DNA of 64,000 nt, taken from contig OY253683.1 in NCBI GenBank assembly GCA_958009085.1, positions 744,001 through 808,000 of the forward strand. Direction: 5' to 3'. Under the pieces are notes generated by a model, which was not told where the DNA came from, searched no databases, and saw only the letters and a list, made by a program, of their open reading frames with translations. Positions within the stretch are counted from its first letter, which is position 1. Every line of letters begins with the position of its first letter. The stretch is from Protoeuglena noctilucae (Eukaryota). The position numbers and the translations under genes were made by a program. Shown here one piece after another: positions 1 through 64,000 of the stretch.

Positions 1-34
1 CACCAACCATTATCCCCATCTATCCCCACCCCAG

Positions 35-760
35 GTTCTGCGGATTAAAAGTGGTTTTGCTGGGCCTGTACAACGGTCAGCGACTGGAGGGTGTGCCTGC
101 GAGTGACGTGGCCTTGTATGCAAGGGAGGGGGAGGACGAGGGGGGGAGGGCCACCTTTGTGAGGGTGCTGCTGGTGCGGTGAGTGGATAGGAGTGGTGGG
201 GGTGGAGTGAGAGGGGCTAGTGATGGGATGGGTGTGTGTTGATGAGGGTGTTGTTGGTGCGGTGAGAGCAGTGCTGGTGGTGGAGTGGAGTGTGGGGGTG
301 GTGATGGGATGGGTCGATGTGTGTGCGGGTGCTGTTGCTGCCGTGAGGGGCAGTGATGGTGGAGTGGAGTGTGGGGGTGGTGTGGGGCTGATAAGATGGG
401 TTTCTGTATGTGTGAGGGTGCTGTTGTTGCAATAAAGTGTCAAACGCCCACCTTTCCCCCCGCGCAGTGGCCGCATGCAGGGGGCGGTGCTGATTGGGGA
501 GACGGGGCTGGAGGAGACCTTCGAGAACCTCATACTGGTGAGGGGATGTGGTCATTTAGATTATGTGAAGTTTTCGATGTTGGTGAGGGGATACGGTGCC
601 TTGTCAGAAGTGATGAAAGACGTCCACGCTCGCTCGATGCTGTGGGGGTTCACCAATCGCTGCGATTACTCGATTATCATCCCAGGACCAGTTGGATCTG
701 ACCGACTACGGCCCGCAGCTGTTGGACCCGGAGTTCGACGTCGACCACCACTTCGACTGA
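35..760 (+). CDS. PYROXD1: 3' end (last three exons 35-178, 468-537, 686-760) of pyridine nucleotide-disulfide oxidoreductase domain-containing protein 1
   Basis: The GT-AG spliced product FCGLKVVLLGLYNGQ...[55 protein letters not shown] matches the characteristic PYROXD1 C-terminus. TGTAA at 899-903 follows the stop. Confidence 0.92.
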
Positions 761-769
761 ATATGACTG

Positions 770-890
770 ACATATGTATGACATGTGATTGTGAGCCATG
801 GTCGATGGTACGGTCGTCACCGACGACTGACTGTGAGTGATGTATGGTATATGACATCTGACTATGAGCCATGGTCGATGGTCACCACTC
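770..890. repeat. Imperfect direct repeat in PYROXD1 3'UTR
   Basis: atgacat(g/c)tga(t/c)t(g/a)tgagccatggtcgatggt occurs twice, at about 778-809 and 851-882. Confidence 0.7.
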
Positions 891-1387
891 GCTTTGATTG
901 TAAGGCGATGCTCCCACATGCCATCTCTTCACATCCATGCAGCTGCCCAAGGCTGCTAGCCTCATCAATCAGCACACTCCCACTCACATTTGCAATCATC
1001 TACCCCAAAGCGCGGTGCGTGCGACACTCAAGTAGAGTAGAAAATGAAAGCAACCGATTTACAAAGAACAGCACATACAGCAAAGCACGTTCTGTAACCT
1101 ACTTCCCAGTCTATGCCAATCCCCGCCAATCCATAGCCCCCCAACACCACCCACCCCACCCCACGCACCCAACCACCCCACTTCACCCCTCCCCCTCGCT
1201 CTCTGCACTGTATAAGCTCCCCATATCCCCACCCATATCCCCACCCTCCTCCACGCTCGCATATATCCCCGAGTCATCCCATGGACTCCCAACATCCCCA
1301 CCACCACCACCACCACCACCACCATGCAAGAGTAACCCCCCCAACCCCCGGCTATGAGGCGACAGTGGCAGCCCACCCCCACCCTTC

Positions 1388-4300
1388 CTATCTCGCAAAC
1401 CCCCCCCCCACCGCCGCTGCCGCCGACGGTGACCAGAACTCGTCTTGATCGTTTTCGACTGCCCCGTTTTCGAATTCCTCATCATAGGGCAAGTCGACTT
1501 CGTCTGCACCCCTTTCGCCACCCCACCCCACCACCCCACGGTCGCCCCCACCCCACTCCCCGCCGCCCACACCACCGAACCGCAGCTGCCGCCGCGCGCT
1601 GTCCGGCCGCCCGCCATCGACGCTGTCACCCGCATCGACGCTTTGGTCCATTCTGGCACCCACTCTGGCATCGATTCTGGCGCCGCCCCCGCCGTCGGAA
1701 ACGGCGACGGGGGAGAGGGACCCGAATTCGCCAATGACAACCCTCGGCTCTGTTTCGAATCCAGTATTCCCCGTCTGGGTATCAACCCCACCCCCACCCC
1801 CACCCCCCGCCTGCCTCCTCATCAGCTCTTGCATCACAGCTCCCCGCATTTGCTGCCCCGCGCTCCGCACCGCCGCTGTCATAGCTGCCTGTTCCCGCCC
1901 CACCCTCGCCTTCCGCCATTCTGCAATGTCGTCCTCAGTCACACAAGACCAGCCGAGCACTGCCGGGGGCACTGGGGCAACTGAGGAGGTGGATGAGGCA
2001 TCCAACGCCCCACCGTCGCTGTCATGCTCACTGTTGGCGTCATCCCCACTGCCACCACCCTCACTGCCACCCTCACTGCTATGCTTGCTGCCACCCCCAC
2101 TCCCACCCCCACTGCCACCACCCTCACTGTCACCCTCGCTGTGACCGTCGTTGCTGGCAGCATAGGAGGCGAGGGGTGGAGCTGGGGAGCTCGGGAGGGG
2201 TGGCGAGGGAGCGGGGGAGAGACTGCGGGAGACGAGAGGGCGAGAGAGCGGTGAGTGGGGTAGAGGAATGAGAGAGCTTGTATTGGCAGCAGAGGTGGAC
2301 GCAAGGGGAGGGTTCAAAGGTAAGGGCAGGCCCACCCACATCACCCACCCCACCTGCACCCTCACCCGCACACATCACCCGCACACCAAACACCCCACCC
2401 GCACCCCACTCACCCGAACTCCGTGCCTCCCCACCCCGACATGGGGCTCGCGGGCGGGTGGCTTTCCAGGGTATGCCCCGCCTTCTTAGCCAATACCGAC
2501 CCATCCCACCACAGCACCTCCACGCCCGCCCCGCCCAGCAACCCCAGATCAAACGGCACTCTCTCCAGCAGAGGATGGGCAGAGAGAGACGCGGCGGTGA
2601 GCGGAGAGTCCTCTGACCTCCCCAGCGCCAGTCCCTCTCGTTTCGCGGTCTCCAGGCGTGAGAGCGACCGTGCAGCTGCCACCGCTTCACGCGACCGCTC
2701 CTGCGATGCCCGCCGCAGTTCCGTGGACCTCCGGTGCTCGGCTCTCGCTGCCTCTACCGGGGAAATCGCAGCGTCGGGCGAAGGGAGGGTCCCTGGGGCA
2801 TCGTGGAAGCTCTGTAAGCTATCGCTCTCCACTGCAGGTGCAGCTGCAGCTGCGGTTGGTGTCGATGTTGTCATGTGAGCCCAATCAGGCGACCCCCCTG
2901 CCCCCGCTGCCACACGCGATGGAACCGCATCCCTACCCACCCCAGCCATACGTGCACCCACACCCACACCCACCCCACGCCCCCCACTGCCGCTGGCCCC
3001 ACCCATGCCCGGGCTGCTCCTCTGCGACGCTGGTGCGTCCCAGGAACGAGAGGCGACTGATGTGATAGAGGTGACGGATGAGGGTGTATCTAGCACGCCC
3101 GAGGGTGAGCCCATCACAGCAGCAGCGGCAGTGGCGGGGGGTGAACTGAATGCTGAGGGCTGCGCTGCAGGCCTCGTGGCGTTGGCTAAGCCAGTCTCGT
3201 GGAGAGCTGGCGGAGTGTTGTCGAATGCCTTGGTGGCATTGGATGGCTGCTTGGGCCCAGCGCCACTGCCACCATTAGTGCCACCCCGACTGCCACTGCC
3301 GCCATGAGTGCCACCCCCACTACCGCTGCCGCCCGCACTGCCAATCCCGTTGGCAGCCCGCCCTGCAGCAGCTGCGTATCCGGTCGCCGCACCGCCACCC
3401 CTGTTTGCTGGCACCGAGCCCTGTCTGCCCGTCAATGCATTCCCAGCCACCGCACCCCTTGCTGCTGGCACAGCGCTCTGGTCAGCCCGCTTGGCTGCGT
3501 CCTGCCTAACTGAACCCGCATCTTTCGTGGCTGTAAGGGAGTCCCCCTGCTTCCCAGCCACCTCCCCAGCCTGCACCCGTGTGCCGTCGCCGCCCACCGC
3601 CGTTGCTGCATAAATAGCGTTGCTGCTGGCGACGGTCGGCGATGCAGACGGGCCCGCTTGCGCGCTCGATTGCAGCGATTGCGGCGATGAGCGAGGTTGC
3701 GAGGGAGAGGTGGCGAGGGCAGGTGGGGTTGCAGGGGCGACAGCTGGGGTTGCGGGGGCAGGCGGGGTGGCGGCAGTGACCGGAGGGGTTTGAGAGGCGG
3801 GTGGCGACGTGACAGCCTCGTCCACTCTGCCACTGCCCACCCCAGGCCTCTCCACCCCACTCGCTACCCTAGCCCCAGCCCCGCCACTGCCACTCTCCAT
3901 CCCAGCCCCTCCCCTGCCACTCCCCACCCCCCCGCCACTCTCCGCCCCCCCGCGCCCCCTGAAGCTCCCCCGCCGTCGCCGGAACGACCTCTGAATGACC
4001 GTGGCCGCCAGCGTGTGCAGCTCCTGCAGCGTCTCTCGCTGCAATGCCGACCGGGTCTGGTGGCCGCGAATGTGGCGTTGGATCGTCACGGCTGCGCGGT
4101 GGCGGGTGGCAGCGGCAGAGGCGGCGGCGGCCCTGCGCTGGGATGCCTCTTGCTCCGCTGCTTTCCTCTTAGCAGCTTCCTGCTCAGCTGCCCGTGCCTT
4201 AGCTGCTTCCTCCTCAGCTGTCCGTTGCTGGGCTGCCTCTTGCTCTGCCTTGCGCTGCCTGGCTGCTTCCTGCTCAGCTGCTCTCCTCTTAGCAGCTTCC

Positions 4301-7300
4301 TCCTCAGCTGCTTTCCGCTTAGCTGCTTCCTCCTCAGCCCGTCGCTTTGCCTCCTCTGCCCCTCGTCTCTTAGCAGCTTCCTGCTCTGCAGCTCTTCTCT
4401 TTGCTGCTTCCTCCGCTGCCCGTCGCTGGGCTGCTTCTTCCTCAGCTGCCCTGCGTTGCCTGGCTGCTTCCTCCTCAGCAGCTCTTCTCTTAGCAGCCTC
4501 TGCCGCTGCCCTTTGCCTAACCACCTCTTCCTCAGCTGCCCTTCTCCTTGCCTCCTCAGCTGCTTTGCTCTTAGCAGCTTCCTCAGCAGCCTTTTTCTTA
4601 GCAGCTTCCTGCTCAGCTGCATTCCTTCTTGCCTCCTCCTCAGCCCTTGTCTTAGCAGCCTCTTGCACAGCAGCCCTGCGTTGCCTGGCAGCTTCCTCCT
4701 CAGCTGCTCTGCGCTTGGCAGCCTCATCCACCACCCTTTCCTCCATACCCTCCCCACCCCTCGCCCCCACACCCGCACCCGCACCGGCACCCTCCCCACC
4801 CCCACCCCCACCCGCACCCATCCCCGCCGCATCCGCCGCCTCCCTCGCCCCACTGCTACCCCGGCTGAGGCTCCGATTCCTCTCCAACCACTCCTCTGCG
4901 CTCCTCCGCACCGACTCCATCGCTCGGTCATTTGGACGCGAATGAGGGCCTAACAGGGATGCCGACGGCCCCGCCAGTCGCGACGATAACGATATCGACG
5001 CCGATGCGGGTGATGACACAGATGCGGATCCCGCTGTTGCACCCGCCAGTGCCGGCTCCGGCCATGCCGTTGCTGCTGCCCCCACATTCGACCCTTCACC
5101 CACCCCCACCGCTGCCCCCGCCCCCCCCGGTCCCGCGGGGCTAGTCCCCGAGAAATCGCGGGTCCGAATCTCCGCGGAGTCTCGCTTTTGGGCCGAGGCG
5201 CCCGGGGGTGCGAACCCGGCGGAGGAGGTCGGGGTGGGGCGCGCGGGGAAGTCGAAGCTCTCTCCCCTCCGTGTGCCGTTGCCGAGACGTGCTGTGGGGG
5301 GAGGGGTGGGAATGGAGGGAGTGAGAGTGAGGGAGTGAAGGTGGGGTTGGGGTTGGAGGTGGCAGCGAGGGGGTGGGGTTGGTTGGGAGGGTGGCAGTGG
5401 GGATGGTGCTGCTGGGGGTTGGGAAGGGGTGAGAGAGCCAACAGGATCGGTAGACAGAGGATATGCATACCATCCATTGACACTGTATGGATAAGGGTTC
5501 GAGTCCCGTCTCACCCGCGACCCGGTCCATGTCCGCCGGCACGCTCCCTGACACGGACACCTCTGACGCCTCCGTCTGCATGAAACACGAGAAGGTCGGG
5601 GTCAGCAGAGGTCGTTCACCCTATTTTACTCTACATAACACACTGCCTGTAACTATCAGCCCACACCCTCCCTGCCACAATCACACCCTACCCCACCCCA
5701 CACCACCACCCCCCACCCCTCACCCTTCCCGAAGGCGACCCCTCCCTGCTCCCCCACCCCAGACTCCCCGAAGCATTGCGGAGGCGCGACAACGGCCGCC
5801 CGCGACCCACCCCGTCACTCCCACGCCTCACACCGCCCCCATGCACCCCCCCATCCCCACCCTCACTTGACCCACTCCCGCTCCCACCACGCACCCCCTC
5901 CCCACGCTCCCCACCAGTCAATCCATGCCTCACATGGTCGTACACCCACTCCGCAACCCCCACACCCCCACCGCTGTGCAACGGGTCATGTTGCGGTGTC
6001 ACATGCACCTCTGCCGCCCCCGCCCCCGCCCCCGCCAGCCCTGGGGTAGTATGCGACGGACTTTGCCCCGTCGCCGCTCCCGGGGTTCGAACCGGAGACG
6101 TCTCGGGCATGGCAGGCAACGGGCTCCTTTCCGCTTCCACCCCCGGGGTTCGATCCGGGTACCACTCAGAGGGTGAGTTGTTGTCACCCTCAGCGTCACC
6201 CTCACCCACCCCGTACCGGACCGCTGCCCGCCCCGCCCCCATTCCCCTAGCCTCCGCAGAGCCACTCAACGACGCGCTTGCCGATGCTAACGCCTCCTTT
6301 GGCCCTTGCGACCCCAAGCCTGGCCCAGGCAACCCCTCCCCACGCCCACTGCCACCCGCCACCCCACCCCCACCCTCGCCCCTCCCAACACCACCCTCTC
6401 CCTTCCCATGCCCTGACTCAACGCCAGTGCCAGAGTCCATCCACGTCCGATCCACCGCCACCATATCCCGTAAAGCCGTCGCCACCCTCGCAAGTAACCC
6501 CACCGCCCGCAATCCCCCACCACCACCCGCACCCGCGCCCGCACTCCCACTCGTACCCGCACCCGCACCGTTGCTACCCCCACTCGCCCCCCGCCCGCTC
6601 CCTGCCCCCCCGCTACCCTCCCTGCCATCCCTGCCATCCCGGGCAGCATCGGATGACTCCCTATCCCCACCCACACCCTCGGCCCCCACGTCTTCTTCCA
6701 CCGTTAACAACCGCGAGCTGCCCACCAGCTTCGGCGGAGCACCCAGCCACATCTCACGAGTGAAGTTACCCTCCCCATACGCTACCCCTGTGTGACCGGG
6801 GTGACCGTCGCTCGGGCCACCCCACCCGTCCCCTGCCCCCGCCATCGCCGCACGTCTCGCTTCGATCCCCAGCGATGTCGCCCCTTCCTCGGCCAAGCTG
6901 ATCTCGTGCCCCAGGTCCCACGGATCCGCGGAAGGGGCGTGGGTGGGGTAATGGGCGGCGTGGGGGCGGGGGCTGGCGGGGGCATAAGGCGACGCGGCTG
7001 CGGGGGAGACGAGAGGGGTGGGGGATGGGTGGGTGGTGGTGGTGGTGCTGCTGCTGGTGGTGGTGGTGGTGTGAACAAACGTGGGGTGGATGGGAGCGCA
7101 CGGACAGAGTAGCGAATGGTCAGTGACGTGGGTGAAATCACAGCGTCAATGCCCAAGTCCACGACATGATGACATGACCATTTCATTACCGCATTCATCC
7201 CCAATCTCCCCTCACCTTCCGGCGTGGCGCTGCCGATGTCCCTGTCGATGCCCCTTCCCGCCCCCACACTGCCCCCACCCACGCTCCTCGCACCCACGCT

Positions 7301-9228
7301 CCCCGCCACCGCCCTCTCTCTCTGCAGAGCCTCTCTCTCAGCCTCTATTTCCATTTCCCTGGCCATCCTTGCGTTCATGCTAGCCGTGGTGTAGGGCAGC
7401 GGGGGCAGGGGCGAGGGCTGGGGGGCGGAGGGGGAGGGTGCGGGGGAGCGGCGGTGGCGATCTTTCTCAGCACGCTCACTGCAATGGGGCGGGGAGCGAC
7501 GAGCGGTGATAATTGGTGACAGTAAGAGTGTCTGCGGATAATAAGACCTGTTTTACTAAATCATGCAGCACATACTTACCTCACCGCATCTCTTGACCAC
7601 CCCACCCGACAACACAACACCCCCACCCATCCCCCTCACCTCTTAATCCGCTCCATGTCCCTCTCCTGTCTCTCCTGCTGTGCCTTCAGCGACTGCAGGT
7701 TTCGGTTCATCTCAGCCAAAGACCTTTGAAGCTCCTCCACCTCAGCGGCCTCCTGGCCGCTACGCGTGCCACTGACACTCGCGGACTCTGGCGGTGGGGT
7801 GCCAGGGGGCCAGCCGGCGTAGGCAGAGGACATGGGGTGCTCTGCGAGGTGAGGCGGGGTTGGGATGGGTGGGTTGGTGTGACGGGGTGAGGGGGGTGGT
7901 GGAGGGGGGTTGAGTGTGAGGTGAGGGACGGTACTATGAGGGGGATTGCGACCATGCAAGGGGTGTTGATTGAGGCAAGCGTGGATGCGACAACACAACA
8001 ACAGACAAGCGGTCGTGTCGCGTGGTTCCCGGACCAAGGCACACAGCACAGCACGATCGCATTCATATATCGTGCCGCGGCCCCTCCCTCGCCCGACTCA
8101 GCCCTCGACCTCAGCCGCCCGCCCCTCGAGGGCCCCCGTCCGATCCCAGCGCCCCCATCGCCGTACCCAAACGCCCTGCCGTCCCCGTCCCTCTCATCTG
8201 CCGCAATCCAGGGCACCACCACCTCGCTCCCTGCCTCCCACCCCAGCCCGCCCACGCGCTCGCCGGGCGGCGTCTGCGGCGTGCGCGCCGCGTAGGGAGA
8301 GTGCGAGGAGTAGGGGGAGTAGGGCGAGTAGGGCGAGGGGGGGGCGGTGGCCGCAGTTAAGCTGAAGGATCGAGGGACCACGGCTGGGCCGGGGGGGGGC
8401 CGCGCCGCGCCCGTGACGCCCGGCACGGATCGCTTCTCTAAGCGCGGTGGGCCGTGCTGGAATGTCGTTTCGGGGCCGTAGCCGCTGGCGGCGGAAGCCC
8501 AGGGGCCCGGACCGCCCTCCGTGGAGGATGGCTGGCGCGACGTGGTGTGGCTGCGCCAGGCGCCGGAGTTGGTGCCGGAGGGACCGAACGTAGACGCTTT
8601 GCGCATCGCCTGCCAGGCAGAGCGGCGCGGCGATGGAGGGCGGAGGGCGGGGCGCGGAAAGCGACAACGGACGTGCGGAGCGGCGCTGGGGCTCACCGGG
8701 GCGTAGCTGCCGAGACGCGGGACCTCGGAGACGGACCCGATGGATCGTGCGGAGGTCACCGAGGGTGCGGAGGGGGCGTAGGGGTTGTAAAGGGGTCCCG
8801 GGCCGGGGCCAGCGTAATCGGGCGCACCATTCGGCCCGCCGCGCGCCCCGGGCTGCGTCCGAAGGTTGAGCGCGCCGACGCTCCCGGTAAAGGAGGGTCT
8901 CGCGGATGGTGTCGCGCTCCCGCCGCGGACCGAAGCGGCCGGGGAATCGTATTCGGTCTTAGAGACGGACCGGGGCGTCCCCGCAAACCACTCCCGCAAG
9001 CGACCGAACCGCGGGGGCTTGCCGGACTCGCTGGAGGCGATCGATCGTTCCGAAGCGCGACGTTCGCTGCGGGAGCGGAGGATGGAGGACGCCTCGGCGG
9101 CCCGAATTGGACGGGCAACGCAGTGCGCTCCCCCAGCAGCCCTGCGCTCACCTCTCCAGCCTCTTCAGCTCCTTTTTCTCAGCCCGCTTCTCCTTGACCT
9201 TCTGGACCATGTCGGAGAAGCGCCCCAT
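1388..9228 (-). CDS. Large multi-exon low-complexity protein with short coiled coil, E/A/K/R single-alpha-helix repeat and two IQ-like motifs
   Basis: ATG at 9228 (MGRFSDMVQKVKEKRAEKKELKRLE) splices in frame to ORF 7707..8999, then to segments of ORFs 7636, 6782, 5688, 5141, 2410 and 1388. The first and last junctions were phase-checked, the internal ones only roughly. IQ-like motifs are AAVTIQRHIRGHQTR and AATVIQRSFRRRR. Confidence 0.6.
4120..4730 (-). repeat. Coding tandem repeat (about 10 aa unit EEAAKRRAAE, roughly 20 copies)
   Basis: Repeated tagcagcttcctcctcagctgc-like units on the + strand, translated in ORF 2410..5514. Confidence 0.9.
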
Positions 9229-9822
9229 CGCGCTAAGGATGTGCGGGCGCCCCGCAAAGGGCCACTGTCATCCGTTGCGCCAACGTCGCTCCCTTGTGCC
9301 CCCTCCCTCCTCACGCCACGATCGAGACCTCTCCGCTACCACCTGAAAGTTATGCGATCCGGCGAAACATCATCCGTCAGCCTCTGGCCGCATCGCCCGC
9401 GAATCAGGGTTCAATTGACGTTGTTACGTTGCGAGAAGAAGCGGCGCGGACAACGCGACGATGCTGCGCGTCGGCGATGCAAGTGGCGATGCGCAAGCTG
9501 CGGTCTGCCCAGGCAGCACGCGCTGGCAGCGAGCTCCGGAAGCCGCGCGGCGCCACTGGCAGGAACGCGCCAGCCAAAGGCAGCCGCAGACGTTTCAGTT
9601 TCCGGTCCGGGTTCATTCTTCAAACACACGTTCACAGAAACGGCATCGCGGGCTCCGGGAGCCACAGCCCGCGCTCTCAAGCCCCGTCACGTGCGTGAAG
9701 TGTGACGGGATGTTCGTGCTCTGAACAAAAGGGGGCTCAGGAAGCGCACAGCATACAGCGGCATCGACAATGGACGTCGCTCGATGTCGCTTGGATCAGA
9801 AACGAACGACGAGCGTGCTCGC

Positions 9823-12800
9823 TCACGACGTGGGGCGTTTCACGCGGGCCCCTGGCGCGAACCACTTGCCAGTCTTGCGTGTCACGTTGTGGGGCTGGGG
9901 AGCCCGGGCGTTCAGCGCGGCGACGCGGGCCTTGAGCTCCGCCGCGGCCTCGGCATTCCCTGCCTGCTCCTCGAGCATCCTGCGAGTGCATGCAAGTTGG
10001 CTCCTGCACGTGCGCCTATGCCAATCCACAGGTCGTCAGCACATCTCCATTCACACAGCCCTCCTCGATTGAGCTCCACAGCTCATCTCCACACACACAG
10101 TCATCCCCAGTCTGCCCCATAAGCCCCACACCCCCACCAGTGCCCACACCACACCCCCGCCAGCACCCACCCAGCACCACCCATCCACGCCCCCTCACCT
10201 GAGCTCGTTCAGCGAGGGGGCGTGGTCCGGCACCACCGCCAGCGCGCGCCCCAGCAGCGCCCGCGCCTCCTCCCCGTCCCCCGCCAGCCGCGCCAGCCTC
10301 GCCGCCGCATTCAACGCCCGCACGTTCCGAGGCTCCGCCGCCACCGCCCGCGCCAGCAGCGCCCGCGCCGCGTCGCCGTCCCCCGCAGCGTGCTCCGCAA
10401 GCCCCCACGCCTGCAGCACAGCCGCGCTGTCGGGCGCCTGCCCGGCTGCCCGCTGGAACAGCGTCCTCGCCGCCGCGAACCGCCCCGCCCGCGCCTCCGC
10501 CACCGCCCACGCCTGCAGCACCACCACGTTGTCCGCCCCCGCCGCCCCCGCGGCCTGCCCGAACAGCCGCCGTGCCTCGCGCATGCGCCCGGCTCGCGCC
10601 TCCAGCCGTCCCCAGGCCTGCAGGGCACTGGCGTTGTTCGGGTCCGCCTCTAAGGCTTTCTGAAACGCCAAACGCGCCCCGTCACCGTCCCTGGACGCCG
10701 CCAGCACGGTCCCCTTCAGCTGGAGCACGCGTGGGTTGCCTGGCGACAGCACCTCCGCCTCGGCCAGCAGGCGCAGGGCGGCGGCCGTGTTGGCGAGCGC
10801 CTGCGAGAGCAACGATGGGAGGGAGATGTGAGATGACATGGCTGAGATGGGTGAGATGCGGAAGGGTGCAAAAGGCCCCACCGCTTGCCAGCGTGAGCGT
10901 CGATCCCTTCACTGCCACTCGCCAGCAATGGCCCAGCAAGGGCATTGTGACCCATAGCGCACATGCATGACTGCAAGTGACACCAAGCATCTCACCTTGA
11001 ACTCCCAATGCGCCCATCGGTGCAGCACCACCGCAGCCGCCGCCCGGGGAATGCCCTCCCCACCCGCCCCCGCCGCCGCCGCGGCCCGACGGAACAGCCG
11101 CCGCGCTGCCGTGTCGTTTCTGGCATCCGCCTCCATCCGGGCCCACGCAGACAGCATCGCACACCACGCGTCTGCCAATGCGTCCGCATCCACCCCCGCC
11201 ACCCCTGCACCAGTACTAGTATCCCCACCCGCCTGCTCCATTCGGTCATCCGCGGCCCGAAACAGCACCCGCGCCACGGCGACGCGCCCCGCCTTCCCCT
11301 CGCGCTCCGCCCACGCCGCCACCGTCGCCGCCCCCACCTCATCATCGCTCTCCTCCCACCCGCACCCGTCCATGCCCCACGCCCCCTCCCACTCCGCGCC
11401 AGACACGTCCCCGCCACCCTCACCCTCGCCCTCCTCCTCCCCCACTGCCACCCCCAGTGCCACCCCCGCCCCCGCCTCATCACCCACCCTCCCCCGTGCA
11501 GCCACAAGCGCCCGTGCCCTCGCCACCTCGTCCGGCCGCTCCGGCGCTTCGTCTCCCCGCAGCGCGACGACGCGGAACGCCAAATCCGCGTCCGCAAACG
11601 CCACCACGTCCCCCGGCCTGACCATGACGTCGTAGTGAGGCCGGATGCGGCCGCGATTGACAAAGGTACCATTGGTAGACCCCAGGTCCGTTACCAGTAG
11701 ATACTGCCGGCCGTCGCGTACCACCGTCTCGAGCCGGGCATGCGCCCCGGACACCACAGGCGCGTCCAGCAGCACGTCGCTGCCCCGCCCCTCCACCGCC
11801 CCCACCACGCAAGGCCCCCGGCGGGGCAGCAAGAGCTCGTTGCCCGGCAGTTGCTGCAGGTGCGCCAGGGTCCCCAGCGGCCGCAGTCCCCACACGGCGG
11901 TCAAGGGCAACCCCCATATCGTGCGCGTGATGAGGTTGTTGAAGCGCGGGCCCTCTTCCCGCTCCGGACTGCCCTCCAGCACATCCCCGCGCTCCGCCCG
12001 CGTGACTTTCGTGGACCGCCGCGCCGACCCCGCGCCCCCCCGGGTCGTGGTCCGTCCCCGCGCCTTGCCCTCCTCCTCCTCAGCGCTCACCGGGACCGGC
12101 ACTGCCACACGCGCCTCCCCCGCACCCCCCTGCGCAGCCCCGGGCACCGTCGACCCATCCTGTGTCGCCACGCCACCCGCGCTCTCGCTCCCGCTGCTCT
12201 CATCCCCACTGCTACCCTCGTCACCACTGCCGTCACTCCCGATCCCCTCAGCGCCCCACTCCCCGCCCTCCCTCAGCATCTGCAACTCCACCTCCACCCC
12301 CTCCCCGTCCACCCACTCCGGGAACGACTCCTCCGATGCTCCCCTATCGATCTCGTCACCAGTCGACAAACCATCGAGTTCGTCCATCGTTGTGGACACC
12401 CCCGTTGCTCCCTCCGCCCCCCTCCCTGCCCCCGCATCCCTCCCAGCCCCCGCGCCCTGCTCCGACCCCGCCTTCCTCGGCCCACGCAACGCCACGTCGG
12501 CCCGCCGCGCCACGGCGCCCTCAGCTGCCAGGGCGGCGGCGTAAGACCGGCCACTGCGGGGCGACGCAAAGCATGCCACGCCACCCCACCGCCGGGCCAG
12601 TCCCGCCCCTCCTTTCGCACGCGACACCCCCGGCGCCATGCGACCGGCCAGCGCCCCCGCTCTCAGCGCACGTGCAGAGCTCCCACTCTCCCCCGCCACC
12701 CCTGCCCCCGCACCACCGCTCTGCCCCTCCGCCCCAGTTGCCACTGCAGAACTCGCCGCCTCCGCCCCCGCCTGCCACGCCCGGCTGCGCAGCGCCTCGC

Positions 12801-15787
12801 TCGCCGCTCCGTCCCAGGGCTCCAGGCTCATCAGCACGGACAGGTGTCGCCGGAACGCCAGAAACTCCTCCAGGCTCAGCACGCCATCCCCGTTCTCATC
12901 CACCATCGCCATCACCTGCGAGATGGGGGGGGAGAGACGGGAAAGATGAACGATGTTGAAAGAGGTGGGTTATGTGTTAAAATAGCTAGGCGATGTTACA
13001 TGTGTAAGAGACTGCACGCAGGGCAGCTGGGCGATGGGAGATGCCACAGCAACCGCCACAGCAAGCACAGCGATCCATCCCCTTCAGTACACATTTCTTC
13101 ATACACCCCACCCCATCCACCCCCTCACCTCCTTCACCGCATCCTCCACCCCCTCCTCCGCGCCCCCCATCAGCTCCCCCACCAGCGCCTCCACCTCGTC
13201 CCGAGACACCGTACCGCTCCCATCCAAGTCCATAGCACGAAACACGTCCACCGCCGCCGCCTCCTCCCACGCCGCCCCAGACCCGTCTCCCTCCCATTCC
13301 AGCGACACGGACTCCTCCTCTGCTACCCTCGCCACCCCCGGACCGACCCCCGCCGCTTCCGCCCCCCGACCCGACCCCTGCGCACCCCGCCGCGCCGCCC
13401 GCAGACGCCGGCTCGCCAGCGCCCGCAGCTCCCTGGCATGCTCCGCCGCCAGCCCGCCCTTGTACGCCCCGTGTGCTGCGCCTCCCGACTCGGCGCGGGC
13501 GTCCATGCCTGCAGTGCGTATCTGCACTTCGAGGACTGTCGCAGGCACGTCCCCCATTGATGCATCGGTGTCCGTGGGAGGGGCGAAGGCCAAGCCAGGC
13601 ACGCAGTCTGCGAGGGCGCGAGAAGGCCATTGGGGATGAGGGACAGCCGTGGTGGGGGGCATCAGGGTTGGATGGGCTGAATGTCAAAAGACGGGGTGGG
13701 TTCACTCTCATGACTGGCAACACCTTGCTTGGCATGCCAAGGTAAGGGCCTCGTGGACAGCGCAAGAGCAAACCCCAACAACCCATTCAGCATCTGCGAC
13801 CGTCGCTGCGGCACCACTGCGTCTCACCTGGCCCGGCCTCGGCGTCGCAGGGCACGTCCACCACATGGTCGGGCAGCCGCACCGTGACGTGTATCGACTG
13901 GTAGCCGTTGCGCTTCGGCCGCGCGATGTAGTCCTTCGTGCGGCCCTCCACGGGCGGCCATTCGTTCGCGACCAAGTCCGACAGATCATAACACGCCTGC
14001 CGGGCTAAGCGCTCCGCCTCGGCACCCGGCACGTCGGTGCGTGGGTGCACCACCACGCGGATGCCCAGCAGGTCGTGCAGGTCCGCGCGCGTCAGCTTCT
14101 TACGCGCGTCGGGCTTGTGCAGGGACAGGAGCTTCTGCAAGCCCACAGGGGATATGGGTGCTCAGTGCTCGCCACACTCGTCAAGCTGTTTGCGCGCCCG
14201 TCCTCCGCGCCACGGGCCCGTGCACCGATGCAAGCGCCAAGAAGGGGCTATTGTCTAACCAAAGGCGTTTTGCGGCTCGCCTTCATGACGCTGATGAGGG
14301 ACTTCATGCGCGCCTTGACCTCGAACCCAGCACAGAGGTCCGCGAGGGGGGCGTGCTCGGCGCAGAGGTCCCGCACGCGAGCCTCCGCCGCCTCCAGAGC
14401 ATCCACGAGGCTCGCCCTGTCCGCGCGCAGCCACTGCCGGGTCTCCGCGAACGTTTCAGGGAAGAGCGACCGGAAGCAGAGGTCCTCCATCTCGGCCGCG
14501 AGGTCCGGGAGGCCCAGGGAGTACCCCAGCGCCGCGAACACCTGCAGGCTCTCCATGGCCGACACCTGCGGGCGGGCGGGGGCGGGCGTCGCGGCGGGCG
14601 GGCCAGCTGCAGGCCCGCTGTCGACGTGTCGCCCAGGCTCCGCGCCCGCACCTGCTGCAGCGGCGTCGGTCCGGCATCCGACTGCTCCCGGAGATCGTTG
14701 AGGCGGTAGATGAACTCCACCAGGACGGCGCGGGGATCGTAGAAGGAGAGGCAGAGCTCGCGAAGGGCAACCGAAGCCTCGTCATCGTACAGGTCGACGC
14801 GGGACGGGGCGCGGCGCACGGCGGCGATGTCGTGGACGAGCGCCGCGACCGCCGAGCCCAGGCGCGCCTCGAGCGCGGGCAGCGGGACGCGCCCGGCGAG
14901 GACGGGCTCCGTGGCCAAGGCTGCAGCCAGGACCTCCGCGTCGACGGGGAGGCCCTGGGCGCCGAGCCGAGCGAGGGCCTGCGCGGCGAGAAGCGCACGG
15001 CGCGCGGCGGTGGGGGCCGGGGCGGCCGGGTCGCCGGGGGCGCCACCGGGGAGGCCCCGCGAAGCGGGTGGGTCGGAGGATAGGAGGAGCTTCAGCGCCT
15101 CCAGCACGACGGGCGCCTCCGCCGAGCCCGACTGCCCCGGAGAACGAGCCCAGTCCCGCGAAAGCGCGCCCCAGCTCGGCAGGAGCGAGGCCACCGCGCG
15201 GGCGCCCTCGGATGTCGGCCCCTTTACGCCCTGCACATCACGCGGAAAGGGCGCCGTGTGGGGGGCCGGAGGAGGAGACGCGCCGGCGGCGTCATCGTGG
15301 ACGTAACGAGAGCCCGCCGGCAAGGTCCGGGGCCTCGCCGATCCCCCGGCGCCCCGAAAGGGTCCCTGCCAAGCGCCTGCTCGGGTCCCGGAGAAATTCC
15401 GGCGCAGCCAAAGGCGGGGCCGAGGCAGGGACCACGGCAAAACGCGAGCAGATGCGCATCGCGATCACCGGCGCCTCGCTCGCGGGACGCGCGTCGAGTC
15501 TCGGAGCGAACTTGTCTCCAGCAAGCACTCGCCTGCGACTCCACGACCCCCGCCGCGCTCTGAACGGCACGAATTCGATGGCGCACGTCGTCGCATCGAC
15601 CGCTCGGGGCCAGGCCTGGGCAAGGCCGAGGACCACCTTGCTGGGTGGTACTCGCTCGCCGCGCCCTCCAGCGGGCCGGGCCCATCGAGGCGGCCATCGC
15701 CACCATCTGTCGCTCGCTTGAGGGTCCAGGGGAGGCGACATCGAGCGCAGCGGACGCCCGAGGACGCAGGGAGAGGGGCGACACCAT
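9823..15787 (-). CDS. RSH: Plastid RelA/SpoT homologue ((p)ppGpp synthetase, CRSH/RSH4-like) with 2 EF-hands, FHA domain and TPR/HAT repeats
   Basis: Synthetase motifs ARMKSLISVMKK, DLLGIRVVV, GRTKDYIARPKRNGYQSIH, EVQIRT, AAHGAYK. EF loops DLDGSGTVSRDE and DENGDGVLSLEE. FHA motifs VSGAHA and DLGSTNGTFVN. TPR/HAT repeats (LQAWGRLEARAG). Exon phases are consistent from the synthetase to the stop. The start is uncertain (15787, 15706 or 15697). Confidence 0.85.
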
Positions 15788-16215
15788 CGCGTGGGACGCG
15801 AGGGGCCCTGAAAGACGTCCTCCCCGGACGAAGATGAACCGATCGTGACGCTGAACGAGCAATGCGCCCCCGCTACGATGGCCGGGCCGTGGATTTCCTG
15901 GCCCTTGCAGTGTCGCGCACCAGGGCCTCTGCGGAGGCGCGCACCGAGAAGGGTGTGCTAGATGTCGCGTCCGGTGCCGTCGCGGAGCCTGGAAAAGGAA
16001 CCTCGACGTCGACACTGGCTGTGCGGCACATCTGTCGAGTCAGACCCACGAAGCCTGAGACCCGTCCGTGGGGGAGTACACTGGTACTTGATCCACAATT
16101 CCAGGCAGGCACGCGCAGCGCAGTCGCGCGCCTGCTGGCAGAAGGTCGCCCAGCCTGAATTCTGCTTACCCGGAGCACCGGCTGCCCTGGCGTGGAGCAG
16201 GACGCGGTGCCTTTC

Positions 16216-19025
16216 ATGGCCTGCGGTCGCGTCGCCGCCCTGGCGGTGGCGATGTGGGGGTGAGCGGGGAGCTGGAAGTGCGCGCGTGCTTTTCTGCCTG
16301 TGCTTGCGCGCCCCGGCTTTCCATCCTCCTTGGTGGCCCGTCCTCGTGACAAATGTGTACATCAGTCGTCTCCAGCGCAATCGTCTGCTCCATCGGACCA
16401 CCCTTTTCGCGTGCAGGCTCCTTGCCGCCATCGCCACCGCCGCGGCCGCGCCGGGGGGCCTGGGTCCCGCTAAAGAAATACCGGCGATTCCTAACGCGTG
16501 GACCCGGTATGCTGTGCCACCCGAGCCACGTGAGTCGTGGGCGCGCTGGCTGTCTGGCCGAGCAGCTTCCGCGGCGTTGCGATTGGCAGCCGAGCCGCGC
16601 CCGTTCTGGCCCTGCGCAGTGTCTCCCCGCCTTCTCTGGAGCGTTCGCGAGATCCACGTGGCGTGCGAGACCCAAGTCAAGGTCTGCAACCGGTCCGTCT
16701 GGGGCCGGGTCTCGATGGACGAAGGTGTGGCCGCGCAGCCTTGCCCGCGGGCGCCTCCCGCGCGATCAAATGCTGCAATTGACACATCAGTACTTGTCGG
16801 TCAGCATGTGTTCGTCCGCGAGGCCGCGGGGCGGGCGCATCGCGCTGGAGCACGATGTCCTCCTTTCTGCAACGCTCCCCGCGTCCCTCCCGCTCGCCCG
16901 CAGACTCCTTTGCCTCCAGTCCTGAAACGAAAGGTCAGACGCAGGCGGTGGGCAAGTGTCGCGTGCTGATGCCGCGCCAGGCCGCGCGAATCCCTGTGTG
17001 GCCCGGGAGCACCGAAGTCCTGAGCTTCCGGAGCGCCCGGGACGCCGCGCGGTGCCGCGTCGAGGCGACGACGGAGGAACGACCGGACCTGCTTTGGTGG
17101 GCGCTCGCCGCCGCCGCGGCTTTCCTCCTAGCCGGGCCTCTCGTCGCACATCAAGTGAGCACAGGGATGGAACGGGTCACATGGGATGCACAAAGTGGTT
17201 GCGGTAGGCAAAAGGGCCTGTGAGAGAAGGTAGAGAGGATCCGGATTGTCGCAACGCGCGTGGGCGCCGGGGCCGGCACTGGGGTTGGTTGCCCCGACGC
17301 TAGTTGCAGCAAAACGCTCGCTTCACTGCCACTCCCAACCTTTCTGCCACCCTTACCTCCCCACCCCCGCAGCTCCCTCGCGTGGCTCTCGAGGCTGCCG
17401 CCCTGGCCTGCTGCGGCGCTCTGGTGGTGCTGGCCATGGTCTTGCGTTCCGCCGCTGTCCCACGCAACCTCGTCATCTTCACCACCGCCACCACCCTCGG
17501 TCTCTGGCCCCTCATCCGGTGGCTCACGGGGAGCCTCTTTCCCTCTTTTGACACGCTCCATGCGGCCCTGTGGACCTTTGCGGAGACGCCTTGGGGAGGG
17601 ACGGTGCTGTCGGCTTACCTGGCCGCGTGCCTCGGGGCAGCCTACTACTTTGACCCGGCAGACGACAGGCGAGAGGTGTCTCTGTATTGCTTTGACCCGG
17701 CAGACGACAGGTGAGGCAGAAGACACATAGCCACACATTGTCATGCATCAGTGATCGCGTTGAGGGTGGTTGGGCTAGTATGTGATGCAGAGCGCTTTGC
17801 ATGGAGCGCATCAGATAGACCAACGACCGTGACGATCTCTCGTGCTTTCGTCTCTCCCAGCGGGGGTGGTCGTAAGATCAAGGATCTCATGCGCTGGGCC
17901 ATTCGGGGCATCGCGGCAGCCGTCATCGCTTTCTCCATCCAAGACCCCCGCGCGTCGACAGCCACGCTCGTGTGCCTGGTGAGAAGCCATAAGCTGAAAT
18001 CAAAGCGATATCTGAGAATGCGATACAGGTGCATAGTTCTATCCACAGCCACAGCCATGCTCGTGTGCCTCAGTTGTTGTCACCCACCCATCGTCACACT
18101 TCCCTCACTCCCCAGCCCCTTCTGCCCCACCCAGGCGTCGACCAGTCTCCTTTCCCACTACGCCAAGCTCGCTCCTCTCCTGCAAGCCGCCTCCGCCCCC
18201 GCCAACGCCGCCCTCCGCCTCGCCTCGTCCGCCGCAACTCTCCTCTTCGCCTTACCCATCGCACCCACCGGCACGCCAGGGCACCACCCCACAACCGGTG
18301 CCCCAGCCAGGCACTCCAGGCTCCCATCTGAGCCTGGCATCATGTCACCATTGAGCACGGCTGCACCCTCACCATACGCGGTGCCCAGCCGATTGGTGAG
18401 CGGGACTGAAGGGCGTGTCAGTGACTTATGGCGCGTGGGCGAGGGGGTTGGTGGGCGCGTGAGTGACGTGGGTGGGCGGCGCATGGGCGAGGGGGTTGGT
18501 GGGCGCGTGAGTGACGTGGGTGGGCGGCGCATGGGCGATGGGGTGGGGCGCGTGAGCGAGGCGGGCGAGAGGTCGGGTGTGCGTAGGGTGGATAATCTTC
18601 AGGGTCAGGATAATGGGCTTCGGCGGCGTGAGGGTTTTCGGGGGGAAGACAGGGACACAGCGGGGGTGCAAGCGCCACGACAGGCGGTGGGGAGTGTGGT
18701 GAAGGGCGAGGGGCATGCCGGGGTGCAAGTGCCACGGCAGGCAGTGGGGAGTGCGGTGAAGGGGGAGGGGCGCGGGGGTGTGAGAGGTCGGGTCTCGGCT
18801 GCGAGGGGTGGGGCTTGGGCTGGGTTGCAAGAGGAGGCGGAGAGCTTAGATGAGGAGGGCGAAGGGCGTGGGGTGGCAAGGCAGGCGTGCGCGTTGGTGT
18901 TGTCTGGCAAGTGCATTAACCCTCTGACGGACAAGGTGATTAAGATCGGGGGGAAGGTGTACGATTCGCTGGTGGAGAATGGATATCGATTGGACGTGCG
19001 CACGGGGTCCATGGAGGCGCCATGA
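16216..19025 (+). CDS. Signal-peptide multi-pass membrane protein, NEMP (nuclear envelope integral membrane protein)-like
   Basis: The spliced N-terminus MACGRVAALAVAMWGLLAAIATAAA is signal-peptide-like. It is followed by several TM helices, then DLMRWAIRGIAAAVIAFSIQD (resembling the last NEMP helices), a disordered tail and the terminal motif CINPLTDKVIKIGGKVYDSL. Confidence 0.6.
18405..18780 (+). repeat. Short coding tandem repeats in the tail of the NEMP-like gene
   Basis: GEGVGGRVSDVGGRRM x2-3 and GVQ(A/V)PRQAVGS(V/A)VKGEG x2. Confidence 0.8.
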
Positions 19026-19594
19026 CGCCCGTGTGACACGAGAGAGTCTGGCAGAGACTCTGACGCCCAAGAGTGGGGAGGTCCGTGGTGTGTTAAGCAG
19101 GTCCCATTGAGATCCCAAGCCGTGGTTTTGTCTGTGCGTCGTTGTACTGTGTTCTAATTGCGCCGAGTTTGGCAGCGGGCACCTGAGGGCGCCTTCCTTT
19201 GTGCGTGCGTGGATCGATGGTGACATAGCAATGTGCATCGCAAACGTGGCAGGTATAATATATAGACGAAGGCATGGATGGACTTAGACATATCCCGGTT
19301 CAAATTTCACCGCCCGGCTTGCGATAACACTGTCCGTCCAGCGGTGGCGCCCTGCCTACCGTGGCCCCTCCTTCCCCATTGCGCCGCCCCACTCAAGCGC
19401 AAATGCCACGTGTAGCCATGGGACCCGGCAACACGTCCATGCGCTGCTGCCAGCGCCCCAATGCAGCGCGCATCCCACCCGCGCTGCCCGAACCCCCACC
19501 AACCCGCACCAGCACCCGCCACGTCGACCATACCGCAGCGCACGCCTCCAGCAGCGCCCGGTCAGTGCCAGTCTCCCGTTTCAGAGTTCAGGTG

Positions 19595-20689
19595 TCACTT
19601 GTCGGCCTTGGCCGCACCCTTGGGCGCCTCCTTCCGCACCCGCACCCACTTCTGCCTCCCGGGCACCACCACACACTCCCCGCCCGCCGCCTCGATCGCC
19701 GAGCGGGCAGACGCGGAGAACTCCTGGGCCTTCACCTTCAGGCCCTTCACCTTGAGCTCGCCGGCCCCGAGCACCTGTGGGGAGAGCGGAGAGGGTGGTT
19801 GTGAGGGAGTTGGTGATGAGGGAGTTGGGAGGGAGTTACAGCGTGCAGTGGGTAGTGGGCTGATGTGCGGGGTCATGTTATCCGGTGCACACTTCATGGG
19901 TCATCAATTGCAAGGGAGCAGGGAGGTTGCCGGGGTGCAGGGGCGTCTCATGCACAGCTGGGGTGTTGTCTGCTGCCCTTGCCTTGAGGGGCAGGGAGTC
20001 GGCCCGGCCCGAGGTGTTGACGCGGCGGGTGGACTTGAGGACGTCGATGCAGACCTCCTCGCCCTCGCCGAAGCTGTTCAGCTCGCCCACGTTCACCACC
20101 ACAAAGTCCGGCAAGCCCGCGCCCATGCCGCCCGCAATGCCCTTGAGCTTGGGGAGGCGGCGGTACAGCGGCATCTGGCCGCCCTCGAAGCCGGGACGCA
20201 CCGTGGCGCCGGCGCGGGACTTCTGCCCGCGCATGCCGCGCCCGGCCGTGCCACCCTTGTGCCCACCGTAGCCGCGGGCGACCCGGACGCGCTTGCGGCG
20301 CGAGCCCTCTTGCGGGGACAGGTTGTCCATCGTGAGCTTCTCCGACGCCTGCGGAAACAGGCGGGGCGGGCGTCGCGGGCGGGGGAGCGGGGGCGCGCGG
20401 GGGAGGCGGCCTTCGCGCTTGGCTTGCGGCCCACCTGCGCCACCACCTCCAGCCGCGCGGCGCGGAGGACGGGAGCCCTCGCTGGCACGACCACGCCGCG
20501 CACGAAGGTCGACGTGGACGCCGGGGCCACGCGGGCCGCAGCCTGCGGGGGCGGGAGGGACTGCCGTGTCGCGGCGCGGCCACCCCTGGCCGCTAGGCGC
20601 GCGGAGAACCGGGCCCCGTCGACCCAAGGAGCGCAAATGGGAGCGAACGTTCGTCGGGATCGAGACAGCGGGTGAAACGGCCGAGCCAT
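19595..20689 (-). CDS. RPL15: Plastid 50S ribosomal protein L15 (nuclear-encoded)
   Basis: [41 protein letters not shown] and [14 protein letters not shown]. The transit peptide-like exon is [29 protein letters not shown]. The exact start is uncertain. Confidence 0.95.
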
Positions 20690-21272
20690 CTGGGGCAGCG
20701 AGCGGATAGTGGGACGGCTGGCAGCCCGGGGCGCGGAGCTGCGTCTGCTGGCACACAGCCCTCACGCCCGGCAGCTATGAAATGCCACCAATCAAAAACG
20801 CAAAGAGTCGCGGCCGTCAAACGGCTCGGCGCAGCAGTCTCTCGACGGACGCCGGCCGGGGCGACTTCCAGGCCGACAGGGCGAGAGAATGATAGCGTAG
20901 GAGATGAGCGGACACTGTGGAAACCACACGCGCGCTCCCCGGTCCCCCCAGCGCGGACGGACCTTCAGGTTGGCTGCCGCGAACATGGTCCCGGCCAGCT
21001 TCTCACGACAAACAATCAGCAGTGGAAAGGTCACCAGACGGCGGCAAACAGGGCCCGAGGAAGCGGGTGGCCGCCAAGTTCAAGGGAAACGCTTAGTCTG
21101 ACAAGTGCCGCTTCGCGTCCGACGGCTTCCAGCCCTCAGGGTCGCTCGATTGCCCCAATTTCAACGCGTTAAAGCGCAGTGTAGCAGTGCAGACTCTGCG
21201 CTGACGGCCTACGTTGCAGCACAGCTCCCTCACGCTGGCGCTCAACACGCGTTGGCCCTCATCGGTGCCCTG

Positions 21273-22619
21273 TCACGCGCTGAACCCCCCCTCACGCGGG
21301 TCGAGGCGCGACAACCGGGTCTTCATCGCCTCAGATCGCGACTTGGCGACGCCGTTGTTCGGGTCCACGGCCAGCGACGCCTGATACGCCTGCAGCGCCG
21401 CGTCCCAATCCTTCCTCGCCTCGTGCGCGTCGCCCAGGTTGTTCCACGCTGCGTGCGAGGACAGGACACGCCTATCGCGAGGGGCCTCACAAGCATATGG
21501 AGGTCCCATCGAGGTTTCGCACCATGTAACAACCGGCCGAGACTTGCTTCGTGGGAAAGGCTTCCCAAAGGCTTCCAGGCTTCCCACTCACCGACCGTGT
21601 ACCCCGGGGAGAGCTCCACTGCCCTCTTGTACTCCTCGATGGCCTCCTTGTACCGTTGGAGGCTGAAGAAGGCGAATCCCAAGGCGTTGTGCGCCTGGGC
21701 CAGACCCACGTCGTCCCCCTCCCAGGTCTTCACTGCCTTCTGGATGTTCTTGATCCCCTGCACATCGAAGCACGATGACTCCAAAGTCAAGCCTAGCAAG
21801 ACCGTCGGCGCGCCCTACGCGCTCGCGCTTCCAGCACTGCAGGCCTGCAAGCAAGGTCGGCCTTGCCTGGGTGAAGAGCCGCTTGCGCATGAGGATGGAC
21901 CCGAGCTCGTAGTAGTCCTCGTACGTCGCCTCCCCCGTCCTCACGCGCTCCCCCAGCTGCTTGGAAGACTCGTCCAACTCTCGCCGGACCAACACCTGAC
22001 GGACCTGCTTGGAAGCACGGCACGGGGCGGAGACGTCAGCACAGCAGGAGGGAATGCAACACGCCATTCTCAGCATTACAGAGATGCAAAGCGATGACCC
22101 GGCAAGCGCGGCGGGGCGGCCTCGCGCGAGCTTTCCATGCTCCTACCGCAGCTGAGGAAACAGCAGGCGCCTCACCGCAAAGTAGGCGCCGACGGACAGC
22201 ATCCCGAGCAGCGAGGTGAGGTAGATGAGCTGAGCGGGGGTATCGAGACCCTCAGCGAGGTCCATGATGGGCGACACGCCGGGCAGCTGCGGGAGAGGAG
22301 CGGGAGGGAAACACTGGACCGCCAGGGCCACGAGAACGTCGCAGCAGGCGTGCCTCACATGCGATAGACAGGGATTGACAATGTCGACAGGATGAGAGCA
22401 TGCGGGGCTCCGAACAACGAGGATCGCGCGACCAGGCCATGGATCGCGCCCGGGCGTTGTCCTCACCGCCTGCCGCGCGACGGCGCGCTGAGACGCTGCC
22501 GCCCTCTCGGCCACACGCATGACGCGACAGGAGACCGTCGCCGTCCCCGCGGCGGACAGCCGCTGCCCCGGCCTCACGGCCGGGAGCATGGAAATTGCCC
22601 CGCACGACACGCACGCCAT
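21273..22619 (-). CDS. CGL71: Thylakoid TPR protein for photosystem I assembly (Ycf37/PYG7/CGL71)
   Basis: Transit peptide, TM helix IYLTSLLGMLSVGAYFA, VRQVLVRRELD, YYELGSILMRKRLF, LAQAHNALGFAFF, PGYTVAWNNLGDAHE. Confidence 0.9.
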
Positions 22620-22941
22620 CTCCTCGCGCAGAAGATGTCACGGGCCTTGGCAAGCCTGTCGAAAGCGACTACAACCTGCAGAGCCCGGCGCGCCGCCGCG
22701 TCGACTGCCGCAGGGGACGCTGCTCGTGGAACGGTGCGAGCGAACGAGAGCCTGGATCCCAGAGACCGCGCAACGGAGAGATGGTGACCGAGGCAGACTC
22801 ATGACGCAGTACTGGTGTCCGCGCGACGCCCGCACCCAGCTCAGGCGCCGACGCCAGCCAGCTTGCGCTGTCGGAAACGCGTCATGCTTTGCCGCGAGCC
22901 CATCCTCGCCGCTCCTGCGCCTGTCCTTGCACTCCCGCATC

Positions 22942-23595
22942 ATGTCCGCCGTCGTGTTCCTGACTGGCGTCCTCGGCTGCGGCAAGAGCAGCGTGGTGGC
23001 CTGCCTGCACACCGGCCTTTTGCCGTCCTTTATTTTCCTCGAGGGCGACGCCTTCCATCCGCCCGGCAACCAGGCCAAGCTCTCCCGAGGCGAGCCTCTG
23101 ACGGACGAAGACCGGGAGCCGTGGCTGCGGGACATCGCCGCGGCGTGCGCCCCGCATCGCCTGTGTCTCGTGACCTGCTCCGCACTGGTGCGCTGCTGCC
23201 GGTCGATCGAGCCACGCCGGTGCGCGGAAGACAACTCCTTGGCTTTCATATTCTTGTTACTCCATCCTGCGTCCCAGAAGCGGAGCTACCGGGCGCTGCT
23301 GGCTTGCGAGACGCCCCACAAGCGCAAAGTCTTCGTCTATCTGCGCGTCGCGGACGTCTCCAGGCATCGCACGGCCGTCCAATCGCGCGTTCATTTCGTA
23401 AACCCGAGCCTGCTGGACTCGCAGTTCGCGACGCTCGAGGAGCCGGCGACCGGGGAGGGGCCGTACGACGTGGTTGTCGTGCCGACCCACGCCCCGCGAG
23501 ACCAGGCCAGTTCCGCTACCCCCGAAGACGCCGTGCGCATAACGGCAGAACAGGTCTTCGATCGCCTCGTCGCACTCGGCGTCCCGCTCGCGTGA
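22942..23595 (+). CDS. IDNK: Gluconokinase (GntK/IdnK family); intron 23188-23277
   Basis: P-loop GVLGCGKS, EGDAFHP, GEPLTDEDREPWL, CSAL|KRSYR, HFVNPSLLDSQFATLEEP. Confidence 0.93.
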   Translation: MSAVVFLTGVLGCGKSSVVACLHTGLLPSFIFLEGDAFHPPGNQAKLSRGEPLTDEDREPWLRDIAAACAPHRLCLVTCSALVRCCRSIEPRRCAEDNSLAFIFLLLHPASQKRSYRALLACETPHKRKVFVYLRVADVSRHRTAVQSRVHFVNPSLLDSQFATLEEPATGEGPYDVVVVPTHAPRDQASSATPEDAVRITAEQVFDRLVALGVPLA

Positions 23596-23601
23596 AGGGC
23601 C

Positions 23602-25515
23602 ATGTGGGCCGTCCGTCGGCGTCGGGCGCTCAATGTTGGTCACGCCTGTGGCAGGCTCTGCGGGGAAGGCGGCACGAACAGTGTGTGGGGCATCGCGGAT
23701 TGCCCATCCGAGTCGTGGTGGGCGGCGGGGTGCAGTGCGGGCGCCGGTGGGGACGGAGGGTGTGTGCAGGACGCTTCGGGTGGCGAGAGGGGCTGGCAAA
23801 GATCGGGGCAGGGGTGGGGTGTGCAAGGATGGGCAGAGCAGGGTTCTTGTGTGGTGGAGAGGGCAGGTCGGGGTGTGTGGTATGGGTTGGCGAGGGGGTG
23901 GAGGGTGGGGGATGCGTGGGGATTGAGAGCGAAGTGGGCATGGGAGGGCCTTGGGTGTGGGTCAGGGAGTCGTGATGAGAGAAGATGGGGGCCCCGCGGG
24001 GATGTGCGGCGATCAGATGGTCGCATCAGCCGGGGCTGGAGCAGCGGGGCGGGTGACAGGGGCGGTGCTGCGGGTGGCAGAGACGACGGTGTGGGTGAGA
24101 GACGAGGCGGTGGGGTGGGCGACGGGGGCGGTGCTGCGAGTGGTGAAAGCACATCAAATGGCGCGGGTTCGAGTGGAGATGCCACACACGCCAACTACGG
24201 TGCCGTCCCGTGGCTGTTCAAGGCGACGCCCCAAGCACTCCACCCATACTGGCACCTCATGCGCCTAGACAAGGTGAGAGCGAGAGGGTCGTGTGGGCAG
24301 CACAGTGTGGCTAGCATAGCCACGCGCTCAACCCTTACCTGCACCCCCACTGGCACCCTCTTCACCCCGACCCATCGCCCCCCACCCTCGCCCGCAGCCC
24401 ACGGGCACGTGGCTCCTGGCCTGGCCCTGCATGTGGTCCATCACCCTGGCATGCCCTCCTGGCCAGATCCCAGACTTTGGCATGATGGCGCTGTTCGGTG
24501 CTGGGGCGGTGCTGCTGAGGGGAGCGGGGTGCACCGTCAACGACCTGTGGGACAGGTTAGTGGTAAAGTGCATGTGGAGTTGGATGTGAGGTACATCCAA
24601 GGCAAATGAGCTCGCCACGTGACCCACCATCCACCACCCACTCACTCCACTCACCTACTACCCTCATATCACAACCTGTTCCCCTTCCGCTCCACTTCCC
24701 CCAGGGACCTTGACCGCCGCGTCTCCCGCACCCGCACCCGCCCCCTCGCCTCCGGCGCCGTCTCGCCCCTCCAAGCCACCGCCTTCCTGGGCGCCCAGCT
24801 CCTCTCTGGCCTCGTTATTCTCCTCCAACTCAACCCCTTCAGCCAGGCACTGGGCGCCTCCTCTCTCCTACTCGTGTGCACCTATCCCTTTATGAAAAGG
24901 GTTACATGGTGGCCCCAGGCGTTCCTAGGATTGACGATCAACTGGGGAGCGCTCCTCGGCTGGGCCGCGGTCGACGGATCGCTGCATCTCCCGGCCACGC
25001 TGCCCCTGTATGTTTCTGGCGCTTGCTGGACGCTGGCGTATGACACGATCTACGCCCACCAGGACAAGAGGGATGACGAGGAGGTGGGGATTAAGTCAAC
25101 AGCAAGGAGGTGAGGAGATGGGTGGGGGTGATAATGGATTTTCTCTCAGTTAATCAATTCCACCCCCCCTTTCCCTCACCTCACCCCCACACCTTCTCAC
25201 CCCCTCACCCCTCAACACCCCGCTCCTTTCCTCCCCCCCCACAGATTTGGCGCCAACACCAAGCCCTGGCTGTCACTCTTCGCAGCAGGTAGCGCTTTGG
25301 GGCTGACCATGGCGGGCGCGGGTGCGGATGCCGGCGTGCTCTACTATGGCGGCGTGGCGCTGGGCACAGCACATTTGGCGTGGCAGATAGCCACGGTCGA
25401 TTTGGACGATCCGCGCGATTGCATGGCCAAGTTTGCGTCGAACAGAGATTACGGGGCGATCGTGTTTGCGGGGGCGTTGGGGGACAGGCTGGTCGCGGCT
25501 GCTTGGGGGGGATGA
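23602..25515 (+). CDS. COQ2: 4-hydroxybenzoate polyprenyltransferase (UbiA family, mitochondrial)
   Basis: [82 protein letters not shown]. The only in-frame ATG before the core is at 23602. Confidence 0.95.
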
Positions 25516-27152
25516 CAGGGCGGTCTATGGGTGTGGAGGGGTGGTTACAGTTGGGAAGAGATACATTGCGATGGGATGGTGGGGGGTGGTGGAGGGGTGG
25601 GTGGAGGGGGGGGCGGTGGTGCGGGGATAGATAGATGGGGGTGGGTGTCGAGTGCTGTCATGGCAGAGTGCCTCTTGCTTGGCTAACTCACGTGTCATCC
25701 TTAGTGAGCGTTGGCTCCACTGCCGTGCTTACTGACAACAGTCGCGTGTCTGTTCAAACGTGGCGCAAGGGTGCGCGTATGACACAGCGTGTATGAAACA
25801 CTCTCACACGTGGGGTTGCCCCGGGGGCCTTACCCACTACAGCAGTAAGGGTGCGCCCATGTGAGCTCATGTGAGCTAAGTGCGTGTGCGCCCACTGGAG
25901 CTTAGTGGGTGTGCTGATATGCAAGCAAGCAAGGCGGGCGTGGCGACATGACTAAGGACTAAGCGCGCCCGGTCGGCCCTCTCAAGGGGCCTAGGAAAAG
26001 CCACAAACGAAAGCAATGACCCGTCTCTCGCCATCTCTATCCACTTGCGCTGCACTGCGCCCCTCCGGCCGCCGCCACTGCCGCCGCCACTACCGCGAGC
26101 GTGCTGGCGGGATGCCGGTGCGTGAGCGGGCACTGCCGGAAGCATAGAGGCGATAAGAAGGCGCGCATGCATGCATGCAGGATGCGGGTGTGTGCAGGTG
26201 GCATGTCGGCTGTGTAAGGGCCGTGCCAACGTGCAGCGCATGCACACCAACCCATTGCACTCTCGGGCGGCTCAGCGGCAGCGAAATGGAGCCTGCGGGA
26301 AGGCAGCGGCTGCGGCGGGCGCGGCGCTTGCTGCTGTGCTGCGTGGTGCGGGGCAGCGTCAGCCCCTTGTCAGCTCAGCCCCTTAGTGTTGAGCCCCTCA
26401 GTGTTGGGAGGGACCACAGGGACCACATGTTCACAACAACCACAGAGGTCAGCTCGAGGGTGCAAAGCACAGAGCCCTGTTGTGTTGTCAAGGGCCGCAG
26501 GGGCAGCTCTCAGGGATGGCAGGGAGCGCGCTCGCTGCAAGGCGCAAGACGGGCTGTGACGAGGCGCGGTGTCTTGGCCAAGCGCGCTGGGTGTCATGGG
26601 TAAGGACGGGGCACAGGCGGGGCCGAGGGGCAGCGGTAACGGAGGTGGCGGGGGCAGGGTGGGATGGGATGCGGATGGTTGAGGGAACGAGAAAGCGAGA
26701 GAGGCGAGGCGGCGCCCGGACTGGCGGGGCTGTGCGCCCGGGGCTATGTGGGGGCTGGGCTGCAGGGTGCGAGGTGCAGGCGGGAGGCTGCATGCCCAAG
26801 CGCGGTGCAGGGTGTGAGGTGCAGGCAGTGCAGTGCTGCGCGCTGCACGCGGTGCGAGGTGCATGGGGAATGATGCACGGTGCACGGCGCGCACGCTGCA
26901 GGCTGTATGGTGCACGCTGCATAGTGCGCGCTGCTGCACATGCTGCCGGCTGCTTGCTGCGCCTCCCCCAAGGGACCCACACGGCGCCCGGAACGAAAAC
27001 GAAACGAAAAAGTAAAGGTAAAGGGAGGCGGGACGGAGAGGGGCGGGTGACGCCGCCGGGACTGCGCGCGCGTGCCCCAGGCTTTGTGCTGCGGCGGGGT
27101 GGCGCATCGTGCTGTGACAGGGCGCCCGCCGGATTGCATCGTGTTGTGCCCG

Positions 27153-30152
27153 TCATTGCGGCCCGTACTCCCCGCTGTACTCGTACGAGCTGCACACGAG
27201 CTGCGGGGGCGCAGAGGGACAACGACGGTCGCCAACAGAGATCACCCAACAGAGAAGCCGACACAGCGGCGCTCAACAAGCAAGCCAAAGACCACACACC
27301 ATCATACATACGTATACCTACCACATCCCTCCTCGGACACGATTCGATCCTCCACCCATCCACCCGCCCCGCACCCTCACCTGCGCGTTCCCGGCGCTGC
27401 CCTCCGGTGACTGCGTTGCCCCTCCCGTGGACCCACCGCCCCCCGCCACGCACGTCGCGCCGTTGGACTGCCCGCTGCCCGACGCGGCCCCCGGGTTCCT
27501 CGCCAGCAGCGCCTTCAGCAACGCGATTGTGTCCTGCAAGACCACGTGCTTGGCCCTCTTGTCTTGGCCCCCGCACACCTGGTCAGGCCCGGGTGGCACA
27601 AGCACCCTCAGCTCATTGAGCAGCCGGTTGATGCGGTCTCTCCGGGCCTTCTCCATTTGCGGGTGGTACAGCTTGTCGCCCGCCTGTGCCGTGACGCCCG
27701 CTGCCAACGAGTCGCGGCGCGGGCGGCTGGCGGAGGCGACGGTGGGGCGGCCACCGCGGCGCACGCCGCCCTGGGAGAGGGGTGGGGTAAGGGAGTGGTG
27801 AGTGTTGGGAGTGGGGTTGGGAGTGCAGTGTGGTACAAGGTGCACGCCGCCCTGGGAAGGGTGGGGTGGGGTATGGGGGGTGGTGAGTGTTCGGAGTGGG
27901 GTTGGAGGGGTGTTAGAGTGGGGTAGGGGTGGTGTTGGAAGTGAGGTTGGGAGGTGGGAGTGTTGCACAAGTGCTGTTGACTGCATCAAATGCAAAGCAT
28001 CACCTTGGCCTTGACAGCGTTGCTGTTGGATGCGACAACCAAGCAGTACTAAACCAAAGCATAACAAAGCGTCATCACCTCGGCCTTGACGGCGATGGTG
28101 CTACCTAAATGCGACATCCCTCATCCCCTGTGTCACCTTGGCCTTGACGGCGTTGCTGTTGGACGCCCCCGCGCTCTGGGGGCTGGGTGCCGCGAACGCC
28201 GCCCCGACCCCGCCCCTCACTGTCTCCTCGTGAAAGCTCGAGGCGAAGGGGTGGGTTAACGCGGAGGGCAAGTCCACGGGACTGCGTATGGGGGGGGTGA
28301 GGGGAGCTTCATAAGGAAGGGACTGGGCGGGCGTGGTGGTGGTGGCAGTGGTGGTCGTGGTGGGTGGCGTAAGGTAGCAAGGGTGCGGGTGGGGTGGGGG
28401 CAGTAAAAGCCACCAGCATGCATCATTCGTCGGCAAGTGTGTAAGCAAGCAAGTCAGCAAGTGTGTAAGCAAGTCATAAAGCAAGTGACCCCACGCATCG
28501 CATCTCACTTGTCGTGGGCGCTGTGGCGAGCGGAGGCCTGCCCCCCGGCTGGCACGGACAGGGCGTGGTGGAGGGGGTGCGCGGGGCCTGGCGGGTGGAG
28601 GTGCGCGTGCACGTTGGGTAAGGCGATGCGCATGGTGGGCTTGATCGATTGGCCGAGGGACATCGTGCTAACGGAAGGGCCCAGGAGGGAGCCTCCGTGC
28701 ACGGTGCCGGCGCGCGCGCGGGCATGGTCCTCGAATGACGCCCGGAAGCCTGCAGAAAACGTGATGTGCGATGATATCGTGATCGTACCGTGACGAGATC
28801 GTGACACGTGACGTGGGCTGGCGCAGCGGCGCGTGGGCTGCTGGTGCGGGTATAAATGGGGTCGCGAGGTCGCGGTGAATACGCGGTGGTTGCGGCGAGC
28901 GGCAGAGGGGGCGCGGGGCAGCAATGCACCGGCGCAGAGAGCGCTGGGAGTGTGTCGGAGTGCGCGCATGTCGCCCACTTGCCTGAGTTGTCGTGGCCGT
29001 AGAGGGCTTGGAACGCGAGCCCCGCGCCGTGGTAGGTCTTTGAAGGGCCGTGGACGGAGCTGCCGACCTCGTTGTGCGCCACGCTGCCCGTGAAGGTGGG
29101 CGCGGCCAGGGCGCCCGTGTCCCCCGACGCGGCGGGCGCCGCGGAGGGGCCGGGGTCGTGGAGCTCGGACGACAGGAACTCTTGCAGGATCTGGATCTCG
29201 CTCTCGGGGATCAAGTCGTGGTCCAGCACGCAGTCGTCCAGGGGAGAGCTCTCCTCGCCGTGATGCCGCGTCTGCGGGGGTCCAAAGCCACCGGATTCTC
29301 GCGCGATGCGTCATATCCGCATCAAAACAAGCGGGGAGCTCGCCGCACGCGCGCTGTGCGCGTCATCGGGGCGGGGGAAACCGGCGAGGGAGCCGGCGAA
29401 CCCGTTAGGGCCGCAGGGACGCAAAGGGGGCCCGAGAAGGGGAAAAAGGAGCTAGATATCGATGTGAATGATAACATGGAGGGCCAGGCGAGCAAAAATA
29501 TCGCCACCCCGGCCCGCACGGGCCTGCCAAGATGCCGCGGCAGGTAGCACGCTTCCAGGAGCCGCGAATGCGCGGCGCGGGCATCCCTCCAAGCCATTGG
29601 CGTCATGTGCAAAGTCTGACCGCGCCGCGAGGCCTGGTGCGCAGGCCGCCGGGCGGCAAAACGCAGGCGGTCAGGCCGGTCACATGGGTCCCCCCGTCGG
29701 GCGGAGGCCTCGCGGGGCACCTCCAACGATTTGAGCACTCGTGTTGCGCAAGAGGGGGCTCGTAAGGAACCCCAGCGCGCTCGCTAGCCCCGCCGGGATG
29801 ACGGCTGCTGGAGCCAGGTCCCCCGCCCGCAGACGCGCGGGCAGAGGGCTCGCTGGGGGCAGGACGCCGTCGGAAACGAGACAAACCACCTCGCGGCAGG
29901 CTCCAGCGCGCCAGTGCCGCCGGCTGGGCGCCGAACGGGGCTCCCGCCCTGCCGTCGCCCAGCCGGGGCCGCCCGCAGCAAATGGCGTGGCATGGCCTGC
30001 GCCCGGCCCAAGCATTTGACGCATAGCACGCGGGGAGGCCTTCCCAGTACGTGATTCCTCACCCGTAAAAACTCTGCGATAGGATCGTCCCCTGCCTCCA
30101 GGCGCCCGACGAAGCCGCACTCGCTGAGGTCCATCGGCGCCTCGAGCAACAT
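27153..30152 (-). CDS. bHLH transcription factor
   Basis: YHPQMEKARRDRINRLLNELRVLVP...KRAKHVVLQDTIALLKAL at about 27500-27670. The last exon is LVCSSYEYSGEYGPQ*. The first exon is uncertain (ATG 29366 or 30152, both with phase-0 donors). Confidence 0.8.
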
Positions 30153-30451
30153 GGAGCGCGTCCCGCGCACCACGAGCGTCCCCCCGCCCGCAGGCAGGGC
30201 GCCTCGCAGGGTCTCTCACACGCGCGTCGCAGGCCCTTCTTCTAGGCACCCCAGGTCGGACGAAAGCGACGCCCACTGCATCCGGTCGTTTCATCCATCT
30301 GCCGAGGCGCCGCCACCCATGTGCACCATGTGACCCACATGGCCACAGTGACACTGGCGGCGAGGGCACACCTGGCCCATGACAAAGCGCTACTAGTGCG
30401 CGGCTGCCCGCCCCCTAAAGCAGCCATTCGGAAGGAAAAAGCGTCGGCGTC

Positions 30452-33400
30452 TCAGCCCGCAGATCCGAACGACCGGTTCAGCGCGTCGTCGCCTCCCACG
30501 ACCTCCACCCCCGCCCGCCGCAGCTCCTGAATCGCCAGCGCCTCCACCCTCTGCGGAGGGGTGATGCAAAGCCCGGCGTTGGATTGCGAACCGCAGCTGC
30601 GCGTTTGATCGTTGCAAATCGCATCGCATCGCTTTCCGGAGGCCTCACCCGGGCCTTGGACTTCCCGCCCGTGACCGCCACGGCCCAGGCCTCGCACGGC
30701 TGGCCCGCGCCGGCCCCGCCCGCGCGCGCGTGCTGCGCCAGGCGCTGCGCGAGGTTGTCCGTCTCGCCGCAGTAGAAACGCCCGTCCCCGCTCCGGCGCA
30801 GAAGGTACACGAAGGTGTTGCGCTGCGCTTGCGGGGGCGGCTCCTCGCCCGGCCGCAGGTGCAGCAGGTCCCTCGGCGACAGCGGCGCGCCTAACAGCCG
30901 AGACGACACCGCGCGAAGCACGTCCGCGGCCAGCTCCGCCTTGGACGACGCGGCGCGCGGGGGCGATCCTCCGACCGCCTCCCGCAGCGGCACGGGCCGC
31001 CGCAGCACCAGCGTCCTGCGCGGAGATGCGATGGCAGTGTTGAATAATGCAATTATATCTATACAACGCACCCTTCGGATCCCCGGCTGCACCTCAACGT
31101 CGCGAGCTGCAGTGTCGCGCCTCACCGCGCGTTGACAGGACTCGATCCCCGCTCCGCCGGCGCCTGGGGCCCGGCCGACGGCGACGGCGCACGGCTGACA
31201 TCGCCAGCTGATGCCGTCGCCTCCTCCACTAGCGCTCCCGCCACCTCTCCCGCTCCCACCCGCCTCGCCGCCTCGCCAGCTGGGCTCGTTTCGGCCAGGT
31301 CGCCGGAACCGTCATCTGACTCGACCTCCCACTCCTTGCCATCCCCAGCACTCACGTCATCGTCGGCATCGTGCTTTGACAAGCGGCTGGCTGAGGCTGC
31401 TGACGGTGCTGGTCGGATGTGTGGCTCCGAATCGGCGTGGGCGGCATGCGGTGGCGAAGGAGGGCGTGGGGCGGCGGGCGGGGACAGGCCTGCACAGGTG
31501 CGGGGGCGCTAGAGGAGGTGACTGAGGTGGCGTGATCGACGGACGACGTCGGCATCACCATACCTAGCCGCTCGAAATACACAAACTGGCACGAACACTT
31601 CATATCAACTTATCCCTCACCCTCGTGCTCCTGCATCAGCACGTTCCTCAGCTCCCCCGCCCTCCGCAGCACGTCCTCGTGCACCCCACACTGGCGCGCC
31701 ACCGTCAGTGCCAGAGAGTCCATGCTCACGCCGGGGCCCAGGCGGAACGTGCTCCTGTGATGGGGAGATGTGGAGTTCATATGCAGGGCAGTGATCATAT
31801 GGCCAAGCCAGCACCTGCAAGGTGCAAGTGTATTCATAGTGTGACTATGAATGTGACTATGAACTGAAGTAAACATCTTAACTCCTCTACACACACTGCC
31901 ACCCCCACTGCCACCTTGCTGCTACCCTCACTGCCACCCGCACCAGCACACCTCACCCCCACAACCCCCACCCCACTCCTCCTCACCTCATCCTGTCCCC
32001 CCTCCCCCCCTCCACCTCCGCCGCGCCCATTTGCATCAACATCACGGGCGATCGAAGCGGGTCCGCGAGGTCGATTGCCAGTCCCCCCCGCGTCGCGAGC
32101 GTCAGAAAGTCGCGGGTGAAGTGCGTGGCAAGGAAACCCCTGGGAGTGGATGTGGGGTAAGTGCGAATAATCATAACTAACATTTTGTTAGTTGGCAGCG
32201 TAGATATGGTTATTGTAAGGTAGGTGGAGCGTCGTACGTCAGACAGGTGGCAGGACGCTTTGGTAGCAAACAAAAGGAAGGAACGGTCGCCAACCCCACC
32301 ATCCCCCCCTCTTACCAACCCCAGTGACCAACCGTTAGTCACCCACACCCACTCACCTCCCCCGCTCACCCATACCCACTCACCTCCCCCACCCCACCAC
32401 CTCTCCTCACCCCCCACACCACCACCACTACCCCCCCACACACACCACCACCCCACCCCACCCCTCACCTGGCCCCCCTGTCCCCTTTCCCCACCCCTAC
32501 CCGTCACAACCACCACTCACCCACCCGACCCCACCAACCCCTAATCCCTCACCTTGCCCCCCTGTTCCCCAGATGCTCCAGGAACGCCGCCGCGATGCTG
32601 GCGCCGGAGCTGGGATCGGTACCCTTCCCCAACTCATCGATGAGCACCAGCGAACGCGACGTGCAGTCCCGCACCACCTCGCCCATCTCCCGCATCTCCA
32701 CCGCGAAGCTGGAGGAGCCTGGGGGAGGGAGATAATTGAAAATGTTATGATTACTATGACTATTATCAGTTTTTTGTAATCATACATCTCCCGCATCTCC
32801 ACCGCGAAACTGGAGGAGCCTGGGGGGGTGGGACTTGATAATAATACTATTATTAATGTTAATAATATGTTATGATAGCGCATCTCCCGCATCTCCACCG
32901 CGAAGCTGGAGGAGCCTGAAGGGGCCACAGATGGGGTATGCGTGCTTAGTACAACGCAACTAACACAAGCATCTGCAGTACCACCTCACAACCCGGCTGC
33001 CACCACCCCCACTGCCACCCCCACTGGCACTCTGACCCCCACTCAGTCACTCAGTCAATCAGTCAACCACTTCCATCTCACCCGCGGCAGGGTTGTCCGC
33101 AGAGAAGTTCCTCAGCACAAAGGCGTCACACAACCTCACTGCCACCCTCACTGCCACCCTCACTTACACTCGGTCACTCAGTCTATCAGCCACTACAATC
33201 TCACCCGCGGCAGGGTTGTCCGCAGAGAAGTTCCTCAGCACAAAGGCGTCCAACCCCGGCACCGACGCCGCGTCTGCCGGCGCCAGAAACCCGCACCGCG
33301 CCAGTAAACACGCCGCGCACACGGAGCGGAGCAGGCTGCTCTTGCCGCCCATGTTGGGGCCGGTAATCAGGCCCATGCGGTCGATATGGACGTCGTTCTT

Positions 33401-35830
33401 GACTGCAAGGGGTTGTGAGTGGGGATCCAGTTATACAGTTATATAACATAGCCATAGTCATGTAATAACTATGAATTTGTATCATAATTATAGCATACAA
33501 GCATGATTAAGCCCATAATCTTTCGTTTCTCTCACCGGGCGGGTCGATGTCGTCGGTGGGGTCGAGCCAGTAGGGCCAGAGACCCCTCAGCTGGATGGGG
33601 GGGATTCGATCCGATACTGCGTGGAGGGTAAGGAATAGTACTGGCGGTCTACTAATTCAGCTTGTTTGTTGGCCAGTGGCCAGTTCCCACCCTCGCATGC
33701 GTAGCAAGCCACTCTCACTTTGCACCCCTCACCGCCACCGCCACTCTACTCGCACCCCCACTGCCACCCTTAACACCACCCTCAACACACACCAACACAC
33801 CACTCCCACTGCCACCCCCACTGCCACCCTCACCCTCCTCACCCCCCTCCTCCGGCCACTCCGGCAAGCACCATCTCTTGGCCAGCCCGTGCCTGACGTG
33901 GTGCGTCAATGCACTGAACACCACCGCAAACCACGAAGCGCAGAGAATGGAGGGGACGCAGGGGGACATACGGGATGCCTGAAAGGGGGAGAGATGGTGT
34001 TTATAATTACTATCGTTATAACAGAGATATAGCTACACAAGCACCGATCCACCGCCCTCATCCCTCTTATCCACCCTCACTGCCGCCCTCAGCCCATCTC
34101 ACATCCCCACCCTCCAAGCCACACCCACTACCACCCCATCTACCAAACGCATCACAGGCTATAGCAGATCCTTTTATTATCAACCTGCATTTCCCCACCC
34201 CCTCACCAGCTCCCCCAGCTCCCTCTCCACCCCCCTCATCGCCCCCTCGCACGCTGCCACGTACCCCTCCCCCGCCCCCTCCACTTCCGCGGTGGTCAAT
34301 GCCTTGCTCGCTTTGCGCTTCTTGCCGCCGGGGCTGTGCAGGCCGTGTTTGCGCAGAAGAGACTCGGGGAAGCCAGCAAAGGAGCGGAGGGGGTATTTGT
34401 CAGAAAGAGGGATGGGGGCTGCGGGGGAGAGGGGGGTAGACATGTATTATTATGGTAATTACATTACATTATTATGGTAATTATGATAATGTCTACTGTA
34501 GTCATGGTATTTTTCTTCATCAATATCATTAACATACAACGACATCAACTGCCTGCACCCCACCCACTCCCCCACCCTCACTATTACACCCCCATTCGCC
34601 CCTCCCACCTCCCCCAGCCATCCCCACTCATCCATCCCCCACCATTACACCCCACCCACCCCCATCCCCCACTCACCCGCCCCCCTCCTCCCCCCGCCCC
34701 CCCCCCTCCCTCGGCCCCACCCTCGCCACGACGACATCCGTGTAATGCAATACCGAGAAATCCACGCACATCGCATTCGGATCGATTCCCGCCTCCTCGC
34801 ACACTGCTTGCGCCCTCATCACCAATCCCCCCATCGCACGCAATAGCCTAATCGCTGCTGATTCGGCGTTTGCATAATAACGGGGCAGCCGGTCCGGCCA
34901 CACGCGGTTGCGATAGGACTCGTTTGATGCGAAAAAGGCACCCACAGAGCTGTGAATGCGGACGTGGATGGTGGGGATGATGGTGGGGGTGACAGGGGTG
35001 ATGGTAGGTGCAGTGGTGGGGGTGGGGTTGGTGATGTGAGGGGGGGTGCTTGATGATGCTGCTTTAGTGTCACCACCACCCTCACTGCCACTCACACCCG
35101 CACCCGCACTGCCACCTGCACTGCCACCCCCACTCACACCCGCTCCCTTCCCCCCCCGCCCCCTCCCCACCTCACCCCCCGCCATCATCAATGGCGGATA
35201 TCTCAACGCCCCAGTGCTTTCATCAATCAACAATGCTTCCCATTTCACCCTCCCACCGCCCCCAATCCCCTCCCCCAACCCCCCATCATCCCCACTCTCA
35301 TCTCCCTCCCCCGTTAACAACCCCCCGCCCTCCATATCCCCACCATATGCATCCAGCTCATCAGATTGACCCATCCCATCGACAGTATCATTATCGATGA
35401 TACCGATGTTGTTATTATCGGTATTGGATACGTCTCCATTGTTGGTAGAATCGCGCATAGCAGCGCTGCAGGTTGGGTCGAGCAAAGCAGCGGCGATGGA
35501 TGGGGGGGCGTAAGTGGGGGTGTCAGTAAACGGGGTGGTGGGGGTGGGGCGGGGGGGGACGACTTGGTTGATGAGATGAGAGGCGCGAGCACAGCCATTG
35601 ACTGCGGGGGAGAGATGGGTGGGGGTAAGGGGTGTGGGGTGGTTGGGAGGGTGGCAGAGGGGGTGGGAGTGGGGGTGGCAGCAGCCCTCACCAACATCTC
35701 ACATTCATTTAAATCCCCATTTCATATTTTCCAAATCCTCTAATCTCACCGATATCCCCCAGACCCAAGTCCCCGTCTCATATATAATAATGTTTTATAT
35801 AATAATAATAATAATAAAAAAAAAAAAAAA

Positions 35831-35903
<73 letters not shown>

Positions 35904-38900
35904 TCCCATATCCCCTCACCGATATCTCCCCAACCCAGGTCCCCCACGTCCGCCTCCATCGCCGCCGGCACCGCCACCCGCTCCGCCAGTGCGCGCGTGT
36001 CAGAATTCGCATCAAAGGCCGCGATCGTCCCTGCCATGTCCGCCATATCTCTGAAAGTATCTGCCGTTGCCTCTCGTCTTTCCAATTGAAGCTGCACCTT
36101 GCGGGGGGGGATGGTGCCGGGAAGGGGGACGGAGAGGGAGCTGAGGAGCCGGCAGGAGTCCTGCATATGAGGGAAAGAGATATGTGTTCATGAGATTGTA
36201 AAGAGTTCTAATTATGGAATGAAGGGGGACGGAGAGGGAGCTGAGGAGCCGGCAGGAGTCCTGCATATGGGAAGGAAAGGGAGCAGTAATGGGATAAGGG
36301 TATTATGGATTAGTAAGTATTTGGATAGTTAATATGTATGCTAATATGTTGTAGTTACTGCAAGTCGCGCTACCACCCTCACTGCCGCCCTCAATGCAAC
36401 GCACCCTCACCCCTCCCTTCATACTACTCTCACAGCCCTTTCTTCTCAAGTAGCCCCCCCTTTCTCCCTCACCCTAATGGCCCCTCCACCCTCGTATGAC
36501 CCATTTCATACAACCCTTTCCTCTCTCATTAATCCCCTCTGCCTCACCCGTATGACCTCTCCCACTCTCACACAACCCATTTCAGACAACCCTTTCCTCT
36601 TTAATGAACCCCCCCCCCCCCCCTTCCCTCACCCGTATTGCCGCCCCCACCCCCTCTGCCACCCACAGTGCCACCCACCCTCACTGCCACCCACTCTCAG
36701 TATCACCCTCCCATATACCATACTCCCCATATCTGCTAACCTCCCTCACCCGTATCGCCTTCCCCACCCCCTCTGGCGGCGGCACTGCCAGAGTGCGTGC
36801 CAGCCACTGCCGTGCCAGCTTGCTGCCCTCGGCGGGGGGGAGCATCGCATCCACCAGCGAAGGGACGCCCTGGGGGGAGAAAGATAGTGTATAATAATAC
36901 ACTTTAATCATAGTTATAAGTATATCTCCAAACAATCACTACTGAGTACTTATCGAGGAATGACAACTATGTTAGTTATCATTATTATTATAATCTCAAC
37001 CCTCGCCTTGGTCAAGTGTATCCCCAGCTGCTCGGCGGTGGAGGTGCAACACCACCATCATTGGCCATTACAATCCACATAGTTACCACAATAATTGACA
37101 ACACATCTTAATGATTCTCGCCTTGGTCAGGTGTATCCCCAGCTGCTCGGCGGTCGAGGTGTACAGCTCCCTGGGCCGCGGCCCCCACCGCCCCGCCTGC
37201 ACCCCGGACCCCCCCAGACGGAACGTGCTGCGGAGGGACGGCGCCATATCGTGCTCCAGCAAGAGCCGCTCCAGCAGTCCCTCGCGCACTCCCAAAGGGC
37301 CCTCGCCCAGGCTGCGATGGGGGAGAAGGGGAGGTAATATGATTGATTTGCGGTGATTAAGACGTGAATGCGTCCGATTACAATGATAATGCTTATAATA
37401 TTGTGTCCATTTACTCCGTCATCACTCCACACCCACACCATAACAACAGCAACCATAACCCTTCACCTGTCGAACACCTTGGTCCTGACACCGTACTCCC
37501 GACACAGGTCTCTGGCGCGCCGGTGCCAGGAACGCTCCGGGGGCACCAGGGATACCCTCGTGTCCTGGCGCATCGATGAAACGCCAGACCCGCGGTGCAG
37601 GTAAACGTCAGAGACGCTGCCGCGCGCCAGGCGGGCGCTGGGGGGTGGGGGGGTGGGGTGGGTGTTACTAGTATTACTACAAGTAAAGCGGGGGCATTGA
37701 CTACAACTAATGAAAGATTTATTGTTAATGCCATACCCCAACTGCGCTCACCGCACTCCGTCCTCGGTCTGCTGCGCGCTCTCTCGGTACTTGCGATCGT
37801 AGATGTCCACCTCCAGCACACTGCAAGGGATGGGGGTTGCATTGACAGGGGTGGTCTGTACATAGTCTGTACATAGGACTAAAAACTGGTATCGCAGCAG
37901 TAGTGAGGGTACGTGCTCGCACGCCACTCATTGGTGTTTTAAACAATGAATCAGCGGAGCAACAGTCGATGCTCACTAGTGTCATCATTGCTGAATTAGA
38001 TATCACACGATATCGCTGTCCCTCGCCTGTACCCGCTGGCGTCGTACGCCAGCCCCATCACCCACTGCCCGCTCATTGCCGTGAAGACGTCGTCCTCGTC
38101 CTCATCGAAACCTGAGAATGGAATATGAAATATTAATAAATAATTATTCATATCATCTACTGCTAGCTCCCAATGATACCCTCTGTTATCATCATCACTG
38201 CCACCCCACAACACCGCCCCTCTCCCCACACCCCTCAACCCCCCACAACCCCCCGCAACCCAACAACCACCTCCCTCACCATCCCACAACCTCACAACAC
38301 CCCCAACGCCCCCAACTCGCTCACCCCCCACCGCCCGCACGCGCGGGATGACCGGGCAAGCGCGCGTGACGGGACGCAGCCCCACGCGCTTCATCTTGAC
38401 AGGCCCCTTTGTTGCTTTTTTTGAACTCAAATTCGAATTTGAACCCTCGCTGTTGGTCACGTCTTCGATCCCCGCCTCCTCCTCCCCCACCAGCCCTTGT
38501 TGGACGTACATCTTGACTGACAGCCCCGCTGCCAGAATCTGCCTGACGCGGCCCTGGTAGCCCACGATGGGGAAGCCGGCGGCCAGGCGCTGACCCATGG
38601 GGCGCAGGGTGCAGTGCTGTGGGGGGAGAGGAGCGGGGGTTGTGGGATGGGGTGAGGGGTTGCGGTGAGCGAGGTGAGGTGTGGGGTGAGAGACGCGTCG
38701 GGTAAAAGGTGCAGTGTGATAATAAACCTTTTTATCCACATGCCTCACACCATATGCACAGAGTGTTCTGCTCTATCCACATCATCACGCCACATCATCG
38801 CCACCCTCATTCTCACCGCCATCAACATCACCGCGTCGATGCCCACCGCATCACACGATCCATTGCATCTTAAAAACCACTGCACATCCAAATACTACTG

Positions 38901-39844
38901 CACAGAACGTGCTGCCACCACCTGGCAACCTCACCTCCATCAGCACGACCGCGTCGATGCCCACCACCATCCATCGCATCACACTACCACTCCCCACCGC
39001 ATTCCACAACATATCCAGCCACCACCCCTCTCACCTCCATCAACATCACCGCGTCGATGCCCACCGCCTCAAAGAAGTTCCCCAGCTGCACCAGCAGCAC
39101 CTTATCGGGATCCGCCCTCTTCCACTGAAAGAACTCCCCCCGAAGATTCTGCACGGCGCCGGCGGGAGTTGAGGGCAGGCCCAGGCAGTTGGACCAGTCG
39201 ATCTGAGACGCCGAACGACGCGCCTCCATGCTTTGCAATGTGGCCACCTGCTGCTGCCAGTACTGCCGGTGGTCCTCGCTGCGGCGGGAGGAGGTGGTGT
39301 AAGAGGGGTCGGCGTGGTGGGGGTTATGAGGGTGAGGAGGGTGGTTGTTGGTAATGCGGAGGAACGCGAAGGAACGATGACGGGTGTGTGATTGCAGGTG
39401 CATGCGGCTCGCGCATGTGACTGCTTAAACCAACTAACAGACGCACCTGGGCCAGGATTGGTCGTCGGTGACTGCGGTGCGGCTGCGGGGTGCGGCGGCG
39501 CGGACGGCGGAGGCGGGGAGGGGTGGACGGGTGAACGCGCCCCGGGACAACGCGGCCGGGAGAGGGCCTCGACGCAGTACGTGGTCCGCATCGTAATCTA
39601 TAGCACGTGAGAACGCCGACGGCGGCCTGCGCGGGGCGGGGAAGGGGCGCGTCGAGCGGCGCACGGGATCAGCAGGCTGCGGCGCCCACGCTGCGGGGCC
39701 TAGAGCGCCCGCGCACCCTCCGCTGGGCGGACCCTGGAAAGCATCGAATCGGTTGTATCGGCTCCGACCGGGAGGTGCGTCCGGACGTCCCCCGGCGAGG
39801 CCCAGGCCGCCGCGCAGGAGGGCAGCCGCGCGTCTCGTTGCCAT
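30452..39844 (-). CDS. MSH1: Organellar MutS homologue 1 with C-terminal GIY-YIG endonuclease domain (many exons)
   Basis: Mismatch-binding VLLVQLGNFFEAVGIDAVML, Walker A ITGPNMGGKSSLLRS, SSFAVEM, VLIDELGKGT, GIY-YIG VYLLRRSGDGRFYCGETDNLAQRLAQH...GKSKAR. The N-terminus is Arg/Ala-rich and targeting-like. Confidence 0.93.
35782..35903. repeat. (AAT)n microsatellite with embedded poly(A) run in an MSH1 intron
   Basis: Direct observation of aataataat... and an A-run of about 17 nt. Confidence 0.95.
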
Positions 39845-40232
39845 GGGTGGGCGGCCGGGATCGGATCGGCCGTCCCGCATCGCTCGCCGGCCGCGAGTGC
39901 TCCTATGCGTCGATCCGTCACGGCAGCTCGCCCATCGCGGGCACGCGGGCGCCGGGAACGCGCTACCTAAGTCTCGGGCGTCGGCGAGGCTGACGCGGCG
40001 AGACAAAAGCGGCAGACGCGAGATGAGTGGCTGGACGAGATCTATGGTAAAGTTTCCAAGGCACCGCGGTGGTTTTCTGGCTTCCCGACCGCCTCCGCGC
40101 GACGCATTGCCCCCGCAACGCAAGCAAGCATGGTGCGGCACGGGGGTCCGCGATGAGTGCCGCGGCCCCTGTGCAGGATCCCATCACTCGCGCTCCCCGA
40201 CTGCGACCTCATGCTACGTGCTCAGGTCCTGC

Positions 40233-41346
40233 ATGGACCTTCTGCGCGCCTATTCGGACTCGGGCTCGGAATCCACTGCTTCTGAAGCTGCCTCCTGCGC
40301 TCGCGCGGACGATGGGGACTCTGTGACTGGGACTGTCGCGTCCGTCGGCAATGAACCTCGCGATGTGATAGCGGAGATCGGGGCGGGCCCGGCAGGGGCG
40401 CCGGCCCCTCCCGCGGACCGCCTGGCGCACATCTACGTCGCCCTGGAGCCGCCCGACGCCTGGTTAGCCGCGCTTCGGCGCTTCCTCGACGATATGCAGC
40501 GAATATTGGGACCATCCATTGCACTGCACCGGCTGGGGGCGGCAGCGACCGGGCGCAGTGACGCGTCTTCGTCCAATGCCAGCCCCGGCCTCCACATCAG
40601 CCTGTCCAGGTGCGATGGGGCGCCCACGATGCGCACGGACGCTGCATGTGCCTGGCGCGGCGGCGCTTGATGCCGGACGCGGCGCCGAATGTCGCCAGAC
40701 GCCCGCTGATGTCTGCAGCTGTCCATTAGCCGCCCATTCTCGCCGAAAAACCCGCAGGGCCTTCCGCATGGAGCACTCATTTGTCGATCTCCTCGTCCAC
40801 GAGGTGCGCCAGACGTGCGCCTCTCACCGTCCCTTCCCGATGGCCTTCGCCCAATTCATTCCCCTCCTCAACGACTCCAAATCCAAGACCTTCGTCTGTT
40901 TCGTAGTCGGCAAGGTGCGCAGTGATTGCGATTAACCTCGCGAAGCGCCCCGCTCCTCCATCCGATCGTCACCCGAGCAACCACGCGTCGCCCGCACATC
41001 GCACGCTGCATCATAGCAAACAGCCCGCGCCGCTTCCTGCGCCCAGGGCCGCCAGGAGGCCACCGCGCTGATACGCTCTCTGGATCGCGCATTGGGGGAG
41101 CTCAACTTGCCGGCATACTACGCAGAGGCCATCCCTCACGTCAGCGTGGCGTGGGTGGAGGGCGACGCGCGCGACAAGGTGCGCGAGGCGATTGCGGCGG
41201 CGTGGCCGGGCGAGGCGGGGGAGGGCGGGATCGGGCTGAGCGCGTGGGAGGTCCCGGCGGAGACTGCGACGGTGCAGGTGGGGGTCAAGCGGCACTTGGC
41301 GGCCGTTGGTAAGCTGGATCGAAAGCGCAAGCGTCCGAGGGACTGA
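40233..41346 (+). CDS. USB1: U6 snRNA phosphodiesterase (2H family)
   Basis: N-terminus MDLLRAYSDS, two HxS motifs (LHISLSR, PHVSVAW), LLNDSKSKTFVCF and LNLPAYY. Confidence 0.9.
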
Positions 41347-41639
41347 CGCGGTGCGTCCCCTCGCATCCCGCGGGGCGACAGTAGGAGAACAGGAGAGCGG
41401 CAAGACCTGATAGCTGTTGCTAACACACATGCAAACACAGCCACGCCCATGACGCATGCCCTTGTCGCTCGTTGCGTGCGCTGTAGCGACTGCTGTCGGC
41501 AGTGCAGTGCACTTGAGGTTGTAAGGGTACTTAGCAGTCAGACGCTGTCAATCGACATAGAGAGGACGGACCATGGAACGTCGCAACGTGTGTTGCACAC
41601 GCTTGCAACACAAGCGACGTTGCAGCCGAGCCCGCCACC

Positions 41640-42326
41640 TCAGTCCTCATCCAGCAGCCCCGCGCGCCTCAGCACGGAGCGCCGGTATCGAGCGACGCGC
41701 TCCTCCAGAGGAGCTTTGGGGGGCTTGGCCGGAAGCGTGGGCGCCCCGTTCGCGCCCGCGGCCTCCAGAGCCAACAGCACCGTCTCAGCCGCGTCCCTGC
41801 GCTCGGCCTCTTTATGCTCCAGGTATGCCTTCAGGTCATCGGGGACTGTGGCGACGCTGCGAGCGCACGGAAGGATGCGAGTTGGCGTGCTGCGGGCGAG
41901 CGCTTCATTTCGAAACCCGCACGAGCCGCGCGGCGCAAGAGCGGCTCGACATGCATTTATTACACATGTATACAGCACATGCGACTGCATAACGAGGACA
42001 TCGTGGCCCCAGGCGCCGCACCTGGGTTGGGGCGGAGGCGCGTTCCACGAACGGTAGTCGGGGTCCGCCTTGTCCCAGTCGCCTCGCACCTTGTGCAGTT
42101 CTCGTGTCAGAGATCGCAGCTCGTCCAGGGCAGCGATCTGGGGGCGCGGGGGGCTCAGCGGCTCAGAAAACCCGTTGGTCTTCCCGCGCCTCGTTCGCGC
42201 GCGCGCGGGGGACTATGCACGCGAGGTGGCGTCCAATGCGTTGCTGCTACGCTCGAGTACCTGGCTGGGGTCGCTGCTGTCGATGCGTCTCTCGAAGTCG
42301 CGGAGGGAGGCGTCCAGGTTCTCCAT
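41640..42326 (-). CDS. Hypothetical protein, about 130 aa, helical
   Basis: Three exons with consistent phases: MENLDASLRDFERRIDSSDPSQ|IAALDELRSL...PPQPS|VATVPDDLKAYLEH...GLLDED*. Confidence 0.6.
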
Positions 42327-42502
42327 GATGTACTCTTCGACTGCCACTCAGCCCCGAGGCGTCCAGGCGGTTAACTGGGCGTGTCACGTGTGCTTTGGAG
42401 GCATTGTCACCGCGTCGGGGAGAGGACAGAGACCATCCTGGGCCTGGGCGGGCAGGGCTTTGTGCGCCAGAATTGCTTAGCTTCAAAATGCGGCTCTGCA
42501 AT

Positions 42503-44254
42503 TCAGCCGAACATGCCCCTGCTCTTCTTGGGCCTCTCCGGCTCCGGCTGCAGCTTCTTGAGCACCGAGGACGCCTTGCTCATGTCCCCCGTCTTGAAGG
42601 CCAGCTGTGCCTCGGAAAGCATCATGCGCTGCCGGCGCATCTCGTCGGCCTTGCCCGATGCACGCAGCTCCTCGTAAGCCTGCGGGCGGCGACAACTTGC
42701 GAAATTCGCTCACGCAATCCGAGTTTGTCAGTCGGGCCACAGCTGCTGACACCAACCCAGACACACACCCATGCGCACCACCCCTCCGCCTTCCCCCTTC
42801 GACCACCTTCTAACACCCACCACACCCACCCACCAAAGCACCCTCTTCACCTTTCGAATCTTCTCTTCCTTCTCCTTCCGCCGCTCCTCCTCGACCTCTC
42901 GCTCCCGCGACACCCCCGCCCCGTCCGCCCCTCCCACCTCCCCCGCACTGCCCCCGCCCCCGTCCCGCCCGTCCACCACCGCGATCCCGTGCAGCCGCGC
43001 GAACTTCAATGCCTTCCGGCGCTCGTACTCCGCCAGATCGTAGTACTTGCGGTGCGGGAGGGACGCCGTGTTGTAAGCCTCGACGAAGCGCGCGAAGAGC
43101 GCCTGCTCGTCGCGCCGGGTCAGGTTGTCCACGTCCTTGCCGAGCGCCTCGCGCGCCCACAGAGTGAACTCCGGCCGCTTGTACTCGTAGTCGGCGTCCG
43201 CATAGATGATGCCGTAGCGACCCGCCTCGGCGCGCGGGCTGCGGCTGCGGCTGCGGCTCCTGCGCAGAAAAGCAAGACCGGGACGCGTTCCGTAGCGCGT
43301 GCAAGCTAGCGACAGGCAACGCTGCAACAATGGGAATAAATGGAATCGCTCCCATCATGGCCGCGACTTCGGCTGCACCCGCGATGGCTCGTAAAACGCC
43401 TCACCTTCTGCTCCGTTTCCTGTCCCGCTTCTCTCGCTTGTCCTTCTTCTCTTTCTTGTCCTTTTTCTCCCGCTTCTCCCTCTTGGACCGCTTCCGGCTC
43501 CGCCCAGGGCTCACAGACCCGTCCCGCCCGTGCTTGCCGCGGCCCCGGCGCCCCCGCGAGCCGTCGTCCGAATCGGAGCCGGAGGTACCTGCATAAGTAG
43601 AAGAGGAATTTGTGAGGATGTTTGACGTGGAGCGCGGGCCTCGAGATAACACGCAGTGAGGCCCAACGCGGGGCCAGCGCGACGAACCAGACGAACAGGG
43701 CCCCAGAAGACGTCATGCGACACCATATCAGGCCTCGAGCGGCATGTATCGCAACCGCCGCACGCACCTGCGCCCCCTCCGCGCTCGGCCTCGCGCCGCT
43801 GCAGGAAGTCGGCGCGACGCTGGAGGAGCTGGGCTAGCTGGTCCGGGTGCCGCGCCTGGAACTTCCGCAGCAACTCCAGCGCCTCGTCCGCGTTAAAGTT
43901 GGTCTCTTCCAGCGCCATCGCACGCGCCAGCTTCCCGATCTCGGGCACGAGAGCGTGCAGTTTGCGTGTCGCGATCTCCCTCCGCGCCTGCGGGGGAGGA
44001 GAGGGTATGCATGCGACTCGCGGATTACATGCTAGAACGTCTTCAGCATGGGCACAACTCTGCGCTTGAAAGACGAGCTGGCGCGGCGCTGCAGGGAGGC
44101 ACGCGGTCGCGAGCTCGAAGCGACCGCGCCGGCCCCCCGCGCAAAGCCTCACCCGCTCCAATCGCTCGCGATGCTTCTCAAGCATCGTCGAGCCCTTGTC
44201 GGCCTCCGGGCGGGGCGCCATGGAGGGCCCCGCCTCGGCCTGTGGCGCAGCCAT
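42503..44254 (-). CDS. Nuclear K/R/S-rich protein with N-terminal CUE/UBA-like helical domain and conserved EF..W...F..FVE.YN...LP..KYY domain (SCI1-like)
   Basis: ALEETNFNADEALELL, KREKKDKKEKK, SRSRSRSP, GRYGII, RPEFTLWAREA, LFARFVEAYNTASLPHRKYYDL, coiled-coil end ...KKSRGMFG*. Confidence 0.65.
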
Positions 44255-44519
44255 CGGGACAGCGCTCCGTGAAGCGCCGGGGGGCCGGGCCGCCTCGCCA
44301 CGCCCAAGGCAAGTCTCTCTCGCTTAGTTCTTGCTATGGGGAAACAGAATTGGCAGGAACAGGCTTTGCGGAAGCCAGACGGGATTCGCGGGGTTGCACA
44401 GTGGTCCTAGCGCGACACAAGCTCAGGAGAGCCCCTGGCAGGCATGCGTTGATGGAAGAATGCATGCCCGGCGACGCCACTTCAAGGGAGTTGGCGCCGC
44501 TGGGAGGCAGTCGGGCAGG

Positions 44520-45373
44520 TCAATCTGCCACGCAACACGCTGTGCGGCCCATCACAAATAAAAAACTTGGCAAATCTATCTGCAACTCTTCTAAGCCTCT
44601 ACATGGCCATCGACCCCATCGACGACCATCACAATTCGCGTAAGGTTTGTGCGTCCTCGGGTATTGGGGTCGGGGTCGGAATAGGGGGCGGTGGGTCGCG
44701 GGGAAGCGCCTTGGGCAGGGACCTCCAGCGATACCCAGCGATGGTGGTAAGCCTAATGAAAGCGTATACGACAGACACTGTAAAGAAGACCCAAAGGAGC
44801 ACGAAGAGCTGGAAGCAGAGGCCGGCGCGTAACCTGCGGGGGGCTCGACGCGCTCATCACGCTCTGCAGCTGCCCCTTGGGACGTCCGTGAAGTCTTGCA
44901 AGCCTCTCATGGTGTCATCGTGCATACATTCTACGTATCGCGCACACTCACGCTTTCCGTCGCTTCTCCGTCTCCTTATTCGACACGGCCACGCCCGCGA
45001 GGCTCGTCTCTACGGCCTGTTCCGTGTCGTCCAGGTACCGCGCGCGCTCGTCGAGCTTGCCGTGGACCGCGAGTGCGCTGAGCTTGAGCCTGCGTGAGCG
45101 GAGAGCGCTGCTTTCGCTTCCGGAGACCACGAGTTGGCCCGTCCGGCCCGCCCTCGATGCTGTCGAGCCAGCGGGCGCAAAGGCGCTCATGCCGTCGTGC
45201 CTATGATCTCACCTGCTGGCTAACTCGACGAGCTCGTCGGTGATGGCATCCTGGAGCGCCCGCTGCGCGTCAAGGCCAGGCTGGGATGGCCTGGCCTCCG
45301 CGACCGGCTCCCCCTTCGCGTCCTCGGTCATCCAGGGACGACGATACCACTGTTCTGAGGGTGTTGCAGCCAT
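44520..45373 (-). CDS. USE1: USE1-like ER Qc-SNARE
   Basis: The spliced LQDAITDELVELASR|LKLSALAVHGKLDERARYLDDTEQAVETSLAGV...|LCFQLFVLLWVFFTVSVVYAFIRLT resembles the plant USE1 SNARE motif plus TM anchor. Confidence 0.75.
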
Positions 45374-45542
45374 GGGTCCGCTTCATAGCGGCGGAATGGC
45401 TCGTGTCCCTGGCACGGGGGCACTGTCCTGGCGAGGGCATAGCAGAAAACACGGCATTGCTCGCTGACATCGATGCACACTCCCCACTGCACCGTGACAC
45501 TGCTCCGCATCTCTCAAGCCTGAAGGTGCTCTCGCATCAGCC
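45374..45542. promoter_or_regulatory. Putative bidirectional promoter between USE1-like and secreted EF-hand gene
   Basis: Divergent start codons only 169 nt apart. Confidence 0.45.
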
Positions 45543-46286
45543 ATGCAGCGCCTCATCCTGGCCGTGTTCGCCCTTCTGGCGATGGCAGCGTCCGCGCTGG
45601 CTTACGCACCGGATCACGATCTGGACGGTGAGGCAGGACGCGGGGCCCGGCACACGACCGGCTGTCCATGGAGCGTAGAGGACAGCTTTCCCCTCGCGCG
45701 GACGCTTCTCTCTGGGCCCGAGCGCGAACCTGCTTGTCTCATCTTGCGTGTCACGTGTTCATAACGCTATCGCTCGCTCCATGCCGCGCGTCCTGCGCTC
45801 CTCGCCGTCGATCGGGCACATCCGGTTCGGTGCCCTCAGGGGATGGCTGCCTCAACTTCAGGGAGATCGTTTACTCGGTGCAGAACGACGAGCACATTGA
45901 CGACGAGGAGACGGCCGAGTGGTGAGCGCGCGGGGCCCGAGATGGGACGCCTGCCGCGCGGATGGGACGCGAGCATGCACCGATGTTTGCGGCTCGGCTG
46001 GAAGCGATGGCGACCCCGCTGCCCCCCCGCGTCGCCCGCAGCGTCGTCACGGTCGCGCTGGTGCAGCTGGGCAAGACCGAGATCTGCCTGAGTAAGCGAC
46101 GCTTGGCCGGAGCAGCGCAGGACCGCGCTGGCACCGCGGTCAGCGCTGGCACCGAGTTCGCGCGACCCACGCCTCGCCGCTCCTCGCTTCCCCGCAGACG
46201 AGCTCGAGATCACCAAGAGCCGCAACAAGGTCGTCGACGCCATGCGCGCCGGCGCCGACGCGTGCGGCGTGACCCTCACCGTGTGA
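45543..46286 (+). CDS. Small secreted EF-hand-loop protein (101 aa, 4 Cys), four exons
   Basis: Spliced product: MQRLILAVFALLAMAASALAYAPDHDLDGDGCLNFREIVYSVQNDEHIDDEETAECVVTVALVQLGKTEICLNELEITKSRNKVVDAMRAGADACGVTLTV*. All three introns are GT-AG with matching phases. Confidence 0.75.
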
Positions 46287-46474
46287 TGCAGCCGTGTGTG
46301 ATGCGCGATGTGCGGCGCTGCGGTGCGCGGCGCTGCGCCCCGGCGCCTCGCGTGATCATCGCATAGGGATTCAGGTTCGCAGATACTCGTTGGCCAAGGA
46401 GGTGCACGCATTTGAACGTTAGGTCGAGGTCGAGGCCCAGCTAAGGGCAGGAGCAGCACCACTACAGTGGTCAT

Positions 46475-49400
46475 TCAGTCGGGCCCCTCGAGCACGCGCT
46501 GCAGCATCTCCAGCTCGTCGTTGCTCAGGAGCTCCCGCAGCCCCTGCTGCACGTCCACGCGCCGGGGCTGCTGCGGGCGCGCCGACGTCGCCCGGCCGCG
46601 CATCAAAGGGTCCGCCATGTACACGCGCATCACTGCGGGAGCGCGGGTGGATGAAAATGCGGGATAAGGGTCTTTTGATTGCATCATGCGCCATTCGACG
46701 TCACGAATCACGAACACCACATGTGCACAATTGATATGCATGCAGCTCACCGCGCACGAGGGTGGCAGGGGCGGGCAGGGCGCGGTCCTGCGGCTCCGCC
46801 TCCTCCTCCACTGCGGGGACAGATACAGGGATCAGACATGAATATGTAAACGTGCTTTGTAAGAGATTAGGCCACGCCTCCAGGCGCACGCGCCAGCACT
46901 GCCCGTGGCGCTGCGCTGAGGTCGTGCGCTGCTGCAGCAGCGACAGGCGCCAAGCAAGCACCCCTGCGTCATGATTAACAGCTACTACGTCGCAATCGAG
47001 GTTCACAGCGGTGGGTCTCGCCTTGGTGGACCTTCTTGGGCCGGCTCAGTCGGTCGGCCATGTCGCGTATTGTCTGCCGGCTGAGCTTGGGCGGAGACCC
47101 GGGGCCCGTCGCGGCGATCTCCGGGAGGGTGTCCGTGATCACGTAAGGCTCCTCCTTGAGCCGCGCGCGGCGCACGCGGGCGCTCTGCGGGTGCAGGGTG
47201 GGCGACGCAACCAAGGGTGGGTAGGCGGTAGCAAACTAGACTGTGCGCCGGCAATCCATTTCACCCACACTTATCTCTCATCAACTGTCCACGCACCTGC
47301 GATCGGCTCTCCTTCTCCACCACCGCATGCCGCCAACTCCCCACCGCGCCCCCACCCCCCCTCCGCCCCCACTCAGCCCCAGCCCCCACCGTTGCCGGCC
47401 TGCCACTCGCCCCCGCATCTCCCGACCTCGCCACCGACGATGCCCCCATCTCTCCCACATCACTCATCAAGGTGTCTAACACACGCACCACACCACCACC
47501 TCTTGACTCCCGATCAATGCTAACACCCCCACCCCCAGCACCCCGCATCTCCCTATCCACACTCACACCCCCACCACCACCCCGCATCTCCCTATCCACG
47601 CTCACGCCACCCCCACCACCCCCGCCCCGCCCGTCCCTATCCACGCTCGCCCGCCCCCGCACAGGCGTCGCCGCCCCACTCGCCGCATCCCACCCCCACC
47701 CCGCCCCGCCCCGCTCCCCTCCCGGCGTCGGCGAACCCCCCATCCGCATTCCTGCAGTCGTTCTGGCAGTGATGGGGCGTGACAGACCCCCGTGTGCGTC
47801 GCTCGTGCGGCGACTGGTGCGCTGAGAGCGACGCTTCTCCTCCAGTTTCAAGCGACGCTGCGGGTGGGGGAAGGCGGACAGAGGGTGTGGCGTAGGATGA
47901 GGTGGTGAAATACTTTATATTTTGACATGAACATTAACCACGATACTGCTATCAACCACACACCACACCACCACCACCACCCCACCGCCCCTCACCTCGT
48001 CATCCTCCCTCTTGACCCACAGCTACAGTACTAATGCAATGAGATACTTACATACCAACAACTCAACTGCTATCAACCACACCATAGATATCAACAACAC
48101 CACCATCACTCCTTACCTCATCATCCTCCCTCTTCACCCACAGCTTCCGGAACGCAATGAGCCCCTCAAAGCACTGGCTGCAGACCTCGGCGCGGCGCCG
48201 GTGGAAGCCCACGTTGGACCTCTCGGTCAGGTATTGTTTGCGGGAGAGGGACTTGAGGGACCGTGCGATGCCCGGGGGCATTTGCTCCATCAGCCAGGCG
48301 CGGCGGCGGTCGTCGGGCTCCATGCCGACCTGGGGGGAAAGGATTATAAAAAAGTGCAGTCGGTGATAGTATGCGGTGTCAGTGAAAGTGACTAGTATAG
48401 AGATGCATCTGCTCCATCAGCCACAGCGGCGGAGGCGGTCGTCGGGCTCCATGCCGACCTGGGGAAGGGGGATGAGAGGGTTGGGGTTGATCGTATCAGT
48501 TATAAGGAACATGACTGAGCACGCCCAAACAAGCAACCAGCCACCCTTCACTCGCCTTGCCTTCTTACATACATATTACTGCATAGTATGGTATAATAGT
48601 AGTACTATATACCGCACTTGATCACCGTCAACATTAAGCACCCCCTCACCTTGCTCTCGTATTCGGATATCAGCGTGTAGAAGTCGATCGACGTCTTGGA
48701 ATCGTACTCCTTGACCCTCCCGCAGTGACAACAAAGGAAAGCCCCGTGCGTCGTCAGGGGCTTGACCTCGTTTTTGATCTGCGTCGACAGCTTGCTGGTG
48801 CGCACGCTCAAAGGGCGGTCCGGCGCCTCCACTCCCTTCCCGGGGCCTTCTAGGGAGAAACCAGTGCAGAAGAGGAGCCACAGGCGGCCCTCGAAGTCCT
48901 CTTTGAAATACAGCACTGGGGAGGGATGGGGAAGGGGTGTATATATAGTATTCTTAATGCATTTGATGTGATGCGTCATATTGTGCGTCACATGTGCGAA
49001 TGAGTGAGGGGGACGGTGAAGGCATGTAGTTTGACGGCTGCAATGGGACACATGTTTGTATCTATGATAGACAGATGCGCCATGCAAGCACTGCATCTAT
49101 GAAAGACAGATGCGCCATGCAAGCACTGCCTCTTCCACTCTCACCCATGTGCTTGACGCTCCACGCCCCCGTGAATATCTCGCTCACGTGGCTGGCGATG
49201 GCATCGCACGCCTCCGCCACGCGTGTGTACAAAGCCGGGCTCTCCTGCGAAGGGGGGGATGGGTGGTTGTTAATAGTTTTCAGCTGCTGGCATGATGTGC
49301 GACGTGCTTTCATTACACATGAACCCCAATGACAAGCCCAAACCACCACCACTCACCGTGCGCAGGTCTGTCTTCTTACTCAGGGACATGCTCCCCTCGA

Positions 49401-50904
49401 ATATCAACTCAATAACACATCCATATACTGTTAACATATCCACATTAATCAACATATTCATATCAACTCACCGTGCGCAGGTCAGTCTTCTTACTTAGGA
49501 ACATGCTCCCCTCAAAGGTGACTAGCCGCGCCTCCAACGCGTCCCTCTGGGCGATGGGGTCCAGCCCTGACTCGGTGCCTGACGCGGGGGGGGTACCCTC
49601 CCCGGGAAATGACTCGGGGACCTGGGGAGTGGGGGAGGGGTGTGGGGGTAGAGTTGGGAGTGGTGGGGGACGTGTGGCGAGGGGTGAGGTAAAAGGGCTG
49701 CAATGTGAGAGGTAAGGGGTTGTGAGGCTGTAAGTGGGGATGAAGGTGTTCCTTACACAGCTTCCGCTCACCATGGGCTCATTGTTCTCCCTCATCTCCA
49801 CTTCCATGATGTGCAGGTGCCACGATCACATATCATGTACTCTATCATTTACATGGCATACAAGAACTCATCATGTTTCAAACACTCTTTCTCACCATGG
49901 GCTCGTGGTTCTCCCTCATCTCCGCCTCCATGATGTGCGGGTGCCACACGGCGCGGATCATCGCGTTGTGCGGGCCCAGCGGGGTGATGAAGCGCTGCAG
50001 CACCGCGCTGGTCGGCTTGAAGTCCCGGGTCAAGAACGCGTCCAGGGATGTCGCGTCCATGTATCGCACCGACGTCACTGGGGTGGCAGGAGAGGTGTGG
50101 GTAACTGTATTAATATATAAATGTATCACTTCAGCAGCCCATGATCACGCCCTGCGCACTGCATCACCCCATCCCTCCCTCTCCATACCTCCGCATCACT
50201 TAAACCCACACCGCCTTTCCAGCCACCTTCACCCACCGCAGCCCCCCACAGCTCACCACCCCACGCCCCCACCGCCCCGCAACACCTCTCACCCGGTATC
50301 TCCTTGCCCTTGGGGGGTATCCCCATCACTTGCGGGTGCGGGATGGGCTTCAGGTAGAGTTCCGGTTCGATCCCGTCGATGTCCGTGTCGGGCCAGAGCA
50401 GCACGGACGTCACAGGGGCGCCCTCCCGCGCACACCGGCTCGCCCACTTGCGCACAATCTGCTGCTCCGTCAGATTCTCAGCCCGCTTTCTACATGGTAG
50501 AGGGAGGAGTTGCGAACAATTGGATGGCGTTACGATGTCGGGGACGTCAGCTTTAAGCATTGGCGGTCATGGGCACGATGTGCGACGCCACCAACTGAGC
50601 CCGCGGAGCCTCGAGAGATCCCGAAAGTCACAGAATCCGATGATTAAATGAGTATTACACTAGACACGACTCACCTCAGGATCTGTTTCTGGACCTTGGA
50701 GGAGAAATACCAGACCATGGGCTCGCCATTCTCGATGATAACCGTGTCCGGGAGAGATATGCGGTTACAGGTGCTGCCGGACGCCGTGCGCGTCCACAGC
50801 AAGTGATGGAGCTGATGGACGAGGCCCGGCTGGAATATTTGCGGGGCGGGAGGGGCCGAGAGCGGCCGCGACGGGGCGCCTGATGCCCCGCCCGCGCTGC
50901 CCAT
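46475..50904 (-). CDS. Uncharacterised multi-exon protein with globular domain (possibly ATP-grasp-like) and two CxxC pairs
   Basis: Exons ISLPDTVIIENGEPMVWYFSSK, VLQRFITPLGPHNAMIRAVWHP, RLVTFEGS, VLYFKEDFEGRLWLLFC, CCHC, CSQC, joined by GT-AG introns. Confidence 0.7.
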
Positions 50905-51713
50905 CCCGACGCCCGGGGAGGCCCGCTCCCGGTGCCGGCGAAATGAAGGGGTAGTAGAGTTTCCGACTGCACTGAAGACAAAGAAGGAGAGAGTTTTGGG
51001 GAACGCGAAGGGCCCTGCAGACGTTGTGGTTCCTGAAAAGATTCGACTCTGCGCCGATGGGGCCGCATGCTGAGGACTGCATTAGCGCAGCAATGCGACA
51101 GCGCGGTGCGTTCGGCGCGGCGCTCGATACGGCGGCCAGTCGGCCCGTGTGCGGCAGCGAGGCCGAAGGCATGTCGCACGAACGAGCACCTGCCGTGCGA
51201 GCACGCGAAAGCTCAGTCCGAGGTTGCAAGCAGCATGCGAGCTGCTATCTGTATCAAGATGCTGGGGAGAGACTCGCGCGCTCGTGCGCCTCGGCGGTGT
51301 GCGCGCCAGCGGTGGCCTGGGCACCGACAATAACAAAACGCGCCGGCGGCAGAGAAGACGCTTTACAACCTCCGGGCTATCGACAAGCAGTAAGTGCTAC
51401 ACAGATTAACTCACAGTGACGGTGTTTGGGGCTGGAAATGCGCGGACCACTTCCCAATTCCCACACTGGCGCAGCCCTGGCGCTTCAGCGTTCTCAAGGC
51501 CCTCCCCGCCGGCTCTGCACTGGGCTCTCCCGTCGCCTCATCATCAGCTGCCAGGCAGGAGTGCTCCTGGCCTTTTACGCGCAACAGGGCCCCGTTGGGG
51601 TCAAATAGATGCCGCACACTTGCATGGGCGAGTTGCGCCGCTGAACAGCTCCTTTCGTGACGTATTTGCTTCCCCGCGCTGCTTGCCGTCCATTAGATCC
51701 GGGATCGAAGGAA

Positions 51714-54173
51714 ATGACGGGGGATGTGGCCTTTGGCAGCTCTGCGGGGCTCGTGGTGGGAGTGGGGCCTTGCAGCTACGCAACCGCGGTCGGAGCCCGG
51801 CAGGTGATGAGCGCTGCTGAGTGGAAATGTGTTGACCTTGCTTGCGGGCGTGCTGTCACGACCGCATGCCCGGTTTCCGCCTTGTAAATGCGTGAAAGAT
51901 CCAGCAGTGCACGAATTCGACCCGACGGTGCATCTGCGCTGCGGCTTCTTCCGCCCGCAGGATGCTGACGGGGGACGTCACTCAATCGCCGAGGTGGTGC
52001 GTGGGTCTTCCGCGCAAGACCGGCAGACGAGCCACGCGGAGGCGGGTTGCCAGACGGACGTCCCCAAGCAGCGCTCGGGTGCGCGGCACGGCGTGCCTGC
52101 CCACGCAGCCTGGGTGCAGCTGCATTCATATACTCATAGTCTCGCATATCCGTGCGTCGCCGCAGTGGGCCTGCGCACCGACGCCCTCAAGCGCGCGGAA
52201 ATGGCCGTGCAGGTCGCTCCGTCCGACTTTGCCCGCTCCGCCGAGCAGGCGCACGCGCAGCTTGTGGAGTCCCTGCCAGGGTATTTATCCTCCAATCCGC
52301 CCGCGCTCCGGCGTCTCATGGCGTGCCTCGCGGAGAACGAAACGTCGCGCGCCTTTGACGCCGACGCTGCGTTCGCCTCCGGAGTCTCCTCCGCCGCTTG
52401 CCTGGCCACGCTGCGCGTCGCGGATGGTCGTTCCGCAGGTCTCGTCGCGTCCGCCTTGGCGTGGAACTGCACGGGCAACGTGGTGGCGCTGGCCCTTCGT
52501 GACCCGGCAGCATCAGAGGGCTGGGCCGGCCACGGCCTGCTCGCGGTCTGGAACCTCGCGCTGCAGTCGCAAGAGCCGGAGGTCATGCTGGAGACGGACG
52601 CGGGGCTCACGTGCGCGGCCTTCCACCCGGAGAGGAAGATGGTCCTGGCGGCAGGGACCGTGACAGGTGAGCTATGCTGACTTCAGGAGAGGAGGCATGT
52701 ACGGGAGCCTTGCATGAAACCTATTGCCCCACTTTTCGTGCCCTCAGGTCACATCGTGCTGTGGGACCTCTCCCAGACCGACCCCAGCAAGCGCGTCATC
52801 GCCGCCACCACTCTCCAGTCTGAGGCACACACCGAGGCGGTCACTGGGGTTTTCTGGCGCCAGTCCGTGGTTGAGCAGATGCGCCTGGGCCGCGCCAACG
52901 CCCACCAGCTCGTCTCGACGTCGACCGACGGCCAGGTGCTGGTCTGGCACCCTGACTCATTCGCGGCGCCAGCGGACCGCGTTTCGCTGGCGGCGGGGGG
53001 GGCCGAGGTCGGCATCGCGGCGGCGGCGGGGAATGCGGCGGACGGGGGGGCCACGGGGCACGTGCTGTTGGGGTCTGAGGTGAGAGGGGGAGAGGGGGGT
53101 GTGATATGGGGTGGCATGGGGTGCTGGTGGGGTAAGAGGTGAGAGGGAGAGAGTGGCGTGGGGTGAAGTGAGGGTGGGGTCAGAGGTGAGAGGGAGAGAG
53201 GGCGTGGCTTGGGTGGCATGGGGTGGGGGTGGGGTCAGAGGTGAGAGGGAGGGAGAGGACGTGGCATGGCATGGAGTTGTGGTGGGCTCCCGTGGGCTCG
53301 CGTGAGGTTGCGTTGAAGCAAAGCGTAGAGCATTCCATAGTCCCTTTGGCTCTCACACCTCCCCACACAGACGGGCAAGGTCATGCTGGTCGATCTCCCC
53401 GACCGCGACGTGGGCGGGCTGGCCCACAGCGACGGCGCCCGCGCCGCACCCCGGGGCCCAAAGACCTCCTTTTCACCCCACGCGGGCGCCGTCAGCGCCG
53501 CCCGGTGGGCTCCCTTCTCACCCAGAGTGTTCCTCACAGCAGCGGTGGATGGTGACGTGCGCGTGTGCTGCACCCACCGCCCTGCCCCCGTCGTCGCATT
53601 CTCTCCCCACAAGGACGGCCTCACTGCGGCCGAGTGGAGCCCCGTGCGCCCCGGCGTCGTGGCCGTGGGCACTGCGGGGGGGGCTGCGATGCTCTTTGAC
53701 CTCACACGGTGAGCTGATCAGGGGGTGCGGGGGGTTCGTGCTGTGGGGATGTTTCGTGATGTCAATGTACCATGCTCTGGTTTGTTGGTGCTAACGACAC
53801 CCTCTTGGTACACTCCACCCTCTCACGCCTCTTGTTGCCGACTCACATTACCCGACCAACTCTTTTCTCTTTTCTTCACTCCTCCTACCTCACTCTCACC
53901 CCACCCACCTCCCGCGTCCGCAGCGGCGTCCGCGCCCCGCTCCTCACCATCCCCCCCGAGGCATGGGGGGCGTCAGTCTCAGGGCCCTTGCGGGCCCTGG
54001 CGTTCAACCCCACGCACCGAGAGCAAGTGGCCACGGCAAGGGGTGACCAAGTGAGCGTGTGGCTGCTGCCGGCAGCGCTCGTGCGGAAGACGGCGGGCGA
54101 CGCGAGGGTGGCGGGGGCGCTGGAGAGGGGGGAGGTGCCGGCGGGGGTGTTGAGGGCGGGGGCAGTGGCGTGA
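51714..54173 (+). CDS. WDR34: WD40 dynein-2 (IFT retrograde) intermediate chain, WDR34/FAP133-like
   Basis: GCQTD light-chain-binding-like motif, LAENETSRAFD, LAWNCTGNVVA, CAAFHP...LAAGTVTG, HTEAVTGV, LVSTSTDGQVLVW, EWSPVRPGV. Confidence 0.8.
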
Positions 54174-54469
54174 GGGGCGGTGGGGGGTGACACTCGGGGT
54201 GCCCCCAAGTGCAGTGGGGTTGTTGCTATTGTTGACGTTAGCGGGGACAGCAAGTTGATATGTTGCTGAGTTGGCGCGCTTGTATGGACACATGCCGCTC
54301 GTCTCATGCGCAAGAAGTGCATGTTATGGCGCCACACCCACCCTCGGTGGCTGCCAGGTGCTTCTTGTCCACAAATTTGCTAGGTGTTCAATGACAATTC
54401 GAATTATGTTGGTCAAAGGGGGGACAGTACATGGTCTGGCATGGTGCCCGTCGCAGCACGTCACGTCCA

Positions 54470-55738
54470 CTACACTTTGGCTGGCTTGGCCCTGGCTGCC
54501 CGCCCCTGCACCGCAGCGTCGATCTGAGCATCCGTGGCCTCCGGGAAGACACTCCTGCGATTGCGATTGCGATTTGCACATTGAGAGAGGGAGAGGGTGC
54601 TGTGTGGGTGCAATGGGACGCTCACAGAGTCACATACAATGCCACAGACATCCACACAGTGACACGGTCAGTGTCACTTTCACACATGTACAATCGCCCT
54701 GTCACCTTACGAGCTTGGCCACATCCCCCACGTCCCCCTCAGGCACGGGCGCCCCGTCATCCAGCAGCAGGCAGCACCGGCAAAGGCAGTCCACCGCAAC
54801 GCCGAGCTGGGCTGCGGGGGTAGCAAGGGATGGAGCGAGGTCTTGACCGGGACACGCGTCGAGCATGTAATTGCTTCGAAACAACACATCAACCCGACTA
54901 TACCGCACTGGACTTTGCAATGCCACCATCCCGCCCCGCCCCACACCTTCCAACCCATCCCACCGTCCCACCCGTCACCTTCCAGCCCCACCCCACTTTC
55001 CAGCCCCACCCCACCGCCCCTCACCTTCCAGCCCCACCGCCGCCCTGGCGTCGGCGAGTCTCTTCTTCTTTCGCGCCTCCTGCGCCGCCGCCATGACCCG
55101 GTCCACCTCGACCTCCAGGTCCCCGGTGACCCCCGCACGGCGCGCGGACGCTAACAGGTCCCGCGCAGGCACCCAGGGCGCCTGGTGGCGGGCAAGCCAC
55201 AGGCAGAATAGTGTGTTGCGACGTCCCGCGTTCTTGCCGTAACGCTTCTCCAACTCGTAGCACGCCATGTTGAAGCCTTCGGGCGCACGGTCGTATTGCA
55301 GCCGCGCGAACTGCGGGCGGGGCGGCGGCGGGCGCGGGGCGCTCGGGTAACTGCGCTGGGATGGGCGGATGACCGGCGCTGGACGCCGATGGGCACGCTG
55401 CGGGCGGCGCTCGCCTCCGTGTAGCTTAAATCGTCGTCAAAGCCTCCCTCGGGCGACGTCAGTCGGGAAACCAGGCCGATGATCGGCAGGCTGCCCTGGA
55501 TTTTCTTCGCCATCCTCGCCAGCTGCGCCCCGAAGTCGTCGCTGCGCGGAGCGGAGTGAGAGCCGAAATACTGAATGTATTGATTCTCATAAACAGATGT
55601 TGAAAACGTTTTACTCTCGCCAAGCGCCCCTCACCCGGACTGGGCAGCCCGGCAGACGTGTCGCACGCCCCGCCGCGCATCCAGCGCCCGCGCTGCGACA
55701 CCACCTCCACATGGGCTGACTCGCAACGATGCCCTCAT
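54470..55738 (-). CDS. PSA3: Photosystem I assembly factor 3 homologue
   Basis: Transit peptide, KIQGSLPIIGLVSRLTSPEGG, FCLWLA, DLEVEVDR, LCRCC, SVFPEA; this matches the PSA3 family pattern. Confidence 0.8.
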
Positions 55739-55961
55739 GCCCGAGGTGCAGGGCGCGCCGCAGCCGCGGGCCAGAGACATGCAGGGTCGAGTTGCAGCGA
55801 TGAGAAGGTGAACGGGGCTCCTGACGCAGCGTGGCAGTCGCTGATCTCTGTGCACTTCCAGTAGATACCGAATGTTGCATCCGCGACGTGAGTTGGCCGA
55901 AAGACGGCCAATCAAAGCCATCTGGTCCATCCGCAACGCTTTCAAGCAGGTTCTCCCCCAA

Positions 55962-57276
55962 TCAGTCCTTCCGGGGCGGCGAGCGCTCTGCAAACGGCAC
56001 CCAGCCCTTCTCCATCGACACCTTGGGTGCCCCCGCCTCCTCCTCCACACCTAGCAGCTTGTCCTTCATCATCGTGAGCGTCTGCAGGCGAGCAGGGGCG
56101 CAGCTTCACTAATATAATCATAGTGATGTCTGTGCACTGCTTACACGCGTCGTTAGAGGCGATGAAGCCACCAGCATCACAGCGCTGCGGATGCCACAGC
56201 TGCAGCAACACGCGTGAGCTACGCAACGCCACTCACCATCTGTCCCTCCCCGCTCGATGCATCCACGGCCACCATCAGAGATCCGGCGGCCATCAACGTC
56301 AGCGGCAGACGCAGCATGGTGAGGCGGCGAGGATAGAGGTCCTACAGCCCAGCGCAGGAGTCAGGGTAGCGTAACGAACCCGCCGCACCTTGCTGCAAGC
56401 AACGGAGAGCCTGCACGCGTTGTTCGCATAACTTACCTTGATAGCGTAGTAGAAATCGGCGTGCGCGAGGACAACTAGCACGTTGGCCAGCAGCGCAAAG
56501 TTCCACGGGGAAGGCACCGCGATGGCCGGAAAGGCGAGGACAGACGGGGCGACACCCCACACCAGCCGAGCCGTGACGGAGGGCCCCGCGGTGCCGGACA
56601 GCGCTGCGCCCCAGTGCACGCCGCCCAGGAAGCTCGCGATGGAGATGCCGTAGGAGACGAGGAGGGAGTCGGCGTGTTGCAGTAGCCACGAGCCCGCATC
56701 TGGAGAAAGGAAACACAAGCTCGCGATGCAGTCGATGATATACAAGCTGAAGGAGATAGACGGAAGGAGATAGATGCACTGGCACGATGCCTCGCTCGCA
56801 CCGCACCTTGCGGGAGGAAGGCGCACGCGGTTTCCAAATGGTGGCGTACGGCCGGGTTCAAGGCGACGAATGGGATCAGGCCAGCGAGACCCAGGAGTTG
56901 CGCGGATCGGGGGACGCTCTTCATGCTCAGCCACTCTGGGATTTCCCTGCAAATGCGGGTGCTGGGAAGGAGGTCCGATCGGGGTCTCGCGAGCCGCGAG
57001 CGAGGGCGCTGGGGAGCCTGCGCACCTCATGCTCTCCGCGAAGGACTTTTCGGCAACAACTAATTTCCCTGCCTCCTTCGGGACCAGCCTCCGCACGTCG
57101 GAGGGCTCGGGAGCGCCCAACCGCGCAAACCGGCGTGCGTTGCCAGCCCACAGCGCAAACCCGGACGTGCTGGCGCCGGCGTGGGAGCCATTTCTGGTCA
57201 TAGCGCCACACGCGGAGTCCCCGGTGGTCAGGATCGGCGCCATCGCGGCGGAGAGGCGGGAGGCCGTGCGACGCAT
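55962..57276 (-). CDS. DUF3429/TMEM69-family membrane protein, probably mitochondrial
   Basis: LGLAGLIPFV, SYGISIASFLGGVHWG, LVWGVAPS, LRLPLT. Confidence 0.85.
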
Positions 57277-57688
57277 CGCAGTCGAGATGCGCCTGCGCGC
57301 GGCGTGGCTGCCGGGCTCTGCCAAGCAAGTAGATTTGCTAACTACAAAGCGAGAGGCAGAAATGATGCCTGTCAGAGTCTTTGCCCGCGCTGCCAGTCCA
57401 CGGCGGAGCACAGCCAGCCAGAGCGAGTGTCATCCCGGACATTTCGTGCCGTCCCTGCCTGCCTGTCCCGAGTTCGTAACGATCAGACCTTGCGGTGTGC
57501 CGCCTGGTCGGCCAATCCCCGGCGAGCGCGCCGCGCGGGGCCCGAGAACGCAAGCGTGCGCTTCGCACGCCGCCGCAGCCTCGCCTTTCCGGCTCAGCCA
57601 CCTCCGACCTTGCACGCGCATAGCTATTGGAGCGTCCCTTGCGTTCGCGGCCCCACTGGGCTGAGGGCGTCGCGCTTGGGGAGGAGAA

Positions 57689-60600
57689 ATGACGGTGGCA
57701 GAGGACTCGGTGCCCAAGGCGGAGCCCTCGCACCCGGCGGGCCCCGATGCCGCGCGCCAGGTGCGATGGGAGAGAAGGCACTTGGTTGCTGCCGATAACT
57801 GACCGAAGCGGCGGAATTGTCCTCCCGCTTTTCGTCTTCGCGCAGAAGCGCGCCCAGCAGGGGCAGCGCAACGAGCGCTCGCGGCCGCCTCTCCCGTCCG
57901 ACCTGGCCAAGGCCGTCGAAGGCTACCAGGAGCACTTGCAGAACGGCGGTGGGCCAGCGCTCACGCAGGAGCAGGTGCGGGGCGGAGCGAGCTTTTGTTT
58001 TGTACCCGGAAGCTGCAGCCCGCGCTCCCGATGCGTGCGAGCTGGGTGCTGCAGGTTGTCACTTATCATCCTCATGTCGCCGCCTGCGCCCCGCGTGCGG
58101 ACCGTGCGCCGTGTATAGTGTCCCGAGGCGTGCTCCCCCAACTGTGCCTCACGCGCGCTAATTCCTGCGTCCTTTGCCCTCAGATCGAACGTGTCCAAGC
58201 GCAGCGAGTCATTCTAGAGCGCGGCGTGTACGGCGGGCGCACCGTGAGCCGCGAGATCGTCGGCGCGGCCTGCCCGCGCGAGGCGGGCGTGGTGGCGCCC
58301 CTTCTGGAGTCCCTGGCCGCGAAATTCGACAACGTGGAGACCGGTGAGTGTTTGTATATATAAAATGGCATATCAATAAACAATAGAAGCGCTCAGTCGG
58401 AGCGACACAGGGCCCGGAAGCGCGGGTTGGGACGATTGTTTGACAAAAGAAGCAGCTTGGTTGGCATTGCAATTAGCTTCCGCCCTCCGCCTGGCGCATC
58501 GAGATCGATGCGTGTTTCTCATTCCCGCAGACCGCATCGTCACGCGTCCCAGCAAGCCTCTGTACGGCGTGGTGGACGCGAAGGAGGGTGTGCCGGACGG
58601 CCCTTTGAAGCCCGTCTTAATTAACAACGCGGGGTACAAGGTGAGAGGCTTTCCTTGAGCGACGATACTAGTGTAGAAGATTACAATGCTGCGTCACCAC
58701 AGCACGCAACCCCACCCCCACTGCCACCCTTAACACGACCCCCACTGCCACCCCCAATGCCACCCCCGCAGCTCCTGCACCGCGAGCGTCTGCGCCGCCT
58801 ATCGCGCGCGCAACACCAGGCCCTGTCTCGCGCCATGGGCGTGCTGTCATTGGAAGCGGGGGGCAGTGTGGTGGGGGCGGGTGAGGGCGAGGGGGGTGGG
58901 CGAGTGGAGGGGGACGAGTGTGTGAGGAGGACCAAGGACGGACTCACCATGCGGGTGCCCGCGAGAGGGCTGCAGGTGACTTGTATGAGGGGGGCGTGGG
59001 ATGGAGTGGTGGGGTAGAGAGTGCGATGGGGTTTGCGATGGAGTGGGCTCACCATGCGCGTGCCCGTGAGGGGGCTGCAGGTGAGGATGCAATGAGGGAC
59101 TGTTTATCAAGGAGTGGGATGGGGTGGTGGGGTGTTAAGGGCGAGGATGAGATGAGGGTGGGGGTTGTCATGCGCGTGTGCCGGCAAGCCATCCTTTGAT
59201 GACACCAATCTGCATGCCAATCAATGCTGATAGTAATGATATATAGTAATATATACATTACCATTCCCAACCCTCGCAGTTCCGCTCCGACCCCACCCCC
59301 GAGAGCCGCCGTGTAGTGCCTGGATTTAAAGCGCCAGAGGAGGGCGGGGTGCCCATGGGGCTGCAGTGGCTGAAGCTGCGGATGCTGCGGCTGAGGGCGT
59401 GGCAGGAGGAGCTGAGGGGGGAAGTGGAGCGGCAGGTGAGAGTGGAACGGGGGGGGGGGTGAGGGGTGGGGTGTTGTGAGGGCGGCAGGTGAGGGTTGGA
59501 GTGGGGGTGGCAGGGGGAGCTGAGAGCAGGGGTGGAGAGGCAGGTGAGGGGTAGTGGAGGGGGGGTAAGAGAAGGGGCTGTGCACATCACCCTCCAATCC
59601 CTCACCCATCACGCTCACCCTCTCACCCTGTCACACCCCACTCCTCACCCTCCCTCACCCTCTCACCCCATACCTCACTCCTCTCACCTTCCTTACCCCC
59701 ATTCCCTTCCCCACCCCCTCCCCCCCAGTGTCGCCTGACGTTAGAGATCTGTCGGGGCAGCCGCGGGGGCATCATGGAGCAAAAGTGCTGGGCCCACGTG
59801 AAGGCCGCCGAGAGCTGGTGGGACCGGCAGCAAAGGACGAGGGAGAAGGAGATGGACCAGCAGGCGAGGATGATAAGAAATGATGGAATAATAATTATAA
59901 TCATTGTGTTGATCATCACAGTAATGATAATACCAATAATGAGCACAAGGAGGACGTCGACCGCAACGACCGCATCTTTTCATAAAATACATAATATATA
60001 ACATTACCATCTCACTTCATCTCCTTTTCTGCCCCCCCCTTCAGGCCCGCAAGCGTAAGGAGGAGATCGACCGTTGGCTGTCCTCCCGTCAAGAGCACGC
60101 CTCGTTCGCCCAATCCAAGCGCACGGTCATCAACCAGGCGGTGCAGAGGGCGCACGACAAGCTGCTCAGGGACGCGCCGCAGGGGGATAGGCTTAAGGTA
60201 AGAGAGGGGTTCATTTGTAAGTAAGGGTTAGGGTAATGAGTACATGAGTAATGAGTACATGTTTCGATTACATGTAGAGGGCGCACGACAAGCTGCAAGG
60301 GTAGCAGGGGGACAGGCTCAAGGTGAGGGGGGAGATGGGTTGTTATTGATGGTTATTGTCCTTTAAAATCTAGTGTCCAAATGTCACATTGATAGCACGT
60401 TGGTACTCATAGTGTTGATACTCTCATAGTAGTCATGCTATCTGATACTATCTACACTATGTATATCGATAATATACTTTTTTATTTTCCTCTCCCTCCC
60501 CAACCCCCAAGGCGGTGGACAAGGCCGAGTCTCAGTCTCATAGATATAGTATTGTGTTTTATTGCTTATCATTTCATGTTTCCCATTCTTCTCCCCCCCC

Positions 60601-63600
60601 CAGGCGGTAGACAAGGCCGAGTCGCAGGCCCAGCGCATGGAGGCGTTGAAGGCCAACGACATGGCCAAGTACCTGCAAATGCTGGTCGGACAGGGTTTGT
60701 CCCCAGAGGACCCCAGATACAGGGAGATAGCGGCTTTCGTGGAATCTACCGATCGATACCTGCATCGGCTGGCCACGCGGCTGTCGCAGTCCCGGATGCA
60801 GGAGCAGCTGAGGGAGATGGGGGCGGCGGCCATGAGGGACGCCAAGGTGAGGGGTGGGGGTGTAGGGGTGGCAGTGGGGGTGGCAGTGGGCATCAACAAC
60901 AGTAATCCAGTCATGATATCTATTTCCATAACCCCCCACCCCTTTATCGCAGCTCCGCGGCGCGACCGACGAGGACATCTCATCTAATATCTAACATCTA
61001 GTATATGTTACTCCATTTCCCCTCAATCCCCCTATTTGCAGCTCCGCGGCGCGACCGACGAGGAGGCGGCCGAGGCCCAGCGGGAGGCGGTGCACCGGGG
61101 GGCGGAGGAGCTGACGGAGATGAGCCGCATGCACACGGCGATCGGCAACGCGCAGACGCGGTACTACATGACGGCGCACGCGGTGGAGGAGGTGGTCAAG
61201 AGGCAGCCGGGGCTGCTGCGGCCGCCGCCGGGGGCCACCCTGCGCGAGTACCAGATGAAGGGGCTGCAGTGGCTGGTGTCGCTGTACAACAACCACCTGA
61301 ACGGCATCTTGGCGGATGAGGTGAGAGGGGTGGTTGTTGGGAGGGGTATAAAGTAGTGGATGCCAGTTGTCGGCAACAAACCCCCGATGTTACTGCTTTC
61401 CATTCGAAAGTGCACATTACTTTATCATACATGTTTACTGAATCATCACCCGTGTGCTGTCCGCAGATGGGCCTGGGCAAGACGGTGCAGGTCATGGCGC
61501 TGGTGAGGGGCAAGCTGTCGATGCCGACAAATGCAGTGGACTGATTCGAATGGGTTAGTGTATTGACATGACACATTGCGAATTGTAATAGTAACTACTT
61601 ACTGCAACGCCCAAACGCACCCCCTCAGATTGCAGGACTTATTTTTCTACTCAATACAACTCCTCAACAACCCCCCCCCCCAGATCGCGTACTTGATGGA
61701 GAACAAGGCCAACTACGGCCCCCACCTCATCATCGTGCCCAACGCGGTGATGGTGAACTGGAAGGCCGAGCTGCTGCAGTGGCTGCCTGGCATCAAGTGC
61801 GTCTTCTACGTCGGGTCGCCGGGAGCCAGGCAGGTCATGCTCACGCGGGACGTGGAGGTGAGTGCGAGGGTGCTAGGGCGGTTGGGATTGGGACTGGTGT
61901 GAGTGGGAGTGAGGGTGGCAGGTGCTGCAGTGCACTGTGACGGCTTTCCTCATGACTTCCATCTCTCCTTCACCTCGCTATATCCGCCTCGTTATCGCCA
62001 CCTCGTCACCTCCCCGCTCCGTCCCCGCCACGCAGCCGCTCCAGTTCAACGTGCTGGTGACGACGTACGAGTTCGCCATGAACGACCGGTCGCGGCTGTG
62101 CCGCGTGGACTGGAAGTACATCATCATCGACGAGGCGCAGCGGATGAAGGACCGCGAGTCGAAGCTGGCCAAGGACCTCGACAGGTTCAAGGCGTCGCGG
62201 AGGCTGCTGCTCACGGGTGAGGGCGGGGCAGAGGGCGGGAGCTGCGGGCAGCTGCGGTGGCGGCGCGAGGCGTTTTAGCAAGGACGCTTGTCGCTCTCTC
62301 TCCTTCTCTCGTGTTCCCGGAGCTTAGTACTGAATGTTAAGTAGAACACCGCACCGGAGGATAGCATAGCACGGCCCTTGTTCTGACCCAAGAAGGCCCG
62401 CCCTCCCGCTGCAGGCACGCCGCTGCAGAACGACCTGCAGGAGCTGTGGGCGCTGCTGAACCTGCTCCTGCCGAACGTGTTCGACGACCGGAACATCTTC
62501 ACGGACTGGTTCTCGCACGCCGGCGGGGGCGAGGGGGCCGCGGAGGACAACTGGGTCGAGAAGGAGAAGCGCATCCTGGTCGTGCAGCGGCTGCACCAGA
62601 TCCTGGAGCCCTTCATGCTCAGGCGAGCCGGCGCGGACGTTTATGATCCAAATGCAAACCGGCGCGCGGGCGGGCGGGCCGCAGGTCGCGGCCGGGAGCC
62701 AGCTGCACTTGGGCCCGCTCCCGGCCCACCCTGCGAGCTTGCAGGTTGTGGGCTCGTCTGGCGGGCCCATTTCCCTTTGCTGCGGCTTTTTAGACATTTT
62801 ATTCGTCCACGCGCATCGATTTGAGTCCGCTCGGCCGCTTCTTACGGGATGTTGAGAACAGCGCGTTCTTTGCGTATTTTGGTTTTTTGCAGGCGTCAGG
62901 TGGAGGACGTGGAGAAGAAGCTGCCCCCGAAGATTGCCGTGGTCGTCAAGGTCCCGCTCAGCGCCCTGCAGTCGAAGGTCTACGAGTGGGTCCGCGCCAC
63001 GGGTGAGGACTTGGTTGCTTTCGTGCGACGGGGTGCGGGGCCAGGTCAAGACTGATGCGCCTGCGATATATATGCAGCATGTCCCTGTGCGTTTCGCTCG
63101 CAGGGACGCGCCGCTGCGACCCGCTCAGCTACGACTACGAAAAGGCGCAGCGGCACGGCAAGAACTACACGAGCCTGCGGAACCGGTGAGGGTTTCGAGG
63201 CCGTGGGGAGACTTGCGAACCTAGTACTGAGTGTTTTGCTTCTTATAGAGTCAGTTTCAAGTTAAGTTCTCATGATCTTCGCCGGATCTGATCACGAGTG
63301 CCCTCCGCATCGCCTCCCCGCAGTATGGTGGAGCTGCGCAAGATCGTGAACCACCCCCTGCTGTGCTACCCCGACCAGTACGACGTGGAGGCGGTGGGGG
63401 TGGGGCCCAGCATCGTGAGGAGCTGCGGGAAGTTCTGGGTGCTCGACCGGCTGCTGGTGAGAGCTGCTTAGTTGGACGTGGTGTTAGTACGACGTTAATA
63501 TCGTCATCATCATGCTACCATCGTCACTTTCGATGAGGGCAACATAGATCATCATTAATCGCTATTCTGTCCCAGGTCAAGTTCTTCAAGACGGGCCACC

Positions 63601-64000
63601 GCGTGCTCCTCTTCACCACCATGACCAGCGTGAGTGTGCTTGTCGCGTCTTTGTTATTACGCATTGATGTGTAGCGTTCTTCAGCTATGTTTGCGATCGA
63701 GTACTGCCATCTAACTGTTACCATACTTACCATATCAATCATATTACTTTCATATTCGCAGTTACTGGACGCGATCGAGTATTACCTCAAGTGGCGCCGC
63801 GTGGACGGGCGCTCCATGCGCTACCGGCGCCTCGACGGCGGCACGGCTTTGGAGTCCCGCGAAGATTCCATCAAGGCGTTCAACGCCCCCGATTCCGACA
63901 TCTTCATATTCCTGCTTTCCATCCGTGCGGCCGGGAGGGGCCTCAACTTGCAGACGGCTGATACGGTCATTATCTACGACCCCGACCCCAACCCCAAGAA
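57689..64000 (+). CDS. BRM: SWI2/SNF2 chromatin-remodelling ATPase, BRAHMA-like (continues beyond window)
   Basis: [97 protein letters not shown] (BRM-type). Confidence 0.93.

Follow-up and report, generated by a model that had tools for sequence, protein, structure and literature searches.

Recursive and tandem alternative splice sites are characterized by the juxtaposition AG|GT or by a second donor or acceptor near the real one, and recursive splice sites serve very long introns. Introners, which are common in marine algae, form multi-copy families of shared sequence. In the model of Rogers, introns are reportedly gained when genomic sequence spanning an AG|GT site is duplicated in tandem.

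To judge from the parts of the reports considered here, one established way in which new intron structures arise is duplication in tandem across AG|GT sites (PMC2891723, PMC3265369), and intron gain or change by tandem duplication is represented by cases in Drosophila (PMC2891723), vertebrate ATP2A1 (PMC3265369) and potato RdRp (PMC4974935). Short tandem duplications from staggered breaks are an established mutation class, and in the portion of that report considered here these small duplications involve fill-in by Pol alpha-primase followed by end joining (PMC8355091).

Here we examine a 64,000-nt stretch of DNA (the window) from the marine green alga Protoeuglena noctilucae (contig OY253683.1, assembly GCA_958009085.1, positions 744,001-808,000). 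About one in ten splice junctions in the window has a near-identical echo, i.e., a second copy of the exon end and its splice signal, located roughly 110 nt into the adjoining intron.

Results

Occurrence of junction echoes

Junctions were taken from a gene model built in this analysis (87 introns, 174 junctions), which is backed by homologues at MSH1 and BRM exons and, away from the echo genes, by RNA contigs for two introns (joints 44831>44950, 45088>45212). An initial annotation of the window had described intronic duplicates at about 20 junctions in six genes, with offsets clustered at about 89-130 nt. We found 19 junctions with an echo, 14 donors and 5 acceptors, in the same six genes (NEMP-like, 2; bHLH, 1; MSH1, 7; the 46-51 kb gene, 4; WD40, 1; BRM, 4), and the offsets, whose median is 115 nt, lie at 89-133 nt in 17 of the 19 (Table 1). 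The echoes are direct repeats of 20-65 nt that are 87-100% identical to the exon end. The introns bearing them measure 195-1501 nt and exceed the offsets, and each echo is internal to its intron. Nearly all echoes have an intact splice site, which had been claimed for every one of them. Three details of the initial annotation need correcting: 18051-18070 has no GT, AAG replaces CAG in 60504-60535, and an additional middle copy at the bHLH donor, 28075-28094, is partial.

Table 1. Splice junctions with echoes in the window. Positions are those of the window.
Gene	Junction (splice site)	Span	Strand	Real copy	Echo	Offset (nt)	Identity	Remarks
NEMP-like	donor pair (17710)	17648..17715	+			42		26-nt exon end and donor present twice; first copy GCGAG, second GTGAG; offset preserves reading frame
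NEMP-like	donor (17978)	17958..18070	+	17958-17977 (exon end)	18051-18070 (20 nt)	93	95%	GGTGAG donor
bHLH	donor (28136)	28000..28163	-	28133-28163	28000-28030	133	97%	HLH domain found in gene
MSH1	acceptor (32719)	32684..32918	-	32684-32725	32785-32826; 32881-32918	101; 197	37-38/38	AT-rich spacers; TRF period 96, 2.4 copies
MSH1	donor (33204)	33063..33250	-	33186-33250	33063-33127	123		similarity over whole unit; TRF period 123, 87% matches
MSH1	donor (35919)	35745..35944	-	35915-35944	35745-35774	170	87%	spacer contains (ATA)n/poly-A run
MSH1	acceptor (36161)	36121..36269	-	36121-36169	36221-36269	100	49/49	
MSH1	donor (36749)	36499..36775	-	36742-36775	36625-36658	117	91%	further, decayed ATACGG-GTGAGG units downstream at 36499-36613, period 76
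MSH1	GC-type donor, AAG|GCGAG (37121)	37002..37161	-	37117-37161	37002-37046	115	96%	
MSH1	donor (39034)	38812..39065	-	39030-39065	38930-38965; 38812-38847	100; 218	92%; 95%	exon backed by homologue P0001
46-51 kb gene	donor (48116)	47990..48145	-	48111-48145	47990-48024	121	91%	gene finder calls echo an in-frame 27-nt exon
46-51 kb gene	acceptor (48330)	48300..48464	-	48300-48335	48429-48464	129	97%	copy reaches ~62 nt if one indel allowed
46-51 kb gene	donor (49471)	49351..49513	-	49466-49513	49351-49398	115	94%	spacer 67 nt, GC 0.27, unalignable
46-51 kb gene	donor (49895)	49767..49947	-	49891-49947	49767-49823	124	91%	spacer 67 nt, GC 0.33, unalignable
WD40 (WDR34-like)	donor (53080)	53069..53264	+	53069-53096		106		exon end and GTGAGAGGG, then array of that unit; period 102-106, 85% matches
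BRM	donor (58976)	58943..59084	+	58943-58979	59048-59084	105	92%	
BRM	donor (60197)	60145..60328	+	60145-60202 (exon end)	60276-60328	131, dropping to 125		two deletions in echo
BRM	acceptor (60603)	60504..60627	+	60596-60627	60504-60535	92	91%	exon 60613-60846 backed by homologues
BRM	acceptor (61041)	60949..61064	+	61038-61064	60949-60975	89	27/27	

In a junction-centred comparison of exon ends with their own intron, 19 of 156 junctions in the window agreed with it at no fewer than 20 of 30 positions, where 0.2 were expected from other introns. The identity distribution is skewed high, with 11 of the 19 matches at 27-30 positions. Complex direct pairs that are at least 25 nt long and at least 90% identical number 22 in the window, whereas 10 local Markov resamples each yielded none; among 15 inverted pairs within 300 nt in the window, none reached this length and identity. 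A chance origin of the echoes is excluded. Their absence from other genes, noted earlier, is borne out as well: within the six genes 18 of 108 junctions have an echo, as opposed to none of the 66 junctions that belong to five other gene spans (Fisher p = 1.5e-4).

Copies, spacers and tandem units

In most pairs the copy ends on the intron side 3-9 nt past the splice site, rather than at varied depths. In 17 of 17 pairs the exon part of the copy is 20-57 nt long, against 53% expected from a geometry simulation. This exon-derived part carries 34 differences in 626 nt (5.4%), of which 14 are non-synonymous and 20 synonymous in the frame of the exon, with mixed directions (16 GC>AT, 12 AT>GC, 6 other), and the differences look close to neutral in pattern. 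Synonymous changes are somewhat in excess of the 14-15 or so of 34 estimated for a freely decaying echo, an excess compatible with some constraint or gene conversion. Three acceptor copies are fully identical, over 49, 38 and 27 nt.

The sequence between the copies varies rather little in length (51-102 nt, mean ~70). It had been described as diverged or AT-rich: it is mostly unalignable, but AT-rich in only about half of the cases (GC 0.24-0.38), the others being G-rich with GC up to 0.62. Its composition is normal for the intron position, donor-side spacers being C-poor and acceptor-side spacers G-poor in all 18 scored (12 donor, 6 acceptor), and its local repetitiveness is not above that of ordinary intron sequence. 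Gapped identity of the spacer to its partner sequence is 0.37-0.61 for most pairs against a null of ~0.5, with z below 1.5 in 14 of 19 comparisons, and donor-side identity past the copy edge is at background.

Three loci are ordinary short tandem duplications. Spacer-to-partner identity is 0.69 at 33063/33186 (null 0.51, z = 3.5) and 0.76 in the 53069-53264 array (z = 3.2); at 47990/48111 the spacer similarity ranks 0/63, and that of the copies extends into the intron with a 17-nt identical block. Outside these loci, similarity is confined to the 20-65 nt junction part and the spacer-to-partner values are near the null. Serial arrays with common copy edges are present in four introns (32722-33204, 36161-36749, 38617-39034 and 53080-53370); the register is constant within them. 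All copies in the window are direct, with no inverted counterparts. In view of these three loci and the introns with serial arrays, the earlier statement that no standard feature class explains the echoes is not supported as it was put.

With a median intron of 198 nt, 43% of simulated random units of 89-133 nt straddled a junction and 34% were wholly intronic, a ratio of 1.27:1. The focus on splice junctions proposed in the initial annotation is thus largely a matter of geometry, but the observed ~18 junction pairs and 4 intron-only pairs are still above that ratio. Intron-only duplications are harder to detect because intron sequence here quickly loses alignability; in the plain tandem cases it decays fourfold faster. 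This faster decay does not suffice to account for the three identical acceptor copies.

Discussion

The explanation we favor, to which we assign a roughly even chance, is that the echoes are fairly recent local direct duplications of junction-straddling segments of ~90-130 nt. Such a segment, spanning the exon-intron boundary, would be copied head to tail, serially in some introns, probably through error-prone break repair or replication. The outer splice site, which adjoins the true exon, would continue to give normal mRNA, and because it does so the inner copy of the exon end and splice site would turn into intron, making the event presumably near neutral. Three filters may then shape what is seen. 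Units entirely within exons would be removed by selection; with introns of ~200 nt, units of such a size that survive would mostly span a junction on geometric grounds; and only the complex, GC-rich exon-derived part would persist as a recognizable remnant, the low-complexity or AT-rich intron-derived part scrambling fast. The narrow offsets would reflect a declining size spectrum of duplications with a lower cut-off, set by the ~50-60 nt of ordinary intron probably needed beside the used site and by the 20-nt detection limit. The anchoring of edges at the splice consensus, the exon parts of at most 57 nt and the narrow offset range are nevertheless real oddities that persist.

An unlikely alternative is that copying was limited to the 20-65 nt junction patch, which was placed 50-100 nt away into an existing intron, at a break or via a double template switch, so that the spacer is original intron and the intron-side edge is set by microhomology of the splice consensus with an intronic splice-like motif (GTGAG, CCCCAG). 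Patch copying fits the sharpness of both copy edges, the intron-side overlap of 3-9 nt, which is the size of a microhomology, and the donor-side background identity past the edge. The spacers are unique and position-native in composition, and neither strand of the window offers a template for them elsewhere; splice-like motifs abound in introns (34 internal GGTGAG versus 11.4 expected), and unequal decay rates become unnecessary. However, three loci are duplicated over the whole unit, and the common edges within arrays fit unit duplication better. A longer copied unit is also hinted at on the acceptor side, where the resemblance of spacers to what lies upstream of the echo places them in the top 0-6% among 63 introns. 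In other systems, templated repair produces both orientations, whereas the window holds no inverted copies, and both the break and the repair pathway are postulated. Older duplications whose exon-like core was kept identical by gene conversion, or by selection on decoy, recursive or alternative splice sites, appear less probable still. Cores 87-100% identical beside near-random flanks, the skewed identities, the nearly always intact splice signals and the excess of synonymous-type differences would suit such upkeep, as would the 8 of 14 donor echoes that end in AG|GT or AG|GC, since AG|GT is the arrangement of recursive sites. Yet the donor echoes are preceded by exon-like sequence rather than a pyrimidine tract, the differences are distributed along the copies and not clustered at their edges, and because 14 of them would alter the protein, retention as coding sequence does not apply. 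For gene conversion, 20-60 nt is a short copy length; RNA contigs on the window showed no joints in echo-bearing introns, and the lack of echoes in the five neighboring gene spans is as expected of tolerated debris.

The layout of copy, spacer and copy, with spacers of fairly constant length and about half of them AT-rich, could also recall a small mobile or introner-like element flanked by long target-site duplications, which we consider very improbable. All-against-all comparison of the 70 AT-rich islands in the window that reach 45 nt, AT-rich spacers included, showed them to be mutually unrelated, with only (ATA)n or microsatellite-type matches exceeding shuffles; 12 folded spacers had no terminal inverted repeats or hairpins (z -2.6 to +1.6), copy length is not fixed, and the spacers have no splice sites of their own. 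Least probable of all is an artefact of assembly or haplotypes. Short-read contigs do break at the most exact echoes (e.g., 38848/39038 and 48334/48435), but such breaks are expected from real repeats of at least 31 nt in assemblies of this kind. In marine metagenome run X5, which may be related to the source of the window, contigs contain both copies of four pairs with 0-1 differing letters (37002 and 47990, each within one contig; 49351 and 49767, covered by contig 48435-51999), and an assembly artefact is therefore unlikely. Finally, it is improbable that the echoes are more than passive debris. Copying might be anchored by splice recognition, a patch from 3-9 nt past the splice site to 20-57 nt into the exon being set down at a distance of roughly one short intron; repair coupled to both transcription and splicing, or RNA templating, might do this. 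Alternatively, the cell might maintain the copies as decoy or recursive sites, holding them identical to the exons by conversion or selection and thereby steering splicing in the AT-rich introns of GC-rich genes.

On the favored explanation, local duplication of junction-spanning units, the echoes represent a variant of a known process with two oddities: the edges at 3-9 nt, and a 5% difference in the exon part beside a usually unalignable spacer. The idea of a recurrent local duplication that lengthens introns agrees with these data, as one unit amounts to 89-133 nt of intron and its removal would shorten an affected intron by that much. So does the proposal that echoes plant spare splice sites in introns, given the intact donors and acceptors they contain.

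Comparison with known systems

The in-frame 42-nt pair at 17648-17715 would fit a tandem alternative donor. Unlike recursive sites, the echoes lie in introns of 195-1501 nt, and no pyrimidine tract precedes the donor ones. They resemble introner elements (PMC9860276) in that sequence is added to genes in a way tolerated by splicing, but spacers in the window are unique and have no common ends. Small tandem duplications from staggered breaks, as presented in the portion of PMC8355091 considered here, are likewise direct, head-to-tail, tens of bases long and free of mobile elements; those are exact, adjacent insertions of <100 bp, whereas the present ones are units of 89-133 nt, or copies of 20-65 nt parted by 50-100 nt of unrelated sequence, through a putative pathway.

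On the favored explanation, the echoes are like Rogers-type intron gain in being short intragenic tandem duplications of intron-sized units that carry a splice motif, with a redundant copy removable from the transcript and the protein unchanged. They differ in that what is duplicated is the AG|GT of a junction already in place rather than a proto-splice site within an exon, and no new intron results: the one already there grows longer and gains a spare site in its interior. In Rogers-type gain the intron equals the unit, with its donor in copy 1 and its acceptor in copy 2; here the intron is longer than the unit, with a possible exception in the predicted 94-nt intron and 27-nt echo exon at 47996-48116. 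As far as the parts considered here of PMC2891723, PMC3265369 and PMC4974935 go, those are isolated cases, whereas about one in ten junctions, in six genes, is involved here.

Results

Splice-junction copies in six genes

Self-comparison of the window yielded direct repeats of 20-65 nt, and 20 of the 32 complex pairs lay at an offset (the distance from copy to copy) of 80-139 nt. Viewed on the gene strand, each pair consisted of an exon end with a GGTGAG-type donor, or of a CAG acceptor with an exon start, one copy occupying the true junction and the other, its echo, the intron interior. The junction copies that the initial annotation had claimed for six genes (NEMP-like, bHLH, MSH1, the 46-51 kb gene, the WD40 gene resembling WDR34, and BRM) could be located at 19 junctions, with offsets of 42-170 nt (median 115), 17 of them at 89-133 nt. 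Its statement that other genes are free of echoes also held: 18 of 108 junctions in the six genes were affected, versus 0 of 66 in five other gene spans (p = 1.5e-4). By a hand count, the offsets had no bias to multiples of three (7 of 19).

At 90% identity over at least 25 nt, 22 complex pairs were present in the window versus none in ten local Markov resamples, and the 15 inverted pairs within 300 nt all fell short of this level. Exon ends were also compared with control introns within the window, using a query of 24 exon and 6 intron nt and a threshold of at least 20 of 30 positions. This junction-centred test again supported the claimed copies, since 19 of 156 junctions matched their own intron, against an expectation of 0.2 derived from other introns. 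The identities were skewed high (27-30 of 30 matches in 11 of the 19 hits), and three weaker candidates were added at offsets of 84, 108 and 46. Chance origin of the junction copies is excluded.

Gene model and RNA support

The G+C content of the window sequence is 55-72%. Its genes are intron-rich, with products that match an HLH domain, MutS domain V, WD40 repeats and SNF2 ATPase. Among named relatives of the BRM exon, the green algae Picochlorum, Coccomyxa and Volvox rank best (74-83% identity), and marine metagenome runs contain 35-86% of the words sampled from 32000-41999. The gene model, built in this analysis with strand assigned per gene span, is approximate; it comprises 174 junctions of 87 introns (median length 198 nt), with GC (GCGAG) as well as GT donors. 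Among the joints listed for 32000-51999, RNA contigs support model introns at 44831>44950 and 45088>45212, both outside the echo genes. MSH1 and BRM exons adjoining several echoes are backed by homologues. The nearest MSH1 protein, the homologue P0001, is too distant to provide a sister gene structure, and the metagenome scan for MSH1 relatives returned bacterial MutS loci only, at most 52% identical, and no sister locus.

An RNA contig of run X9 (34725-35109) falls within a predicted 1501-nt MSH1 intron (34419-35919), where the model probably misses one or more exons. Several predicted introns have GC donors, one of them with an echo of its own. The gene finder also called two echoes as in-frame exons; these may be newly arisen cassette exons or artefacts of prediction (see Table). 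By eye, the 16-nt spacer within the duplication at 17648-17715 resembles, in inverted orientation, what immediately follows the second donor.

Table. Duplications, repeats and candidate splice features, by window position
Position	Feature	Remarks
33063/33186	Plain tandem duplication	Whole-unit similarity, period 123
47990/48111	Plain tandem duplication	Whole-unit similarity
53069-53264	Plain tandem duplication array	Whole-unit similarity
32722-33204	Serial array in intron	Shared copy edges
36161-36749	Serial array in intron	Shared copy edges
38617-39034	Serial array in intron	Shared copy edges
53080-53370	Serial array in intron	Shared copy edges
37121, 38026, 38450, 47021 (minus strand)	GC donors (AAG|GCGAG) in predicted introns	
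37002-37046	Echo of a GC-donor intron	
47996-48022	Echo called as in-frame exon, 27 nt	Would repeat peptide LWVKREDDE
28004-28048	Echo called as in-frame exon, 45 nt	Would repeat peptide SNSNAVKAK
17648-17715	42-nt in-frame tandem duplication giving donors GCGAG, then GTGAG	Candidate alternative donor pair, 14 residues apart
35799-35903	105-nt (ATA)n run with inner poly-A	MSH1 intron, between donor and its echo
49060-49133	35-nt tandem repeat, exact-looking (2.1 copies, 94%)	Intronic, away from junctions
4137-4707 (minus strand)	Coding tandem repeats, periods 30, 81, 90 nt	In an exon; different repeat kind from junction echoes
157-430 and 18430-18771	G-rich tandem arrays, periods 83-89, 48, 57 nt; units contain GTGAG	Outside annotated stretches; may be further donor-unit arrays

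Tandem units, copy edges and divergence

Three loci retain similarity over the whole unit, and four introns carry serial arrays whose copies share their edges; therefore, tandem unit duplication operates at these junctions, and to this extent the interpretation in the initial annotation was right. Among the plain tandems, divergence is 22-40% in the intron-derived part versus 5-9% in the exon-derived part. Overall, the exon-derived parts contain 34 differences in 626 nt, the remainder of the unit is near unrelated-intron identity in 14 of 19 comparisons, and identical copies of 49, 38 and 27 nt adjoin spacers (the sequence between a true junction copy and its echo) of near-background identity. 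In most pairs the intron-side copy edge lies 3-9 nt past the splice site. Beyond it, donor-side identity equals background (0.46-0.56 vs 0.48), and acceptor-side identity is slightly raised over ~30 nt (0.65-0.56). All 17 of 17 pairs have an exon part of 20-57 nt, a range into which 53% would fall under random placement.

Twenty of the 34 differences are synonymous in the exon frame, against an estimated ~14-15 if the echo decayed freely and the exon beside it were constrained, a weak excess. The echo differences also occur at non-synonymous sites, which means that the two copies have not evolved apart as coding sequences, and there is no consistent GC-to-AT decay of the echoes (16 GC-to-AT changes vs 12 reverse). 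Together, edge position, exon-part length, divergence contrast, synonymous excess and skewed identities are a poor fit to simple debris.

Spacers and intron composition

All 18 spacers scored have the base composition expected for their intron position, with little C downstream of donors and little G upstream of acceptors. AT-rich islands, including the AT-rich spacers, are not alike one another and form no repeat family. The tested spacers match nothing elsewhere in the window, whichever strand is compared, and form no hairpins or elements with inverted terminal repeats; the donor spacers are not in-register copies of the upstream exon altered by mutation. Also rejected was a patchwork origin from local 8-mers, direct or inverted: local direct sharing by the spacers amounted to 221 nt, versus 59 for distant contexts, and was equal to that of ordinary intron segments (0.21 vs 0.16, p = 0.11). 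The (ATA)n run in the MSH1 intron stands in a 65% G+C genome and probably stretched the offset there to 170.

The 5' halves of all annotated introns are G/T-rich with GGTGAG-like repeats (e.g., 38617-39034). CTCACC, the reverse complement of GGTGAG, is enriched in introns (21 vs 6.0 expected) and by eye lies in their C-rich 3' halves, so that the two intron halves could pair.

Discussion

Simulated units of the observed sizes, dropped at random in these genes, straddle one junction in 43% of cases and are wholly intronic in 34% and wholly exonic in 20%. Exon-only duplications would damage the protein, and junction duplications keep the outer site; a junction bias of 1.27:1 thus needs no special mechanism, and the special focus on junctions proposed initially is unnecessary up to that ratio. 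The observed numbers, ~18 junction pairs vs 4 intron-only pairs, exceed it. This excess may in part be a detection effect, because intron-derived parts diverge faster even in plain tandems.

We put even confidence in our preferred reading, in which a junction-straddling unit would be duplicated in tandem and its intron-derived sequence would then scramble fast. Plants recognise introns partly by AU-richness, from which we infer that some 50-60 nt of normal intron may be needed beside the used site; this need would set the lower limit of the offset. The main rival, which we consider unlikely, is that the junction patch alone was copied into pre-existing intron sequence, the splice consensus pairing with splice-like motifs already in introns, where internal GGTGAG occurs 34 times vs 11.4 expected. 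Patch copying accounts for edges that are sharp and for spacers that are unique and native-looking, and it needs no unequal rates, but it suits the serial arrays less well. Judged from sequence, it is somewhat less probable again that gene conversion, or selection for a role in splicing, would hold the cores identical. Origin from a mobile element or introner is very improbable: the spacers tested lack family likeness, a template in the window and hairpins, and the donor spacers are not mutated exon. We give still less credence to an assembly or haplotype artefact, since in contigs of the marine metagenome run X5 four pairs have their two copies present, differing from the window by no more than one letter, and short-read contigs end at the most exact echoes, breaks that real repeats would cause.

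Intron growth, sliding and splice-site gain have mostly been inferred from rare, old cases. This 64-kb stretch holds 19 young events of one kind, from plain tandems to bare junction copies, and their density, consensus-anchored edges and divergence contrast (5% vs near-random) are unusual, specific and testable anomalies. Should the whole genome be alike, dated events in the hundreds or thousands would make the alga a natural system in which one could measure how junction duplications arise, the turnover rate of intron versus exon-like sequence, and the frequency with which a spare site develops into an alternative or new exon. Such a system would further reveal how the choice between identical splice sites is made where the genome is GC-rich and its introns are AT-rich.

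Work on paired nicks in plants is related, as is that on polymerase theta and its templated insertions. Our literature search, partial in coverage, turned up no paper in which junction copies form a dense, stereotyped or genome-wide pattern. A known mutation class is the small tandem duplication that arises from staggered breaks (PMC8355091). Of the processes in the literature, the one nearest to the echoes is intron creation or shifting via tandem duplication across AG|GT (PMC2891723, PMC3265369, PMC4974935). In contrast to those cases, the site duplicated in the echoes was already a junction, and the intron is left longer, with a spare site in its interior.

Follow-up and report, generated by a model that had tools for sequence, protein, structure and literature searches.

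In a window of 64,000 nt from the green-alga-like genome of Protoeuglena noctilucae, a putative gluconokinase gene (ORF1) and a putative COQ2 gene (ORF2, 4-hydroxybenzoate polyprenyltransferase) lie 6 nt apart on the plus strand, and no ATG in any frame occurs between their two start codons. We consider it probable that both are carried by a bicistronic mRNA on which ribosomes get to COQ2 through leaky scanning, a situation known from green algae (PMC7896298, PMC11892635). The single mRNA across both ORFs, the position of its transcription start site (TSS) and the leaky scanning route are what we infer. A previous sequence-only reading had proposed a bicistronic mRNA here; the ORF arrangement, unspliced RNA over the junction and the selective loss of AUGs speak for it, while its further idea of a coupling to ubiquinone synthesis found no backing.

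ORF1 starts with the ATG at 22942-44 and ends with the TGA at 23593-95. It is followed by the spacer AGGGCC (23596-23601), two codons in length, and the COQ2 ATG at 23602-04, exactly where the sequence-only reading had placed these elements. ORF1, spacer and COQ2 all share one frame. The two ORFs do not overlap, lie on the same strand and have a start and a stop of their own, as in the bicistronic loci of green algae. The COQ2 frame is free of stops from 23596 up to the GT donor behind 24273. Besides 23602 the sole in-frame ATG in this stretch is 24259, which is too late for a COQ2 start because it lies within the conserved W...PY..L.RLDKP motif; 23602 had rightly been named the only usable one. 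The features of the locus are listed in the table.

Table. Features of the gluconokinase-COQ2 locus and of the neighboring gene (positions in the window).
Feature	Position	Strand	Evidence and remarks
Divergent TPR-type neighbor gene, 5' exons	21592..22797	-	Contigs of X1 and X2 with three introns skipped; translation
Putative shared promoter region and ORF1 leader	22798..22941	+	At most 144 nt; no RNA contig placed
ORF1 exon 1	22942..23187	+	Start codon, Walker A GVLGCGKS; TIGR01313 profile 3-81; RNA contigs 22946-23187 (X1), 22976-23147 (X4)
ORF1 intron	23188..23277	+	90 nt, GT..AG, in frame, without stop or ATG
ORF1 exon 2, stop TGA 23593-23595	23278..23595	+	TIGR01313 profile 82-153; RNA contig 23306-23673
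Inter-ORF spacer AGGGCC	23596..23601	+	Two codons, frame common to both ORFs
COQ2 exon 1	23602..24273	+	RNA contigs 23306-23673 (X1), 23768-24064 (X3), 24134-24271 (X1), 24140-24271 (X2)
COQ2 intron 1	24274..24397	+	RNA joint 24271/24396 (cut +2), GT..AG, X1 and X2
COQ2 exon 2	24398..24555	+	RNA contigs
COQ2 intron 2	24556..24704	+	RNA joint 24552/24702 (cut +3), GT..AG, X1 and X2
COQ2 exon 3, core of UbiA domain	24705..25109	+	PF01040 136.3 bits; TIGR01474 188.2 bits, profile 67-199
COQ2 intron 3	25110..25244	+	RNA joint 25107/25243 (cut +2), GT..AG, X1
COQ2 exon 4, stop TGA 25513-25515	25245..25515	+	TIGR01474 profile 201-279

The spliced ORF1 comprises 564 nt, close to the 560 nt estimated before, and encodes a product of 187 aa. 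Its intron is seen in an RNA contig stopping at 23187 with 14 extra letters that equal 23278-23291, and the 30 intron-encoded residues align as an insertion against gluconokinase relatives. With this insert still in the query the TIGR01313 profile scored 112.9 bits (E=1.2e-32), 0.85 bits below the cut-off of 113.75; no Pfam kinase model gave an above-threshold match. The P-loop motif GxxGxGKS is present, and of 46 gluconokinase columns with at least 80% conservation ORF1 retains 42, among them Walker A and the LLDSQFATLEEP block. The closest relatives among the best 150 of 4407 kinase matches are 42-55% identical. GC3 is 0.82-0.86 and the periodicity is coding-like. Judged by these features, ORF1 looks like a GntK/IdnK-type gluconokinase that still resembles a working kinase.

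The whole COQ2 coding sequence has 501 codons. Exon 3 by itself scored 136.3 bits against PF01040 (gathering score 34.2) and 188.2 bits against TIGR01474 versus 88.8 or less for every other model; exon 4 extends the TIGR01474 match at profile positions 201-279, the exons being scanned singly while the cut-off of 275.45 applies to the whole protein. The best named matches of exon 3 come from Viridiplantae (green and streptophyte algae, land plants) with 70-75% identity. These matches, the GT..AG introns and the transit-peptide-like start of the neighboring TPR protein would fit a green alga as host; neither a closer relative nor an rRNA marker came to light. The profile scores place the predicted protein in the 4-hydroxybenzoate branch of the UbiA family. 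Exon 1 begins with an Arg-rich, presequence-like part, continues with a low-complexity region rich in G, W and R at about 23700-24140 and then shows the W...PY..L.RLDK motif. The first 21 residues contain five Arg and no acidic residue, and COQ2 would be targeted to mitochondria. In the G-rich part of exon 1, GC1/2/3 are 0.69/0.75/0.66 without clear periodicity. Since the remaining two plus-strand frames hold just 2 and 5 stops there, the open frame alone is weak coding evidence in this part.

Plus-strand ATGs around the locus are located at 22781, 22801, 22884, 22942, 23602, 23633 and onward. Thus the 659 nt that follow the start codon of ORF1 (569 nt once spliced) contain none, and past its start ORF1 is indeed ATG-free in every frame, as had been claimed. 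The AUG-free zone begins exactly at the start of ORF1 and ends exactly at the start of ORF2; three ATGs are found in the 161 nt upstream of it and 23 in the 1345 nt of the COQ2 coding segments. Dinucleotide shuffling of 22943-23601 (3000 shuffles) gave a mean of 4.25 ATGs with P(0)=0.002, and shuffling the codon order of the already Met-free ORF1 CDS (20000 shuffles) gave a mean of 2.85 out-of-frame ATGs with P(0)=0.029. Gap length alone is nevertheless weak evidence, because on the plus strand of the window the ORF1 gap ranks third in length and a different gap, 26940-27631, is just as improbable in shuffled sequence; the latter apparently lies inside a gene on the opposite strand and appears to have no translational reason.

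The strong part of the case for AUG depletion is the loss of conserved methionines. An internal Met is missing in none of 273 gluconokinase homologues, most of which have 3-5. ORF1 carries T8, L47 and V153 (unspliced numbering) at positions where Met is found in 249/273, 257/273 and 220/272 homologues, respectively, and all three columns are without Met in 2 of the 273. Three of the four columns lost from the 46 conserved at 80% or more are these Met columns. At 90% or more conservation ORF1 keeps 34 of 36 columns, and both lost ones are Met columns. The column counts thereby bear out two earlier proposals, namely that three usual Met positions are replaced in ORF1 and that AUGs were removed selectively; a selective loss is supported by the alignment. 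Among green-algal homologues, that of Elliptochloris shows G and L in the first and second of these columns and that of Haematococcus shows A in the first, both keeping other Mets, and the loss in ORF1 may in part be a trait of the lineage. Since the losses begin as early as codon 8, only 21 nt past the start, the scanned stretch starts at the ORF1 AUG and not within ORF1.

RNA data consisted of assembled contigs from runs X1-X4, of which X1 is a metatranscriptome, with low depths; 14 further pieces lie outside the set described here. A contig of X1 (23306-23673, 368 nt, 0 differences) crosses the ORF1 stop and the COQ2 ATG unspliced and covers 288 nt of ORF1 and 72 nt of COQ2. RNA contigs support the ORF1 intron and the three COQ2 introns. 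X1 does not appear contaminated with DNA here, since none of the six introns of the neighboring gene and COQ2 is retained in its contigs and 22798-22945 is left uncovered. No contig was placed in X1 on the G-rich stretch 23674-24133 (52% G) nor in X2 on ORF1; such holes in RNA cover prove nothing. X3 covers 23768-24064 but also intron sequence at 24638-24702, and its contigs at the locus may stem from pre-mRNA or DNA. A loose end of 13 letters before 22961 in X3 was dropped, as it had no match in the window at 2 or fewer mismatches beyond chance. Among the assembled contigs none spans both whole ORFs, and a contig crossing two genes does not by itself show a single transcript. The poly(A) motif TGTAA is absent from the plus strand at 22000-26213, and as it is missing even behind the COQ2 stop it is uninformative here.

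The neighboring TPR-type gene is transcribed divergently on the minus strand, with a predicted N-terminus that is transit-peptide-like. Contigs of X1 and X2 skip its three CT..AC introns (21757-21865, 22003-22173, 22287-22466) and reach as far as 22797 and 22796, respectively, placing the 5' end of this mRNA at about 22796/22797. Barring transcript overlap, the leader of ORF1 therefore measures at most about 144 nt. The region 22798..22941 contains an in-frame ATG at 22801 and an out-of-frame ATG at 22884; the ORF from the latter has 333 codons, runs across the COQ2 start and, if included in the leader, would be a competitor of the two start codons. Position -3 is A at the ORF1 start and G at the ORF2 start, and both have T at +4, which gives ORF1 no obviously weaker context than ORF2.

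According to the explanation we favor, the locus would be transcribed as a single unit in a green alga and give rise to a bicistronic mRNA, with a TSS within the interval of at most 144 nt that also serves the divergent TPR gene and probably 3' of the ATG at 22884. Part of the scanning 40S subunits would start at 22942 and yield a gluconokinase of the GntK/IdnK type, 187 aa long and cytosolic. The remaining subunits would bypass 22942, encounter no AUG throughout the zone and start at 23602, producing a COQ2 of 501 aa with its Arg-rich N-terminus. Selection for this bypass would have stripped ORF1 of all Met codons after its start as well as of out-of-frame AUGs, including the three Met positions kept by the family. 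Restoring an AUG in ORF1 should then lower COQ2 output. The selective AUG loss and the ORF arrangement match the published green-algal model of leaky scanning, as far as our analysis goes, and the premise that nuclear polycistronic mRNAs of green algae are translated in this way agrees with PMC7896298 and PMC11892635. Against the bicistronic reading counts the size of ORF1, which at 564 nt exceeds the medians of 357 and 291 nt published for refined ORF 1 sets.

It had also been argued that the junction leaves no room for a promoter or a poly(A) site. This goes too far, since overlapping transcripts remain compatible with a 6-nt spacer. Two overlapping monocistronic mRNAs are conceivable although rather unlikely: the 3' UTR of the kinase mRNA would extend into COQ2 exon 1 and the TSS of COQ2 would lie inside or just upstream of ORF1. 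Part of ORF1 would then serve as an AUG-free leader of COQ2. The contig 23306-23673 could equally well belong to the 3' UTR of the kinase or to the 5' leader of COQ2, and 5' UTRs of monocistronic algal genes are described as likewise AUG-poor (PMC11892635). However, both the stretch without AUGs and the missing Met columns extend back to codon 8 of ORF1, and therefore the COQ2 leader would begin at the ORF1 start or earlier, making this mRNA bicistronic anyway. A TSS 3' of 23602 would leave no in-frame AUG ahead of the conserved motif and would put the out-of-frame AUGs 24158 and 24179 before 24259.

If the mRNA is bicistronic, COQ2 might instead be translated mainly by termination-reinitiation, ribosomes ending at the TGA and resuming at the ATG 6 nt further on. 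The distance from stop to start is very short, and some contribution of reinitiation was not fully discounted in PMC11892635. Reinitiation, however, has no need of an AUG-free ORF1, so that the selective loss of Met and AUGs would be left unexplained, and its efficiency is reported to drop with the length of the upstream ORF, being best after few codons (PMC11892635), whereas ORF1 has 187. We regard this route as improbable.

A gluconokinase-Arg-Ala-COQ2 fusion, made by read-through of the UGA or by an unseen splice removing the stop, is suggested by the common frame, the 6-nt spacer and the frame-preserving 90-nt intron, but it is very improbable as a significant product. The RNA contig over the junction retains the stop, and COQ2 itself terminates in TGA, hence TGA is a stop in the host. 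A common frame arises by chance in one of three cases, and a fusion would bury the presequence-like N-terminus of COQ2. Fused gluconokinase-UbiA proteins are missing among the kinase and COQ2 matches listed: the best 150 of 4407 kinase matches include none of fusion size (longest 440 aa), PF01040 was found in 0 of 5 longer kinase relatives, and a kinase domain in 0 of 120 COQ2 relatives among the matches listed. The sequence-only reading had mentioned UGA read-through; the common frame allows it and nothing found here favors it. It is equally far-fetched that the frame-sharing is no accident and that occasional read-through adds the fusion as a third product beside the two separate proteins. 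If true, the AUG-free and Met-free enzyme gene would at once be a coding sequence, act as a scanning lane and provide a membrane enzyme with an optional N-terminal domain. ORF1 as a decaying gluconokinase relic, merely an untranslated or irrelevant COQ2 leader, would fit the distant relatives (42-55% identity), the sub-threshold Pfam models and the 0.85 bits missing to TIGR01313 with the intron-encoded insert, but is highly implausible given a frame intact over 187 codons, a spliced intron, the 42/46 conserved columns, coding-like GC3 periodicity and the A at -3 of its AUG.

Returning to the bicistronic reading, we looked for the pair elsewhere. By tblastn, a gluconokinase was absent from all of 80 metagenome loci in which a relative of COQ2/UbiA occurs at 53-72% identity; of two loci inspected, one is bacterial-looking (L002) and one is intron-less and eukaryote-like with a divergent unrelated gene upstream (L001). 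In Haematococcus lacustris gluconokinase and COQ2 are found on separate contigs of 655,729 and 299,382 nt. The absence of the pair elsewhere is weakly founded, the searched set being without genomes of close relatives. A coupling of gluconate salvage to ubiquinone synthesis, as had been suggested, gains nothing from these searches, in which the pair was neither linked nor fused. The pair is not named in the text or the 7 supplementary files each of PMC7896298 and PMC11892635, whose tables may use identifiers only. Literature searches combining gluconokinase and bicistronic returned bacterial papers only, and COQ2, bicistronic and algae returned nothing.

Like genes controlled by a uORF or leader, the locus has an upstream ORF on the same RNA, if our reading is correct, and an AUG-poor leader. 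It differs in that this ORF is a conserved 187-aa enzyme (TIGR01313 E=1.2e-32) and not a short regulatory peptide. In viral bicistrons using termination-reinitiation or read-through, the stop and the next start lie within few nucleotides and frames can be shared, and these mechanisms need no AUG-free upstream ORF. The close stop and start and the common frame are found here as well, whereas the AUG-free ORF1 sets the locus apart.

The closest likeness is to the bicistrons of Chlamydomonas reinhardtii, Chromochloris zofingiensis and Auxenochlorella protothecoides (PMC7896298, PMC11892635), with which the locus shares two complete ORFs on the same strand, the first of them the shorter, a very short inter-ORF distance, a scarcity of AUGs ahead of ORF 2, potentially a short 5' UTR and a GC-rich, green-alga-like genome. 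PMC11892635 describes short 5' UTRs and AUG depletion ahead of ORF 2 as general features, a median inter-ORF distance of 40 nt and a median observed/expected AUG ratio of 0 in ORF 1 for A. protothecoides, weaker start contexts of ORF 1 in the published sets, and mutational tests favoring leaky scanning. The 6-nt spacer is well under the inter-ORF medians published, 183 and 40 nt (PMC7896298, PMC11892635), and ORF1 encodes an enzyme of full size in 187 codons without any further AUG, while its start context is not clearly weak. The published bicistrons were defined by full-length transcripts, whereas the present locus is known from its ORFs and a junction contig. If confirmed, it would be an unusually clean natural case of the leaky-scanning rule, in which a translation mechanism shaped a protein sequence, a conserved full-size enzyme being stripped of every methionine, three of them kept in more than 80-94% of relatives. 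It would also suggest how to search for such loci by sequence only, namely by looking for Met-free ORFs with the first AUG of another gene a few bases behind them, and would add to the known hosts a marine green alga that has no close sequenced relatives in the libraries searched. The known picture of algal polycistrons is unchanged by it; the locus probably extends a class of green-algal bicistrons whose kind is already known.

The DNA of the window is eukaryotic and GC-rich (about 0.55–0.72) with GT..AG introns, and both genes of the locus, gluconokinase (ORF1) followed by COQ2 (ORF2), lie on the + strand. ORF1, queried with its intron-encoded insert still in place, matched TIGR01313 with E=1.2e-32 and 112.9 bits (cut-off 113.75), and its predicted product is a GntK/IdnK-type gluconokinase. 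Among the matches listed the closest relatives share 42–55% identity, the best named one being a fungal gluconokinase. The ORF1 intron appears as a 30-residue insertion between CSAL and KR in the alignment to homologues and splits the TIGR01313 match exactly between profile positions 81 and 82. It is spliced out in RNA: a contig of metatranscriptome run X1 extends to 23187 and continues with 14 letters equal to 23278–23291. The spliced CDS comprises 564 nt (187 aa).

Features of the gluconokinase-COQ2 locus (window coordinates)
Feature	Position	Strand	Remark
TPR protein, divergent neighbour	21592-22797	-	spliced; upstream of ORF1
ORF1, gluconokinase	22942-23595	+	TGA at 23593-95
ORF1 intron	23188-23277	+	90 nt, in-frame
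COQ2 intron	24274-24397	+	confirmed by RNA joint
COQ2 intron	24556-24704	+	confirmed by RNA joint
COQ2 intron	25110-25244	+	confirmed by RNA joint

The ORF1 stop codon is followed by AGGGCC and then by ATG 23602, so that the 6-nt spacer claimed in the sequence-only reading is exact to the nucleotide. From this ATG the frame is open up to the donor after 24273, and removal of the three introns yields a COQ2 of 501 aa. Exon 3 by itself scored 136 bits with PF01040 and 188 bits with TIGR01474, and the top matches among those listed are Viridiplantae proteins of 70–75% identity. Since the only other in-frame ATG (24259) lies downstream of the conserved motif W...PY..L.RLDKP, 23602 is the predicted COQ2 start, barring an undetected intron or initiation at a codon other than AUG. 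Residues 1–21 contain five Arg and no acidic residue and the N-terminus looks like a presequence; long, variable N-termini also occur in algal COQ2 homologues. Downstream of it, exon 1 carries a segment of some 440 nt (23700–24140, + strand) that is roughly 52% G and shows no clear codon periodicity; the low-complexity linker it encodes is rich in Gly, Trp and Arg, with 51 and 13 of 176 residues being Gly and Trp, respectively. This stretch includes two G-quadruplex-type motifs (23884–23921 and 23936–23967), and an imperfect tandem repeat of a 21-nt unit lies at 24049–24142. Contigs of X1, the cleanest run, break off on both sides of 23700–24140.

RNA was assessed as assembled contigs from four metatranscriptome runs of one study, which convey no strand, ends or expression levels. 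All six X1 contigs aligned here are at least 99% alike and skip each intron they meet, and the intergenic region 22798–22945 is bare; X1 therefore does not look DNA-contaminated at this locus. One X1 contig matches 23306–23673 with no differences and crosses the stop codon and ATG unspliced, with 288 nt towards ORF1 and 72 nt towards COQ2. RNA with the 3' part of ORF1 runs on into COQ2 with the stop codon retained. This agrees with the single bicistronic mRNA proposed earlier as far as the junction is concerned, but the contig does not span both ORFs.

ORF1 had further been described as free of ATG in any frame after its start, and we found none on the + strand in 22943–23601. Dinucleotide shuffles of the stretch (n=3000) gave 4.25 expected ATGs and P(0)=0.002; shuffling the codon order of the already Met-free CDS gave 2.85 expected out-of-frame ATGs and P(0)=0.029. 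In the COQ2 exons ATG density is back at 12–22 per kb. The gap ranks only third in length among + strand gaps of the window and the second-longest is as improbable, so gap length by itself needs caution and the comparative evidence is stronger. For the longest gap (4143–4942, CT-rich) composition suffices (P=0.09, shuffles). Dinucleotide shuffling does not account for the second-longest (26940–27631, 691 nt; 6.3 ATGs expected, 0/3000 shuffles contained none), which has no apparent translational reason; it lies opposite a - strand ORF with a bHLH-like segment (27318–27986) and inside a 2.7-kb RNA contig. The 4143–4942 region is highly repetitive with GCTGCTTCCTC-type units, is ATG-free on either strand, and its - strand is likely to code for a Glu/Ala/Lys-rich repeat.

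Homologues were pooled from 119 and 149 listed matches of two kinase searches and 5 cluster members (n=273), excluding the window's own three ORF1 versions. Every one of the 273 has internal Met, most often 3–5. At three well-kept family columns Met is present in 249/273, 257/273 and 220/272 homologues, where ORF1 has T, L and V, which bears out the replacements noted earlier. ORF1 retains 42 of 46 columns conserved at ≥80%, three of the four lost being these Met columns, and 34 of 36 conserved at ≥90%, where both losses are Met columns. Constraint on the protein is thus normal save where a Met codon would fall. The first missing Met is codon 8, and therefore the AUG-free lane starts right at the ORF1 start. 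Weighing against this reading, two of the 273 homologues, P0141 from Sanchytrium tribonematis and P0262, are likewise without all three conserved Mets. The green-algal homologues from Elliptochloris bilobata (P0137) and Haematococcus lack the first two and the first conserved Met, respectively, but keep other Mets. Lineage drift may lie behind part of the pattern. Any of the eukaryotic gluconokinases P0137, P0262 and P0141, without two or all three of these Mets, might head a bicistron in its respective genome.

Two runs have RNA contigs of the TPR neighbour, whose N-terminus looks like a transit peptide; they stop at 22797 in one run and 22796 in the other, and the room remaining for a shared promoter plus the ORF1 leader is 144 nt or less. 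As this mRNA 5' end and the start codon of ORF1 are no more than 145 nt apart, the two genes would have a common, very compact bidirectional promoter. The leader region 22798–22941, bare of any RNA contig, contains two ATGs, 22801 (in frame) and 22884 (out of frame), the latter heading a 333-codon ORF that overruns the COQ2 start. ATG 22801, which is 4 nt away from where the neighbour's mRNA ends and likewise without a contig, would give the kinase 47 extra Arg/Ser/Ala-rich residues resembling a targeting peptide; it is also the start of P0003 (264 aa), a prokaryote-style gene prediction among the collected proteins. About 230 nt past the COQ2 stop, contig edges in three runs (25743, 25745, 25758) mark the start or the end of a separate, much more deeply covered downstream transcript (2.7-kb X1 contig, depth 45) that occupies 25743–26500 and beyond.

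We consider it probable that the locus is a bicistronic mRNA translated by leaky scanning. Ribosomes would scan an AUG-free lane from the ORF1 start to ATG 23602, and ATG 22884 would have to fall outside the leader. The ORF1 start context has A at -3 and so does not seem plainly weak, an imperfect fit to leaky scanning. Overlapping monocistronic mRNAs could also yield both proteins; we regard this as unlikely, as the AUG-free lane extends back to the ORF1 start. Termination-reinitiation at COQ2 would leave the AUG loss without explanation and is quite improbable. A read-through fusion of both proteins is scarcely credible, given the stop retained in RNA and no fused relatives among the matches listed, and just as scarcely a dead kinase acting as COQ2 leader, contradicted by the conserved columns and coding-like GC3.

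No kinase relative of fusion size occurs among the best 150 of 4407 matches, no UbiA domain in five longer kinase relatives, no kinase domain in the 120 listed COQ2 relatives, and no gluconokinase near a COQ2/UbiA relative in 80 related loci; in Haematococcus the two genes are on separate contigs. The pair was not found elsewhere and therefore looks lineage-specific, and the suggested coupling of gluconate salvage to ubiquinone synthesis is unsupported. Looking for this gene pair by name in the accessible text of PMC7896298 and PMC11892635, in their searchable supplements and in full-text literature searches gave no match; mechanism and class are already known. The locus would be a very clean case of the scanning rule rewriting conserved residues of an enzyme.

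In their accessible text PMC7896298 and PMC11892635 describe green-algal nuclear bicistrons in which a short inter-ORF separates ORF 1 from a longer ORF 2, 5' UTRs are short and AUGs are depleted upstream of ORF 2, with mutational evidence favoring leaky scanning over reinitiation. The locus fits this description in its short inter-ORF, its shorter ORF1 and its AUG depletion, and its 5' UTR may be short; its ORF1 is longer than the refined ORF 1 medians given there.
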